Shown here: piece by piece, positions 1 through 64,000 of the stretch
How positions within the stretch are numbered: position 1 is the first letter of the stretch
Layout of the letters: the number at the start of each line of letters is the position of its first letter
Assembly (NCBI GenBank): GCA_003971905.1
Contig: RSEE01000082.1
Location: 62,001 to 126,000 of the forward strand
Direction: 5' to 3'
DNA length: 64,000 bases
Origin: Moniliella sp. 'wahieum'
Taxonomy: Eukaryota
Translations under genes and position numbers: made by a program
Notes under the pieces: model-generated
Told to the model about the DNA's origin: nothing
The model's database searches: none
The model's input: only the letters and a program-made list of their open reading frames with translations

Positions 1-321
1 TTGCAGCTGCAGATCACCAGCCGGCAGGGGCGGCTGGCGCCGTGCCGGGTGGTCCGCCGTGCTGCCGGGTGGAGCTGCTGGTAAGGGACATGGCACCACA
101 GGGCACAGCGCAGGTGCGCTGGCAGGAAGTGTGGCCTGCTGCGGGCCGCCCTGACATGCGTCTGACATGTGACGTGCGGCATGTGACACCGCAGGGGCAG
201 GGTGGGTGGCGACAAACGACGCATGATCGATGATGGTTTCTGCATACGGCATGGCGGCGGCGGGGATTGACATGTGACATGTGACATGCGATACACACTC
301 CGCCTGCCGACGCACAATCCG

Positions 322-380
322 AGCCTGTGCTGGCCTGTGCTGGCCTGTGCTGGCCTGCGCTGGCCTGCGCTGGCCTGTGC
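322..380. repeat. 10-bp tandem repeat (TGGCCTGYGC)x~6
   Basis: Directly visible: gcctgtgc-tggcctgtgc-tggcctgtgc-tggcctgcgc-tggcctgcgc-tggcctgtgc. Confidence 0.9.
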
Positions 381-577
381 TCCTCGCAGCCCCCCTTGCG
401 CTTGGGCATGCCAGCCACGCGCACCCCCTTGCATACCCGAATAGCACTCCTCCCATTCCGCATTCAGCAGCTGCCAGCATCTGCGATCCATCTCCCATGT
501 CAATCTCACATCGCACCACCCACGTGACCCTCCTGCGCCACATTCCCCCCGCTCGGCCCATCAAACAGAAAAAAGAC

Positions 578-682
578 AGGAGTAGGTCGGACTTGAACCA
601 ACGACTTCAAGATGATGCACCTGCCCACACAGGCGTGGGGCACAATTGCAATCTCACACGCTAACCGCTGCGTCACTACTCC
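578..682 (-). tRNA. tRNA-Cys(GCA) with 32-nt intron
   Basis: The reverse complement folds as a cloverleaf: acceptor GGAGTAG/CTACTCC, D-arm ACGC-AGCGGTTA-GCGT, anticodon TGAGA-TTGCAA[intron]A-TCTTG, T-arm GTTGG-TTCAAGT-CCGAC. U73 discriminator (typical of Cys), 73-nt mature length, and a downstream T6 Pol III terminator. Confidence 0.9.
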
Positions 683-1340
683 GCGTGATCCTGCCTCTGG
701 TCTGGGGCAAATAGACGAAAAAAGCAAAACCACCGTCTGTGGCTACTAGCTACCGTGACCCACATTGGCATGCCTCTGTCTACCCGGTCTAGCCTCGACC
801 CTCGACCCCAGCTCCCTCATCAGAAACCCTGCACGTATCTCTTTCGCCCTCCAGGAGTGGCACGTACGCCGACCCAGGTGTGGCTAGTCTCCTCCCCCCT
901 CCACCGACCCCGTCGTACCCAACCACCGCCCCTGCTTCCCATCCAAGCAATACCATCACGGACAAGAATAAGAACAAAACCAGAACGAGAACAAGAACAC
1001 AAACATGACGTGAACGTGAAGCAGGCAGGACGAAGAACACATGCGCTTGTTTGTATACGTCGTGGCACGTCATGGGCGGGACGTGCACAGGTTCCGCACA
1101 GAGCACACACAGCGAACGCACAAGGTAAGAACAGATGGAAGGAGGGAGTGCAGTGTAGGTTGCTAAAGTAGCTTGAGCCCAAGGTTACCCAGCTTGGACC
1201 CGGTCGGACCCCGTCCGACCTCAACGCGAAAGGCAGAACAGGATAGAACAAAACAGAACAGAAGAGAGCGTGTGGTCCCTCGTCCTAGGTTGGCTGGGGA
1301 GAGGCTGCCGCGGGCGTAGACGTGGGTGTGGGTGTGGGTG

Positions 1341-4300
1341 TTACCGTTCAAACGGGGTTTTCCACTGCGCGGTCGGAAACGTGGCTTCCAACCAGCGCGT
1401 AAACGTAGCGACGATCGCATGGGATTTCACGTGGTCGCCAATATCGTCGTTGACAGCCAACATGGCGAGCGAGGTATGGTCCACCTCTTCTTCTTCTCCA
1501 CTTGGTTTCCTTTTCCGTTTGCGTTTGCGTTTGCGTTTGCGTTTGCGTTTGCGTTTGCGTTTGCGTTTGTGTTTGCGTTTGGTGGCCACCGATGGGTGGG
1601 AGCATGGGCGAGTACTTCCTGCAACATGGTCCGGGTCTGACTTACGCCTCCGGCGCCCAAACGTGTGAATCGTGCCGGGGTAGCCGCGACGGTATACGCA
1701 TACCGTTGCAAAGCCTTGCTACCAGTACTTGGGCCGAGCGCGGCCCCAGCCCAAGTGCTGCGTCACAGCTGCCACACTAAAGTTGCACCCTCGTACGCCA
1801 TTTTCGTTTGCATTTGCGTCCCACGTCCGGCCGAGGGGGAGGTAAGGCTCCGGTACTGCGTCGGCGCGCCAAGGACCCGGTAAGCGTACGTGGGCAGGGG
1901 GGAGGAGGCGCGTAAGCCGTGTGCGCCCGAGCGCTGACGAGGTGAACCAAGAGACAGTCGCCGCAGTGAGGAGCGGCAAAGGCAAGTGAGTAAACAAGTC
2001 GTGTGCGGGCCAGGTGACCGTACGTGCATGTGCTTCGTCAGTTCCCATCCACTCCATCCCAGCATCAGCCAAACACGCTTTCCACTCGATCGTACACGCT
2101 ACATCGCCTTGCGGATCCGTATCTTCCTCATAGGGCGTCCGCGCTGCCCCTTCGTCCCACCCAGGCGTCGCGTTCACAGCGCCTGACCACGCGCTGCTAC
2201 TGGGACCGGAACTGGGAGTCGGACTTGCCCCGGTGGCTGTTGGTGGGGCGTGCCCCGCATCGCCCGTCAGAGCAGGCAGAGGAGGCGGAACAGTGACCCA
2301 AAAGCCGAGGCGGCTGCTACGGCCGCAGCGGCAGCGAGCTGCTTTAACCGTTCGCCCTCCATGGCGGCCTGGAGCTTGTGACGCTGAGCTTCGCGCTCCG
2401 GGTCCGGGTGATGAACCAAGGCCATCCCGCGCCGTGCCAGACCATCGGTTTGCCCAAGGTCGACTTGCCAAACAAATTGACCGCATTGGCGTACAGGTCA
2501 GCCAGGGAGTACCCGTCCCACGAACTGAACCGGTACACGCTTGCCGCTGTGGTCGATGCCAATCCCAGCGCGGCATGGCGGGCATGGACCTCATGTTCCA
2601 CCAACGTTGTTCGGCGGGGGGTGAGCACGCGTTCGGCGGACCGGTGCGAGGTGGGCGGTTCGCTCGCCCACGCCGGGTGGGCGTGGCGGTACGCCGCTTC
2701 AGCTTTACCTTGGTCCGTACCGGGCTCGAGATCGTGTGCGCCAACGTGGTGCCGGGCAAACGTGCGTCGGAGCGCTTGGAACTCGAACCAGTCAATCTGA
2801 CCATCTTGGTTGGGTCCAGTACGAGGAGGCAGTAGGACCACAGTGCGGCTTCGCGGTGCCGTTCCATAACCATGTTGAAGACCAAGTGGTGCATGACCAT
2901 GTTTTTGCCCGCACCACGAAAGCGCGCGTACATGCCTGCCAGCACTTCTTCCCGAAACATCAGGTGCGCTTCGTGCACCAAGCTTGCTGACACTCCACGG
3001 TGCACGTGCAAAGGGTACCGTCGGTGCCGCTCGCCAAACCGTCGGTCCAATACGTGCGACACCATTTTGAGCCCGGGCCATTCCCCCGCATCCGTCCATG
3101 CGATATGCGACGCTGCGTCCACGCCCAAATCGTGCTGGAAGCGCAGGACCAAACCGTACAGCGGCGAATGGATGTCGTGGTGCCCCACAGTGCGCAAGAG
3201 GAAAAAATCATCGTTCGACAATAACAGTGTATCGCTGCTCGTGTGCAATCCACCAGCTTCCACAGGCACCGCAGGGTCCAGCGTCGACTCGACGGCCATC
3301 GAGTTGAACGTAGGTAACAAAGCGAGCTTGCGCCGCTGTGCACGCTCCTTCGCCTCTTTGCCCCCTTGGGTGGCGCCGTCGTGTCCAGCGGGCGGAACAG
3401 CGACCAGTCGTGGTGCAGCCGCAACATGGGGGTCGGGGTACCCGGTCCACCCGGCACAGCAGCCTGCGTGATCGCTTTTTCTCCCACCAGAACCGAGCGG
3501 GAACGAGGATCGAGCCAGACGGGCCGTTGGCCCGCTCGTTCCGCTCCATCCAAAGGGTCGGTGTAGAGGTCGAGGGTAGCTTGTGCTCCTCCAGCACCTC
3601 GTGCGCAGGCCGGCCTGTACGCAGCCTTCGGCACGTGCCATGCTCTCCAATGCGAACGCGGGTAGTCGGGCGAGATGATGTGGACCGTACCGAGGTGGGC
3701 GAGGAATTGGACGGCGGTACGAATGGCGTAGCGCAACTCGTCCATCTCGCTACGTAACCAAACGGATCAGTATCAGTATCATGGGAGCGCACACAACGTA
3801 ATGGAAAGCAACATCTCAACAGCAGGAGGAAAGTGGAAGGAAGGAGGGGGGGTGGCCGGTGGAGGGGACGTACAAGAAAGGGAGGGTACTGGAACCGATT
3901 TTCTTCTCCCGATTGCGTCGGGCAAAGTAATCTGGTCGTGCACGCCTTTTTCAGCTTTGCGCAAAAGCGGGTAAATGTCACGAAGGAAAGCATCAAATTT
4001 AGTGTTGTACTCGTCCTGGACGGTCGGGGCGAGGGTGGAGGGAGCCATTGGGATGCAGGTCGTACGGGTGCGGGCAGTACGCCTCGCGCGCCGACGCAGT
4101 ATACGCCGTGAAGCAATACGCCCAATACTGTTTGGCCTGTTCGTGCAGTGGGTCGGACCCGTTGGCCCAGGTAAACAGCATGTCGATCGGAGGCAGATGC
4201 GCGGGGGCGGGGTAGGATTGGCCCATACTGCGCTTGCAGGCTAGAACAAATCGTGCCGTCGCGCACCCATTCTATCAGACAGCTATCGTCCGACGTGATG

Positions 4301-4982
4301 GTCCGGTAAGCTTCGACGGGGCGCAGGAGCGGTTCGACGGCCCACTTGGGCGTGTAGACGGCAGAGGGATTGATGCGTGCGGCGGGATCAGACCCGGGCG
4401 CAAGTGGCCACCCGGTCGCAGGACTGGGAGCAAGGTCCGTGTCGAGCGAGGGCGCATCGATCGTGTCGGGATCGACGGACGAGTGGGCTAGTCGATAGGG
4501 TCGGTGAGCACGAGCTTGGACGAGGTGAGGTAGGTGCCAAGAAGGGATGGGGTATACTGGGGCTGCTGATGCTGAGCCGGGGCAGGCGTGCCTTCGGCTG
4601 CGGAGGCAGGGGGTGGAGTGCTGTGGCATGGAGGCAGGAAGGAGGGGGCGGGCGGTGCGGTGGCGATGGAGAAGAAAAAGAAGGGGCAGCGCAGCCAGCA
4701 GGGAGGCCGCGCGGCAAGAAGAACGACTGGCGCCGGTCAAGCGAGCGCGAGGGCGAGCGCGCGGCGGGCGGCGAGGCGAGGAGGAGTAGGACGGGGAGGA
4801 GGAGCGCCAGGGCAGCCACGAGGTCTGCTGCTGGAGGGTGTGGAGCGGGGGGGGGCGGGGGGCGCGGTCGTCATCGCTGGCGGAGCGGGGGGGCGGGCGA
4901 GGAGCGGCTCGGCCTGGTCGTGAAGAGGGGGGGTGGGGGGGCGGCGCAGGGGGTAGTGGTGCGCATCCAGCCGGAGCGCCAT
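1341..4982 (-). CDS. Stealth-family sugar-1-phosphotransferase (Cryptococcus Xpt1/GNPTAB-like), type II membrane protein; frameshifted in this read
   Basis: Ordered Stealth motifs across frames: CR1 PIDMLFTWANGSDP, CR2 DELRYAIR and LPTFNSMAVES...SNDDFFL, CR4 LAVNDDI...FP...PFE*. An N-terminal hydrophobic anchor is present. Start is approximate. Confidence 0.85.
1517..1580. repeat. (GCGTTT)n hexamer microsatellite inside the Stealth gene
   Basis: About 10 visible copies. Confidence 0.95.
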
Positions 4983-5764
4983 GGAGGGAGGGGGGGGTGG
5001 AGGAGATGGAGGGAGGAGATGGAGGAAGAGAGGAGAGAGGAACACCGCAAGGACAAGACCAAAGTGTCCCCCAGCGGCTGTCTGCTGCGCCCCAAGAAGC
5101 GTCCCGTCAGGGCTGCGTCTGAGTCTGAATCTGAGGGCGGATGATTTTAATCACCAGGCATCATGCATCATGCATCATGCATCATGCATTGCATTGCTTG
5201 GCACCGGCACGAGAGCAGCCACTAGTCACTAGTCATGCGTCAGTCACCGGCCACCGCCACGGCCGGCGCACCACAGCGCCTCGCGCCGATTGCCAGCCGA
5301 TCCAGCACAGGGCCAGTGTCCCACCCGCCTCGCCTCGGCGTCCTTCTTGCCCAGATCGCAGATCGCCCAATCATAATCAGGTCTGATTGCACATTTCACA
5401 TCGTGCGTTTCCACCTCCACCTGGCCTTCTTCACCTCCCTCTCCAATCCTCCATCCTCCATCCTCCACCTGATCTGCAGCTCTCCCCGCCCGATGGAACC
5501 GGCCATCGCTCCATCCGTCTCCTCGCCACGTCCTCCACAGCTCCAGTGGCTACTTGAGTGGAACCACCACCCAGCCACATCGCTGCCGCTAACACCTACC
5601 CTACGACCACGACCAGACACCATGTCTACCCCAGCCACAACAGTGTACCAAATACTAATAGCAAAACCCAAGATACACAGACAGACAGAAAGACAGGCAG
5701 GCAGATAGAGACAGAAGAGAGCGCAGCGCGCGCACACGACACGATACCCCATGGCACTTGTCGT

Positions 5765-7069
5765 TTAAAAGTCTTCGTCCATCGTAAACGATGCACGTCC
5801 TTGGCCACGCCATCGCCATCGTCGTTTTCGTTATGGTTGACCCGGCAATCGCGTACTCTGCCACCTTCTTCTCGAAAAAGTTCGTCTTGCCCTGGAGCGA
5901 GATGTTCTCCATAAAGTCGAATGGGTTCGCAGCGTGGTACACCTTATCGTTGCCCAGCGCCACCAGCAGTCGGTCCGCGACAAATTCAATGTACTGGCAC
6001 ATCAACTTGGCGTTCATGCCAATCAGCGCGACGGGCAGCGCATCCGTAAGGAACGATTGTCAATGGCCACTGCTCAGTGATGATCTTTTGCACCGTGTCC
6101 GGGTGGGCGCGCTTGTGCAGGTGAGCAAACAAGAGGCAAGCAAAGTCGGTGTGCAGTCCCTCGTCACGTGTGATGAGCTCGTTGGAGAAGGTCAAGCCGG
6201 GCATCAACCACGTTTCTTGAGCCAAAAGATGGACGCAAACGACCCCGAAAAGAAAATACCTTCGACCGCCGCAAACGCAACCAGGCGTTCCGAAAATGCC
6301 GATCGGTCATCCGCGATCCACCGCATAGCCCATTCGGCTTTTTGCTTGACGACCGGAATGGTTTCCATCGCGTCAAACAGGTACTCGCGTTGCGCCGGGT
6401 CGCGAATGTAGGTATCAATCAGTAACGAGTACGTTCCGAATGAATGTTTTCCATCATGATTTGGAATCCGTAAAGCACCGTGCTTCGGCCGCTTGCACTT
6501 CTTGCGAAAAGCGCTCCACCAGGTTCTCATTCACAATCCCATCCGACGCAGCGAAAAAGGCGAGCACGTGGGAGATAAAGTGACGCTCGTTGTCGTTGAG
6601 CTTGGTGTCCCAGTCGTGCAGATCCTTGGACAGCCATCTCTTCCGCCGTCCAAAAGGACGCTTCGGCTTTCTTGTAAACTGCCAGATCTGCAGAGGGCGA
6701 AGGGTTAGGAGCGTCACCGCGTCACCAGTCACCACGCCACCACGCCACCACGCCACCACGCCACCACGCCACCACGCCACCACGCCACAGCCAAGGCACA
6801 CTCGCACAGGGCGCGACGAAACCGACAGGGGCACAACGTACCTCATTGAACTTGATGGGGAAAGAACAAAGCGGCGGGGATTTTCCTTGAGCAAGGTTCC
6901 TCCTTCTCGTCCAGATCCAGCTCGCCAACAAATCGATGTTCGATCGAATCGAGCGGGTGACTGAGCACGCTCACAGCCTTGGTCGCCGCTTTGGCCTTCT
7001 CGACATCAGTCAGTTGAGCGTGGCAAACTCGGGATGAGCAGCATCGTACGTGGAAGCAGCAGGTGTCAT
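5765..7069 (-). CDS. RNR2: Ribonucleotide reductase small (beta) subunit; intron 6688-6841
   Basis: Motifs [93 protein letters not shown], and C-terminal FTMDEDF*. GTACGT...CTAAC...CAG intron. Confidence 0.97.
6730..6788. repeat. (CACCACGC)x7 octamer repeat in the RNR2 intron
   Basis: Directly visible. Confidence 0.95.
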
Positions 7070-7165
7070 TTCTCACGGCAGAGGGGCACAGAAGGAGAAG
7101 TTGGTCGGGGGTGGATGGTGATGGTGTGTGGAAACGAAACGAAACAAAACAAACTGAAGGAAAGG

Positions 7166-7490
7166 AACGCGAAACGCGAAACGCGAAACGATTGGACCGA
7201 GAAGCGCGACGCGCGAGTGTCCAGTTGCGTCGAACCATAACAAGCCACAGATCGCGTCGCGTTGCGGCGTGGGAGGAGCCAAGTGCACCGCCTCGCATCC
7301 GCCCTGTGACGCGTGACGCGGGACTGAAAAAAGACGCGTCCGCGTGGCCCGCGCTGCCACGCGACGACGCGGCTTAGTGCGGCCTCGTGCCTTAGGGCGG
7401 AGTGCTGCTAGTTTACCGGTTATCGATTATCGATTATCAGATATCGCGGGACGCGACGCTACGCAACCGCGTCGCGTCGGCACGCGAGGC
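7166..7490 (-). promoter_or_regulatory. RNR2 promoter with clustered MCB/SCB-like elements
   Basis: (ACGCGAA)x3 at 7167-7190, perfect ACGCGT at 7309 and 7334, many further ACGCG sites, and CCAAT (ATTGG at 7191), all 100-420 bp upstream of the ATG. Fungal RNR genes are established MBF targets. Confidence 0.7.
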
Positions 7491-7614
7491 TAAAGGGCCA
7501 CACCAACAATCACACAGTCTACCTCCCAGACGAGGTGAGTACTGAGTCGCAGTGGCGATCTATCTCCCATCTGGATGGACATGCCCAACCCGATTGGCAT
7601 CCTGGGTTAGGGTT

Positions 7615-8261
7615 AACTACCGCGTGATGGGGCCTGGAGCAATCGGAGGATCAGGAATGGAGGTAGACCACACGCGGGGCGACATGGGAAACGCAGGAGG
7701 CGCAGAGCGCGTACGGAGGGTGGTGCATGAAAGTACCGCGACGCCTTTGGAACGCCGGGAGAAGGAGCTGCTTCGGCTGCTGGAACAACCAGAATGCGAC
7801 AAGAACGCCAAGTACCAAGGACGCACTCAAGAGCTGTTTTTCCGCGGGCAAGATGGTGCGCACTGGAAGGATTTGACTACTGACTCTCAATGCAACTGGT
7901 TTCTCGCTCGGATGTCTCCCACATACATCCGTGTCCACGCGTGCTACTCGGGTATGCTGAAGGAGGAGTGGAATAGAGGATGTGGTCTGAGGGAGGTACA
8001 GGAGGCTATGAGAAGGGTAGGGCCTTAATAGACGAGGGTACCGCGGAGCTGAGGAAGCTTCCGGGCGGATAAGAGAGGGGTGATGACTATCACGCAGGAT
8101 GGCGTGATTGGGGCATCGCCCCAACAGGGTATGGGAACGGATGGCGGGCACAGAGGGTCCTGATATCCTGGCGATCCCCCTGGTTCCTTAACATTGGTGG
8201 CACTATCAAGCAACATACGCAAGATGAACGGGTCGGGTTAGGCGTAGCGTTTCCCTTTCCC
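7615..8261 (+). mobile_element. Fragment of CRE/Cnl1-like retroelement endonuclease region fused to the 'J' repeat (copy 1)
   Basis: Near-identical to 20872-21340. Encodes NYRVMG...LERREKELLRLLE...DKNAKY, resembling the K..KY motif of restriction-like endonucleases. Confidence 0.6.
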
Positions 8262-9130
8262 TGTCACGGGGCGGGGTCCCGAGGTGGGACCCCCCCTGTA
8301 GTTTAGGGGTATAAACCCTTGGACAGATCAATCGGCGGCTCGTACGTTAGGTCCTGCTCCAGATCCTGGTTGAACCGAGCGGGTGTAGAGGCTAGGGAGA
8401 GACTCTCTAGTTGGGTGGCTGCCTGCGTGCAAAGGCCGCAGTCCAGACCCTCCGAGGTAGGAGCCGCGTACGTAGGTCGTTAGACCAGCTGAAGGGGTCC
8501 AGGAGCTCCGGAATTACTCTGTTCCTCGCAGCTTTACCACACTCGGTACGCTGTAGCCGGCGGGAACAGACAGAGTCCTAAAGAAGAGCAAGCGCTACTA
8601 CTGACTGATAGTAACCGCGCGACTTGCAGAGCGCTCGACGTAAGTCGTAAATTCGTAAGCGTAAGGGTGGTAGAAGGCGGAAGGGCGAGAGAGGAACTGG
8701 TAGTCGGGGAGACCAACGGTAATAGACAGGATGGTCGACAAGGTCCAAGCTAGCAAGCCTTAGACAGCTGTTATATACACCAGCAGAAGGAACCAGGCCT
8801 CAAGCTTCAAGTGCCTCATGGCAGGTATAGACAGAATGCGGGGCACTTCCCAGAAAGGTAAAGACTAACGCACAGGCCTTGCTCCCCAAGGCGCTGACGC
8901 TGCGCGCAGTCGGGCGCAGCAGGAAGGGTTCTGACAAGACTGGGCGCAATGGGCACAAAGCATCGTACCGATAAACCCATGCGGCCATGGCGGGCCGCGG
9001 ACGATATCCGCAGCAAGGATAAGGTGTCGACTGGCTCTCTCTCGCTAGTCTAACCGAACTGACGCATGTGGGCTGAGATGTCTACGACATGGGGCTCAGC
9101 GCCCGGAGATACCCCGAGCGCCCCGTAACA
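8262..9130. mobile_element. Solo LTR (869 bp)
   Basis: Termini TGTCACGGGGCG...CGCCCCGTAACA with flanks TTCCC/GTCCC (5-bp TSD, one mismatch). The paralogous empty site TTTCCCT-GTCCC-AGCCTTAAG is at ~16000. TATA-like sequence at ~8772. Confidence 0.85.
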
Positions 9131-10006
9131 GTCCCAGCCTTAAGCTCTGTCAATGATATGATGCAGTGTATAGAGATAAAGTTTAAAACTGGCAGGAGGG
9201 ACTCAAGCTTCACGCACGGATCTCCTCAGCCGTATAGAAAAGACTCGATCTTGGACATCGCCCAAATCCTTCCATTCTCGTCAATCCCCCGTCTACCCTC
9301 TCGCCTATCCTGTGACCCTGCCCGTTTTCAAGCCAATTGATCCAGTACAGGCAGCCTCTTGTTAGTGTCCGACTTCCCCTCCAGCAATCCGTCAGTCCAG
9401 TCGCGCGAGCCCTCCTCTGGCCGCGTCGATTTCCAATCTCCGTTAAGCCAATGTTTGTCCCCTCTGCCTCTTCCCGTCCTAATCTCGGAGGCTTCAGACA
9501 CGTTCTACGGCCCAAGCCGGTGGGTGACGTGGCAACAGGTATACGGTATTCACTTTGAAGGGGTTTAGATCCGCGTCGGTCGGAATAAATGCAACAGGAG
9601 TTATGTAGTCTATAAAGCTAACGCTTAGGTGAAGCTTGAAGAGGCGTGGATAACATATAGTAGGTGATGAGGGAGCGACCGTACCAATACGCTTTGCTGA
9701 GGTTTTGCGCTTCTGCGGCTATAGGTGGTGCGTTCCGTGGGCGGAGCTGATGGGATGCGTTGATGTTAATCGCCTTCAGGCTCTAGCGCACACAAGAGCA
9801 TGATATGAGCGGAGAGCGAGGGAGGGAGCACTTGATGACCTGCGAGTCGGAACGGAGGTGGGACGACGACCCCTGATAGTATAAATGCAAGCTCAACTCA
9901 CAATGACTGTGATTCACTATACCACCCCCACCCCCACCCCACCAACAACAACAATAACACTGAGCACTAACAGCATCAACACGAGTACAACAAAAGGCTA
10001 GACATC

Positions 10007-12961
10007 ATGTCGAATCCTCGATTGGGCGAGCTCAACGAAGCGGATGAGGAACAGACCCACCCACATTCCAATGACTCGGGCCTTCCCTCCACGTCCGATG
10101 CCATCGAATCTCTTCGGCCCCTCACAATTGATAGCATAACATCAACAAACCACGCGACGTACAAGAACACTACCACGTTTTCGTTGACAACCACAGCCGA
10201 GGACGACAACGACAATTGGATGGAAACAGAGTCGCTCTTGGAAAACGCCCTTTATCCCCTCTTCCCACTACAGAGCGCACACGATGGGCCTCATGGGATG
10301 CGAGGCGCGACAAACACAGAAAACGTGGGATCAGACCAGCCCGGTGACAGCGAGAAGAATAATGGGAGGATGATGATTCGGACGCGGAAAAGGGCGTGGA
10401 CTTGGCCGATCCGTGCGTGCGCGCGATTGTGCCAAATGTGGACGACCCCAACATGCCATACAACACCATTCGTACCTGGCTGCTTTCACTGGTGCTGGCT
10501 TGCGGTCTTACCAGCGCCCTCTATGCACTGAACACACGGGGAGATTTTACCAACCCAAAGGTTTTCGGGTCTTATACGAGTGCAGTTTTGGTGCAGCCGT
10601 TTACCTACTGTGTGGGTTTCGTCATGTCGAAAATCCCGTACCCATCGCATTGGCCCCTAGCTTGGTTCATTAACCCAGGTCCATTTAATCTCAAGGAACA
10701 TACGTACGTCTCAACCTCCCCCCGACGCTGATATTTGCAGTGTAAGAGAGTTCCCTCTGACAGGTGTGATTGACCCTATCGTAGAATCTGCACCATCGTC
10801 GCTGCTGTCGCCACGGGCCCTAACCTAACCCTGCAGTATTTGGTCGGGATGACATTTTTCAGCGGTGGAGGCTCAAAAAGTGAAGATACGTTCCCACCCG
10901 GCTTTCTTCTTCTCATTTACCTCTCGACCCCATTTATTGGATTTGCCATGGCAGGTCTTGCCACGCGCCTCCTCATTTGGCCTGGTGATCTCCTGTACCC
11001 TCAGGAGCTTCAGACCGGTGCGATGTTGACGGCCTTGCGGTGTACGTACGGCGCAGCAATTGGTCCCGTCGTAGCGTTTTCTGGATTGCGGGGACATTCG
11101 TGTTTGTCTGGCACTGGATCCCGCTATTCTTCTATCGACCTCTGGGAAAGTTCGAGTGGCCGACGTGGATTGCTCCGTCAAGCTTCGTGGTGAATCTATT
11201 GTTTGACGGAAAGGGTGGCATGGGCTGGTCTTTTTGGTGCCTCGACTGGACGTTGGTAACGTTAGCGTTAGGCTCACCCTTGATCGTACCGTGGCGCGCG
11301 CTGGTCAACGTATTTTGTGGCTTCGTCCTTGCCATGTGGGTCATTGCCCTCCGATATTCTTCACCAACCGGAGCTTAACTGCCCTCATTCCCTATGGCAG
11401 TATCGACGTATATTGGAACCCGCCGCTGAACACCACCTACATGCATATCAACCCCTTGCCCCAAGGCATTTATCTAGATCCCCCTCAATTTGATTCGCCC
11501 GACACACCCCAGGGACATTTTTCTGCCACAATCGTCATGACTTGGGCGTTTTCCTATGCCGCATGTACCGCCTTGCTCGTGCACACCCCGCTTTTCCATG
11601 GCGGCGACCTACGCCGCTGGTGGAAAGTGTCCAATGTGGCTGATTCGCCTGACCCCCACACCCGCCAACTTGCCCGCTACCCGCCTGTTCCCACCTGGTG
11701 GTACCTGTGCTTGCTTCTGGTTGCCTTTGTCTTTGCCATCCCCATGGTGCACGTGTACCAACGTCGGTGCCGGTGTGGGCGATTGTGCTTGCCCTGGCGC
11801 TCGCTGCAATTTTCATTGTGCCAGTGGGCATTGTGGTGGTCGGAGTCGGTGGAACTGAAGTGTGTGGAGCACTTGGCGACGTTGATTGTGCTAGTGTTTC
11901 CTTGCCTGGGCACACGACCGTTCTTCCGCTCTTTCAGATATTATTCCCGGGGACCCTCCAACAAGCGATGCTCTACTGTGGCTGCTCCAAACTGGCAGTC
12001 TACTTTAAGATCCCACCACGATTTACTTTCTATGTAATTGAGGGCTCTCAGTTGATATGCTCGCTGTTGCAGTGTGGACTCTGGGTGTGGTGGAGTCACG
12101 GCAATGATCTGGTTACGTATACCGACAACCAGGCGTCGCTACGGGTTGACGGTTTGTACGATCCTATATTGGACTGGCGTCGGGTTTCACAGAACGGCTT
12201 TTTGCACCAATACAAATGGACTCTGTACTTTTTCCTTATTGGTGCGGTCTTGCCACTGCTTCTGTACCTTGCCGCATGCGTTCTGCCCCACTGGTTGAAT
12301 CGCTCTGCTCATCTCCGCTCCATCCATTGCCCGCTCTTCTTTGGAGGTATATCGCAATTGGCACTCTGTTCAGCGGTCTGCTGGACCTCGTGGTTTTTCT
12401 GGGGAGCAGTCTCCCACCTACTCTTCTCCCCTCGCCGGCATTTGAATTACTGGATTGTGTATGTGTACTTATCGCTCTATATATCAATTCTTTCCGGGAC
12501 GAATGAAGCCTTTCTCCTCTCTCTCTACTAACTCAATCTCCGGACTGGTTGTCATGATTACAGGATGAATTACGTTCTCTCTGCTGCCGCTGCTGGGAAG
12601 TTCGCTTTGTGCAGCCATCATCGCGGCCATGGAGTATGGTACAGATGGCACTGACACCCGTTTTACCCGCTTCTTCCATCACTTGAACAGACTTGGGCCC
12701 CTGAATGACTACGGCGATACCGCGGAAAAAGTTATCGTCTGGAACGCCACGCTTTTTCCCAACGGGAACGCGCTTCGCCGCGTTCTAGTTGTCCCCTTGC
12801 AAATAGAGCTGGAGCCCGTCGGCAGATCGCAGCGTCAACGACGGAATCCCTTTCCCCCTGCCTTTTTTTGTATCTGCCCATCCAATCGCAATGGCATCAG
12901 CATTGTCCTCCCATCTGTCTCTCTGTGTGCGTTCTCTCTCTTTATTGGGCATCCAGGGTGA
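10007..12961 (+). CDS. OPT-family oligopeptide transporter (Isp4-like), copy 1; introns 10704-10784 and 12459-12563
   Basis: Motifs VRAIVPNVDDP...NTIRTW, NPGPFNLKEHT, GGMG...LDW, SPLIVPW, DPHTRQLARYPPVPTWWY, YFKIPPR, MNYVLSAA. The 3' end is uncertain and frameshifts are present. Confidence 0.88.
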
Positions 12962-15900
12962 CGAGTCACCCACACCGGATGTGGGTATGACCCTGTTCTA
13001 CATCTTCCTTGGCCCCTTTTGTGTCTTTCCCCTCATCACGCGTGGTTTACCGTGTGATAGCTTCTCTTTTCTCTGGTATAAGATAAGGCACCATCCATGC
13101 AGCCTGAATGAATACCATTGGCATCCAAAGCAACCCCCTTCCTACAGGTTGAGCCCACAACCGCCACGCAAAAAGGTTGCCACACCCAAAACCAAACCGG
13201 GGCAGCAACACCAGCCGCCCCACCCTACCCACCCATTTTTCACAATTTTCCAAGATGCCCCCCGCGCGTGCTCGCCGTCCGGCCACAGCCGAGGGCAACC
13301 CCGACTCCGATAGGAAGTTGCGAAGTTGCCCCCCCTGGCCGCGTGCCTACACTGATACCAGTCCCGCTCCGCGTGCAGTCGATGGCCTCTTGGCAGACCC
13401 GGACGACTCGGACGACGATTCCATGATGCCGTTCCAAGCCTGCGACATCCCCCAGCTCGTGCCGCGCTACGTGCAGAACCCCATTGACAGCGCCGCCGCG
13501 GACGAGCGTCTGCAGCAGCTCGCGGACAACGCCACCCCCTTCTCGTTCATGGATTGGCTAAACAACATGGATTCCCGCGTCGCCGGGATTCACCCGTACG
13601 CCACCACCGCCTTCCTCGGCCGCATCACAGCGCTCAACGCCACTGCTCCTCAACACTCCGCCCAGTCGGGCGCCGCGCGCCCTGCCGGTGCTGCCGGCCA
13701 GGCGCACGAGGCCGCCGTGACGGAGGTTGACACTTGACGAATAGGACGCGGACGCGTCGAGCTCCCTCGGGACTCGACGCACTGTGCTCCACTCTCCCGC
13801 TGTGCTCGACAGCGGCGCACACCCATCTTTGTTCAACCGCGCTGACCTGTTTGCGGACCTGGAATCAGTCAGCGGACACGAACTGGCGGACGGACGCCAT
13901 CTCCCGGTCACATGTCACAGCCCGGGGTACTGTCGAATGCATGATCTCTGACACCCGCTCCCCGTCCACACAGCGACGCGTGACACTGAGAGGTGCGTTG
14001 CTCGTCCCGGCCCTCCGTCGCCCCCTTCTGGGCGTGCAGCATAGGCAGAGTTCTGGCGTAGGAGTTAGCTTGGCGGCAGGAGGGAACGGGGTGTAGCCGG
14101 CTTGGTGGGGGTAGTTAACAATCAGACCTAGGAAGTGGACTTGCTGGCTGGGATGGCTTACGCGAAGCTTATGTAACAGACGGGACACACTCTGTGCCGG
14201 ATTTTAATACTGAGTCCACTGCTGGCTCTGCCGCGTCCCGGCCACGACTTCACGCGCTGGCCCCGCAACTGCTACGCCATGACCCCGGTGGCCGACGTGC
14301 CGGACCAAGGCACGCCGCATTGACAATGGTGCCGAGGCCCCACTCCGCTCCGCGCCCCCCCCCCCCACCACCACCTGACGGCCACACCTTTTGCGGCCGA
14401 CACTGGGGCTGATCTCCTTCCCCGCTTGACCCTGGCGGAGGCCTACTTACAGGAGCCCTCGTCAGCACACCTGATGGCTATTCTAGCGGTGCCCACGGAA
14501 GTACTCCGCCACCACAACAGGGACACCGGCCTCCTCTGGACGTATCCCAACCATGCCTCGGTGCTCCCTCGGCATAGCCTTTCGCAACCAGCCGCACTCA
14601 TCCTACCCATACAGGCCGCGTGGTACCGCAGGGCCACACCCTCACCGACACGACGGACACTAACCGCATTGTGGTGGACCTGGACGAAATCGATGTTGCT
14701 TTGATTGTAACATTCAGACCCGACGTTGGGGCAGGCATATCCGGGTTTGACCCAGCCCCTCCTATGTGCGGCCTGGAATACGACCGCCTTCGTTGACTTT
14801 TTCACCGCCCTCACCAAGAGTATTTACCAACGGCACCGCCCTAGGCCATGAGCTCCTGCTGGCCTCCCGCATTACCCCATGGAAGAAGGCATCGAGGGTA
14901 TTCGCCCCATCGCCCTGTGGGAGCTGATCTACCGCCTGTGCGCCAACGGCATCGCTCGAGCGCCCCCCACAGTTGGCCTCTCCCCACTCAGCGGAGTGGG
15001 GACGCAAAACGGGGTGGAGCCTATCGTACGGATGGTCGAGCGCATGACGGCCACAGGCGGGGAGAACGACGCGGAACTGGGCGACTTCAGCCACGTCGCC
15101 ATGCTCGACTTTACCAACGCCTTCAACACTGCGCGCCGTCGCACACTCGCTAAGGCGCTCCATGCCTACACCCCGACCTCATCACCTTGGGCCGATGGAT
15201 CTATGGTTCCCCCACCCAGCTTTGGGTTGTGTCGGGCGGAAATGAGACCAGCGTCCTGTCGGCAGAGGGCGTACGGCAGGGCGACCCCCTCGCCCCTTTT
15301 TCTTCTTCATCGCAGTGCGGCCCACGCTGGAGAAACTGGAAAAGGATCTGCCGCCGGGGCACCTGGACGAAATTACGATTTTCGGTCCAGGGCCAGGCAT
15401 TACCGGCCTAGCCACGGAGATTTTGGAAGACGACGCGTCAGGCCTCAAGCTCAACCTGCGCAAGTGTGTCGAGCGGGACCGGGACCAGATTCGGGAGGAT
15501 GGTCTGCAGGTTCTGGGCACTTGTGGGGAGGGGTAGACTGTCGTCGATGGTGGCTCCGGGCCCAATTGGCCAGTCTGAGGGAGAACATGCCTAAGTTTGA
15601 TGGCATCACCCGCCAGGGACGCCTCTTACTATGGCGGCTCAGTACTCAGACCAAGCTGCGCCACCTGCTCCGCACCATGCAGATGGAAGGAGAGCTAGAC
15701 GACGTGCTGGCCGAGATTGATGCCTTCATCTGTACGGAGTTCAGACGGATCCGGGGCGACGAGGATCCCCAAGGTGCCAAGGACGACCACTTCGACATGC
15801 TCATGAGCCTGCCTCTCCGGATGGGAGGATGTGGCAGCCCGCTTAACTCGTATATTGCGCCCCACGCTTGTGCCGCGGCCAACGACGTTCTTATTACCAC

Positions 15901-15990
15901 TCATGTTGACGGATCGGGACCGCAAACGGCGACGGCAAATGCATTTAGGAAGCAACGCCAGCGCTGCCGGGCGATGAACTGGTCGGTTTA
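12960..15990 (+). mobile_element. Degenerate CRE-clade (Cnl1/MoTeR-like) non-LTR retrotransposon
   Basis: The 5' part (also present inverted at 44690-45110) has an ORF starting MPPARARRP at ~13255, followed by the RT region. Boundaries are approximate. Confidence 0.65.
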
Positions 15991-15997
15991 TGCGTAG
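14426..15997 (+). pseudogene. Non-LTR reverse transcriptase, inactive
   Basis: Motifs IRPIALWELIYRL, LDFTNAFN, GVRQGDPLAP, GLKLNLRKC, SLPLRMGGCG. The catalytic YLDD reads HLDE, with internal stops and deletions. Confidence 0.85.
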
Positions 15998-16084
15998 CGT
16001 TTCCCTGTCCCAGCCTTAAGCTCTGTCATATGTCAATGGTATGGATGCAGTATAGAGATTTACCCGCGCTGGGATTATGCATGA

Positions 16085-16280
16085 TTATGATTGATGGATC
16101 AATATATCATTGATCCACTACTTCGTTTGGAGTAAGAGTTTGTCAAAACGGACCACAGGGCGTGGGCGCAGTCGCGGGAACGGATCCACATATATAGGAG
16201 CAAGCTATTACAGGAAGAATGAGGCAGCAGATCAGAGTAAATCAATCATCCACCAATCCAATGGGGGGTGGTTGTTGAGT
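16085..16280 (+). repeat. Dispersed repeat block Z
   Basis: Inverted homolog at ~44260-44450. Confidence 0.85.
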
Positions 16281-16665
16281 AGATTGAACGTTGAACGTTG
16301 AGTGTTGAGTACTGAGTGTTGAGGTCTTGAGGATTCAGGTTCTAGTTCCAAGCTTCTAACAGCGCGGGGCATACTGAGATATATATATGAACCCCACTGC
16401 CAAGGTCAGCTGTGGAGAAGGGGCCATCATGCATGACAAGGGGCCATCCGGTCATATGCACTTGCCCGGCCCTTCTCAGATCTCACCCCGGTGAGGCTGG
16501 GTGAAGCTCTGAATGTTCACATGCTCCACACAGTCCAAAGGAGAAGGTCTGACACATGTTCATGAGTCGTACGCTGCTATACGATTCCTGACGGCTTCAC
16601 GATTGCTTTTTGTAGGGTAAAAAGCTTCCTCTTAATACGTGGGGGCGTTTTTGTCGCTGCGCACA

Positions 16666-17201
16666 TGTAACCCTACCCCACACGGGATCCCGCACTAGGG
16701 CAGCCGGCGGGGTACCGTGGGAGAAAAGCTTCCTAGACACAGCCCCCTGCTGTAAGCGTCTGCCGCACTAACCCCGTGTGTGAGGCGCAACTGGTTACAC
16801 TCCTGTTTTCGCTCTGCCTCGACTCTTTTCTCGCTTGCAGCCGTCGGCTGAACCACTGCATACAGGATTCATCCCCCGCTCCCGGGTCACTAGCTTCACT
16901 GTCGCTCCCTGGTCCGCATTCTCCGAACTCTGATTGCAGCCCGCGTGCCACAGTTCCATACCACAGTCCTTAATAGCCTTCCTGGGGCCTCTGATGTGCG
17001 AATAAAGTATTGTTGGGCAAGCGCAGTAGTGCGCTACCCAATATATACGGTGCGCTGCGTATTCATATCAACTTGGAGACGCAACTTAGCGCCCGCTCAG
17101 CCTCGGTTGTCTCGATGGGCTGGGGCCAACGCAGGGCCCTCCTTACTCATGCATGACCACGCCACGCCGGAGGGACAGGACACTGGCACCGCGCGGTTGC
17201 A
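16666..17201. repeat. Dispersed repeat block X (possibly an old solo LTR)
   Basis: Inverted homolog at ~49383-49957. Ends are TGTAAC...GTTGCA, but no TSD is seen. Confidence 0.75.
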
Positions 17202-17551
17202 ACTGCCTAGAGTATGAGATGTGGATCTAGGAGCAGACATACTCTGAATCCAATCTCTGTCTCTTGGAAAAGCTAGATCGCCCCCAGCAGTGCTGACTCG
17301 GAACTATGTGAGCCCTTGTGGGCTAGCACACCCACATCTTTGTGGAGCATCCTGGCAATAAGGGTTAATGATCGGACGCTTGCATCCTGGAAACGCTTCT
17401 GCGCCTGAATGAATCAAGGCTCTTACTGTTTCTATTTAAAAGGAACACCTGTCGTCGCTACATCCACCCAACCACACCCCTCATCCCACCACACCACCAC
17501 CGTCTGTGTCTCTGCATCTCCTTCGCTCCACCGTTCGCCTACGCCTTTGTC

Positions 17552-18747
17552 ATGCGCTTCCTCCCTCTCTCTTCTTGGGCGCTTCTTCTGGCGTCCCTTC
17601 CGGCAGTGCTCGCCTCGCCGTTCCCTGCAAGCTATCCGCGGTCGGGCAACATCGTCGCCAAGGACAATGGGGCCAAGGAGCCGTGCCTCAGCGACTCGCA
17701 AACCAAGAGTCTCCAAATGGCCGTTTACCAGGCGGATGCCCAGGTATGTCTCTTTTCTCTTTACCAACAGAGTGCGGTGTACGATTGAGCTAACTATTGG
17801 GCTATCGCTTGGGGACATAGGTCGCACTCTTCCAATACGGGCTGGACAAGTTCGACGAAAAAGACTTTGAGGCTGCGGGCCTGACCTGTGACGACAAGGC
17901 GCAGCTTAAGTGGATGGTGCAAACCTCCAGCAACCACCGCGACCTGCTGGCCAAACAGCTCCAGGCCTCCAAGAAGGATGTCCCCAAGCCTTGCACCTAC
18001 AAGTGGCCATGCGAGGAACACCTCCCGGATTACTTTGTGTACACCCAGGGTATCATTCAGGATGCCGTTTCGGGTCTGCTGGGCGGCATCAGTGACGATG
18101 ATGCTCATCCGTATCCTTCCGTCATTTCGCAGATCGCTGCCGGTACACAGGCATGCTAGGCATTCTGAACCAATTCGTTGGTCATTTCCCCAACCCGTCG
18201 GTGATGCCTGCACTGCTAGCATCTCAGTTCCACTGGAGCCTTGCCATTGACAACATTCTCACGTGTCCTGCCGGGAACCCTGTTCCGTTTGACAAGACAT
18301 ACGCTCCTCTGACTGTCACGAACGTACCCACGTATGGCCCGAGGAAGCCATCCCTGAGTAGCCCGACCCTCAGTTCGTACACCCAGGCCAGGCGATCAAC
18401 TTCAAATGGGATCCCGACACCACCCGGGGCCCATTCAACCAGACAAGTTCCTGCTCCAACAAGACCCCACTCATGCTGTCTTTTTCACGGAAGATCAGCA
18501 GATCCAAACCCCCCTCACCAACGTGGGATCTGACTGCGCCACGACATTGCTTCCCTATGCCAACGACAATTCTGGATCAGGATCGGCGGGGCAGGGGAAA
18601 TGGGCTTCCCCGGAAAAGAAGACACCGCTCAGTGGTACCGTCTACATTCTGTTGATTGATGACTCTGACACCAACAACATGGGATCCCGCATGGAAAATG
18701 GTGCTGGCCTCTCATTGACACAACTGCGCCTTCCCGGCGCACCGTGA
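17552..18747 (+). CDS. Secreted ferritin-like (Rds1/Ferritin_2-type) protein; intron 17744-17820
   Basis: Signal peptide MRFLPLSSWALLLASLPAVLA. After splicing: LFQYGLDKFDEKDFEAAGL...HRDLL...PKPCTYKWP...AVSGLLG...ILTCPAGN, the Rds1-like pattern. Confidence 0.7.
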
Positions 18748-19039
18748 TCATGAAGCATCGAACATCACGTCATCCACTTTTGATATGCGGCGCCACCGCG
18801 AGTTCTCGTAACCATTCTTGTTTTGTTTTACCCTCTACTTCCAGACCCTGATACTTCTCACCATAGAGAAGCCCGCCGGTGACTCACCCTCTTACGATCG
18901 GCCACTTTCTTGGATCACGCCTGTCTCCTTCTCTTTTCCAGCCTCATTGTTTGCAGCATGACAACGCCACGTCCCGATGACGACCCCTGCGATGCAGTGA
19001 TTGAATTGTTTTCGCTCGAGTTTCGAAGTGCTACAGCAT

Positions 19040-19723
19040 CCCACCTGTAGATCAACCAGGTGTAGTACACAGCAGCCATGGTAGTACTCTGATCACTGGC
19101 ATCTTTCACCCTCTCTGCCAAAGAACTGATGTTGATATTGATGAGTGGGGGGCATGTGCATTCACAAGTAGTATATCGTCAGATCCATTGGAGCGTATCA
19201 TCGGATCCATTAACGCGCGGACGACGCTGATGTCCATCCTAACTGTTAGCTTAGGTGAGATGTGGATAATATCATGTTACGCACTCGTAGGTCGATGAAC
19301 AGATTCGGTGGTATTGGGTAGGTCATGTGGGTGGGATCGATGAAGGGTGCAGTTTGAAGCTTGAAGCTTGAAGTTTGAAGCTTGCAGCTTGAAGCTTGAA
19401 GCTGATGGTGATTGAATTCCGAGTTCTGAGTGTTAGAGCGTGGTGCCAGGTTCCCTTGCACGGCCCTCAATGGATCGGTAACGCTCGCCTAGCCGAGCGG
19501 GAAGAGTTCCGCTCGCAGGCCGCTCACGCCCTGCTCGCTCCATCTCCCTTCTCTCTCTCCTTTCTCCTTCCTTTCAGACGTTGCTTGAAGACTTGTGGCT
19601 CACCACTTTGCGTTAACGCCTTGTCTGAAGGCTGCTTTGCAGCTGATCCATAGGATCGCGAGTGCTCCCAAGTCGCATTGTAGCACTGAGATCTGATCCC
19701 TGACTTCTGAAGAACATCCCTTC
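19040..19723 (+). repeat. Dispersed repeat block Y including an (AAGCTTG)n array
   Basis: Inverted homolog at ~48790-49200. Confidence 0.85.
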
Positions 19724-20600
19724 TGTCACGGGGCGATGCGCAGCACAGCCACCGGAAATATTTCGGTTGGCGGCGCCGCTGCTTATCGTTCGCTCTTGGC
19801 TTCTAATCGGTTCGATCGCCATTGCTCCGCGCGTGCGGATCGGCGGGAGCTATCAGCCGCGTGGTCTCCAACAGACCACAGTTAGGCCGCTTGCCATTGT
19901 ACGATTTGCGGGCCTTTGCCTGCCTATATAAAGACCCGCTCTGTACTCAGAATGCATGGAGGCAAACGACCAATCGTCTTGTCCTACGTCCACCCTCAGC
20001 GCCGCCTTCACCAGGACTCAGCTTAGGAACGCTATCGCTAGGAAGGCAGTAGGGAGGACGTCTCTCTGGTACGAAGCTCGCGTGTTTCGGGCCTATGACT
20101 GGTCCCTTGCCTGACGAGCCAGAGGGCTGGCTCCCCTTTGTGCCCCCGTCGGGCGAGGTTGTCATCGCCCGGGAGGCCACACCGTTACAATAACCCGCTA
20201 CTAGGAGGGGAACGAACATAGAAGAAAGGCTATATATACAGAAAGGAACGGTGTAGAATAAACATACAACGTAGAAAGATGAAGGAATAAAGGCGAACGG
20301 CTCTTAAAGGATCACATATCGAGTAGGGAAAGGTTCCTCAGGAAGGGCCAAGCACGAACAAGGCCGAATGTTCTGGACACAGCAAGAACGTAAAAGATAT
20401 AGACATGAAGGGATAATCCCACACCGAAAAACGAGACGCCCAGATCAGGAAACGGTCGTCCAGATCCGGCAACTTAGAGCTCATTTTGTGCTCAAGACTA
20501 AAGACCAAATGTTTGAAGTGGAACGACGAGACCACTGGGCCTACGGCCTGGTCAGCTGAGGATTCGTCCCAGCTTGGTCCTGCATCGTCACCTTAGCCAC
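19724..20600. mobile_element. LTR-like insertion
   Basis: Starts TGTCACGGGGCG (same terminus as the 8262 LTR) exactly where homology with block Y of the second island stops. TATATAAA at ~19925 and AATAAA at ~20257. The right end is not defined. Confidence 0.55.
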
Positions 20601-20699
20601 CGTTCCCCCGTCGCCACCGTAGCCACCGTTCCCCCGGTCCACCGTTCCACGCTGGAGAAGTAAAATAATATACGCGGGCTGCGTCGCCGGTGGCTTACG

Positions 20700-21465
20700 T
20701 GAGCGCCACATGACAGCTCTGTCGCCCAGTGTTGGCCACCCCATGATTCCCATTTTCTGTGCGTGCGCCATTCTCCAGTTTGTGCGCTCCATCCCCGACA
20801 CCCACATCCACAACGAACCTGCTGTGGAGGAAGAGGATGGGACAAGACGCGGGCTGAGGGCACTGCGCACCAACTACCGCGTGATGGGGCATGGAGCAAT
20901 CGGAGGGTCAGGAATGGAGGCGGGCCACACGCTGCGGGACACGGGATCGCTGGAGGCGCAGCGCGCGTACCGGAGGGTGGTGCACGAGAGTACCGCGACG
21001 CCTTTGGAACGCCGAGAGAAGGAGCTGCTTCGGCTGCTGGAACAACCAGAATGCGACAAGAACGCCAAGTAAGAGGGACGCACTCAAGAGCTGTTTTTCC
21101 GCGGGCAAGATACTGGAAGGATTTGACTACTGACTCTCAATGCAAATGGTTTCTCGCTCGGATGTCTACCACGTTCATCCGTGTCCACACGTGCTACCTC
21201 GGGTATGGGAACGAATGGCGGCCACCACAGGGTCCTTATCTCCTGCGATTCCCCTGGTTCCTTCACATTGGTGGCGCTACCAAGCAACACACGCAAGATG
21301 AACGGGTCGGTTTAGGCGTAGCGTTTCCCTGTCCAGCCTTAAAGGCCCTATCAATGATCTGGATACAGTATAGCGATAAAATTTAAAACCAGGAGGGACT
21401 CAAAGCTTCACGCACGGATCTCCTCTGCCGTACAGAAAAGACTCGATCTTGGATATCGCCCAAAT
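20700..21465 (+). mobile_element. CRE/Cnl1-like endonuclease fragment plus 'J' repeat (copy 2)
   Basis: Encodes HNEP...RTNYRVMG...K..K(Y), an RLE-like pattern. DNA matches 7615-8261 plus 9131-9268. Confidence 0.65.
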
Positions 21466-22098
21466 CGAAGCAAGCATGCTTCGTGTAGGCGCAACGAAGT
21501 AAATGGGTTATTTAGGCGAGCCAGCCCGCAGTGACCCATAACAAGCTATAAAGTGAGAAAATGGTTCACCTCACAGGGCGCGTATCTATGTAGGGCAGCG
21601 GCAATTTATGCCTATCCGCTTTGGAGGTATACGGTATTCACTTTGAGGGGGTTTAGATCGGCGTCGGCCGGAACCGATGCAACAGGGGTTATGTAGTATA
21701 TAAAGCTAATGCTTAGGTGAAGAGGTGTGGAAACATATAGTAGGCGAGGAGGGAGCGACCGTACCAATATGCTTTGGTGGGGTTTTGCGCTTCTGCGGCT
21801 AGGTAGTGCGTTCCCTTGGCGCAGCTGGGATGCGTTGCTCTTAATCGCCTCCAGGCTCGAGCGCACACATGAGCATGACATGAGCGAGAGCGAGAAGGGA
21901 GAACTTGATGACCTGCGAGTCGGAACGGAGTTGGGACGACAACCTCTGATAGTATAAATGCAAGCTCAACTCACAATCACTGTGATTCACCACCACCACC
22001 ACCAACAACAACAACAACTGCAACAACAACAACAAAAACCAAACAACAACGCCGAGCACTAACACCAACACCACTAGGAACCCAAAAGGCTAGGCGTC

Positions 22099-25000
22099 AT
22101 GTCGACTCCTCGCTCGAGCGGGCTCAACGAGGCGGATGAGGAACGGACCCGCCCACTTTCCAAAGACTCGGGCTTTCCGTCCACTCTGGATGCCATCGAC
22201 TCTCTTCGGCCTCTCACAATTGATAGCGTAACATCCACAAACAAAGCGACATCCAAGAAGACTACCCCGTTTTCGTTCGCAACCACAGCCGAGGTCGACA
22301 ACGAGAATGGGATGGAAACAGTGTCGCTGTTGGAAAACGCGCTCTTTCAGAACGACCCACTGCTGAATCCACATGATGATCACTCTGGGACACGAGCCGC
22401 GACGAACGAAAACCGGGGATCGGACCAGTGGGGTGAAGGCGCCAACGGAGGTGAAAATGACGCAGACGAGGAGAAGGTTCTGGACTTGGCTGATGCGCGT
22501 GTGCGTGCCGTCGTGCCTAACGAAGACGACCCAGATATGCCATGCAACACGATCCGCACCTGGCTGCTTTCCATACTGTTGGCCCTCGGCCTCACCACCG
22601 CCCTCGTTGGTCTGGAGGTCCGAGGAAACGCTACCAACCCACAGATCTTTGTGTCTACAAGTGCGGTGTTGGTACAGCCATTCACCTACTGTTTGGGTTT
22701 TGCGCTATCGAAAATACCGTACCCATCCCACTGGCCCCTGGCTTGGTTCATCAACCCGGGCCCTTTTAACCTCAAGGAACATACGTGCGTCCCAACTTCC
22801 GGGAAGTTGAGGTTGCAGTGAAAGAGACCTCTGGCTGACACATATGTGATTGTTTCGTGCAGGATATGCACCATCGTCACTGCGGTTGCCATGGGCCCCA
22901 ATCTCACCTTGCAATACTTAGCCGGACTGGCTGACTCGGCTAGTGGTGGCTCAAAACGTAGCACATTCCCACCCGGCTTCCTCTTTCTCATCTATCTCTC
23001 GACCCCATTCTTTGGGTTTGCCTTGGCCGGCCTTGTCACACGTCTTCTCGTTTGGCCTGGTGAGCTGATTTATCCTCAGCAGCTTCAGACGAGTGCAATG
23101 TTGACGGCTTTACACGGGGTTCGGCGTGGCAACTGGAGCCGTCGCCGCGTTTTTTGGATTGTGGCGACGGTCATGTTTCGGCACTGGATCCCGCTATTCT
23201 TCTATGCGCCTCTGGCAAGGTTCGAGTGGCCAACGTGGATTGCTCCGTCCAACTTTGTGGTCAATCTATTGTTTGATGGAAAGGGTGGCCTGGGCTGGTC
23301 TTTTTGGTGCCTGGACTGGACTGGAGTGATCTCAGCGTTGAGTTCTCCCTTGATCGTCCCATGGGGTGCGCTGGTCAATGTATTTTGTGGCTTCGTCGTT
23401 GCCATGTGGGTCATTGCCGTCCCGATTTTTTTCACCAACCGGAACCTAGCGGCCTGCCTTCCCTATGGCCTTATCGACGCGGTTTGGTACCCACCGCTGA
23501 ACACCACCAACATGTATACAACTCCTTGCCTCAAGACATGTATCTAGATCCTCCCCAATTTGATTCACCCGACCCACCCCAGGGATACTTTTCCGCCACA
23601 ATCGTCATGACTTGGGCGTTTTCCTATGCCGCATGTACCGCCTTGCTCGTGCACACCCCCCTTTTCCATGGCGGTGACCTCCGCCGCTGGTGGAAAGTGT
23701 CCAATGTGGCTGATTCGCCTGACCCTCACACACGCCAACTCGCCCGCTACCCGGCTGTTCCCACCTGGTGGTACCTGTGTTTGCTTCTGGTTGCTTTTGT
23801 CTTTGCCATCCCCATGGTGCACGTGTACCACACATCGGTACCGGTATGGGCGATTGTGCTTGCCCTGGCGCTGGCTGCAATCTTCATTGTTCCAGTGGGC
23901 ATTGTGGTGGGCCGGACATCGGTGGAGCTGAAGTGTGTGGAGCACTTGGCGACGTTGATTGCTGGTGCTTCTCTGCCTGGGCACACGACCATCCTTGCAC
24001 TCTTTCAGATATGCTGCACGGGCACCATCCAGCAGGCGATGCTCTACTGTGGCTGCTCCAAACTGGCAGTCTACTACTTAAGATCCCACCACGGATCCCT
24101 TCTTTGTACTCGTGGGAACACAATTGGTCTGCTCGGTGTTGCAAAGTGGAATCTGGGTAGGGTGGAGTTCCGATACGCTGCATTTCAGCAAAGAAGCCGA
24201 ACTGCGGATTGTAGGGTTGTACGATCCCATGTATTGGACTGGCGTCGGGCCTCAGAAAAACGGATTCCTGCACCACTACCAATGGACTCTGTACTTTTTC
24301 CTTATTGGCGCAGTCGCTCCATTGCTCTTGTATCTTGCCGGACGCGTGTCCCCCCAGTTGAATCACACTGCTCACCTCCGCTCGATCCATTGGCCGCTCT
24401 TCTTTGGTGGTATATCGCAATTCGCACTTTTTGCAGCCGTTTGCTTCACCTCTTGGTTTTTCTGGGGGGCTCTCACTCACATACTGTTTTCCCGTCGTAG
24501 GCAGTTGAATTATTGGATTGCGTACGCCTACTCTCTCTTCCCTTTGTATTGTTCCAGGGATGAATGCCGCTAACTCTCTTCACTAACAAAATCTCTGCAT
24601 TGGTTGTCGACAGGATGAATTACATTCTCTCTGCCGCCGCTTCTGTGGGAAGTTCGCTTTGTACAGCCATCATCGCGGCCATGGAGTACGGTACAGATGG
24701 CACTCAATCCCGCTTTACCCGCTTCCTCCATCACCCTGAACAAACTTGGGCCCCAGAACGACTACGGCGATACCTTGGAAAAAGTTCTGGTCTGGAACGA
24801 CACGTTTTATCCCAACAGGAATGTGCCTTCCTCCGACTTGTCCTAGTTATCCCCTTGCAAATCCAGCCGGACAAGCAACCGACGGATCTGGGCAACGGCG
24901 GAGAAAAAAACCCCACTTTTTTCGGTTTTTTTTTTTTTTTTTTTTTCTTTCCCTCCATCTGCCCATCAAATTACGCCCCGGCACCAACAGTTGCCCACCC

Positions 25001-25118
25001 CCACCCCTATCTGCCCTGTTTTCCTTTTGCCTTTTCTCTCTTCGTCACATGCAGCTGTGGCCACACTTTACTTTGTGTCGACCACGTTTTGCTTTTTGGG
25101 ACTAAAATCGGACATTGA
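22099..25118 (+). CDS. OPT-family oligopeptide transporter, copy 2; introns 22785-22862 and 24522-24613
   Basis: Same OPT motifs (VRAVVPNEDDP, NPGPFNLKEHT, KIPPR, MNYILSAA) and the same intron positions as copy 1. The 3' end is uncertain. Confidence 0.88.
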
Positions 25119-26457
25119 TTGATCCATGAAAGAGAAACGAGCCCCCGGATTAAGGGTTTGTACCTATCAGTACATCATCCCCTCTACCCCCGTTTTCTTC
25201 GGGACTGTGTATATGAAGCGTTATAACGCCACTGTCTTCGGTACCAACCTCTTTCTCTTTGGACCGCACGCCGTTGAATTCGTACGACATTTGACGTAAT
25301 AGAGTGGGTAGAAGACATATGACAGTAGGTTTGTTGGCGTTGGTCAGAAGAGGCCGCTGGTGATGCGGAAAAATGCGTACCCACCAGTTTGGGCAGTGAT
25401 CAATTGCCTTCATAAGATGCGAAGTAGATGAAGAGGATTATGTCGAGGAGGAAAATGACAGCGTCTGGCGTCGGTTGGAGCTGGTATTGGATCGAAGACT
25501 GGAACTGCATGAGAAGAGCTAAGTGGAGACCTTAACACACCTCTTTCCACACTTCGATTCATTTGGAATCGAATTTTCCTGTGGTCGCCGTGGCGAATGA
25601 AATGGCCGCTGGCCGCTTGGGTGTCCTAGACGGCCCGGCGGAGAGTGCCTTGTTCTAAGGCCCAAACCAGCCATGCATCGAGACCCACCGGTCCATTGAC
25701 TACTCGCTAAAGACTGAAGAGGGGAAATGGAATGCGAGTTTTGTGGTTCAAGCAGTCCTTAGCACTGAAGGTGTGTGCTCCCTTCAAGCTTCAATCCACA
25801 ATCAATGCAAGCGAGGTCGGAGGTGAGAGAATTACGCGCGATCCAAGTAAAACACGTATGACGCACTTTGCCTCTTGCCGACACTGATTGCCCCGAGATC
25901 AACTACTAGCCCCTCCAGGCCCCTCCCGACTGGTTGACAAGGGACGCCCAAGCTTGAGCCCAGCACGATGAGACTTGCTGCACATTTCCTGGCGGCATTG
26001 AATATTGGCGGCGTCCAAATTTCCCAAGCCCACCGAAAGCCCACTGAGTACTGAGTGATGATTTCTCTCGAAAACGAATCCTTTCGGGACCGGAATAAAA
26101 CGCCAGAATATAGAGTGGAGGGAGGGGGAGACGGAGATGTATAGAGTCGGGTGTGGGGGAAGGAGCTAGCACAAAGAAAAGCGACAGAACAGGGACGGGG
26201 GAGTACGGTGTGTAGTAGGGTGGTGGGTGTCCTGGACCCTGTCCCCCACATTGTTAACCGGTAACCAGGCCAGTCATTAGTGACCAGTGACTAGTGACTA
26301 GTGACTAGTGACACCGAAATCGCCCACCCGCGGTTACGTTTAGCGATTTTCGTGCGCCTGGAGGGCCAAGTTGCTAGGAGGAAAAAGGTCAAGGAGAAGG
26401 AGAAGGAGAGGAGAGGTGGTAAGCCAGTTCAGTTGTACGCAGTGCATTCCGTTCCCG

Positions 26458-27550
26458 TTATGCCTTGTAGAGCTTGAACGCAACCAAGCCAGCGAGGGCA
26501 ATACTGTAGCCGAACATTTGGGTGCCGGTGACGACCGAGTTGAGGATGACCATGGATCCGACAATGAGCAAGATATCTTTCACCACGCCAGCAAGGGTGA
26601 GCACGAGGGAGGACGCGGCGCCAATGAGGAAGACGAGGCCAAGTTGAGGGCAAATGCGCAGGATGCGTTGCTGAGCAGGACCATGGGGCCTACATCGCCC
26701 AGATGGGCAAAGGGCGCCCAGCCCTCGACAAAGGGAAGTACGACAGCCAGCATCGCCGCGCACACAGGGGCAAAGTAGTAGACCGACACGAGCGGGTCCA
26801 TCTTGAGACCTTGCAGTAGCACCTGGATCATGACCAGACGCGTCGACTCGAATAGGATCGCGACGGCCTGCAGCACAAAGCCAAACAGGTCGAACTTGGC
26901 TTCGCCATACGACGCAATGGCCACACCGCACGAGATGCCAAACACAATCCCAAGCTGGGTCGCGTTGGCTGCCTTGAGACCAAATGCAATGGACATGAGC
27001 AGGACAGCGACGGGGGTGAAGGCCTTGACCATCTGGATGTAGGAGACACTGAGGTAGAGGTAGGCGTAGTTGCTAAAGATGAGTGAGGCGGCAAAGAGGG
27101 CGCCAATGGGAAGGATGTTGCGGATCCAGCGCTCACGGGTCATCTCGACATTGTGGAGACCGTCCATGAGGTGGGTGTAGCGGGCAAGGACACGGGTGCC
27201 GAGGGCGGCAAAGGCCATGTGGAAAGTGGTGAGGAAGATGGGTAGCCAAAGTTGAGGCCGTCCTTCTTGAGGATGTATCTGCAGAGGCGGGGGGGGGGGG
27301 GTCAGCGGGGGTGGGGGGCGCAAAGAGCACGCGCAAGCGGCAGGACGCACGCATTGTAGATGATGACGGTCATCGACGAGCCGATCCAGAAGGAGATGGG
27401 GATGACGGGGTGGAGCTTGCGCTCGGGCGGGCGGGGAGGGCCGCCGGGCAGGGAGGAGGGCAGGGTGGCGGCTGCGGGGGCGGGGGCGGCGGGGACAGCA
27501 TCGGGCTTGGTGTCCTGGATGGGGACGGAGGTGTACTCCTTGGAGGCCAT
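26458..27550 (-). CDS. TPT/SLC35E-family nucleotide-sugar transporter; intron 27279-27350
   Basis: Motifs PIFLTTFH, ILPIGALFAASLIFSNYAYLYLSVSYIQMVKAFTPV, ESTRLVMIQVLL...MDPLVSVYYFAPVC, LTLAGVVKDILL, QMFGYSIAL. Confidence 0.92.
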
Positions 27551-28102
27551 GGGAGCGATGGGGGCGTTGGGCAGCAGCGGGGTGGTGGTGGGTTGGCGCG
27601 CCGGCCGATGGGAGGATCGACGTGGCGGCGCAACCCAACCCTACCGCGCGCGTATCTTCGGCTGGCGCAGGGGGGCAGCGCGGGAGTGGGGCACGTGGAA
27701 CACCGGCGGGGTGCGAGCCTGGCGCGGTACTGGCGTCCTGCTCCGGCGGTGGCCAGCATCGGGCAACAGCGGGGTGGCATGTGACACGTGACATGCCACA
27801 GGCCAGGTGACAGGTGCGACAATCTCAATCTCAGGCGCTCGGGTGGGAGAGCTGCGGGTTGCCGCTCGCTGGGCAAGTACATTCGGTGTAACAAAGGACG
27901 CGAGGCCTACAGGAGGAAGAGAAAGAGAAAGAGAGCAGAAGAAGCGATGCATCGATTCCAAGAGGATACCATAGAGAGTCGGACAGAACAGCGCCAGGTG
28001 TGATGCGTGGGTTATAATGGCGCTGACATGCGTGCGTGTTCGGGGGGCGGTGTGCACTATGATGTAGCTCAGACCAGACCAGCAGAAGATAATAATACGC
28101 AA

Positions 28103-31100
28103 TCAGGAGCGATATAGCGCCCAGAGCTCCTTCTCGAACGACGCGTCCACCTCGCCGTCGTGCGCGTCGACGCGCGCATGCTCCGTCGGGTCGTCGTACC
28201 ACTCCTGTACCGGCGGCCACAGCCGCACCGATCCCCGCCGCCCCTCGCCCGCCTCGCCTCCCTCGGCCGAAGCCGCACAGGCCAATCAAAGCACAGCGTC
28301 GCCACCCGCTTGTCCTTCTCGCCCGGGACGCGCGGAATGTCCCTGCCGCGCCTTGAAGAGGTGCGCGAGCGAGTGCGGCATCGCCTCGTCGTCCGAGAAG
28401 ATCGACGCGTCCGACTCGCACTCCGGCTCGGACGCGCAGCACCTGGCTCGCTCGCTTCGGACTGCGAGCCAGCCACTGGCACTGCACTCCCTCCTCCGAC
28501 GTTCCTGCCTCGGCCATCACCACGTCCTCGTCCCTCGTCCAGAGGCACATCGGTCAGCTCCCCATCCGTGGAAAGATGGTCCTCTTGCGGGTCCGAAGCA
28601 TCCTCCAGCATGTCACGCCCCTCCTCCTCCTCCCCTCCTCCTCGCCCTCAGTCTCGATCTCCGCATCCGACAAGCTCGATTCACTGGCGCTGGGGACAAG
28701 CTAAGCGGGGGGAAGTAGCAGATGCTTCATGGTCCCCCCGTTCTCTGCTCTGCTCCTGCTCACGCACCTGCACCTGCTCCTGCCGGTGCAGACCACTCAG
28801 CCAGGCCCATCTGCTGAATCGCCGCGTCCCCTGCCGCCGTAGAAGGATAGAACAAGGAAAGCGAGGAAACCTACTCTCGGACATACGAGCAGCCCGTCGA
28901 CGTTTCGAATTGGGACCTACTCCCCCACTCCGTCCCCTCCATCCACTCCACCACAATCCGTCCACTGCAACCTCCACCACTCCGTACGCTGCTCAAGCTC
29001 CCGCCTGCGCTTACGATCAGAGGGAGCCAAAGTGGCTTCCCATCCAGCCCGGCCTCGTAGGCCATTGCGCTGCTGCTGCGCGTCCACCCCGGCTGGGCGG
29101 GACCGAAGACTAACAGGGTAATGCCCAGCAAGCCTGCTGGCTCGCCCTTGCCGGACCAGAGGGTAGGAGGATCGTATTCGCCCCTCATCTGGGCGAGGCG
29201 GGTGCGTGCAGTGAGCTGTCGCGCTCGCGGTGGTTGTGGCGCTCGCGGTGCACTGACGGTTGCGCTGGCGGTTGCGTTGGTTCGGCCGACGGGGGTTCCC
29301 CTCGCGCTTGCGGCAGGTCAGTTGGGCGTACTAGAAGGTCCGGTGCCAAGCGCGCCAGCGCACCAATCATCAGTTCTTCCGTGATCATCATGCTGGGTTT
29401 GGGAGGGGGCGTGGGGGCGTCCCCCCTGCCCTAGGTTCAGGCACTGCGGCTTCGTCGGATGGACCGTCGCCACGGGGGGAGGGGATCTGTCCTTCTCGTG
29501 GCGGGTGCGATGGGTCAGGAGACTGGTTCCCTTCTTCTTCTTCTTGGTCTGGCCCTTGTTCTTGCTGCTTGCTCTTGCTCTTGTTCTTGCTTGTTGTTGG
29601 TCTTGTTGTTGGTCTTGCTTTGTTTGTAGTGCTCCTGTAATGCTCTTGCTCATACTCTTGCTCTTGTTCTTCATGGTGTCGCCCCGGTCCAACGTCCGGG
29701 TTGGACGACGGGGACGCCCGATCCTGATCCCTCACTGGCACCTGATCGTCCACTTGGTCCGCATGGCGGCGTGTGAGTTGGCTGGACGGTTGGGGGACGC
29801 AGCAGGAGCCTGGACCTTACCTACCTCATAACCGCCCGGACTGGCACCACGTATTCCAGGCTGCTGCTCGGCCTGGGGGACGGGAACGAGCTGTTCGTCG
29901 GGGGGAGACTTGACGTGGCGGTACTGTGCCACGCATTCGCGCAAACAGTGTGGAGGAACGCCTCGAGTGCGGAACCGATTTCCACCAGGCTGTCCCAGCC
30001 CAGATGGTTTGCGCCGTGGTGCGAGCGCAGGAGACGGGCCAAAGTGGGCAAGTGCAGTATGGGAAGCAGGCGCTGGGCGATGGGAGGAGGGTACGACAGT
30101 CGCGAGACAGGGTGCAAAGGGGCCCTGTTGCGGCTGGAGAAGTGGGATCGGTCACGAGTACGACAGAGCGCAGCGTACGTATCGCCCCAGGGGAACGTGG
30201 CCAGTCCGCCGGAAGATGAGAGCCACCTCGGTTTCTCCTTGGGGAAGGCAGGCCGGTCCGCTCGGCCTCGGCCTCGAGCTCCCTTGACCAGGGGGGGGTA
30301 CCTCCCTCTCTTCCTCACATCTGGTCCCATTCGGCCGGTCCGGTTGGTTGGGGGACTGGATCGGCCTGGGCCTCAAGTGCCGAAAGGGACGTATGGCCGT
30401 CGGGGCGAATGAAAAGCCAGTTTTCTCCGCGGAATGGGGGGAGGACGAAAGGTTGGGAGAGACAGGGGATCCCGACCCTGCCAGTCTGGCCTCTGGTCCG
30501 CCTCTGCGTCCGCCCTTGGCTCCTCGTCCCACTCTGGCTCCGTTGCAACCGCTCGTCGTCCACTTGGTCCGGAGGGAGGTTGTCATCGTAGTCCTGTTGG
30601 ACGCGTTGGGCCTCCCAGAGTTCTGGGAAGCCAGAGGAGGTCACTACGCCTGCGACCAGGGCCAGGTCGGCACGTAAACTAGCGCCCTGGAATTGTCGTT
30701 GAACCGCGCCGGTGGCGTCGTCGTGCGTCACAAGGGTCCATCGGGTACCAAGACCCAGGGACCAACTTCTGAAATAAACGCACGTCGCTTGCTGCCGTAT
30801 TCGTTTCGTGCTCGGTGAGAAAAGGGAGGATTTGCCGGTCGTCCAAGTCAAAGGGGAAGAGGTAACCTTTACTGAGAAAGGCGAGGATGACCCATCGGGC
30901 CATCGCATGGGCCTGGTCCACTTGTTCGTACGCGAGGGCCATGAGGGCCTTGAAGGGACGAGCGTTACGATACGCATGACTTCTGCTGGAGCAATATGTG
31001 CAGGGACACAGAGTTGCACTACGGTGCGGACCATGTCCACGCCACTTACCAGGACGGCTTTGACGACGGCAGGAAACCCGCCTTGGGCAGGGTAGATGGG

Positions 31101-32110
31101 GTAGTCCTGTGCCAAGGGCCATAGCAGACGGGGACCAAGACGGCCATGTTGTCCAATGCTCGTCCACCGGGACTGAAGGCACAAATGCCGCCGAAGCAAT
31201 TTGGGCGCGCCAAAGGGGCCGGGGAGGAAGTGGCATTGGCTCAGACGCAGCATGTTGAAGCGTGCTCATCAAGAGTGCTTGCAACGTCGCTTTTCCGCAA
31301 GGTGGTATCCAGTGGTTCAGCAGCCCAGCCGCTCGTTCCTCAAGTTGACCAACTCGTCACTCACCTCCCTCGCGGCCGGATGGGCATCCAGACCAAGCAC
31401 GAGCGACGACGCGCCCTCGGCACCCAGACGGAACCGGAACCCGCCCCATTGAGAAGTACGTGCGCGTGCGCGCAACCTCCCAAACGCCTGTTGCAGCTCC
31501 TCGGCCTGATCAGGCGCGATGGAAGTGGAAGTACGTTGTTGTGTGCTGGAGTGGGAAAGAAAGTGGGTGTAGGCCGGCTCGGTAGCGAGCAAGTCATTGG
31601 ACCAAGCGGTTTTGCCAGCCTCCAAGCGCGCAACGTACATAACCACCTGGACCTCGGTCTTTCCTGCGGACCGGAGGGCGGGCGGGTGGCCGCCGCGCCG
31701 GTACGCAGCGAGGGCGACATTGATGTCCTGGGCTACGAGGTCGGGGCGGTGCTTAGAGTGCCGCGCGAGCGCCGGGTAGAGTAGATCCTTTTCCAGCCGC
31801 GTCCAGCGTCCCGACACGGGCGGTGGCTGGTCAGAGGACGCGGGGTTGTGCCCAGGGCGACGCGGGGGGACAGGACGCAGTCGCAGGCGCGTCTGCTCGA
31901 TGTGCTCGGCGAGGAGCGCGGCGTGCCGCACGGCGCTGGCGCGGGCCGGGGGGAGCGAAGGGGGGGGAGGAAGAGGATGTGGACGTGGCGGTTGTGGTGG
32001 TGGGGGTGGTGGTGGGGGTGGGAGCGGCGATGCCACGGGAGACGCGCTGCGCCGCCTTTGCGCCGCGCACATCGCCGGCGAGGAGGAGAAGGAGGAGGAA
32101 GAGGAGGAGA
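28103..32110 (-). CDS. Myb/SANT-domain protein, Rrn5-like (Pol I upstream activation factor)
   Basis: WTRLEKDLLYPALARHSKHRPDLVAQDI...KTEVQVVMYVARL is SANT-like. Long low-complexity body with an acidic C-terminus ending FEKELWALYRS*. Assembled across several frameshifts and could be two genes. Confidence 0.5.
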
Positions 32111-32305
32111 CACTTTGTCCTGCGCTGGTACTGTCTTTTGTGCTGTCTAATTAAACAACAACCTACAGCGGAATGGGCGTGGGCTGGACTGATAGTCCCA
32201 GCCGCGATCATTCCGCCCGGCGGCGCCCACCTTCTTCCAGGCGGCCGCCGCAGCCGCCCGGCTGGGCGGGACGACCATCGGCCCGCCTGAGCCGCTCTGC
32301 CCAGC

Positions 32306-32919
32306 ATGCCCCAGATCCTCGAAGGCTTCGTCACCCGCGCGGGGTTCATGGACAAGACGGTCACCCTGACCGTCGAGCGCACCATGCTCCACCACCTCTA
32401 CGCCAAGGTCGTCTCTCTCCCCCCTCCCCTTGGTTTCGTTGCCGTTTGGTGTGCTCACCCCTCCATCTTTCCCTCACAGCAACACACGGTCACCAAAAAG
32501 TTTCTCGTGCACGACGAGCTCAACGAGCTGCAGATTGGAGACCGGATCCAGGCGGTACAGTGCCGCCCGCTATCGGCGCGCAAGTATTCCGGTTCTACGA
32601 CTTTGTCGGTACCGCGCGGAGCGGGAAGCGCACCGTCGTCAACTCAAGATGGACATGACGGCGTTGGAGCAGGAACAGTACGGGTAGCCATGCGTGTGCG
32701 GAATGAGCGGACGCAGTGCGTGCGGACCGACTCAAGTTGGCCGGTCGTCTGAAGGAGGCTTCGAGTTTGATCGAGAAGATCGAGCAGGACCATCAACGTG
32801 CTCGTCTCGAGGCACAGCGCGACGCGGAAATTTTGCTGAAGCTACGGGAGAAGCCTCCCGTTTGGCAAGGGAAATTCAAAAGGCTAGGACGGAGGCTTTG
32901 TTCTCCTCAAAAAGGCTAA
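32306..32919 (+). CDS. MRPS17: Mitochondrial ribosomal protein uS17m; intron 32408-32479
   Basis: LEGFVTRAGFMDKTVTLTV...HHLYAK|...KKFLVHDELNELQIGDRI...CRPLSARK is the S17 signature. Confidence 0.9.
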
Positions 32920-33101
32920 AAAGTAATCTCACCATGCACATCTCTTCTCCCCCCTGCCCTGCCCTGCCCTGTTACGCCCTGCCCTGCCCTCTCCACTTGA
33001 CGTTCTTGTATAGCCAAGGTACATAGTTCCCCTCTGGTATCTCAAACAGAGATCCAATCTGCCCCAACACCGCCCCCCCCCCCCCCCCACCGATCACCGA
33101 T

Positions 33102-33566
33102 TGTCGCACAACCCGACCTATCGTTCAACGTCCATCGTCCATCATTCATCGTTCATCGTTGCGGTGCTTGGCGGCTGCACGCCATGCGTCTCGTTTTCGC
33201 CACATCCCCGCCGCACTACCCCGAGAGACAACACTGCACCCAGCCAGCTAGCGGTTCAGGATACATTTTGGACATATGCACCACTCGTGTGCGATGTCCA
33301 GGTTTCCAGCACAAGGCTTACTTGCTCAACTGTAGAATGCGCGCCACGGCCTCGGCGCAGAGACATTTCGCGCATCTCATTTCACTCATTAAGATACTCA
33401 CCCTGCCTCTGCTTCCTGCCCGCTCGATTCAGGTCTGCGTCCTGAGGCTCAGGACCTACCGTCCCACCTTGGCGAGGCAGGCAGAGAACGATTGCTAATC
33501 CCTTGGACTAGCAGTCTCGACTCTCGTTTCGACTCTGGTCCCCCCGGCTTAGCCCCGAGTGTGACA
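33102..33566. mobile_element. Possible solo LTR remnant
   Basis: Termini TGTCGCAC...GTGTGACA in an intergenic region. No TSD found. Confidence 0.25.
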
Positions 33567-34362
33567 GGAAGACTGAGGCCACAGAGCACCCCTAAGCACG
33601 GCATGCAGGCGGGCGTCAACGTTCAACGTTCAACTGAACGTGCTCACCTCTCACTTCTCCCTTTTTAAGCTCAACACCTCCGCACCGTCGTGTGTGAGTA
33701 CCATGTAACAACCGCACGGCGATAGGCCCAGGCGGCACAGTCACTTGTCACAGCAGGGGAAATGGATTGCTGCTGCTAAACTCCGTGGCGTATAGCCATT
33801 GTGTTCGCCAACGAGCCTTTCTGAGATGTGAGGGTGGAGTGCAGGGCAAACTGCTAACACCGTTGGCCTCAAACGGAATCCACTGCGTGTGACGTGTACG
33901 CAGCACACGATGGGGTTGCCGACATGTGACATGCTGACAGCTGGCTCCGCCGTACTTAGTATCAGGCGGCCCGTCACGCGCAGCACACATCACACGTCAC
34001 ACGTCACACGGACAGAAGCGCTCGAAGCTTGAAATCGAAGGGATGATCTCACCGACACCCCGACAACGTCCGTCTTCGCCCGTGAGCGCGTGAGCGCGTC
34101 CCCGTGCCGGCGGGAGGGGACGTCGTTCGCAATGGCGTAAGGGCTGAAATTGTGCGCTGGGCGTGATTAATGATTGTGGGCCGCGCTTACCTCCGCCCCG
34201 CCGAACCGCCGAACCCATCGCCCTGCCAGCCGCACCCGCTCCCGGCGGTACTTAAGGTCCACGTTCCTCTTTGCCCAGCGTTCCAGCGTTCATACGGCCA
34301 TCCTCCTGCTGCTTCCCGCCCCTCCTCCCTTCCAACTTCCACACCTATTGCACCTCCGCCTC

Positions 34363-35657
34363 ATGTCCTCGATCGCCATCAAGAACTCTGACTTTGGCCT
34401 GTCGTACGCCGGCCATCCTGTGCCCGGCACGGTGCAGGAGCAGCCGGAGAGCGCCGTTGCTCCTGCGTCCGATCCAACTTCCTCACTCGGGCTTGACCCT
34501 GCGCAACCGCAGCGTCGTCCCCCGCTGTGCATGTACTCTGGTTCCGACGGCTTTGTCTCGCCGTGGCAGCTGGTCCCCTCGGGTCCTTTGCCGTACATGG
34601 TGTGGGCGCCGTCGTGGTCGAGGCGACTGCTGTCGAAGCCCGCGGCCGCATTTCGCCACAAGATCTAGGGCTGTGGAAGGACGAGCACGTGGAGGGTCAT
34701 GCGAGTTTGGTCCGCACGCTCAAGCAACTTTCGCCTTCCGTCACGGTCGGTGTGCAGTGTTGGCCCATGCGGGTCGTAAAGCCAGCTGCTGGGCACCTAC
34801 CTGGGCAGGGCCCAAGTCCAACAGTGTGTACCCTACCAACGCCGAAGGCGGGTGGGAAGATAATGTGGTAGGCCCTTCCGACGTGGCCTATGCACCCGAC
34901 TGGATTCAGCCCAAGCCGCTGTCGCTGCAAGGTGTGGCGGAGGTGAAGCAAGCTTGGCTCGACGCTGCTGACCGCGCGTTCGCAGCGGGCTACGACTTTG
35001 TTGAAGTCCACTCGGCACATGGGTACCTTCTCTCCTCCTTCCTTTCTCCCTTGAGCAACAAGCGTACCGACCAGTACGGCGGCAGCTACGAAAACCGTAT
35101 TCGGCTCCTGTTGGAGATTGTCACGGAGATCCGGACCAAGTACCCGACCAAGAGCGTCTGGGTCCGCGTTAACGGCACAGACTATGCCGAGGAGCTGGAC
35201 GAAGCGTCCTGGACATCAGAAGAGTCCGCGGCGCTCGCACCGATCCTCGCGGATGCAGGGGTGGACGTACTGGACGTGTCAGCTGGCGGTAACACCCCGC
35301 GCCAAAAGTTGCCCGTTTACTCCTTTGCTTCCGGCCCGGGCTACCAGGCGTACTTGGCCGAGGCGGCGACCAAAAAGCTCGCCGAAACGGGCAAGGCGGA
35401 CAAACTCGTGGTGGGCAGCGTGGGCTTGTTGGAAGGCGGCGCGTTCCGGGCGACGTGGCAGAACAAGTGTTGGAGAAGAAGCAAGCGCAACTGATTTGTT
35501 GGGCGCGGGATGATGAAGGACCCAGCTTGGCTCGAGCATGCCGCACTCGCCTTGACCCAGAACAAGGTGCGTGTGACGGGCGTGGCAGAGTACGAGTATG
35601 TTTAAGAAGTTGGACGAGCGCGCGGCCCGGGCGGCAGCGGCCGAGGCTAAGAAGTAA
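34363..35657 (+). CDS. NADH:flavin oxidoreductase / Old Yellow Enzyme (YqjM-like)
   Basis: Motifs PLCMYS, VEATAVEARGRISPQDLGLW, EVHSAHGYLLSSFLSPLSNKRTDQYGGSYENRIR, GVDVLDVSAGG, PGYQ. Confidence 0.93.
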
Positions 35658-36928
35658 AAGGTACTCCTCGTACTACGCGGCATACTCTATGACAACCCCG
35701 ATCGATGCTCATGATGCGGATGCAATGAATGGCACACTGGACCGCACGCAGGCGTTTGTTGGTTGTGGAGAGCAAGTGACTAGGGAGGAGAAAGAGACGT
35801 GTGGCAGAGGATAACAAAGGCCGGGCCCTGATCGGTGGGTGGCTTCTTGCGCGCAAACACACACACGGGATGTACGTGTTGGAAGGGAGGCGGAGAGGCA
35901 TCGTTGTGAAGGGCCGTGGCCCAAGGGGTTAGCAGGCCGAGCAGAAAAGAGCCTAAGGGAGATGCACGGTAGGAAAGCCCTCCCGTTGCGGACCAACGGA
36001 ACCAACTTAGAATTTCGTCTCGCACGCAGAGTTAATCTCCGCGGGGTGGGTGGCCACAATTACATAAGATGGGTGGGCGGCCCAAACCTAGTGCTGTGGG
36101 AACAGGCCTGTGCGGGGCCGTGTGGGCTGACTAGTGGGTGACTGCTGCCCACCCGCTTGCGTGGCCTGGTCGTGGCCGGTGGGCACTGGGCGGACGGGAT
36201 AAAACAGCCGTCCAGCACTTGCCTTCCTCCCTCTTTCCCCCCCCACTGCCCAGCCCAGGCGCCCCCCTCCACGCTTTTGTCCTGGCCGTGGCGCCCACGG
36301 GGGCATGTGTGGAGCACGACATCCCGTCGATGCACATGCACCCCTCCCACGGCCAGGACAAGAGCGGGCACCGGCTCTTGTCAAGGCGGTCGGGGCCAGG
36401 TGGTGGCTCCACGCGGGTACGGGGTGAGGATTTGGGTACTTTGCCCGCCCCTCCTGTCGGCGCTCCCACGGGCAAGACAACTCACCCCTCGTCCCGTACC
36501 CGCGGGGGCCACGACCTGCGTTTGGTTGGGATGATTAAGCAAGACGGGCAAGGTTTGAACACATCGGCTGGGACAACACTTGTCTCGGTACAAGCAACTT
36601 TGGAAACGTACGGCGTATGCAAGGGGAGCAGCGGGAGTGCTGGCTCGCGTTAGCAAGAGCAAGAAATGGTGATGGGTGCCCAGGTGCTACGCTACGTGCG
36701 GCATTTGTTTTGTCCGACTGCCGAACCGAAACGAAAGGTGGCTAGTTGGCGTTTGCCGCGCGTGGTGGTGGTTTGGGTGGGTGGTCGTGAAGAATCGTCA
36801 AGACGATGATTTCGGGGGTTTGCTGGTTTGCCCTGGCCTTTTCGTTCACGAGGAAAAGCGTTAAAAAACCAGTTGTCGAATCGGGGTACTATGCGACTGT
36901 ACCCCCCTCCCTGTTGATTGGTTGCGGT

Positions 36929-37360
36929 ATCCAGCGCGCCAAGATGGACTTGGCCCGAAAAACCCTGGTTTACGCACTGCGAGTGCTTGTGAGGTTGGGG
37001 GTGATCCTGCGCGCCAAGATGGACTTGGCCCGAAAAAACCCTGGTTTACGCACTGCGAGTGCTTGTTAGGTTAGGGGTGATCCCGAAAAACCCTGGTTTA
37101 CGCACTGCGAGTGTGTGAGGTTGGGGGTGATCCTGCGCGCCAAGATGGACTTGGCCCGAAAAAACCCTGGTTTACGCACTGCGAGTGCTGTGAGGTTGGG
37201 GTGATCCTGCGCGCCAAGATGGACTTGGCCCGAAAAACCCTAGTTTACCGCTCGTGTTTGGACATTGGATCCAGAGCTGGTTGTGGCAGTGCGACTGCCG
37301 GTGAAGAGGTTGCGGGTAATCCTGCGTGCCAAGATGGACTTCTGGCCCGAAAACCCTTGA
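36929..37360. repeat. 75-bp minisatellite, ~5.5 copies
   Basis: Unit ATCCTGCGCGCCAAGATGGACTTGGCCCGAAAAACCCTGGTTTACGCACTGCGAGTGCTTGTGAGGTTGGGGGTG, with one internally deleted copy and one degenerate copy. Confidence 0.95.
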
Positions 37361-37899
37361 TGAGGCAATGAAGCCTGTTTGCACCACGATCGGTGCTTGA
37401 TTGATGCGATGCTGATCGCATCTGAGTGAATGTGAGGGAGGCGACCGATTGTCCTGCCTCCCTCTTGACCCCCCTCCTTTTGTGTGGACTACTGAGTTGG
37501 TTCTCCTGGACCCCAAACCGCTACCTTCCTTTCTCGACTACGATGTGGTCGTGCGGATGGTAAGCTGTGCCCCCAAACCGTCAGAGTGCTCAAAACCAAT
37601 GAAAGTTCCTCCTTTGAGGTGGAACCTGCTCCCCCCCGCCGTCTCGCCGTCATCCAATGGTTCCCTGTACCCTTCGATTTTTTCAAGAGACGTTGTCCGC
37701 CCCTGGTGCCTCGGCTCGGTCCAGCGACCGTGCTGACATTGTGGGCAGCTGGCCTCGTTCTCCTTGCCCCTTTCCTCGTCTTGCCTCCCCCAGTCCAACT
37801 GGGAGGGGGTTTTGGCTTCCTGTACTGCTCTTCTCTGTTGAGTTGAATCAATAGGAGACGTCCGTTGCTCCCGGGCGTTTCTGTTGGGACGTCTTTCCC

Positions 37900-39293
37900 C
37901 CCCCCATCATCCATTCTGCTGTAACGTCGCTGCATAGGTTCTATAGCTTGGGAATGGTCTAGCCTTTCCTATGAACACGACCAGTGGGAACGGGGGGAAC
38001 GGTAGTTGAGACGTTGAGGGCCAGGGCAAAAAGAGCAAGCATTCTCTGCTCAGAAGAGATGATTTCTTAGAGGGATGGGTATGGACAGGGTCGTTTGGAT
38101 CGTCGGCTAGACGAGCAGCAACAGATAGGCGTTTGGAAAGTAGTGCTGGTCCGCGCCAGGGCCGAGAGGGCGACAATAGCAAGAAATGTAAATGGCCCGC
38201 GCGGTAGAGGGCCGCGACGCCTTCCGTTGCGACGATCTGGCGTCCCAGGGCCCAAGGTGAGTATGAGGCCCCGGCTCCTGCTGCGGCTCCGGCCCCGGCA
38301 CTCGCCGGGGCGCTTGGTCTTCTTCTTCCCGTGGTACCAGCGGACGAGGCGATTGGATCCCGAGGGCAAGTGGGTCAGTGGCGAACCGGACAAAGAGCGT
38401 GTGAAGCGGACGAGAAGCAGAGTGAGAAGCAGATTGACCGCCATCACGCACACAGGTCCATCTCTTCGGACCACGCTCGCTCCGACTCCGACACGAATCC
38501 CACTCCCACTGGCTGGGCCACTGGGCCAAAACGAGGCAAGCCGACTTGCGTCGCAGCCAGAGCGAGGCAGGACAAGCCCAGCTCCAGTACGAGGCCACAC
38601 CACCGCCCCGTTGCGCCCGCAATGCCGAACCTGAACCTAATGGCAGCGGGGGCGAGCTGGGCGCGGACCAAGTTGCGTCCCAAGGTTTGGGTATGCGCAC
38701 CGCACTGTCCGACGCAAAAAGTATAGCCCTTCGTACCGCATACAAGCGCGAGGGAACGTGCAGCGAAGCCAGGAGCTGCACTACGAATAGGACTTGGCCC
38801 CATGTTGGCATAGTCCAGCCGAACCGCGCCATGACCAAGCTCCAGGCTGCCAGGCGGAGTATCCCGTACCCCCCCCCGAGTCGTACAGCACCTTTCCCCC
38901 GCCCCCGCTTGCCCAGCGGCACCACGTGTACGCGCGCTGGGATTGGGAGTGGGATTGGAATTGGGATTGGAATTGGAATTGGGATTGGGATTGGGATTGG
39001 GATTGGGATCGGGATTGGGATTGAGATTGGGATTGGGGTTAGAGTTGGAGTTGGGACGGGGACTGGGACGTGGGCCGGCGAGAGAAGTAGCGAGCATGGT
39101 GCCGACCCTTGGTGGTGGGTGGGGAGGAGGTGCATAGCTAGCTCGAACACGCACGATGGTTGTTCGGACCGGTTCGAGCACGAGCACGAGGACGAACGCG
39201 AGGCCGGCCAGGACCTTGGCCCGGTCCGCGACCGGAAGCGTATCCAGCCGTACTAGTGCGTCGTGCACCCAGCCAAGTGGGGCGGGGAGCATG
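37900..39293 (-). CDS. Hypothetical multi-pass membrane protein (may extend to ~36900)
   Basis: ATG of MLPAPLGWVHD follows a pyrimidine-rich leader. Several hydrophobic segments lie across overlapping frames. Confidence 0.45.
38939..39040. repeat. (GGGATT)n hexamer microsatellite
   Basis: About 16 degenerate copies inside the preceding gene. Confidence 0.95.
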
Positions 39294-39760
39294 GTGAGAT
39301 GGGGCTGTGGGTGAGAAGGTGGGAAGGTGTGGAGGTGCGGATGTGAGAAGGTGAGAAGGTAGCTAGCGTACGGTGGTACGTGTGCATCGGAGGCATCACG
39401 TGCATCACGCACCAGCCACCGACTGATTGGATTGAATATGAACTCGTCCGCCCGTCCAAGTGGTTCGGTGGTTAAGGAATTGTTCTGCCGCCTTGCTATA
39501 CGCTCTTCGGTCTGTGGCCCCAACTGAGTGACTTCCCACGCACCTCGCCAGCTAGATCCCCTCGTTCGCCGTCTTGTCCATTCGCTTCGCTATTCTACCC
39601 TGCCCCAGCACAGCACCTGTCTACATAAATCTACCTCAATGTACGTCAATGGCACCCCATTACATCACATCGCATCGCATGTATCGCATCGCATTGGCTT
39701 TCCCTGCCTTGGTGCCCACCTCGCACCCACACGACAGACGCAGACGCATCCCCACCGGGT

Positions 39761-42505
39761 TCACCTCACCTCAACCGCCCGCGTCGCACGCCTCGCCTCG
39801 TCACGTAAGAACGCCATGACCTGAGCGGAGGACCAAGCGTCAGGTCCAGCCGGGCGGACAAACCACTGACCTGCGCCCGGGACATCGACTTTGGTCAAGA
39901 AGCGCGGGGCCAAACGAACGAGCATGTCGAGCGCCGCCTCGGCGTCAGAGGGGGTAGCAGGGGAATGGGTACCAAGTGCCGTTTGGGCCGTAGCCAAAAC
40001 CTCGCGCGCAGGTTTACGTGTTCCGCTCCCTGTGCGTCCGAGCGCGCCCAGGCCAAGTGACGACGGCGCAAACAGCGCTGCGAGCGAGGCGGCGACACTA
40101 GGCAGACGCGATAAGATGGACGTTTCTCTAGGTCCGGAGTGGGATGCGGACGCGCTCGGACGCGCTTGTGCCGCAGCTTGTTTCGCTCGGATACGTTCGG
40201 CCAAACTCGCCCCGCGCGCAGCGGCGTTGGCTCGGGTCAACGCTGGGCCCGCAACGGAGGCGGAAGCCTTGGTTGGACTGGCGGGGCTGGTTGGATTGGT
40301 GGAGCTTGTGTGCGTGGCAGGGCTACTGGGGGGAAGATGGGCACGGGCACGGGCAAAGCGGGGAGGGGCAGGGATGTCTTGCAACGCCTTGGGCGGGTCG
40401 AGCATCAAGGAGGGCAATTGAGCTCTCGGCACGGGCGGAACGGAGGCTAAGTTGTATCCTGGTGGCCAGGCGTGGAGGACAGGGCCTGTGGTGGATACGG
40501 GGTCGGTTCCCATGACGGAAGGTAACAATACCGGGCGCTTTTCCGCGCGTTTCCCCGTCGAACGGGACCGGGGGACGCGGGCGAGAAGGGAGCTGAAGCG
40601 ACCAAGGTGGAGGTGGAGGAAGCGAGCGAGGGCGCCAACGTCGAATGGGTGTCCTGTGGCGCCTGGGCCGGTAACGTCGCTTCAAATTGTTGCATTGCCC
40701 TGCGCTTCAACCGAGCCGACACGGTCGCCCTGCGCGTCTCGACGCCCATTTGCCATTGCGCCGTAAGCGCCATCAAGTCTGTTGGTTTGGGTAGTGTCCT
40801 GCGCCCGAGGCCGACGGGGACGGGGAGGAAGATCGTTGCAACGGGTCCGGCACCGAAGGGCCGCTAACGGTACCTCCAACCCCAACGCCCAATCGTACGT
40901 GCCACAGGCAACTTGGTCCGTTCCAAAACGAATCCCATTCCGGCCAGCTCGTCCAGCTGGCCGGCAGGCGGGTCAGACAGAGGTGCATGGCCTGCCAGTC
41001 GAGGCGGGCTTGGCCATTGGTCCAGAGCCAGGCAAGTTGGGCCAGCTGTACTTTTCCCAGTGCACGCGGGCGGGAGGAACGAGTGGGACATTGTCGAACG
41101 AGGTGTTGCAGCATACTGTAGTGAACCGCACGATGCAATCGGACAACGGTACCTTTGGGACGCTCCACCCGCTCTACCGAGCCCGAGTGGGAAGCGGTAG
41201 CCAAACGCGACACGAGCGAGGTCTCCACCCCTCGTGGAGCTCCAACAAGGCCTCGTAGTGCGGCGGCAAGGCCAGTGCTGGACCAAACGTATGAATCGGT
41301 GGTGGAAGGGACGCATTTTGTCGCTGCAGCGCCTCGGGAGGGTCGGTGTGCTCTTGGAACGGATTAGCAGAGGCAGAGGTATCCCCACATTCTTTCCCGG
41401 TAAAGGAATGTAGAACGCCTTCTCCATAGGTTCTCGGTCCCTGTCCATACGGGCCTTTTTACGCGGCAGGCGCAGAGAAACGAGCACTCTTGCGGGGCGT
41501 GCAAACAGGCGCATTGGCCATGGCCAATTGCTCACGTACCTTGCGCGGGGTAATGATATCCTCGTCGTCCCACTCCTCCTCCTGCGGCGGGAGTAAGCCA
41601 TACGGAGCTCCGGCACCGGTTGGGGCTCCTCCGCCTCCGCGCGAGCTGCCCGCGCAATGGCCGCAGATGGAAGAAGGGCAGGATTCGGAGCGGGAGTAGG
41701 GATGGAGGTAGGAGTGGGGGACGCCTGCCGGCCAGTGGGACCGGGACGAGCGACGAAGAGCGGAGAGGTGGATGCGCTGGCCTGGCTCTTGCCACTCTCA
41801 GGGACGACGCGGACGCTTGCGCCTGCGCCGGGGGTGAATCCAAACACGGTACGGGAACGGGTGGAGGAGCCCGCGGAGCCGGGGGTACGGGCGGTAGCAG
41901 TAGCGGCAGTGGACGAGGGCGTGTCGAGTTCGGGGACAAACTCAGTTGCGTCCAGGTCAATGTCCGTATCCGATTCGTCTGCCTCGGACTCAGCGAGGCC
42001 GGGGAGGAGCATGGTGCGTGGCGTGGGGCGGCGGTGAGGGCGCGGCGGGGGGTCGTGGAGGCGGCGCTGCTGGCAGGCGAGCGGGCGTGGCGGGGAGAGA
42101 TGCGGAGGTAAAGCTTGCGTGTGTCCGGATCCTCGCGCACCGACACGGCGGCGGCGTGCCCAGGGGCTCCAGCAGCTCCAGGGGGCCCTCGTCGTGCGAC
42201 TGGGCATCGCGGTGGTCGCTGTCGGACGGGTGCGGAGAGCGGGAGGGGGAATGGGCGGGCGCGGGCGCGGGCGCGGGAGCGCAGCGGCGTGGTCGATGGC
42301 CGGGCGCTCGTCAGCTCGCGGGACGGCGGAGGCCAGCGTCGTCGCTGGGCTTGGGGGCGCGGGCGGAGGCGGGCGCGGGCAGAGTCAGAGCGGGGCGAGA
42401 GGCGGCAGAGAAGTACGCGCCCAGGTCGGCGTGCTCGCGGTGGGCGGGCATGCCGGGGACGTCGACGTCGGTGGTGGCACCAGCCCAAGCCGAAGCGGCG
42501 GCCAT
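39761..42505 (-). CDS. DNA replication licensing factor Cdt1-like
   Basis: The middle domain reads LPxHYEALLELHEG(V)ETSL...QLAQLAWLW. The C-terminal part has SLAERIRAKQ...SDAEAALDMLVRLAPRFL, resembling the Cdt1 MCM-binding winged helix. Start is uncertain (42013 or 42505). Confidence 0.6.
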
Positions 42506-42779
42506 CGACAGCAGAAACGAGCAGGCAAGCCCAGGCCACTACCGCCCCCGCCTGCCGCCTGTGCTGCACGCGGCCCCCGCACCCCCAGTGTGCTGCAGCG
42601 TAGATGCTCATCTCTCTGCAGCCCGAGTTCCGCGCGTTTCAGGTCCGCACACTGCCCCCCCGCTAGGGTTACGCCTGCGCACGCGCCCATTTAATTTCCA
42701 CCGCCTTATCGCCATCTGTCTAACCTTACGCCTTTGTTCGCAACCAACACGATCATAGCATTCTCCCAATTGCATTCTT

Positions 42780-43200
42780 TCCGCCAGCCCGGTGTGCCAG
42801 CCCCACCACGACCGAATGTGGACGAGGCGATGAAGAACGGGCACGGCAGAGGTGCCGTGGTCGAACAAAATATACGTTTTGCTTTCCTCGGTGCCAGCAA
42901 CAATTACGTGCTTCGAGCTCACTGATAGACAGATTCAGATTCAATGGCCTCCATCAGCCCCTCTGACCCTGTGCCTCTCCTCGCTCAACAAGTACTGACA
43001 AGTGTGGTGAAATATACTATGTCTTCTTTCTCGCTTGAGCACACTTTTTTGGCTTTTGCCCAGCACCCAATGCAAGCTTGGTTCTCATGGCTGCATGAGG
43101 TTGTGCGGCAGGGCGATCTACAGGCCCGTACACTCCGGCGTCCCGGAACCTTAGGGGAAACCTACATCACAACGAGATCCCGCTGTAGAGAGGAGGGAGA
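42780..43200 (+). mobile_element. Possible degenerate LINE 3' (zf-RVT-like) fragment
   Basis: Across frames: C...KCG...SLEH.F..CP...QAW, with stops. Confidence 0.3.
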
Positions 43201-43432
43201 CGGAACTGCCAGCGCCATCATGCATGCAGCTGATCACGCATCACGCATCGCGCTGTTCTATCCGACTCTCCCCTATGTTCTGCTCCTAGCGGGCTCCTCT
43301 TTGGAATAGATCCATCACCTCCTCTCTCTCTCTCCTTCTCTCCGTAGGCTTTTGTCCTCGCTTGAACGGTAAACAGTGGTTTCGATCCGGTCTCTCGCAT
43401 CGTTCCACGCCTCGGTTCCGGTTCGCCCTCTT

Positions 43433-44230
43433 TGTCACGGCGGACGTTGCCAGGGGCCCGCCCCGGAGGGTTTAAGGGGTACAATCCCTTGGAGGTCCTA
43501 AGGACGACTCACGGTAGTTACGCGCTTGAGCTGGTTGGTGGGTCCCCTGCGGAGCTAGGACAAGGAGAGGCCTCTCGGCGTATAGCAGAGGCGGCTGCAA
43601 GTGTGGCAAGGCTGCTTAACACCGCTTGGGCGGCAGTAGCGTGTCTGAAGCCTTTCGGGCTCAGGAGAAGGGAAGGCAGCGGAGGACCCACGCTGCTGAA
43701 CTGAGGCTGGGCTGAGACTGGGAGCGGCGTGGCGAAGGACAGTATCACACGGGGCTTAACTGGGCTGGACCGAGGCGCGGCACAAGGAGGGCTCACGCGG
43801 GCGGGGGGAAACTAGGAGTACTGAGGACTGAAGGCGAGGGCTGGCGATCTACGCCGGGAGTAGAAAGGCGACTAAGAGCGGGAGGAGTTGCCTGTACTGA
43901 ATCGATTGGCGAGGAGTGGGCAGGAGGTGAAGAGAATCAACAGGCGGGAAAGGACGAAGATGGGGGGTGACGAAGGGACAAGATGGACCGTGGGGGAAAG
44001 CCACGAGCCATTGCTAACAGGCAGGGGGACTAAAAGACCGCGCGCAGGCCAGCAGGCCTCGTGTACATTCCTTTCTCACTGCTTGCTCTGTCCTCTTCGC
44101 CACCCCCTCTCCTTCCCCCTTCCCCTTCTTCTCGCTCACCTCGTTACTTGATTACTACTCGCTGATCGTCTGTGGTTTAGAGACTAGGTGTCTCCAGGTC
44201 AGAGCCTTCACGCGTCGCTACACTAGCTTT
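43433..44230. mobile_element. LTR-like segment, left border of island B
   Basis: Starts TGTCACGG and shares GGGGTAYAAWCCCTTGGA with the 8262 LTR. The right end is undefined. Confidence 0.55.
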
Positions 44231-44259
44231 CACATCTCCGAATCACCCTTAACGTACTC

Positions 44260-45110
44260 AACCACCACACCCGTTGGATTGGTGGATGATTGATTTACTC
44301 TGATCTACTGCCTCATTCCTACTGTAGCTTGCTCCTATATGTGGATCCGCTCCCGCGGCTGCGCCCACGCCCTGCGGTCCGCTTTAACAAACTCTGACTC
44401 CGAACGAAATAGTGGATCAATAATGATATATTGATCCACCATCAATCATCTCACTCTTGACCACGTCCATTTCATTGACAGAGCTTAAGGCTGGGACAGG
44501 GGGAACGCTACGTCTAAACCTAACCGTTCATCTTGCGGGGGTTACTTGGAAGCGCCACCAAGATTAAGGAACCAGGGGGATCGCCAGGATATCAGGACCC
44601 TCCGGCTCACGCCATCCGGTCCCGTACCCTAGGAAGCGCGTGTGGACACGGATGAACGTGGTTGACATCCGAGCGAGAAACCATTTCCACTGCGCAACTT
44701 CCATATCGGACTCGGGGTTGCCCTCGGCTGTGGCCGGACGGCGAGCACGCGCGGGGGGCATCTTGGAAAATTGGGAAAAAAATGGGTGGGTGGGGTGGGG
44801 CGGCTGGGGTTGCTGACCCGAGGTGAGATGGGGTGTGGGCGGGGCAGCTGGTGCTGCTGACCCGGTTTGGTTTTGGTGTGGCAAAAACCTTTTAGCTTGG
44901 CGGTTGTGGGCTCAACCTGTAGGAAGGGAATTGCTTTGGATGCCGATGGTATTCATTCAGGCTGCATGGATGGTGCCTTATCTTATACCAGAGAAAGGAG
45001 AAGCTATCACACGGTAAACCACGCGTGATGAGGGGAAAGAGACACAAGAGGGGCCAAGGAAGATGTAGAACAGGGTCATACCCACATCCAGTGTGTGCGT
45101 GACCCGTCAC
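44260..45110 (-). repeat. Inverted copy of retroelement 5' part + J repeat + block Z
   Basis: Matches 12960-13322, then 21148-21345, then 16085-16280. Confidence 0.88.
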
Positions 45111-48028
45111 CCTCGATGCCCAAGAAAGAGAGAAGAACGCACAGAGAGACAGATGGGAGGACAATTCTGATGCCATCGCGATTGGATGGGCAGATAGAAA
45201 AAAAAAGGCAGAGGGGGAAAGGAATCCGTCGTTGACGCTGCGATCAGCCGACGGGCTCCAGCTCTATTTGCAAGGAGACAACTAGAACGCGGCGCGAAGC
45301 GCGTTCCCATTGGGGAAAAACGTGTTGTTCCAGACCAGAACTTTTTCCATGGTATCGCCGTAGTCGTTCTGGGGCCCAAGTTTTCCCAGGTGATGGAGGA
45401 AGCGGGTAAAGCGGGAGTAAGTGCCATCTGTACCATACGCCATGCCCGCGAGAAGGCTGCACAAAGCGAAGTTCCCACGGAAGCGGCGGCAGAGAGAATG
45501 TAATTCATCCTGTCGACAACGAATCCAGAGATTTTGTTTAGAGAAGAGAGTTATAGCCACAGTCATCCCAGGAACAATACAAAGGGAAGAGAGAATAGTG
45601 GACGTACGCAATCCAATAATTCAACTGCCGACGACGAGAGAACAGTAGGTGAGTGACAGCCCCCAGAAAAACCAGGAGGTCCAGCAAATCGTTGCAAAAA
45701 ATGCCAATTGCGATACACCACAAAGAAGAGCGGCCAATGGATCGAGCGGAGGTGAGCAGCGTGATTCAAGTGGGGCGAAACCCGTCCGGCAAGGTGCACG
45801 AGCAGTGGCGCGACTGCGCCAATAAGGAAAAAGTACAGAGTCCACTGGTATTGACGTAGGAAGCCGTTCTTGTGAAGCCCGACGCCAGTCCAATATTTGG
45901 GATCGTACAAACCTGTAAACCGCTGGTCGGCCTCGGTGGAGATCGTCAGCGATCGGAACTCCACCCCACCCAGATTCCACTTTGCAACACTGAGCAGGCC
46001 ATTTGGGTTCCCACGAGTACAAAGAAGGTCGTTCGTGGTGGGATCTTAAAATAGACTGCCAGTTTGGAGCAGCCACAGTAGAGCATGGTTTGGATGGTCC
46101 CTGCGCAGCACATCTGAAAGAGCGGCAGGATGGTCGTGTGCCCAGGCAGAGAAGCACTAGCAATCAACGTCGCCAAGTGCTCCACACACTTCAGCTCCAC
46201 CGACGTCCGACCCACCACAATGCCCACTGGCACAATGAAGATTGCAGCGAGCGCCAGGGCAAGCACAATCGCCCACACCGGCACCGACGTTTGGTACACG
46301 TGCACCATGGGGATGGCAAAGACAAAGGCAACCAGTAGCAAACACAGGTACCACCAGGTGGGAAAAGCCGGGTAGCGGGCAAGTTGGCGGGTGTGGGGGT
46401 CAGGCGAATCAGCCACATTGGACACTTTCCACCAGCGGCGTAGGTCGCCGCCATGGAAAAGCGGGGTGTGCACGAGCAAGGCGGTACATGCGGCATAGGA
46501 AAACGCCCAAGTCATGACGATTGTGGCGGAAAAGTATCCCTGGGGTGGGTCGGGTGAATCAAATTGGGGAGGATCTAGATACATGTCTTGGGGCAAGGAG
46601 TTGTAAACATGTTGGTGGTGTTCAGCGGTGGGTGCCAATACACGTTGCCAAGGGCATAGGGAAGGCAGGCCGCTAGGTTCCGGTTGGTGAAAAGATCGGG
46701 AGGGCAATGACCCACATGGCAACGACGAAGCCACAAAATACGTTGACCAGCGCGCCCCACGGGACGATCAAGGGTGAACTCAACGCTGTGATCACTGAAG
46801 TCCAGTCTAGGCACCAAAATGACCAGCCCATACCACCCGTCCCATCAAACAATAGATTGACCGCAAAGTTGGACGGAGCAATCCAAGTCGGCCACTCAAA
46901 TTTCTCAGAGGTGGATAGAGGAATAATGGGATCCAGTTCCACACGAAGAAGACCGTTGCCACAATCCAGAAAACGCTTCGACGGTTCCAGTTGCCACGCC
47001 GAACCCCGTGTAAGGCCGTCAACATTGCACTCGTCTGAAGCTGCTGAGGATAAAGCAGCTCACCAGGCCAAATGAGAAGACGTGTGGCAAGACCGGCCAA
47101 GGCAAATCCAAAGAATGGGGTCGAGAGATAGATAAGAAAGAGGAATCCGGATGGGAATGGCTATCTTCTTTTGTGCCACCATGAGTCGCTGCAGCCATTC
47201 CGGCCAAGTATTGCAAGGTCAGGTTGGGGCCCATCGCGACCGCAGCGACGATGGTGCAGATCCTGTACGCGAACGTGTCAGCCAGCGCTCTCCTTTCCTG
47301 TAACGTCAACGTCTCGGAAGATGGGACGCACGTATGTTCCTTGAGGTTGAAAGGGCCCGGGTTGAGGAACCAAGCCAGGGGCCAGTGGGATGGGTACGGT
47401 ATTTTCGATAGCGCAAAACCCAAACCGTAGGTGAATGGCTGTACTAACACCGCACTTGTAGACACAAAGAGTTGTGGGTTGATCCAGGATCCTAGGGTCT
47501 CCATAGCAACGAGGGCGGGTGGTGAGGCCGAGGGCCAGGATAATGGAAAGCATCCAGGTGCGCATCGTGTTTAATGGCATATGGGTCGTCTTCATTAGGC
47601 ACGACGGCACGCACACGCGCATCAGCCAAGTCCAGAACCTTCTCCTCGTCTGTGTCGTTATCATCTCCATTGTTGGCGCCTTCACCCCACTGGTCCGATC
47701 CCCGGTTGTCGTTCGTCGTCGGTCGTGTCCAAGAGTGTTCAACATGTGGACTCAGCAGTGGGTCGTTGTGATACAGCACAGTTCCATGAGCAACGCTGTT
47801 TCTACCCATTTCCGTTGTCTTCCTCGACTGTGGTCGTGGAAGGAAACGGGGTAGTGAAACGGGTAGTCTTCTTGGACGTCGCTTTATTGTTGATGTTATG
47901 CTATCAGTTGTTGGAGGCAGAAGAGAGTCGATGGCATCCAGCGTGGACGGAAGGCCCGAGTCATTGGAAAGTGGGCAGGTCCGTTCCTCATCCGCTTCGT
48001 TGGGCCCGCTCGAGCGTGAATTTGACAT
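45107..48028 (-). CDS. OPT-family oligopeptide transporter, copy 3; introns 47263-47331 and 45510-45607
   Basis: Same motifs and intron positions as copies 1 and 2. The 3' end is uncertain. Confidence 0.88.
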
Positions 48029-48039
48029 GATGTCTAGCC

Positions 48040-49960
48040 TTTTGTTTTTTTGTGGTGTTGGTGTTAGTGATCGGTGTGTTGTTGTGGTGGGTGGTGGTGG
48101 TAGTGAATCACAGTCATTGTGAGTTGAGCTTGCATTTATACTATCAACAGAGAGGTCGTCATTCCGTCTCAGTTCTCAGCTCCGACCCGCAGGTTTTATC
48201 AAGTGCACCCTTCTCATGTTATGTGTGCTCGAGACTCGAGGCGATTAACATCCCAACTGCGCCACAGGGCCGCAGCACCTAGCCGCAGCAGCGCAAAAAC
48301 CCCTAAAGCATATTGGTACGGTCGCTCCCTCTCCTCAGGCCTGAGGCCTGGGGCCTCCCCTATTATTATCCACGCCTCTCTCCACATAAGGGTTAGCTTT
48401 GTCGACTACATAACTCCCCTGTTGCATTGGTTCCGACCAACGTGGATTTGAACTCCTCCTCAAAGTGAATACCGTGTCGCGACGCGGGACGCCACCCTTG
48501 AAGGTTCTGACCTGGTGATACTTTGTCCTCAATCGCACTTTTGTCAAATTAGTAGGCCAATCGCATCGCCAACTCGTCAAGACGTTCTGATTTCGGCCGT
48601 TCGTCACCGTATCGGGCAAGCGGTTGTCTGCAATGGCGAATGATGCATGATATATATGATTGTTAGCATGTGCGATTGTAAAAAGGGGTGTTGCCCTTTC
48701 CATCCAGGTTACCCTACGTGGTCCGACGCCCTCTTGACTGATTCCTTTAGCGAATATCCGCCGAGAATGCAGTGACCATATTTTTAAAGAAAGGATGGTC
48801 TTCCGGAGTCAGGGGTCAGATCTCAGAACTCGGAGAATTCAATATATTCAATATATTCAATCACCTTCAAGCTTCAAGCTCCAAGCTTCATCGTCGATCA
48901 TCAAGCTTCAAGCTTCAAGCTTCAAACTGCACCCTTCATCGATCCCACCCACAGGACCTACCCAATACTACCGAATCTGTTCATCGACCTACTAGTGCGT
49001 AACGTGATATTATCCGCATCTCACCTAAGCTAACAGTTAGGATGGACATCAGCGTCGTCCGCGCGTTAATGGATCCGACGATACGTGTGAATGCACATGC
49101 CCCACACTCATCAATATCAACATCAGTTCGTTGACAGAGTGGGTGAAAGATGCCAGTGATCTGAGTTCTGAGTGTAGCGACGCAAGTATGCCAGAACGCA
49201 AGCGAGACACAACAGTCTCTACGATGCAGACAGCGAATACAGCGGAGAGAGAGAGAGGAGAGTATCGAGTATAAGCGGGAGCGGGATACAGGTGGAGGTA
49301 AGGCAAATACAGGCGTTGCTACAAGAAGAAAACAAAAGCTTCTGAGTAGGCAAGCTAACTGAAGAAGACCTAGCCAGCCACGTGGCAACCAGTGTCCTGT
49401 CCCTCCGGCGTGGCGTGGTAATGCATGAGTACTGAGTACTGAGTAAGGAGGGGCCTGTGTTGAACGTTGACCGGTGACCGGCGACCCCAGCCCATCGAGT
49501 TAACCTGGGGCTGAGCAGGCGCCAACTTGCGTCTCAAGGTTATATGAATACGCAGCGCCCCGGATATATATTGGGTGGTGCACATGGTTAATGCGGATAC
49601 TTTATTCGCACATTTATTCGCACACACATCAGGCATCAGGCCTCAGGCCTCAAGAAGGCTATTAGGGACTGTGGTATGGGACTGTGCCGCGCGGGCTGCA
49701 ATCAGGGTTCGGAGAATGCGGGCCAGGGAGCGACAGTGACCCGCGAGCGGGGGATGAATCGATGAATCCCGGTGTGCAATGGTCCAGCCGACGGCTGCAA
49801 GCGAGAAAAGAGTCGAGGAAGAGCGAAAACAGGAGCGTTTCCAGCTGCGCCCCGCACACGTACGGCAGAGGGTTCGCACGGGGGCTGTGTCCGGAAGCTT
49901 TCCTCCTACGGTGTCACCGACTGCCCTAGTGCGGGATCCCATGCGGGTAGGGTTACATGG
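48040..49960 (-). repeat. Inverted copies of OPT promoter, block Y and block X
   Basis: 48040-48475 matches 9543-10005 and 21630-22095. 48790-49200 matches block Y. 49383-49957 matches block X. Confidence 0.88.
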
Positions 49961-50289
49961 CACTCTTCCACCACTTCCCCACCCTACACTGCTTTGATTG
50001 GTTCCAAGCCGAGGTAAAATGGTGGAGGCAAAAAAAGCCTTTGTTCTGCTACTCTCCTCCCTTCATGCCAGAAGGTGGTGGAGTAACTAGTAACTAGTCA
50101 TTGAGTACTAAGTAATTGTGCATTCCTATACATTGTAGTCATATCATTACAGAGCTTTTAAGACTGGGACAAAGAAACGCTGCGCCAAAGACCGGGGAAA
50201 CCGCTTCCGCATCGACCTCATCGATCATCGGGCGTGTGTTGTTATTGTTGGCACCAAGCCTGATTAGGAAACCATAGGAACTGTTAAGG

Positions 50290-50564
50290 GTTCCGCGCGG
50301 TTACGTTCGACCTGAAACGGTTCTGATCCAAGCTAAGGCCCGCCTGCTCTGCATTGCCCAGTAGTCGAGGTCGGCTGGCCTAAACAAGGTCGCCATGTGT
50401 CCGGTATCTTTGCGACGACTGTCACCCCGTCGTCACTTACTTTACCTTTTTCTATTGCGCCTGCGGCAACCAAACCCTCTTTTGACACATCTTCCTTTCT
50501 ACACCCCTATAGGACCTCCAAGGGATTGTACCCCTTAATCCCCCCGGGGCCCGCCCGTGTGACA
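50290..50564. mobile_element. LTR-like segment, right border of island B
   Basis: Ends GTGTGACA. 50510-50538 is the exact reverse complement of 43472-43500. Confidence 0.55.
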
Positions 50565-50986
50565 TTATTATAGGCGACGTGAGGCCTGAGGACCCATGGC
50601 GATGGAGCTCCATGCTCGATTGCATATTGATGGAAGTGCTAGTGATCTGATCGATGATCCAAGATCCAGGATCAGCACGATCGACAGGATCATCGCTCTT
50701 TTTTCCCTGTTCCGGGTCCCACTCGCCCGCTTCCTTTGCCCATCTCAAACCCGAGCCTGGGGCCCCACATCCGGGCCGCAGGCGGCACGCGGCAGGCGCC
50801 ACATGGAGGTCACGTGATGTGGTACGCCCAGTCATCGATCATCGCTAGCAGACGCGTGATGGTGTGCCCACCACAACTGGTCACCGGTCACTCCACCCTC
50901 CTCCTCCTCCTGCTCTTGCGCACCACCTCCACAGCCCCCCCCTCTCCCGCAATATCCACCTACCAGTACGTTCGGCGCCGCCGCTG

Positions 50987-51073
50987 CAATCCAAGGAGCA
51001 ATCCAAGGAGCGATCCAACGAGCAATCCAACGAGCAATCCAACGAGCAATCCAAGGAGCACATGCAATCCAAG
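50987..51073. repeat. 12-bp tandem repeat (CAATCCAASGAG)x~6
   Basis: Directly visible. Confidence 0.9.
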
Positions 51074-51276
51074 TATGGTTGTTCGGGCAGCTGGCCGCGT
51101 TGCGCCGCCCCGCCCCCAGCTTGTCAGACGCTGAGCGCGAGCTTGAGTGCGAGCTTGAGCCCGAGCCCGATCCTGAGCACGGAACGGAGCTGGCGCCCAA
51201 ACGCAGAGCCCGAGCCCAAAGCGCAATGCGTTGCTGGGCACCGTTGTGGCCACTTATCTTCCTGCCTGGGTACCGA

Positions 51277-53517
51277 TTAGTCTACCCTTTTGATCGGGTG
51301 CAACAGGGCTGGTTGGCGACAGGAGGCAGGGTTGTCGCGCCAGACCTTGTAGATTTCCTTGGCATGAAGCGCATTGTAATAGTAACTGCTTTGGAACTGA
51401 AACTTTTTCCCCGCCAGCACGCGAATAAAACGCTTTCTTGTTGATCGTTTGTTCCAACGTGTGCGGTCGCCAGAGGTGGTGGAAGTAGATCGGGTGCGGG
51501 GTCGCAACACCCTTGAAGGGCAAGGCGAGCGTATGGGTGAACCCGGCCTCGGTTAAAACGAAGTAAATTTGCTCATGGGCAATTGCGAGTGGAGAACCAA
51601 GGTAGGTGGATAGGCTTCGCACGTGCAACGATTTTTTCGCTTCGGCATTCACCACGTTCATCGCCTTGAGCAGCTCGCGCGACAGACGTACATTCGTCCC
51701 GATCGACGCGCGACGCGGCGTCCGCGCTCCCAGTGGATAATTCGCCACGTCGTACTCCCAAAACCAGCCTGATCCTGGGATCAAACAGCGGAGCGAGCGT
51801 GATCAGGTCGGCTTCCGCCCCGGCTCCAGGCACCCAGTCGGGATGCGCTTCTTCCGCGGCCCATTCTCCGCCGCCGGGCGGTAAGTGGTCAGGTCGAGGC
51901 GCTTGTTGTTGGTGCGGGGTGCGCAGGTGCGGATCCCATCGTTGTTCCGATGCCGGCTCCCCGCGCACGTACCATGTCTTGTACTTGTCCATCCCCACGT
52001 CCAACGGTTCGTGCCGAGCAAACCTTCGATGCCTTGGAAAAACGTGTGATAATGTCCAGCGAGCGCACGTCCAGTTCCCAGTTCCACACAAAGTCGTACT
52101 CCATGTGACGGAGGTAGAACTTTTGCACCGGCATAAAGCAGCTGCGGTAAGACGTTTGCGCATCCATCTTGTCCAGGTACTGTCCGCCAGGCCTGGGTAC
52201 AACGTTCGCATCTCGTTTTCGCTCCAAAACTCAACCAGCGACCAAAACTCAATCGGTACCTCTTTCCGCAACAGCTCCAACCGGTCCGCCTCCGACGTAA
52301 ATACCGCCGCCGTCGCATTCTTCACCTCGACCAGGATCCGCACATCTTTCCGCACACACACGTTCCTCGACGCGTGCGGCGTCCAGTACCCGACCCCACG
52401 CGCGGGGGAATGGCCACAGTTCAATCCCCCTTCTACAAGCAGCGCGCGCACATTCAACACATCGTCTTCCCGCCACGCAAACCCTTCGTACGCACGCAAC
52501 ACAATCGCATCCGCTCGTCCGCCCTACGCACCGAGGGACGCACACCCGCCTCCGCAGCTGGCCGCGCAGGGTGCACACGTCGGTACGCCGTCGCAGTGCG
52601 GTGCGGTTGTAACACTCGTCCAGTAACGAACGCCAGTGCGGGTAGGACGATGGACCCAGTACTTCGGCCCGCCGGTTTTGGCGGTACAGACGACGACGTA
52701 GGATGGCTTCCCAACGCCGGTTGCCGGGATCTTTGCGCGAATCCGTACCCATCGTAGGGGGCGGTGTAGCCCACGCAAGGCATCGTACCCAAACTCTTCT
52801 CTTCCCGCGCATCTTCCTCGTCCCACACGCGTACCAGCGACTGTAGGTGCGCTACCTGTCCTGTGTCTGCGCCTGCGCCGGATTCTGCTTCGGTTGCGCG
52901 CCCGCATGCACGTGCCCCGTGCTGGGCGGCCAGGCAATGGGGTAGCACCCCGCTCGGATACGGGCAGGCGGACACAGCACCCACATTGGGATTGGTGTAG
53001 ATGCCAAATCGGGCTTGGTACGTGGTGCACTGCTCGGCACGTTGGCCTAGCAACCGATGGTCCCCGATCGCCGGACTGGGGTGCTGAGGAAGGCGTGTCG
53101 TACGTGGCGGTGGGGCGTAGGCGAACGGCACGCCCAAGGGACCGGGACAAGATGCGCTCCACGCGTCAGGTGCGGCCGAGAAGTTAGTCGCAGACACAGG
53201 CACAGGCGGGATGGAGGGTAGGGCAGAGGTAGGATCGACGCGCGGGTAGGTGAGGAAGCGCCAGGCAGTAAAGGTTTCGCCTTGTAGGTCTTGATGGTGA
53301 GGACGATGGTGAGGGTGAGGAGGAGGGCGGCCCACCAGAAGCGGAGGAAGGCGAGGAGGGAGAGACGGAGGAGAGCGGGAGGCGGTGGGGGCGGCGAGGT
53401 CGTGCAGCCGGCGGCGTGGGGGGGGGGAGCGGAGGAGGGGGGGGGGGTGCTTGGGGGGGCGGTGGGGGTAGTGCGGGGGCGCGGGGGCGGCGGGGCGAAG
53501 GCGGCGGAGGGGCGCAT
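51277..53517 (-). CDS. DUF3405-family type II membrane protein
   Basis: N-terminal TM anchor, then YRSCFMPVQKF...YDFVWNWELDVR, EADLITLAPLFDP, PRRASIGTNVRLSRELL.AM, HPIY, SYYYN, LLHPIK. Confidence 0.8.
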
Positions 53518-53736
53518 GGGGCAGGCGGAGGTGGGGGAGTGGGGAGCCCCGGCGCGGTTGGGGTAATAGAGCGAAGAACAGAGCGAAGAGCAGCCAACAC
53601 TGCGTCTGAGTACTCAGTCCACCACTCGTCCCTGTGCTTAATCGCAGCCAACCCAGCAGCGCGCGAGCGGCACACTAGGGTTGCCGCCACGCTGCGCTGT
53701 TTCAATTTCATGTCCCCGCCTGAAACTTGCAGGGGG

Positions 53737-56700
53737 ATGGCTTAAACGACACCTGCCCCAGCACTGCTCTGTGCCTCCTACGCGCCTAGCCACCCTCCTG
53801 CCATCTCTCTCGCGCGCCCCCCATAACCCACCTCCTCTGCCGTGCGCGCCATGCGCCCGCCGTCCCCACCCATCCGCACTGGGCGGTCTACACGCCCCTC
53901 CGCCCGCAGCAGCAGCAGCCCGCACACGTCGGCGGCGAGCCCCGCCCCGCCTCTGGCAGCCGCCGCCCGGCTATACCACTCTGTCCTGCGCCCGCACCCG
54001 CCCCCCGGCAACACACCTCGCCCACCCGGCCGCCCCCCCAAACACCGCCCGCCCACGCCGCCCTAACCACCACAGCACAAACGACCCCGCGCTTCTCCTC
54101 CTCCACAACAGCCGTCCCAACCCATCCCTCCCGCCCCGATTCCAACCAGCCTTCTCCTTTCCTGGCCCCACACCCATCAGGCAGTCCCACCACATAGCGA
54201 GTACGTGCTGCCCCATGACTATATGCACCCTTTCTAGTCTCTCATCGCTTCGGCTTGCGGCATTATATGCCGCATGTTTTGAGTGGTAGCAATGGTGTTT
54301 TAGGGGTTTGATTTGGGGTGTGTGCTGACCTTCTCCCCCCCCCCGCCTACCAGTCAGTACGCCGCACATTATTATCGCTTTGGGAGCCACACGCCGACAG
54401 GTGTTGGTGCGCTTGTTTGCCCAACCCTCCCACCAGCACTCGCCTCCCCCTGCCGTCGGCTTCCCCCACGACGAAGAGCCCACCACGCACGCTGGCCATC
54501 CCCTCACCACCCACTTCCCACCCGCGTTGGCGCTACGCGTCATCCACTCGCTCCAGGACTGGGTCGGCCCCGGCCCTGCACCCCACCCTCCTCTCTCCTT
54601 CCCACACCTCTGCCCCCAGCCTCCAGTACTCAGGTGGCAGGGTGGACCCAGGCTGTATACGATCGCTTTCAGCACCGCTTTTTTGAATCGGAGCGCGTTC
54701 TCGTCCAAGTACCGGGGGGCAGCAATACGACGCATATATCCAGCGTGTCTTTCCCCGCGCGAGCTCGTGTGGGACCAACATCGCGTTTCGATACTGCCTG
54801 CCGTTCTAGCCAGCGTTCAAAGGCGGAAGAGAACCAGAACAAGAAGAAGCAACGGTCGGGGTCCGTCCTCGCTCTCTCGTCCTACTTCTGTTAGTCTACC
54901 TACTCCCAAGTTTGTTCAAGCCATCGTCGCTTCGTCTTCCTCCCTGCCAGCTCCGCACGCCCAGTATGTTCCTCCAATTGGCCCACTGCCGCATGGACCA
55001 GCGCGGCGCACGTACCCACATTATCGGACACCGCGGACGATGTGGTTCATGTAGGAACTTTCCTAGCCTTGGATGCAGCCGTGGCAGAGAAGCTAATAGA
55101 TCCGGTCAATGAGTACCTCTATACCGTCCACTTGGTCCCGCCGCCGCCATCGTCTCACCCGTCTCAGCCACCTCTCCCCATCCCATGGCCACAGTTCTTA
55201 CACCAAGCCACCCCAACCCCGGCTCAGTATATGCTGGTTCGCGCGACCCAGTGCGCAAGCATCCACCATTCCTGGTCCCTGGCTTCGCCCCAGACGTTCC
55301 TCCAGAACTTGGTCGCAGTCCGTGGGGGAACGGGAACGCACCACCACCACTCCTCCCTCCGCTTGTCGTGCCACAAGACACTATGCGCGCAGGACATTGT
55401 GCTCCCTATTGGGTGCCTTGGCCTGCGCTTCGGATGGACCCGCCCATGGCCCTTTTGCTACGGTGATACGGACGGGCAGGACCAGGGTCACTGGGTCAGT
55501 GTGCGCCTGCTGCTTCTCGTATTTCTCGCTCGGTCTCGGTACAGGGACAGGGACAGGTCGCTCGGTCAGACCAGCAGGGAGAACAGCAGAGGGCGAACAA
55601 GAGGAAGAGGAAGAGAGGGAGGGAAGAAGAAGAAGAGGAAGGCCCCGCATTCAAACGGGCTCGAACAGACGGCCGGCATCCATGTCGTCCTGCTCCAACG
55701 GCCCTCGCGACAACAAAGCCACAAGATCCAGACTAGCTACGAATGAGCCAAGTTCTGACCGCGCCTCGGTCGTACCACTCCTACTACCCCCGCGGCGCTC
55801 CGTTCCCGCTCTCTTCTCTTTCTTCCCCTGTGAGCCCGGACGGATCTCTTCCCCCTCCCTCGAGCGACGTGGCCCCACCGTGATCGACCAGCTGAGAACC
55901 CGGCGCTGGATGACTTGATCCCACGCCGCTCCCTCGAGCAACTGGACCAAGCTGCGCAAGCGCAAGTAGCTCAGCACTATGCTTCTTGGGCTGTGCAAGA
56001 GAACGTGCGCAGAATGGAACGGCGCATACCGTTAGCCAAGGATACCACGTTCCCCCCTGGAAGATTTGGATGTGCTGGATACCCTCCGGACGTGTCTCTG
56101 ATTCTGAGCCCACCAGCACCAGTAACCGCACGAGCGATGGCACGAACAAGCTCACGAGCAAAACCACGAATGACAGGATTATACCTCTAGAGTGACCGAC
56201 CAACGGCATCATCAGCAACCCGCACCACGTTTGCTTCCGCTGCTTCGTCGTAGACCACCCGGCCTTGGCCGCGTGTTTGTCCCTCCCGCCGCATCCCCCT
56301 GCACTTGTCCCTGCCTGCCCTGCCGTTGCACCAGCGGTAGATGAACAAGGTGCCGGAACTTCCATCCTCTTTCACCCGAACCAGCTTGAAAATGTACGGT
56401 TTGCCTCGCCTCGGACGCATACCCAACCTGGCATCCAGGTCACGGGCACGATGCGATGCCATTGCCACAGCCACGGCAATGAAGGTGGCTCGGCGGTGGC
56501 GAGGCCGGAGGTGGTGAGGTTTGTGCAGGGAAAGAGCAAGAGGAGAAAACGGAGCAAGAGGAGGACATGACGCCTTCGTCGAGGAAAATGACCGTTTCTA
56601 CTGTGGTGGTGAGCAGCCCTACCCCTTCGAGCGGAACCCACCTCGTCCCACAACGCACCCTAAGCAAATCGCCCCCCTCCCACCACGACCAAGATGGGTA

Positions 56701-59306
56701 CGATCGGTACTTGAGCCAGCTGACCATCGGAATTCCAAGCGTATTCATCTCTGGCACCGACTGCATGCGTGCGCGCCTCTTCTCCATTGACCCGTTACGC
56801 TCGATGACTTCATGCGCTTGCAGATAGGGTGCAGGCGCGGCGACGCCGCAGAGTGGCGGTACGCATGCGGGCTTGCATGTGCATGTGCCTGCCGGACCGA
56901 AGGCAGGAGAGGGACCAGGAGCCGAAAAGCGGAAGGCAAACAAGGGGAAGAAGGGCAAGAGGAAGAAGGAAACGGATGTCCTTCTTTCCAAGGGAGGGTA
57001 CTGCCTCTTTTGGCTCGCACCTAGATCCCCCCGCTTCTCGTCGAAGTTCATGCCGGATTGCTCAACTGTCTCATCCGTGATCGTCGCCATGGCAGAGCCA
57101 ACCAGGGGCCCAACCAGTGACCCATCCTGGCGCCAAGCCAGCGTGCAGAGGGTGGAAAAGTCGATGGTCAAACCGTTGGCCAATAAGTCGGTGACCCTGC
57201 CCCCTTGTCCTTGGGCAAGGAGATCCCAGCGAGCCGGATTGTCCTTGGCAAGGAGATCCCAGCGAGCCGGAGAGGTACTCGTGCCAGAGTACCAAGGCCC
57301 GTGCCAGATGTGCAAGGAATAATCCAGATGTCTCAACTGACTGCCCAGGAAGACCGGGGAGACGAGCTGGACTTGGCAGAGGTGGGGAACAAGGAACGGG
57401 CGAAAGAAGGGGAAGAGGAGGGGATGACGAGAAATCAGGTGACGGATTCGTGCCTTTCTTCGTCTTGTTTATCTTGCGAAGAGCAAGTGGAAACGGGAGA
57501 GGCAACAGATGACTTGGCCTCCTTGTGGGATGCGGCCTACACGCTCTCCTTGTCCCTGGGTCGAGCGTGGGACGCGTCCTTATTCACGTCCCAATCGGCT
57601 CAGTCGGAGTGGCTCCACGTCCTGCTCGCTTGTCTGGCCACCTACCGCCCCTCGTCCGCCGACCCGCTCCCCGACCTGAACCCGAACCTGCACTTTGCCC
57701 CACACCCCAACCAGACCACCTCGCACAAAAATACGGATCAATATACTCTATGGCACCAAATCCTCTCTGTTCTCACAAGAAAGGCCAAAGGCCACCCCGA
57801 TCTTCTCAACCGTGAGGCCGCACGGCTTGACTTTCTAGTTGACGATCACACCAACCCACACGCACGTCCCAACACCCACACCAACCCACCCACCACCCAA
57901 AGAGAAAGGGAAGAGGCAAATATGTTGCTGGCACGGGCAAGTCATCCAAGGAAGCGATGCCCAACCATACCCTTTTCCCTCCCTCTCTATTAGCCCCCAG
58001 GCTCAGGCTCAGGCTCAGGCTCAACCAGAGCATCCTGTGCCTCTTCCGTTTACAGCGCACCTTACCCACCAGTACCTTGCGCTCAGTGCCACGCAACGGG
58101 TTACCCTGCTCACATGGCTCGTCGACCTCGTCCTTTCTACCCGCTCGGCCCGCAACTTTTTCGACCAATGTGCTGCCCGCCTCACCGACGTGCTCCACGC
58201 CAAGGCCCAGCTGGAGCGCCGCCGTGCTTGCCTGCAACGGTCCTGTGCCTGGCGTCGCGACGCAAATGGACAAGGGCGTAGCATGCAAACGCAAACGCAA
58301 ACGCAAACGCAAACGCAGACGCAGCCGCAAACGCAAATGCACATGCAGCGGATGTCTTGCGACCTAGCTCGGGCCTCGACTGACTCGACTGGCGCCACCG
58401 CTACCACCAATGCGCGAGGCGGTGATCACTTGGCCGAGCGAGACGCCCCCCACGGTCGTCTCCCCCGACAAAACAGGGGGGGAGGTACGGAGGTGATGAT
58501 GATGATGATGATGAGGTGCCAACGGCCGTGTTGAAAGAGGGACGAGCTCCTGGACCTGGATCAAGACGAGTTGTCGGAGCAGCATCCCGCCTGGCATGAA
58601 GAGGAAGACGAAGACGAAGAGGAAGAGGAAGACGAGGACGATGAAAAAGAAGAGGAGGAGGAGGAGGATGAGACAATGGAAGCCGGTACGCTACCCGAGC
58701 GCACCCATCTGGCCACCGAATGGGCCGAGCTGGAGCGAGAAGAGACGTGACTAAGTTGGGCGGCCTGGCGATGGCAACAGGATGCCCCTTTCCCCACTCC
58801 CTTGGGATACGACCGGTTCCACAATGCGTATTGGTGGTTTGATGGCGTGGCGGCTAATCCGGCACCTACCTTGAGTGCGCAGGAAGGCGAAGGCGAAGGC
58901 CACGACCATGGTGATGGCGAAGGCGATGGGGACCAGCCAGTGGGCTGGGTGGGGTGTTTGTACGTGTAACGCTGCGTCGGTGGAGGCGGTGGCCAAGATG
59001 AAACGCTGGGCAGACCATCCATCTCGGTGGGAAGAGGTGAGGACGCGGTGGCATGGTGAGCTGGCGCCCTTGGCGCCCACCTGGCCGGGCCAATGGGCGG
59101 CGTACACCACGCCCGACGAGCTGGATGCGTTGATGGCTCTTTGGTTGCGGAGCACTGCCGGCGTGCGGGAGCAGGAGCTCAAGTCCAAGCTGACACAACT
59201 CAAGCCCTTGATTGTCGCATCAATGATGAGCCGCGCTCCAGTTCACGCAGATACTGCCATGTGCTCCCCACGCAAGAGGAGAACCACGCCTCGAAAGAGG
59301 AGTTGA
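53737..59306 (+). CDS. ISWI-associated Itc1/ACF1-like chromatin remodelling subunit
   Basis: RFQHRFFESERV; WHIM1-like YLALSATQRVTLLTWLVDLVL; WSD motifs PLGYDRFHNAYWWFDG and WAAYTTPDELDALM.W....GVREQEL; acidic tract. Exon structure and start are unresolved. Confidence 0.7.
58284..58337 (+). repeat. (CAAACG)n hexamer repeat encoding poly-QT
   Basis: Directly visible. Confidence 0.9.
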
Positions 59307-59909
59307 GTTGACGGAGCAAGCAAGCGGGCATGACCGTTTTGACGGTACTTTTGGCTACATACGAGGCTCCATCCCACCTCACCTTCCTTTCCCTTCCTAT
59401 TTTTACTTTTCCTTTCCCCTCCCCTCCTCCCTCTTTCCTCTCCTTCTCTCCCTCTCCTTCTCTCCTGCTCCCTCCCATGCCCCCTTCTCTCCCTCCGTTC
59501 GCATTCCAGGCAACGCAATATTGATTGGCTGATTGAGTCGGCTGTCTCGTAGCAATTCCTGGCTGCGCCCGGCTGAGCGGCACGGGGAACTTGAAATGTT
59601 CTATTTGCAGCGGATGCAATGCAAGCACTGCGCCAGCGCCACCACACAGCACGGGGGCAGTGCCCACGCTGTCCCTCAGCGCCGCGCGCGCCTTCTCTGG
59701 CGGGGTCGTCACCTTCACCTTCACCTTCACCGTCACCTTCGCCATCACCGCCTCCGTCACCACCACCACCTCCTCCACCGCCACCGCCACAGCCCCCCCC
59801 CCCTCGCCATCGCCATCGCCCTCGCCGCCGGTCGGCTTCGCCCCTTTGTCCAGACTCAGCCCCAGCCCCAGCCCCAGCCCCATTCCCATCCGCACCGCCC
59901 CGCTCGACC

Positions 59910-61047
59910 ATGCTTCTGCGCCGTCCAACCCTCACGGCTGCTGCTGCCACCCTCGCTGCCGCTGCCACCCTCACCGTCGCCCAGGACACCGGCATCCCCT
60001 CCGACGCCAGTGCCCAGTGCCAGGCCTACATCAACGTCTTCAACCACAACTCAGACTTTAGCCAGTGCACCGACCCCCTCCTCTCTGCCGTCACGCAGTA
60101 CACCAAGGCCACCAGCCAAAAGGGCGCCACCCCCACCTCTGACGCCAACGCCCTCTCCACCGCTCTCGACGCCCTTTGCACCACCGGCGCCGGTTGCAGC
60201 GCCGCAACCATGAAGGGCATCGTGCGCAGCTTTGCCTCCGACTGCCTGCAGGACTTGGTGGCGCCTCGGGAAGATGTCGTGTCGCTGTACGACAAGCTCT
60301 ACCTCATCACTCCTTTCCAGAACGCCCTCTGCGCCAAGGACGACAACAACAACTACTGCGTCACGTGCGTTGCCCTTGCCCAACCCCTCTACGCCCTTGC
60401 TGCGCACCACCCTTGTCCATTGATGAGTCCCTCCTAGCGCCGAGTACTGAGTACTGACCCTTGGATGGACAGCACCCTCGCCGAGAGCGGGCAAGTGGGC
60501 AACGAAACCAAGCGCTCCCTTTCCGAAGAAGAGGAGGAGAGTGCCTACCATCGTCTTGCCGCGGAGTCGATGAGCTCACCGAGCTCAATGCCCAGCTTCT
60601 CGAGCGTGCCGGAAGCGGGAGCGGCAGCCTAGAGACATTTGACATTTCCGACAAGGACGATGGGTCTGCGGAGATTGTGTGGGCTGACTCGGGGTCGCAG
60701 GAGAGCCAAGCAGCTTCGACCAACTTGCCTTTCCTCTTTATTCAGCCCAACAGCCCAAGTCCATCTTGTGCGGCACCTGTGCCCAAAAGATCATGGCCGC
60801 GTACATTCAATTCGAAACCTCGATTCCGTACGCCATTGGACTGGCCAACTCGGACATTCTCCGCACCCAGTCCCCGCTGTACAAAGCCGGCCAAGCCACC
60901 TGCGGCGATCCCTGGGCCACACAGGTCAATCTCCTGGCTAATACCTCCGCGTTCGCCGAGGTGAGCGCGGCAGCGCGCTCGGCTCCCACCTGGGCATGGC
61001 TCGGCTCAGTGGCCGCCGCCTCGCTCGCCTTGCTCAGCTGGGCATAG
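59910..61047 (+). CDS. Secreted Cys-rich, probably GPI-anchored protein; intron ~60365-60472
   Basis: Signal peptide MLLRRPTLTAAAATLAAAATLTVA, spaced cysteines (LYLITPFQNALCAKDDNNNYC), and a hydrophobic C-terminal GPI-like tail. Confidence 0.75.
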
Positions 61048-61754
61048 CATGGGCTGGACCCCTGATTTCGCCATTCGCCCTCACCTCGCCTGCACACAGA
61101 TACCGCCTCCCTGGGCTGCGGTGGCCCAGGACCGTGTGCTTGTCACCCTCTCTCTCCCCTGCCTGCCCCGTATTTTGCCTGCTCTCCGCGCTCCTCTTCC
61201 GATCGCTCGCCTTCCTTCGTGTCCATCCCATCCCGTCTTCGCGGGTCCGGTTCCACCAGCACGACATACATGGCTGCGCGGCTGATCGACCCCTCTAGCT
61301 CTAGCGTCATGGTACCCTGCTCCATCGTTTCGTCTTCTTCATTTTGCCCCCCATAGCTTCCGCGCCACTCTTCCCTCTTTCTCTTTTTGTTACCGATCCT
61401 TTCTGTTCTGATTCTGTGGTCCATGCCGGCCATGGGTTTGCTTCCAGTCCTTACTCAGTACTCAATACTCATTGCCCAAGCAGAAAGACAGGCACTGCTG
61501 TTATGCTGTGCATTGCATTGCATTTTGTGCCCTGCTGCACATGCTACTTCCCCCCCTGCACTTCTACAGGCACCAACCCTCGCCCACCGAGCGCGTCCTA
61601 GTCCCATCCGCCCGGGCGGCCGACCGAGCTAGCTAGGCATTGATAACTTGACAGGGATGAGTATGATGAGTCGATGAGAAAAGTGGTAAAAAAAAGAATG
61701 CGTCATCCGGCTCCAATGAAGCCCGGAAAGCTTGAAGCTTGTAGCCGCCTCCAT

Positions 61755-63235
61755 CTAGCGCCTTACAAGTCCACGTAGCCAGAAAAACAACACGTTGTCA
61801 GTCACCATCGCAGCGCCGGTCCAGGCATTGTTGCGGGGCAGCGCATGCTGGCGACCAGCACCAGAAGATGGAACGCCTGCATACATCGACGACTCCAAGC
61901 CGACCGAAGCCAAGGCCTCGCGTCGGCGGCGGGACAAGAGCCGCGCTCGCGTCGGTCGATGCAGCATTTGTCGCGCCGACATGTTGAACTGGAACGCTCG
62001 GCCTTCGAGGGTATGCGCGTACAAGCAATCGTCTGGGAAGAATGAGGGGGGGGGGAAAGATGGGGTCAGATGCGCTCCGCACTTTTTTTTGCGCTCAACG
62101 ACACTAAGACAAAAAAAAGTAAGCCGAGGTGGCAGACACGTACCGGCAAACGGACAGAACACCCCCTCGGGCTGGAGCAGGGATTGGGTAAAGTGTTTGC
62201 AAGGTTTGTCCTTGAGGGTCTGACGATAGGTACGGATCAAGTGACGCTTGCTGTCCCCCTTGACGAAAAAGGAGGCGGGCACAACAAACATGCTGATCGT
62301 CCGGCACAGCGGACAAGTCTTGTGCGACGCGCTGCGCTCAAAAGGATCAACGGCCGGGTGCGGTGGCGAGGAGCGCCACGAACGAAGACAGTCCAAACAG
62401 AAAATATGGTCGCACCCAGGTAACAGACCATACGTCTCGGGTACCTCGTAGCAAATCGAACACAGCGGCCGCGTCGAAGGAGGCTCAGCGCCCGGATCAG
62501 TCAAAGTGGCTTCGCGTGCCTCGGCAGCCATCTGCGCCACTTGCTCCGCGTACCCACCTGGAGCAGAACGAAGCTGGTGCTGGAACCAGCATTCGTCCCC
62601 ACGCCCACAAAAACCTTTGCTGTAAAAGTGACACGCTGCCTTGATCTTCCCCTGACGGGAGCGGGGGGAGAGGGACAGAGGAGGCAGCGTCGAGGATGGT
62701 CTGGATCGCAGTCTCGGACAACTGCATTGGGGCAGACGTAGAGGCAGTGGTAGTGGAAGAGGAAGTGGTAGCGGGGGTGGAAGCGGCAGTGGAAGCGGCA
62801 GTGGAAGCGGCAGCGTGGCAGCGGCAGTGGAAGCGGCAGCGGCAGTATCAGAGGCAGAGGCAGAAGCAGAGCTGGCCACGGGCTGTGGGGGCAAAGACCC
62901 AGGCGCCGACGCGTTCTCGGCCGGCCGAAAGAGGAGGGTGTGAAGGAAGCGGCACTTGGACCCGCGTGCGCAGCCCTGCGCCGAGGCAAAGTGGGTGCAG
63001 GGAGTAAAGCGCGAAGCACTGGAGGATTCAGCACCCGCCCCCTCCACCACCAGGTCAGGGGAGGCGGAGCCAGCTTGGGACGGCGGCTGGGCCGCTCCGA
63101 GTGCTTGAAGCGGCAGGCAGACCCGCGCGCACACCGCCGAGGCGTGGAAGTGGCGTGGAAGTAGCGGGGTGGGCGTGGAGTCGGCGGTGGTGGCGGGGGG
63201 GTGGCGGTGACGACGGGCGGCGTCGGGGTGGCCAT
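61755..63235 (-). CDS. Makorin-like CCCH/RING E3 ubiquitin ligase; intron 62033-62143
   Basis: Three N-terminal CCCH fingers, RING CSICYE...CDHIFCLDCLRSWR...CPLCR, and a C-terminal CKHF...CPF..DCLYAH finger. Confidence 0.92.
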
Positions 63236-63513
63236 GGCGGGGCAGCGAACAGCGGTGGAGGCAGCCAATCAGCAGCCACTGCGGGTGTCGATTAGAGTAG
63301 CAGCCCATCGCAGCCGCACACTGCAACTTTCAACAGTGTGCTGTTACGTCATCCTCGGCCGCCGCTCGTTCCGTCGGGACGTTAGTGGTTGGTTGATTGG
63401 GTGCGCAGCCATTATTAACCTTGCCCCCACCCCCACCTTCCACCCCACCTTCCACCCCCCCCACCATGCCTCCACCACCGGCTTTGGCACGCTCGGCCAG
63501 CAGACGCGCGCCC

Positions 63514-64000
63514 ATGCCCGCCGGTGTGTATGGAGACGTGCCCCCCAGCGCCGCCGCGCCGCCCCCGCACGCCGCCTCGCCCAAGGCCCAGCTCGAGGCG
63601 GCCAAGGTCGAGATGACGCCCCAGGAGCGCCAGGTCGTCGAATCCATCCAGAGGATTTCGCTCAACACCCAGTTCTTCGGCTTGGGAGTCGGGTCGGCGC
63701 TGGGCTACGTGCTGACCAAGCGCAGGTTCCCGGCGCGAGCTGGGGCCAGCTCCTCGCCCCCATGATGGCCGGTGCCCTGACGTCTCCCTTCTGGAGCTTG
63801 CCCCTGGCCTACTTCGTGTCCAAGCCCTACGTCAAGCAGATCGAGGACGACAAACCTCCAATCCGTCATCCGACAGAGCGAACGCCGCCACATCCCCCTC
63901 AGCCAGATCCCCATCAACCCGCAGGCTGGCCAGGACGGCAACCAGGACCTGCCGCCCCCTGCCGATGGCGCGTATCCCCCGGGGGGCAGCTATGAGATGG
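63514..64000 (+). CDS. Hypothetical small membrane protein, probably running to the window edge
   Basis: Coding-like sequence with two hydrophobic segments (FFGLGVGSALGYVL; LLAPMMAGALTSPFWSLPLAYFV), divergent from makorin. Confidence 0.45.

Follow-up and report, generated by a model that had tools for sequence, protein, structure and literature searches.

The window analysed here, 64,000 nt of Moniliella sp. 'wahieum' DNA (contig RSEE01000082.1, positions 62,001 to 126,000), contains three decayed copies of an OPT (oligopeptide transporter) gene arranged in two islands. We consider it somewhat better than an even bet (probability about 0.55) that this arrangement reflects tandem duplication of the OPT gene as DNA, with a slice of the resulting array now enclosed by the Ginger-like ends of a non-autonomous transposon, and that the locus is old and by now dead. 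This reading draws on the order of the repeated blocks, on the inverted repeats at the edges of one island, on further copies of the same terminus in the other, and on the pattern of differences among the OPT copies.

OPT units and block order in the two islands

Self-BLAST of the window retrieved three OPT units of ~3.8 kb each that are 79–85% identical (segments 9537–12813/13326 and 21625–24871 on the plus strand and 48475–44689 on the minus strand; identities of 80%, 79% and 85%, E = 0). ORF pieces within the units matched the PF03169 (OPT) profile, five in OPT1 and three in each of OPT2 and OPT3, with E-values from 9e-05 to 1e-32. Each of the three copies has retained two GT..AG introns, and the homology among them begins at a common 5′ breakpoint ~470 bp upstream of the ATG. 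The shared boundaries of the units are ...GGTAT followed by ACGGTATTC on the 5′ side and ...GGAAGTTGCG on the 3′ side, while the fillers upstream of the units are unequal (265, 157 and 313 bp). It had been claimed from the sequence alone that the copies retain both introns and ~450 bp of promoter and that copying was therefore DNA-based rather than by retroposition; both claims hold, since introns and promoter are retained in all three copies. A retroposed copy, or an LTR retrotransposon with OPT as its cargo, was rejected, as both introns are kept in each copy and there was neither a direct LTR pair nor, in the ORFs scanned, an RT family match.

Island A reads a-b-c(J), OPT1, the 3′ extension, 2.6 kb of unique sequence, J-Z, X, a ferritin-like ORF, Y, 1.1 kb of further sequence, and then a-b-c(J) and OPT2. 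On the minus strand, island B consists of J′, X, Y, OPT3, the 3′ extension and a′-b-J-Z, which amounts to just over one period of the head-to-tail arrangement in island A. The apparent circular permutation of the two islands thus arises because the island B slice exceeds one period of a tandem array. The sequence-only reading had postulated a head-to-tail unit placed between core genes (RNR2 and TPT for one island, CDT1 and DUF3405 for the other), and this was confirmed: the unit is present in island A, island B spans J′ through J-Z, and the flanking genes were identified as RNR small chain, TPT, CDT1_C and DUF3405. The GC content is lower across both islands. Blocks R1 and R2, located upstream of OPT1 and OPT2, are 87–90% identical, with R1 split by 170 bp of additional sequence and by an element of 869 bp. 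The coordinates of all features are collected in Table 1.

Table 1. Features of islands A and B in the window, with the alignments and profile matches that define them.
Feature	Position	Strand	Details
Block R1, upstream of OPT1	7612..9271	+	a 7612–7956, b 8127–8260, c/c2 9131–9271; alignments
869-bp non-autonomous element	8262..9130		TGTCAC...GTAACA ends; nhmmer and empty paralogous sites
OPT1 unit	9537..13333	+	~470 bp promoter, pseudogene, 0.5-kb 3′ extension; intron 1 10704–10784; Pfam OPT, alignment boundaries
Unique 2.6-kb filler	13334..15972	+	Pol_BBD-like ORF 13731–14093
J (b/c copy, 15973–16059) and Z (16059–16281)	15973..16281	+	78–86% identical to 44532–44255; J also matches 21297–21377 and 8223–8261/9131–9177
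Block X	16664..17186	+	74–77% identical to 49959–49389
Partial ferritin-like ORF	17821..18156	+	Pfam Ferritin_2, E = 6.6e-06, profile positions 18–77 of 138 only
Block Y (19083–19417 and 19686–19723)	19083..19723	+	19083–19417 85% identical to 49169–48855; 19686–19723 87% identical to 48826–48788
Segment starting with element terminus TGTCACGGGGCG	19724..20868	+	Motif scan, breakpoint alignment; called an LTR in the sequence-only reading
Block R2 (a-b-c-c2), upstream of OPT2	20869..21468	+	Empty site for the 869-bp element
OPT2 unit	21625..25000	+	Least damaged copy; ATG 22099; intron 1 22785–22862; intron 2 24522–24612; stop near 24844; Pfam OPT; 3′ extension fades by ~25000
Island B, 7132-bp unit bounded by inverted repeats	43433..50564		Left repeat 43433–43502, right repeat 50508–50564
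Block W	43620..43705	-	Marginal; weakly like 9438–9522, immediately 5′ of the OPT1 unit (local score 48; shuffles reached at most 37)
a′-b-J-Z, downstream of OPT3	44255..44692	-	Matches 21138–21363, 7888–8255 and 15973–16281
OPT3 unit	44683..48478	-	Pseudogene, promoter, both introns, 3′ extension; intron 1 47331–47263; Pfam OPT
Y′ (48788–49169), X′ (49389–49959) and J′ (50126–50194), upstream of OPT3	48788..50194	-	Self-alignment; J′ is a weak ~70-bp copy (local score 53 against a shuffle maximum of 32)

The 2.6-kb filler downstream of OPT1 is probably a Ty1/copia-type gag-pol remnant, judging from a Pol_BBD match at 13731–14093 that is below the cut-off (E = 0.0034, 18.1 bits against 27) and with which an Atlas lead of 0.94 agrees. 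A 381-aa ORF at 14852–15994 gave no family, homologue or meaningful solved-structure match (best E = 0.032). The ferritin-like ORF between X and Y is confined to island A; Ferritin_2 was absent from all nine neighbouring ORFs, one of which has a sub-threshold match to SAC9_GBDL_2nd (E = 0.015). Three labels previously given to parts of island A were not confirmed. The RT or retro 5′ region yielded only the sub-threshold Pol_BBD match, the block a ORFs called RLE had no family or solved-structure match, and the supposed LTR at 19724–20868 has no second copy in the window and no plausible right end flanked by a matching duplication of the target.

Terminal repeats of island B and related termini in island A

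The edges of island B are TGTCA-type terminal inverted repeats of roughly 55–70 bp, which lie exactly at 43433 and 50564 and face inward. Positions 43451–43500 and 50559–50510 form an inverted repeat with 90% identity (E = 1.4e-11, self-BLAST), a 29-nt core is identical at both ends (two matches, against none in 100 shuffles), and the termini were retrieved by an nhmmer profile with E-values of 8.8e-15 and 4.6e-17. Enclosed by the repeats are OPT3 and spacer sequence, 79–85% identical to OPT1/OPT2 of island A, separated from the repeats by 755 bp and ~550 bp of otherwise unique sequence. The candidate 5-bp flanks, CTCTT and TTATT, agree at three of five positions, and a clean target-site duplication is not evident. 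No bounding repeats were found around island A in a motif and profile scan, which returned a weak repeat-like match at 25152–25165 (E = 1.1). The idea of a cargo-carrying non-autonomous element is supported by island B, which is framed by TGTCA inverted repeats with a terminus that recurs twice in island A; island A itself is unbounded.

The first recurrence is the left end of the 869-bp element, which nhmmer recovered at E = 6.5e-11 with the profile built from the island B repeats. The insertion point of this element is defined by four empty paralogous sites (R2, J in island A, J in island B and J′), and the element is flanked by an apparent 5-bp target duplication, TTCCC (8257–8261) and GTCCC (9131–9135), that agrees at four of five positions. 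Its two ends have only ~12–22 nt in common. The second recurrence, at 19724, coincides with the end of the homology between islands A and B in block Y. In all, TGTCA is found at 43433, 50564 (reverse complement), 8262 and 19724, and TGTTA at 9130 (reverse complement). In alignments, the three elements have unrelated interiors past the first 55–70 bp, and the divergence is abrupt at the same point in each. Unrelated interiors are usual among non-autonomous members of a terminal-inverted-repeat family.

As the sequence-only reading had stated, no transposase or recombinase is visible in the window. Matches to transposase, integrase, rve, DDE, RT, recombinase, tyrosine-recombinase and Rep/helicase families were absent from the ORFs scanned (300 of the 324 ORFs of at least 100 aa and all 201 island ORFs of 45–99 aa). 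A non-autonomous element need not encode a transposase. Since none was found in the window, the assignment to a superfamily is tentative and draws on the termini.

Decay and sequence exchange among the OPT copies

Alignment to P0002, the intact 577-aa exon-2 ORF of a relative, revealed seven frameshift events in exon 2 of OPT1, three in OPT2 (at ~23513, 24079 and 24099) and eight in OPT3. Exon 1 is frameshifted in OPT1 and OPT3 and open in OPT2. None of the three copies has an intact frame for a full-length transporter, and all three are pseudogenes, a point that the sequence-only reading had overlooked, as it had the terminal repeats of island B. The indels are not read errors, because many of them span 2 nt or occur away from homopolymers and because one frameshift is common to OPT2 and OPT3. 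It follows from this common frameshift that the relocated copy was probably already dead at relocation, unless gene conversion spread the frameshift between OPT2 and OPT3. A spreading cassette that amplifies a peptide transporter, as had been proposed, is therefore not supported: three copies were seen and each is a pseudogene. Adaptive amplification of a peptide transporter is not shown, as the window holds no intact copy.

Synonymous sites in the OPT gene differ by pS of 0.27–0.40, and dN/dS among the copies is ~0.32. The divergence is a mosaic in which the closest pair switches along the gene: synonymous difference is 0.06–0.20 at guide residues 251–350, as opposed to 0.24–0.61 in most other 50-codon windows, the lowest value among these others being 0.14 (OPT2–OPT3, residues 51–100). 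Such a pattern points to gene conversion between the copies. The flanking blocks are 74–96% identical, closer than the OPT synonymous sites; a single simple duplication is therefore insufficient, and conversion or unseen paralogues are needed. No RIP signature was detected in the OPT copies, where private C>T and G>A changes are about as numerous as T>C and A>G changes.

Origin of the locus

The block order suggests that the OPT gene, together with ~470 bp of promoter, its two introns and 0.5 kb of sequence on the 3′ side, would first have been duplicated head to tail as DNA in the RNR2–TPT interval, with J-Z-X-Y as the spacer between the tandem copies. A slice of more than one period, J′-X-Y-OPT-3′ extension-a′bJ-Z, would then have ended up, by a mechanism that we infer, within the non-autonomous cut-and-paste transposon in which it is now seen, in inverted orientation between DUF3405 and the genes on the CDT1 side. 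The transposon family to which the island B ends belong has evidently struck island A at least two further times, one of these insertions being the 869-bp element with its apparent 5-bp target duplication. All three OPT copies acquired private frameshifts, and gene conversion evened out patches of their sequence. An autonomous element at some other genomic location would have to supply the transposase. Because island B is the single cargo-bearing element seen in the window, we infer rather than observe movement of the cassette after its capture. Other points that weigh against this scenario are the unclear target duplication at island B, the lack of bounding repeats at island A, the unequal fillers upstream of the OPT units, and flanking blocks that resemble one another more closely than the OPT synonymous sites do.

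A serious but rather unlikely alternative is plain segmental duplication, in which the array slice reached the CDT1–DUF3405 interval as a copy made by ectopic recombination or by replication-based repair, in or beside an older resident transposon whose ends have come to frame it by chance. The sole difference from the preferred reading is whether the composite ever moved. Repeats that face inward and lie exactly at both edges of a foreign, lower-GC block argue for the transposon, as do the 755 bp and ~550 bp of unique flanking sequence expected of a transposon's own subterminal DNA, whereas the lack of a clean target duplication at island B and the fact that only one such composite unit was seen favour a duplication. 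Ectopic exchange between the islands does take place, as their mosaic identity demonstrates, and the islands are nests of one transposon family, which makes it plausible for a duplicated slice to land in or near a member. If, instead, TGT...ACA were the ends of LTRs, the 869-bp insert would be a solo LTR and island B would be framed by two truncated, opposed LTRs. A 5-bp target duplication next to TG...CA ends is indeed an LTR retrotransposon signature, the ends of the 869-bp element are alike over just ~12–22 nt, and a copia-like remnant is nearby; nevertheless, we hold this to be improbable, since the three long termini are alike only for 55–70 bp, where one LTR family should match at full length, and the islands yielded neither a direct LTR pair nor, in the ORFs scanned, any RT or integrase match.

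Rolling-circle transposition of a Helitron, or a circular-DNA intermediate, is very improbable. Reinsertion of a circle or concatemer would give head-to-tail, permuted copies and would match both the observed order and a copy exceeding one period, but ordinary tandem duplication yields the same order. Furthermore, the shared unit ends carry neither 5′-TC nor CTRR-3′, no Rep/helicase family was matched in the ORFs scanned, and nothing in the window shows the circular intermediate that had been suggested. We give almost no credence to an assembly or haplotype artefact made of mis-joined alleles: the OPT copies differ by 15–21%, with many private indels and different flanks, and the window contains no N.

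The preferred reading, a transposon that carries a slice of the array, can be compared with known systems. According to Bao, Kapitonov and Jurka 2010 (PMC2836005), Ginger1 and Ginger2/Tdd elements are characterized by TGTNR termini, inverted repeats of 40–270 bp and a target duplication that is generally 4 bp and is 5 bp in TDD-4/TDD-5; their termini mimic the ends of LTR retrotransposons, and a Ginger2 vestige is reported in the basidiomycete yeast Malassezia globosa. The elements of the window resemble these in their TGTNR termini, repeats of roughly 55–70 bp and the apparent 5-bp duplication (four of five positions) at the 869-bp element, but no integrase-like transposase was found in the ORFs scanned, and their target sites are not the CCGG (Ginger1) or RTATAY (Ginger2) given in that account. 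Capture of host sequence is described in two further reports: 22 of 77 GingerRoot elements contain gene fragments, 79–98% identical to their parents (PMC6839031), and a hAT element in Dothideomycetes captured histone H3, every captured copy being inactivated (PMC6710886). As in transduplicating elements such as Pack-MULEs, GingerRoot and the hAT-H3 case, the terminal inverted repeats of island B frame host genic DNA copied as DNA, with no transposase, and the captured copy is non-functional and lies apart from the parental locus. Unlike in those systems, the cargo is not a short fragment but a whole gene with promoter and spacer, ~5.7 kb and more than one array period; only a single island B-type element was seen, its 5-bp flanks agree at three of five positions, and a RIP signature is absent. 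Gene-family duplicates, tandem or dispersed, that evolve by gene conversion and then decay to pseudogenes share with the locus head-to-tail copies, mosaic identity and a dN/dS of ~0.32 followed by private frameshifts, but the dispersed OPT3 copy is framed by transposon ends.

Starships, which occur in Pezizomycotina, are giant elements that measure from tens to hundreds of kb and have a tyrosine-recombinase captain at one end. They likewise carry host genes as cargo; a Starship was rejected here, as no tyrosine-recombinase captain was present in the ORFs scanned, island B is 7.1 kb long and its ends are of the terminal-inverted-repeat type.

A broader proposition, that integrase-type Ginger-like transposons (TGTNR ends, 5-bp target duplication) are active now or were recently in the basidiomycete Moniliella sp. 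'wahieum' and are able to relocate multi-kb host segments from a tandem array, seems doubtful to us. The host segment in question comprises an entire gene, introns included, together with its promoter and the spacer between gene copies. A non-exhaustive literature search found no fungal Ginger-type element with captured genes. Should the transposon reading be true, a fungal integrase-type case would be added to the few instances of transposons moving host genes as DNA, and the locus would provide a clean internal example, with a filled site beside four empty paralogous sites; otherwise, the locus would be an ordinary record of the birth, exchange and death of a gene family.

Block order in the two islands

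The GC content is ca. 0.60-0.65 across the window, which contains no N, and is lower (0.51-0.57) in the two islands that house the oligopeptide-transporter (OPT) units. The genes named in the sequence-only reading as neighbors of the islands were recovered by Pfam: ribonucleotide reductase (RNR) small chain, TPT, CDT1_C and DUF3405. No tRNA or Rfam families were found within the islands. At positions 578-682 (minus strand), Rfam detects a tRNA of 105 nt (47.4 bits) that is absent from the ARAGORN output and probably contains an intron. An intergenic tandem array (36920-37360; unit ca. 75/126 bp, 2-4 copies, 94-96% matching) lies between an Oxidored_FMN gene and the CDT1-side genes.

Self-comparison of the window revealed three long, collinear segments, all carrying Pfam OPT transporter pieces. 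Segments 9537-12813 and 21625-24871 (OPT1 and OPT2, both in island A) lie on the same strand and are 80% identical; 9543-13326 matches 48475-44689 (OPT3, in island B) in inverted orientation with 79% identity, and 21631-24871 matches 48475-45257, also inverted, with 85% identity. The order of short repeats (a, b, c, J, Z, X and Y) proposed earlier around these units was recovered in both islands, with block Z existing as claimed but better placed at 16059-16281 than where it had been put.

Coordinates of flanking genes, repeat blocks and OPT units, each island in its own reading direction (P0002, guide ORF)
Feature	Position	Strand	Remark
Ribonucleotide reductase small chain	5658-7005	-	Pfam
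Island A: a	7612-7956		
Island A: b	8127-8260		
Island A: c	9131-9271		followed by OPT1
OPT1	9537-13333	+	7 frameshift events; 288/539 identical to P0002
OPT1 intron 1	10704-10784		
OPT1 3' extension	ends 13333		
Unique sequence, 2.6 kb			between OPT1 3' extension and J
Island A: J	15973-16059		
Island A: Z	16059-16281		
Island A: X	16664-17186		
Partial ferritin-like ORF	17821-18156		between X and Y
Island A: Y	19083-19723		
Unassigned segment, 1.1 kb			between Y and second a-b-c
Island A: a-b-c	20869-21468		followed by OPT2
OPT2	21625-~25000	+	3 frameshift events; 280/546 identical to P0002
OPT2 intron 1	22785-22862		
TPT	26583-27824	-	Pfam
CDT1_C	39764-40681	-	Pfam
Island B: J'	~50194-50126	-	
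Island B: X	49959-49389	-	
Island B: Y	49169-48788	-	followed by OPT3 and 3' extension
OPT3	48478-44683	-	8 frameshift events; 293/544 identical to P0002
OPT3 intron 1	47331-47263		
Island B: a'-b-J-Z	44692-44255	-	after OPT3 3' extension
DUF3405	51257-52523	-	Pfam

Island B begins with a copy of J (J', whose similarity is weak yet exceeds that of shuffled sequences; local score 53, shuffle maximum 32) and closes with J-Z. The head-to-tail order of island A is thus present in it for slightly more than one full period, which accounts for the "circular permutation" described earlier with no need for a circle. A weak 85-bp similarity (score 48 vs. shuffle maximum 37) between 43620-43705, in the inner left part of island B, and 9438-9522, the filler directly upstream of the OPT1 unit, would lengthen the period copied into island B. 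The similarity of 16281-16664 to 44255-43500 was rejected (score 20 vs. shuffle mean 20.4).

The blocks differ in detail between the islands. The spacing of X and Y is 1.9 kb in island A (17186-19083) and 220 bp in island B. The ferritin-like ORF lying between them in island A matches positions 18-77 of the 138 in the Ferritin_2 profile only and may thus also be a remnant. Block Y of island A contains a 7-bp tandem repeat, (TTGAAGC)x7, at 19354-19403, and a related short array is present in island B at 48865-48941. Compared to R2 (the a-b-c block in front of OPT2) and the island B copy, R1, its counterpart upstream of OPT1, has an additional piece of ca. 170 bp (7953-8128) flanked by a 7-bp direct repeat, GGGTATG, which is either a small insertion or was lost from the other lineage by microhomology-mediated deletion.

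Decay and divergence of the transporter copies

All three OPT units retain a first intron of the form GTRCGT...CTGAC...AG and a second intron whose branch site is of the ACTAAC type (24522-24612 in OPT2). Their homology starts at a common 5' point (9537, 21625 and 48478), ca. 470 bp upstream of the ATG, beyond which the sequence is different in each copy; OPT1 and OPT3 also have a common 3' end (13333 and 44683). The earlier proposal of DNA-based copying thus holds, since both introns and the upstream region are kept in every copy. An additional intron at 23467-23525 was rejected: OPT1 is in frame straight through this region, where OPT2 and OPT3 have a 1-nt deletion.

No intact close paralogue was found. 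The nearest relative found, P0002, is a 577-aa ORF, 56-58% identical, in which exon 2 occupies one open frame; Sporobolomyces (40%) and Mortierella (29%) give the nearest named OPT matches, and none of 27 pattern matches in a search for relatives of the P0002 locus was a relative. In all three copies, tblastn showed exon 2 broken over several frames, and frameshift events were counted by frameshift-aware alignment of each copy to P0002. Exon 1 is open in OPT2, where the frame stays open for a further 217 codons of exon 2, and frameshifted in OPT1 and OPT3. Since the indels are mostly private to a single copy, several span 2 nt or fall outside homopolymer runs, and one, a 1-nt deletion, is common to OPT2 (23513-23519) and OPT3 (46609), they are real lesions. 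All three copies are dead. Because of the common deletion, the island B copy probably descends from an already broken gene, unless gene conversion spread the lesion.

Across the copies, 2387 of 3113 aligned columns are identical. RIP-like mutation was rejected as a source of the differences, private transitions in each copy being balanced in both directions (in OPT1, 101 C>T plus G>A and 98 T>C plus A>G among 373 private changes). Over codons aligned to P0002, every pair has a dN/dS of ca. 0.32, with dS values of 0.34-0.58, which indicates that selection acted on the copies during much of the time in which they diverged. At guide residues 251-350 the synonymous difference is 0.06-0.20, compared with 0.24-0.61 in most other 50-codon windows; the lowest value outside residues 251-350 is 0.14 (OPT2-OPT3, residues 51-100). 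The closest pair is OPT1-OPT2 in the promoter, OPT2-OPT3 in most of the gene body and OPT1-OPT3 both within residues 251-350 and across the 3' extension. This mosaic divergence with a shifting closest pair points to gene conversion among the copies, possibly with paralogues outside the window as partners. It follows that the gene and its flanking blocks (74-96% identical) do not simply share one age.

Terminal repeats and related elements

An inverted repeat (43451-43500 vs. 50559-50510, 90% identical, E = 1.4e-11) frames island B. The two arms share an identical 29-nt core, which occurs at these two places only in the window and was obtained in none of 100 shuffles; a 27-nt repeat core had no loci in a metagenome scan. 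Both ends start with TGTCAC, at 43433 and, as reverse complement, at 50564, the latter being the end coordinate that the sequence-only reading had given. The 5-bp flanks agree at three of five positions, without a clean target duplication. Island A is not framed by such repeats, and its outer edges showed no inverted or direct repeats above shuffles.

A profile built from the island B ends located a third terminus in the window at 8262 (E = 6.5e-11), the exact left edge of an 869-bp insert (8262-9130) that interrupts R1; a repeat-like match at 25152-25165 was not used (E = 1.1). The insertion target can be seen in four uninterrupted paralogous sites (R2, J in both islands and J'). The 869-bp element has TGTCAC...GTAACA ends, and its 5-bp duplication reads TTCCC at the left flank and GTCCC at the right. 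In addition, the 12-nt terminus TGTCACGGGGCG recurs at 19724, exactly where the homology between the islands stops in block Y; a search for a corresponding right end found none.

The RLE and LTR labels applied earlier to parts of island A received no support, and neither did the RT label, with the sole exception of a weak Pol_BBD signal of copia type at 13731-14093. Since the element interiors are unrelated past the first 55-70 bp, a family of non-autonomous transposons fits the repeats better than LTRs; one cargo-bearing unit only is seen in the window. Transposase, integrase, RT and recombinase families had no matches in 300 of the 324 window ORFs of at least 100 aa (the other 24, at 60054-63831, lay outside the scan) or in the full set of 201 island ORFs of 45-99 aa, in agreement with the earlier statement that no transposase or recombinase is visible. 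Neither a Pfam family nor a homologue or meaningful PDB match was found for a 381-aa ORF at 14852-15994, and Atlas returned no usable match for the one at 13153-13734.

As no transposase was found in the ORFs scanned, the island B element is not assigned to a superfamily. Ginger elements are defined by termini of the form TGTNR, by inverted repeats that measure 40-270 bp and by 4-bp target duplications; the same source gives a 5-bp duplication for TDD-4 and TDD-5 and reports a Ginger2 vestige in Malassezia globosa (PMC2836005). GingerRoot elements are described as having LTR-like termini and a 6-bp duplication, with gene fragments in 22 of 77 elements (PMC6839031). In Dothideomycetes, histone H3 is reported to have been captured by a hAT element, every captured copy being inactivated (PMC6710886). 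The island B case works like Ginger, GingerRoot and the H3-capturing hAT elements.
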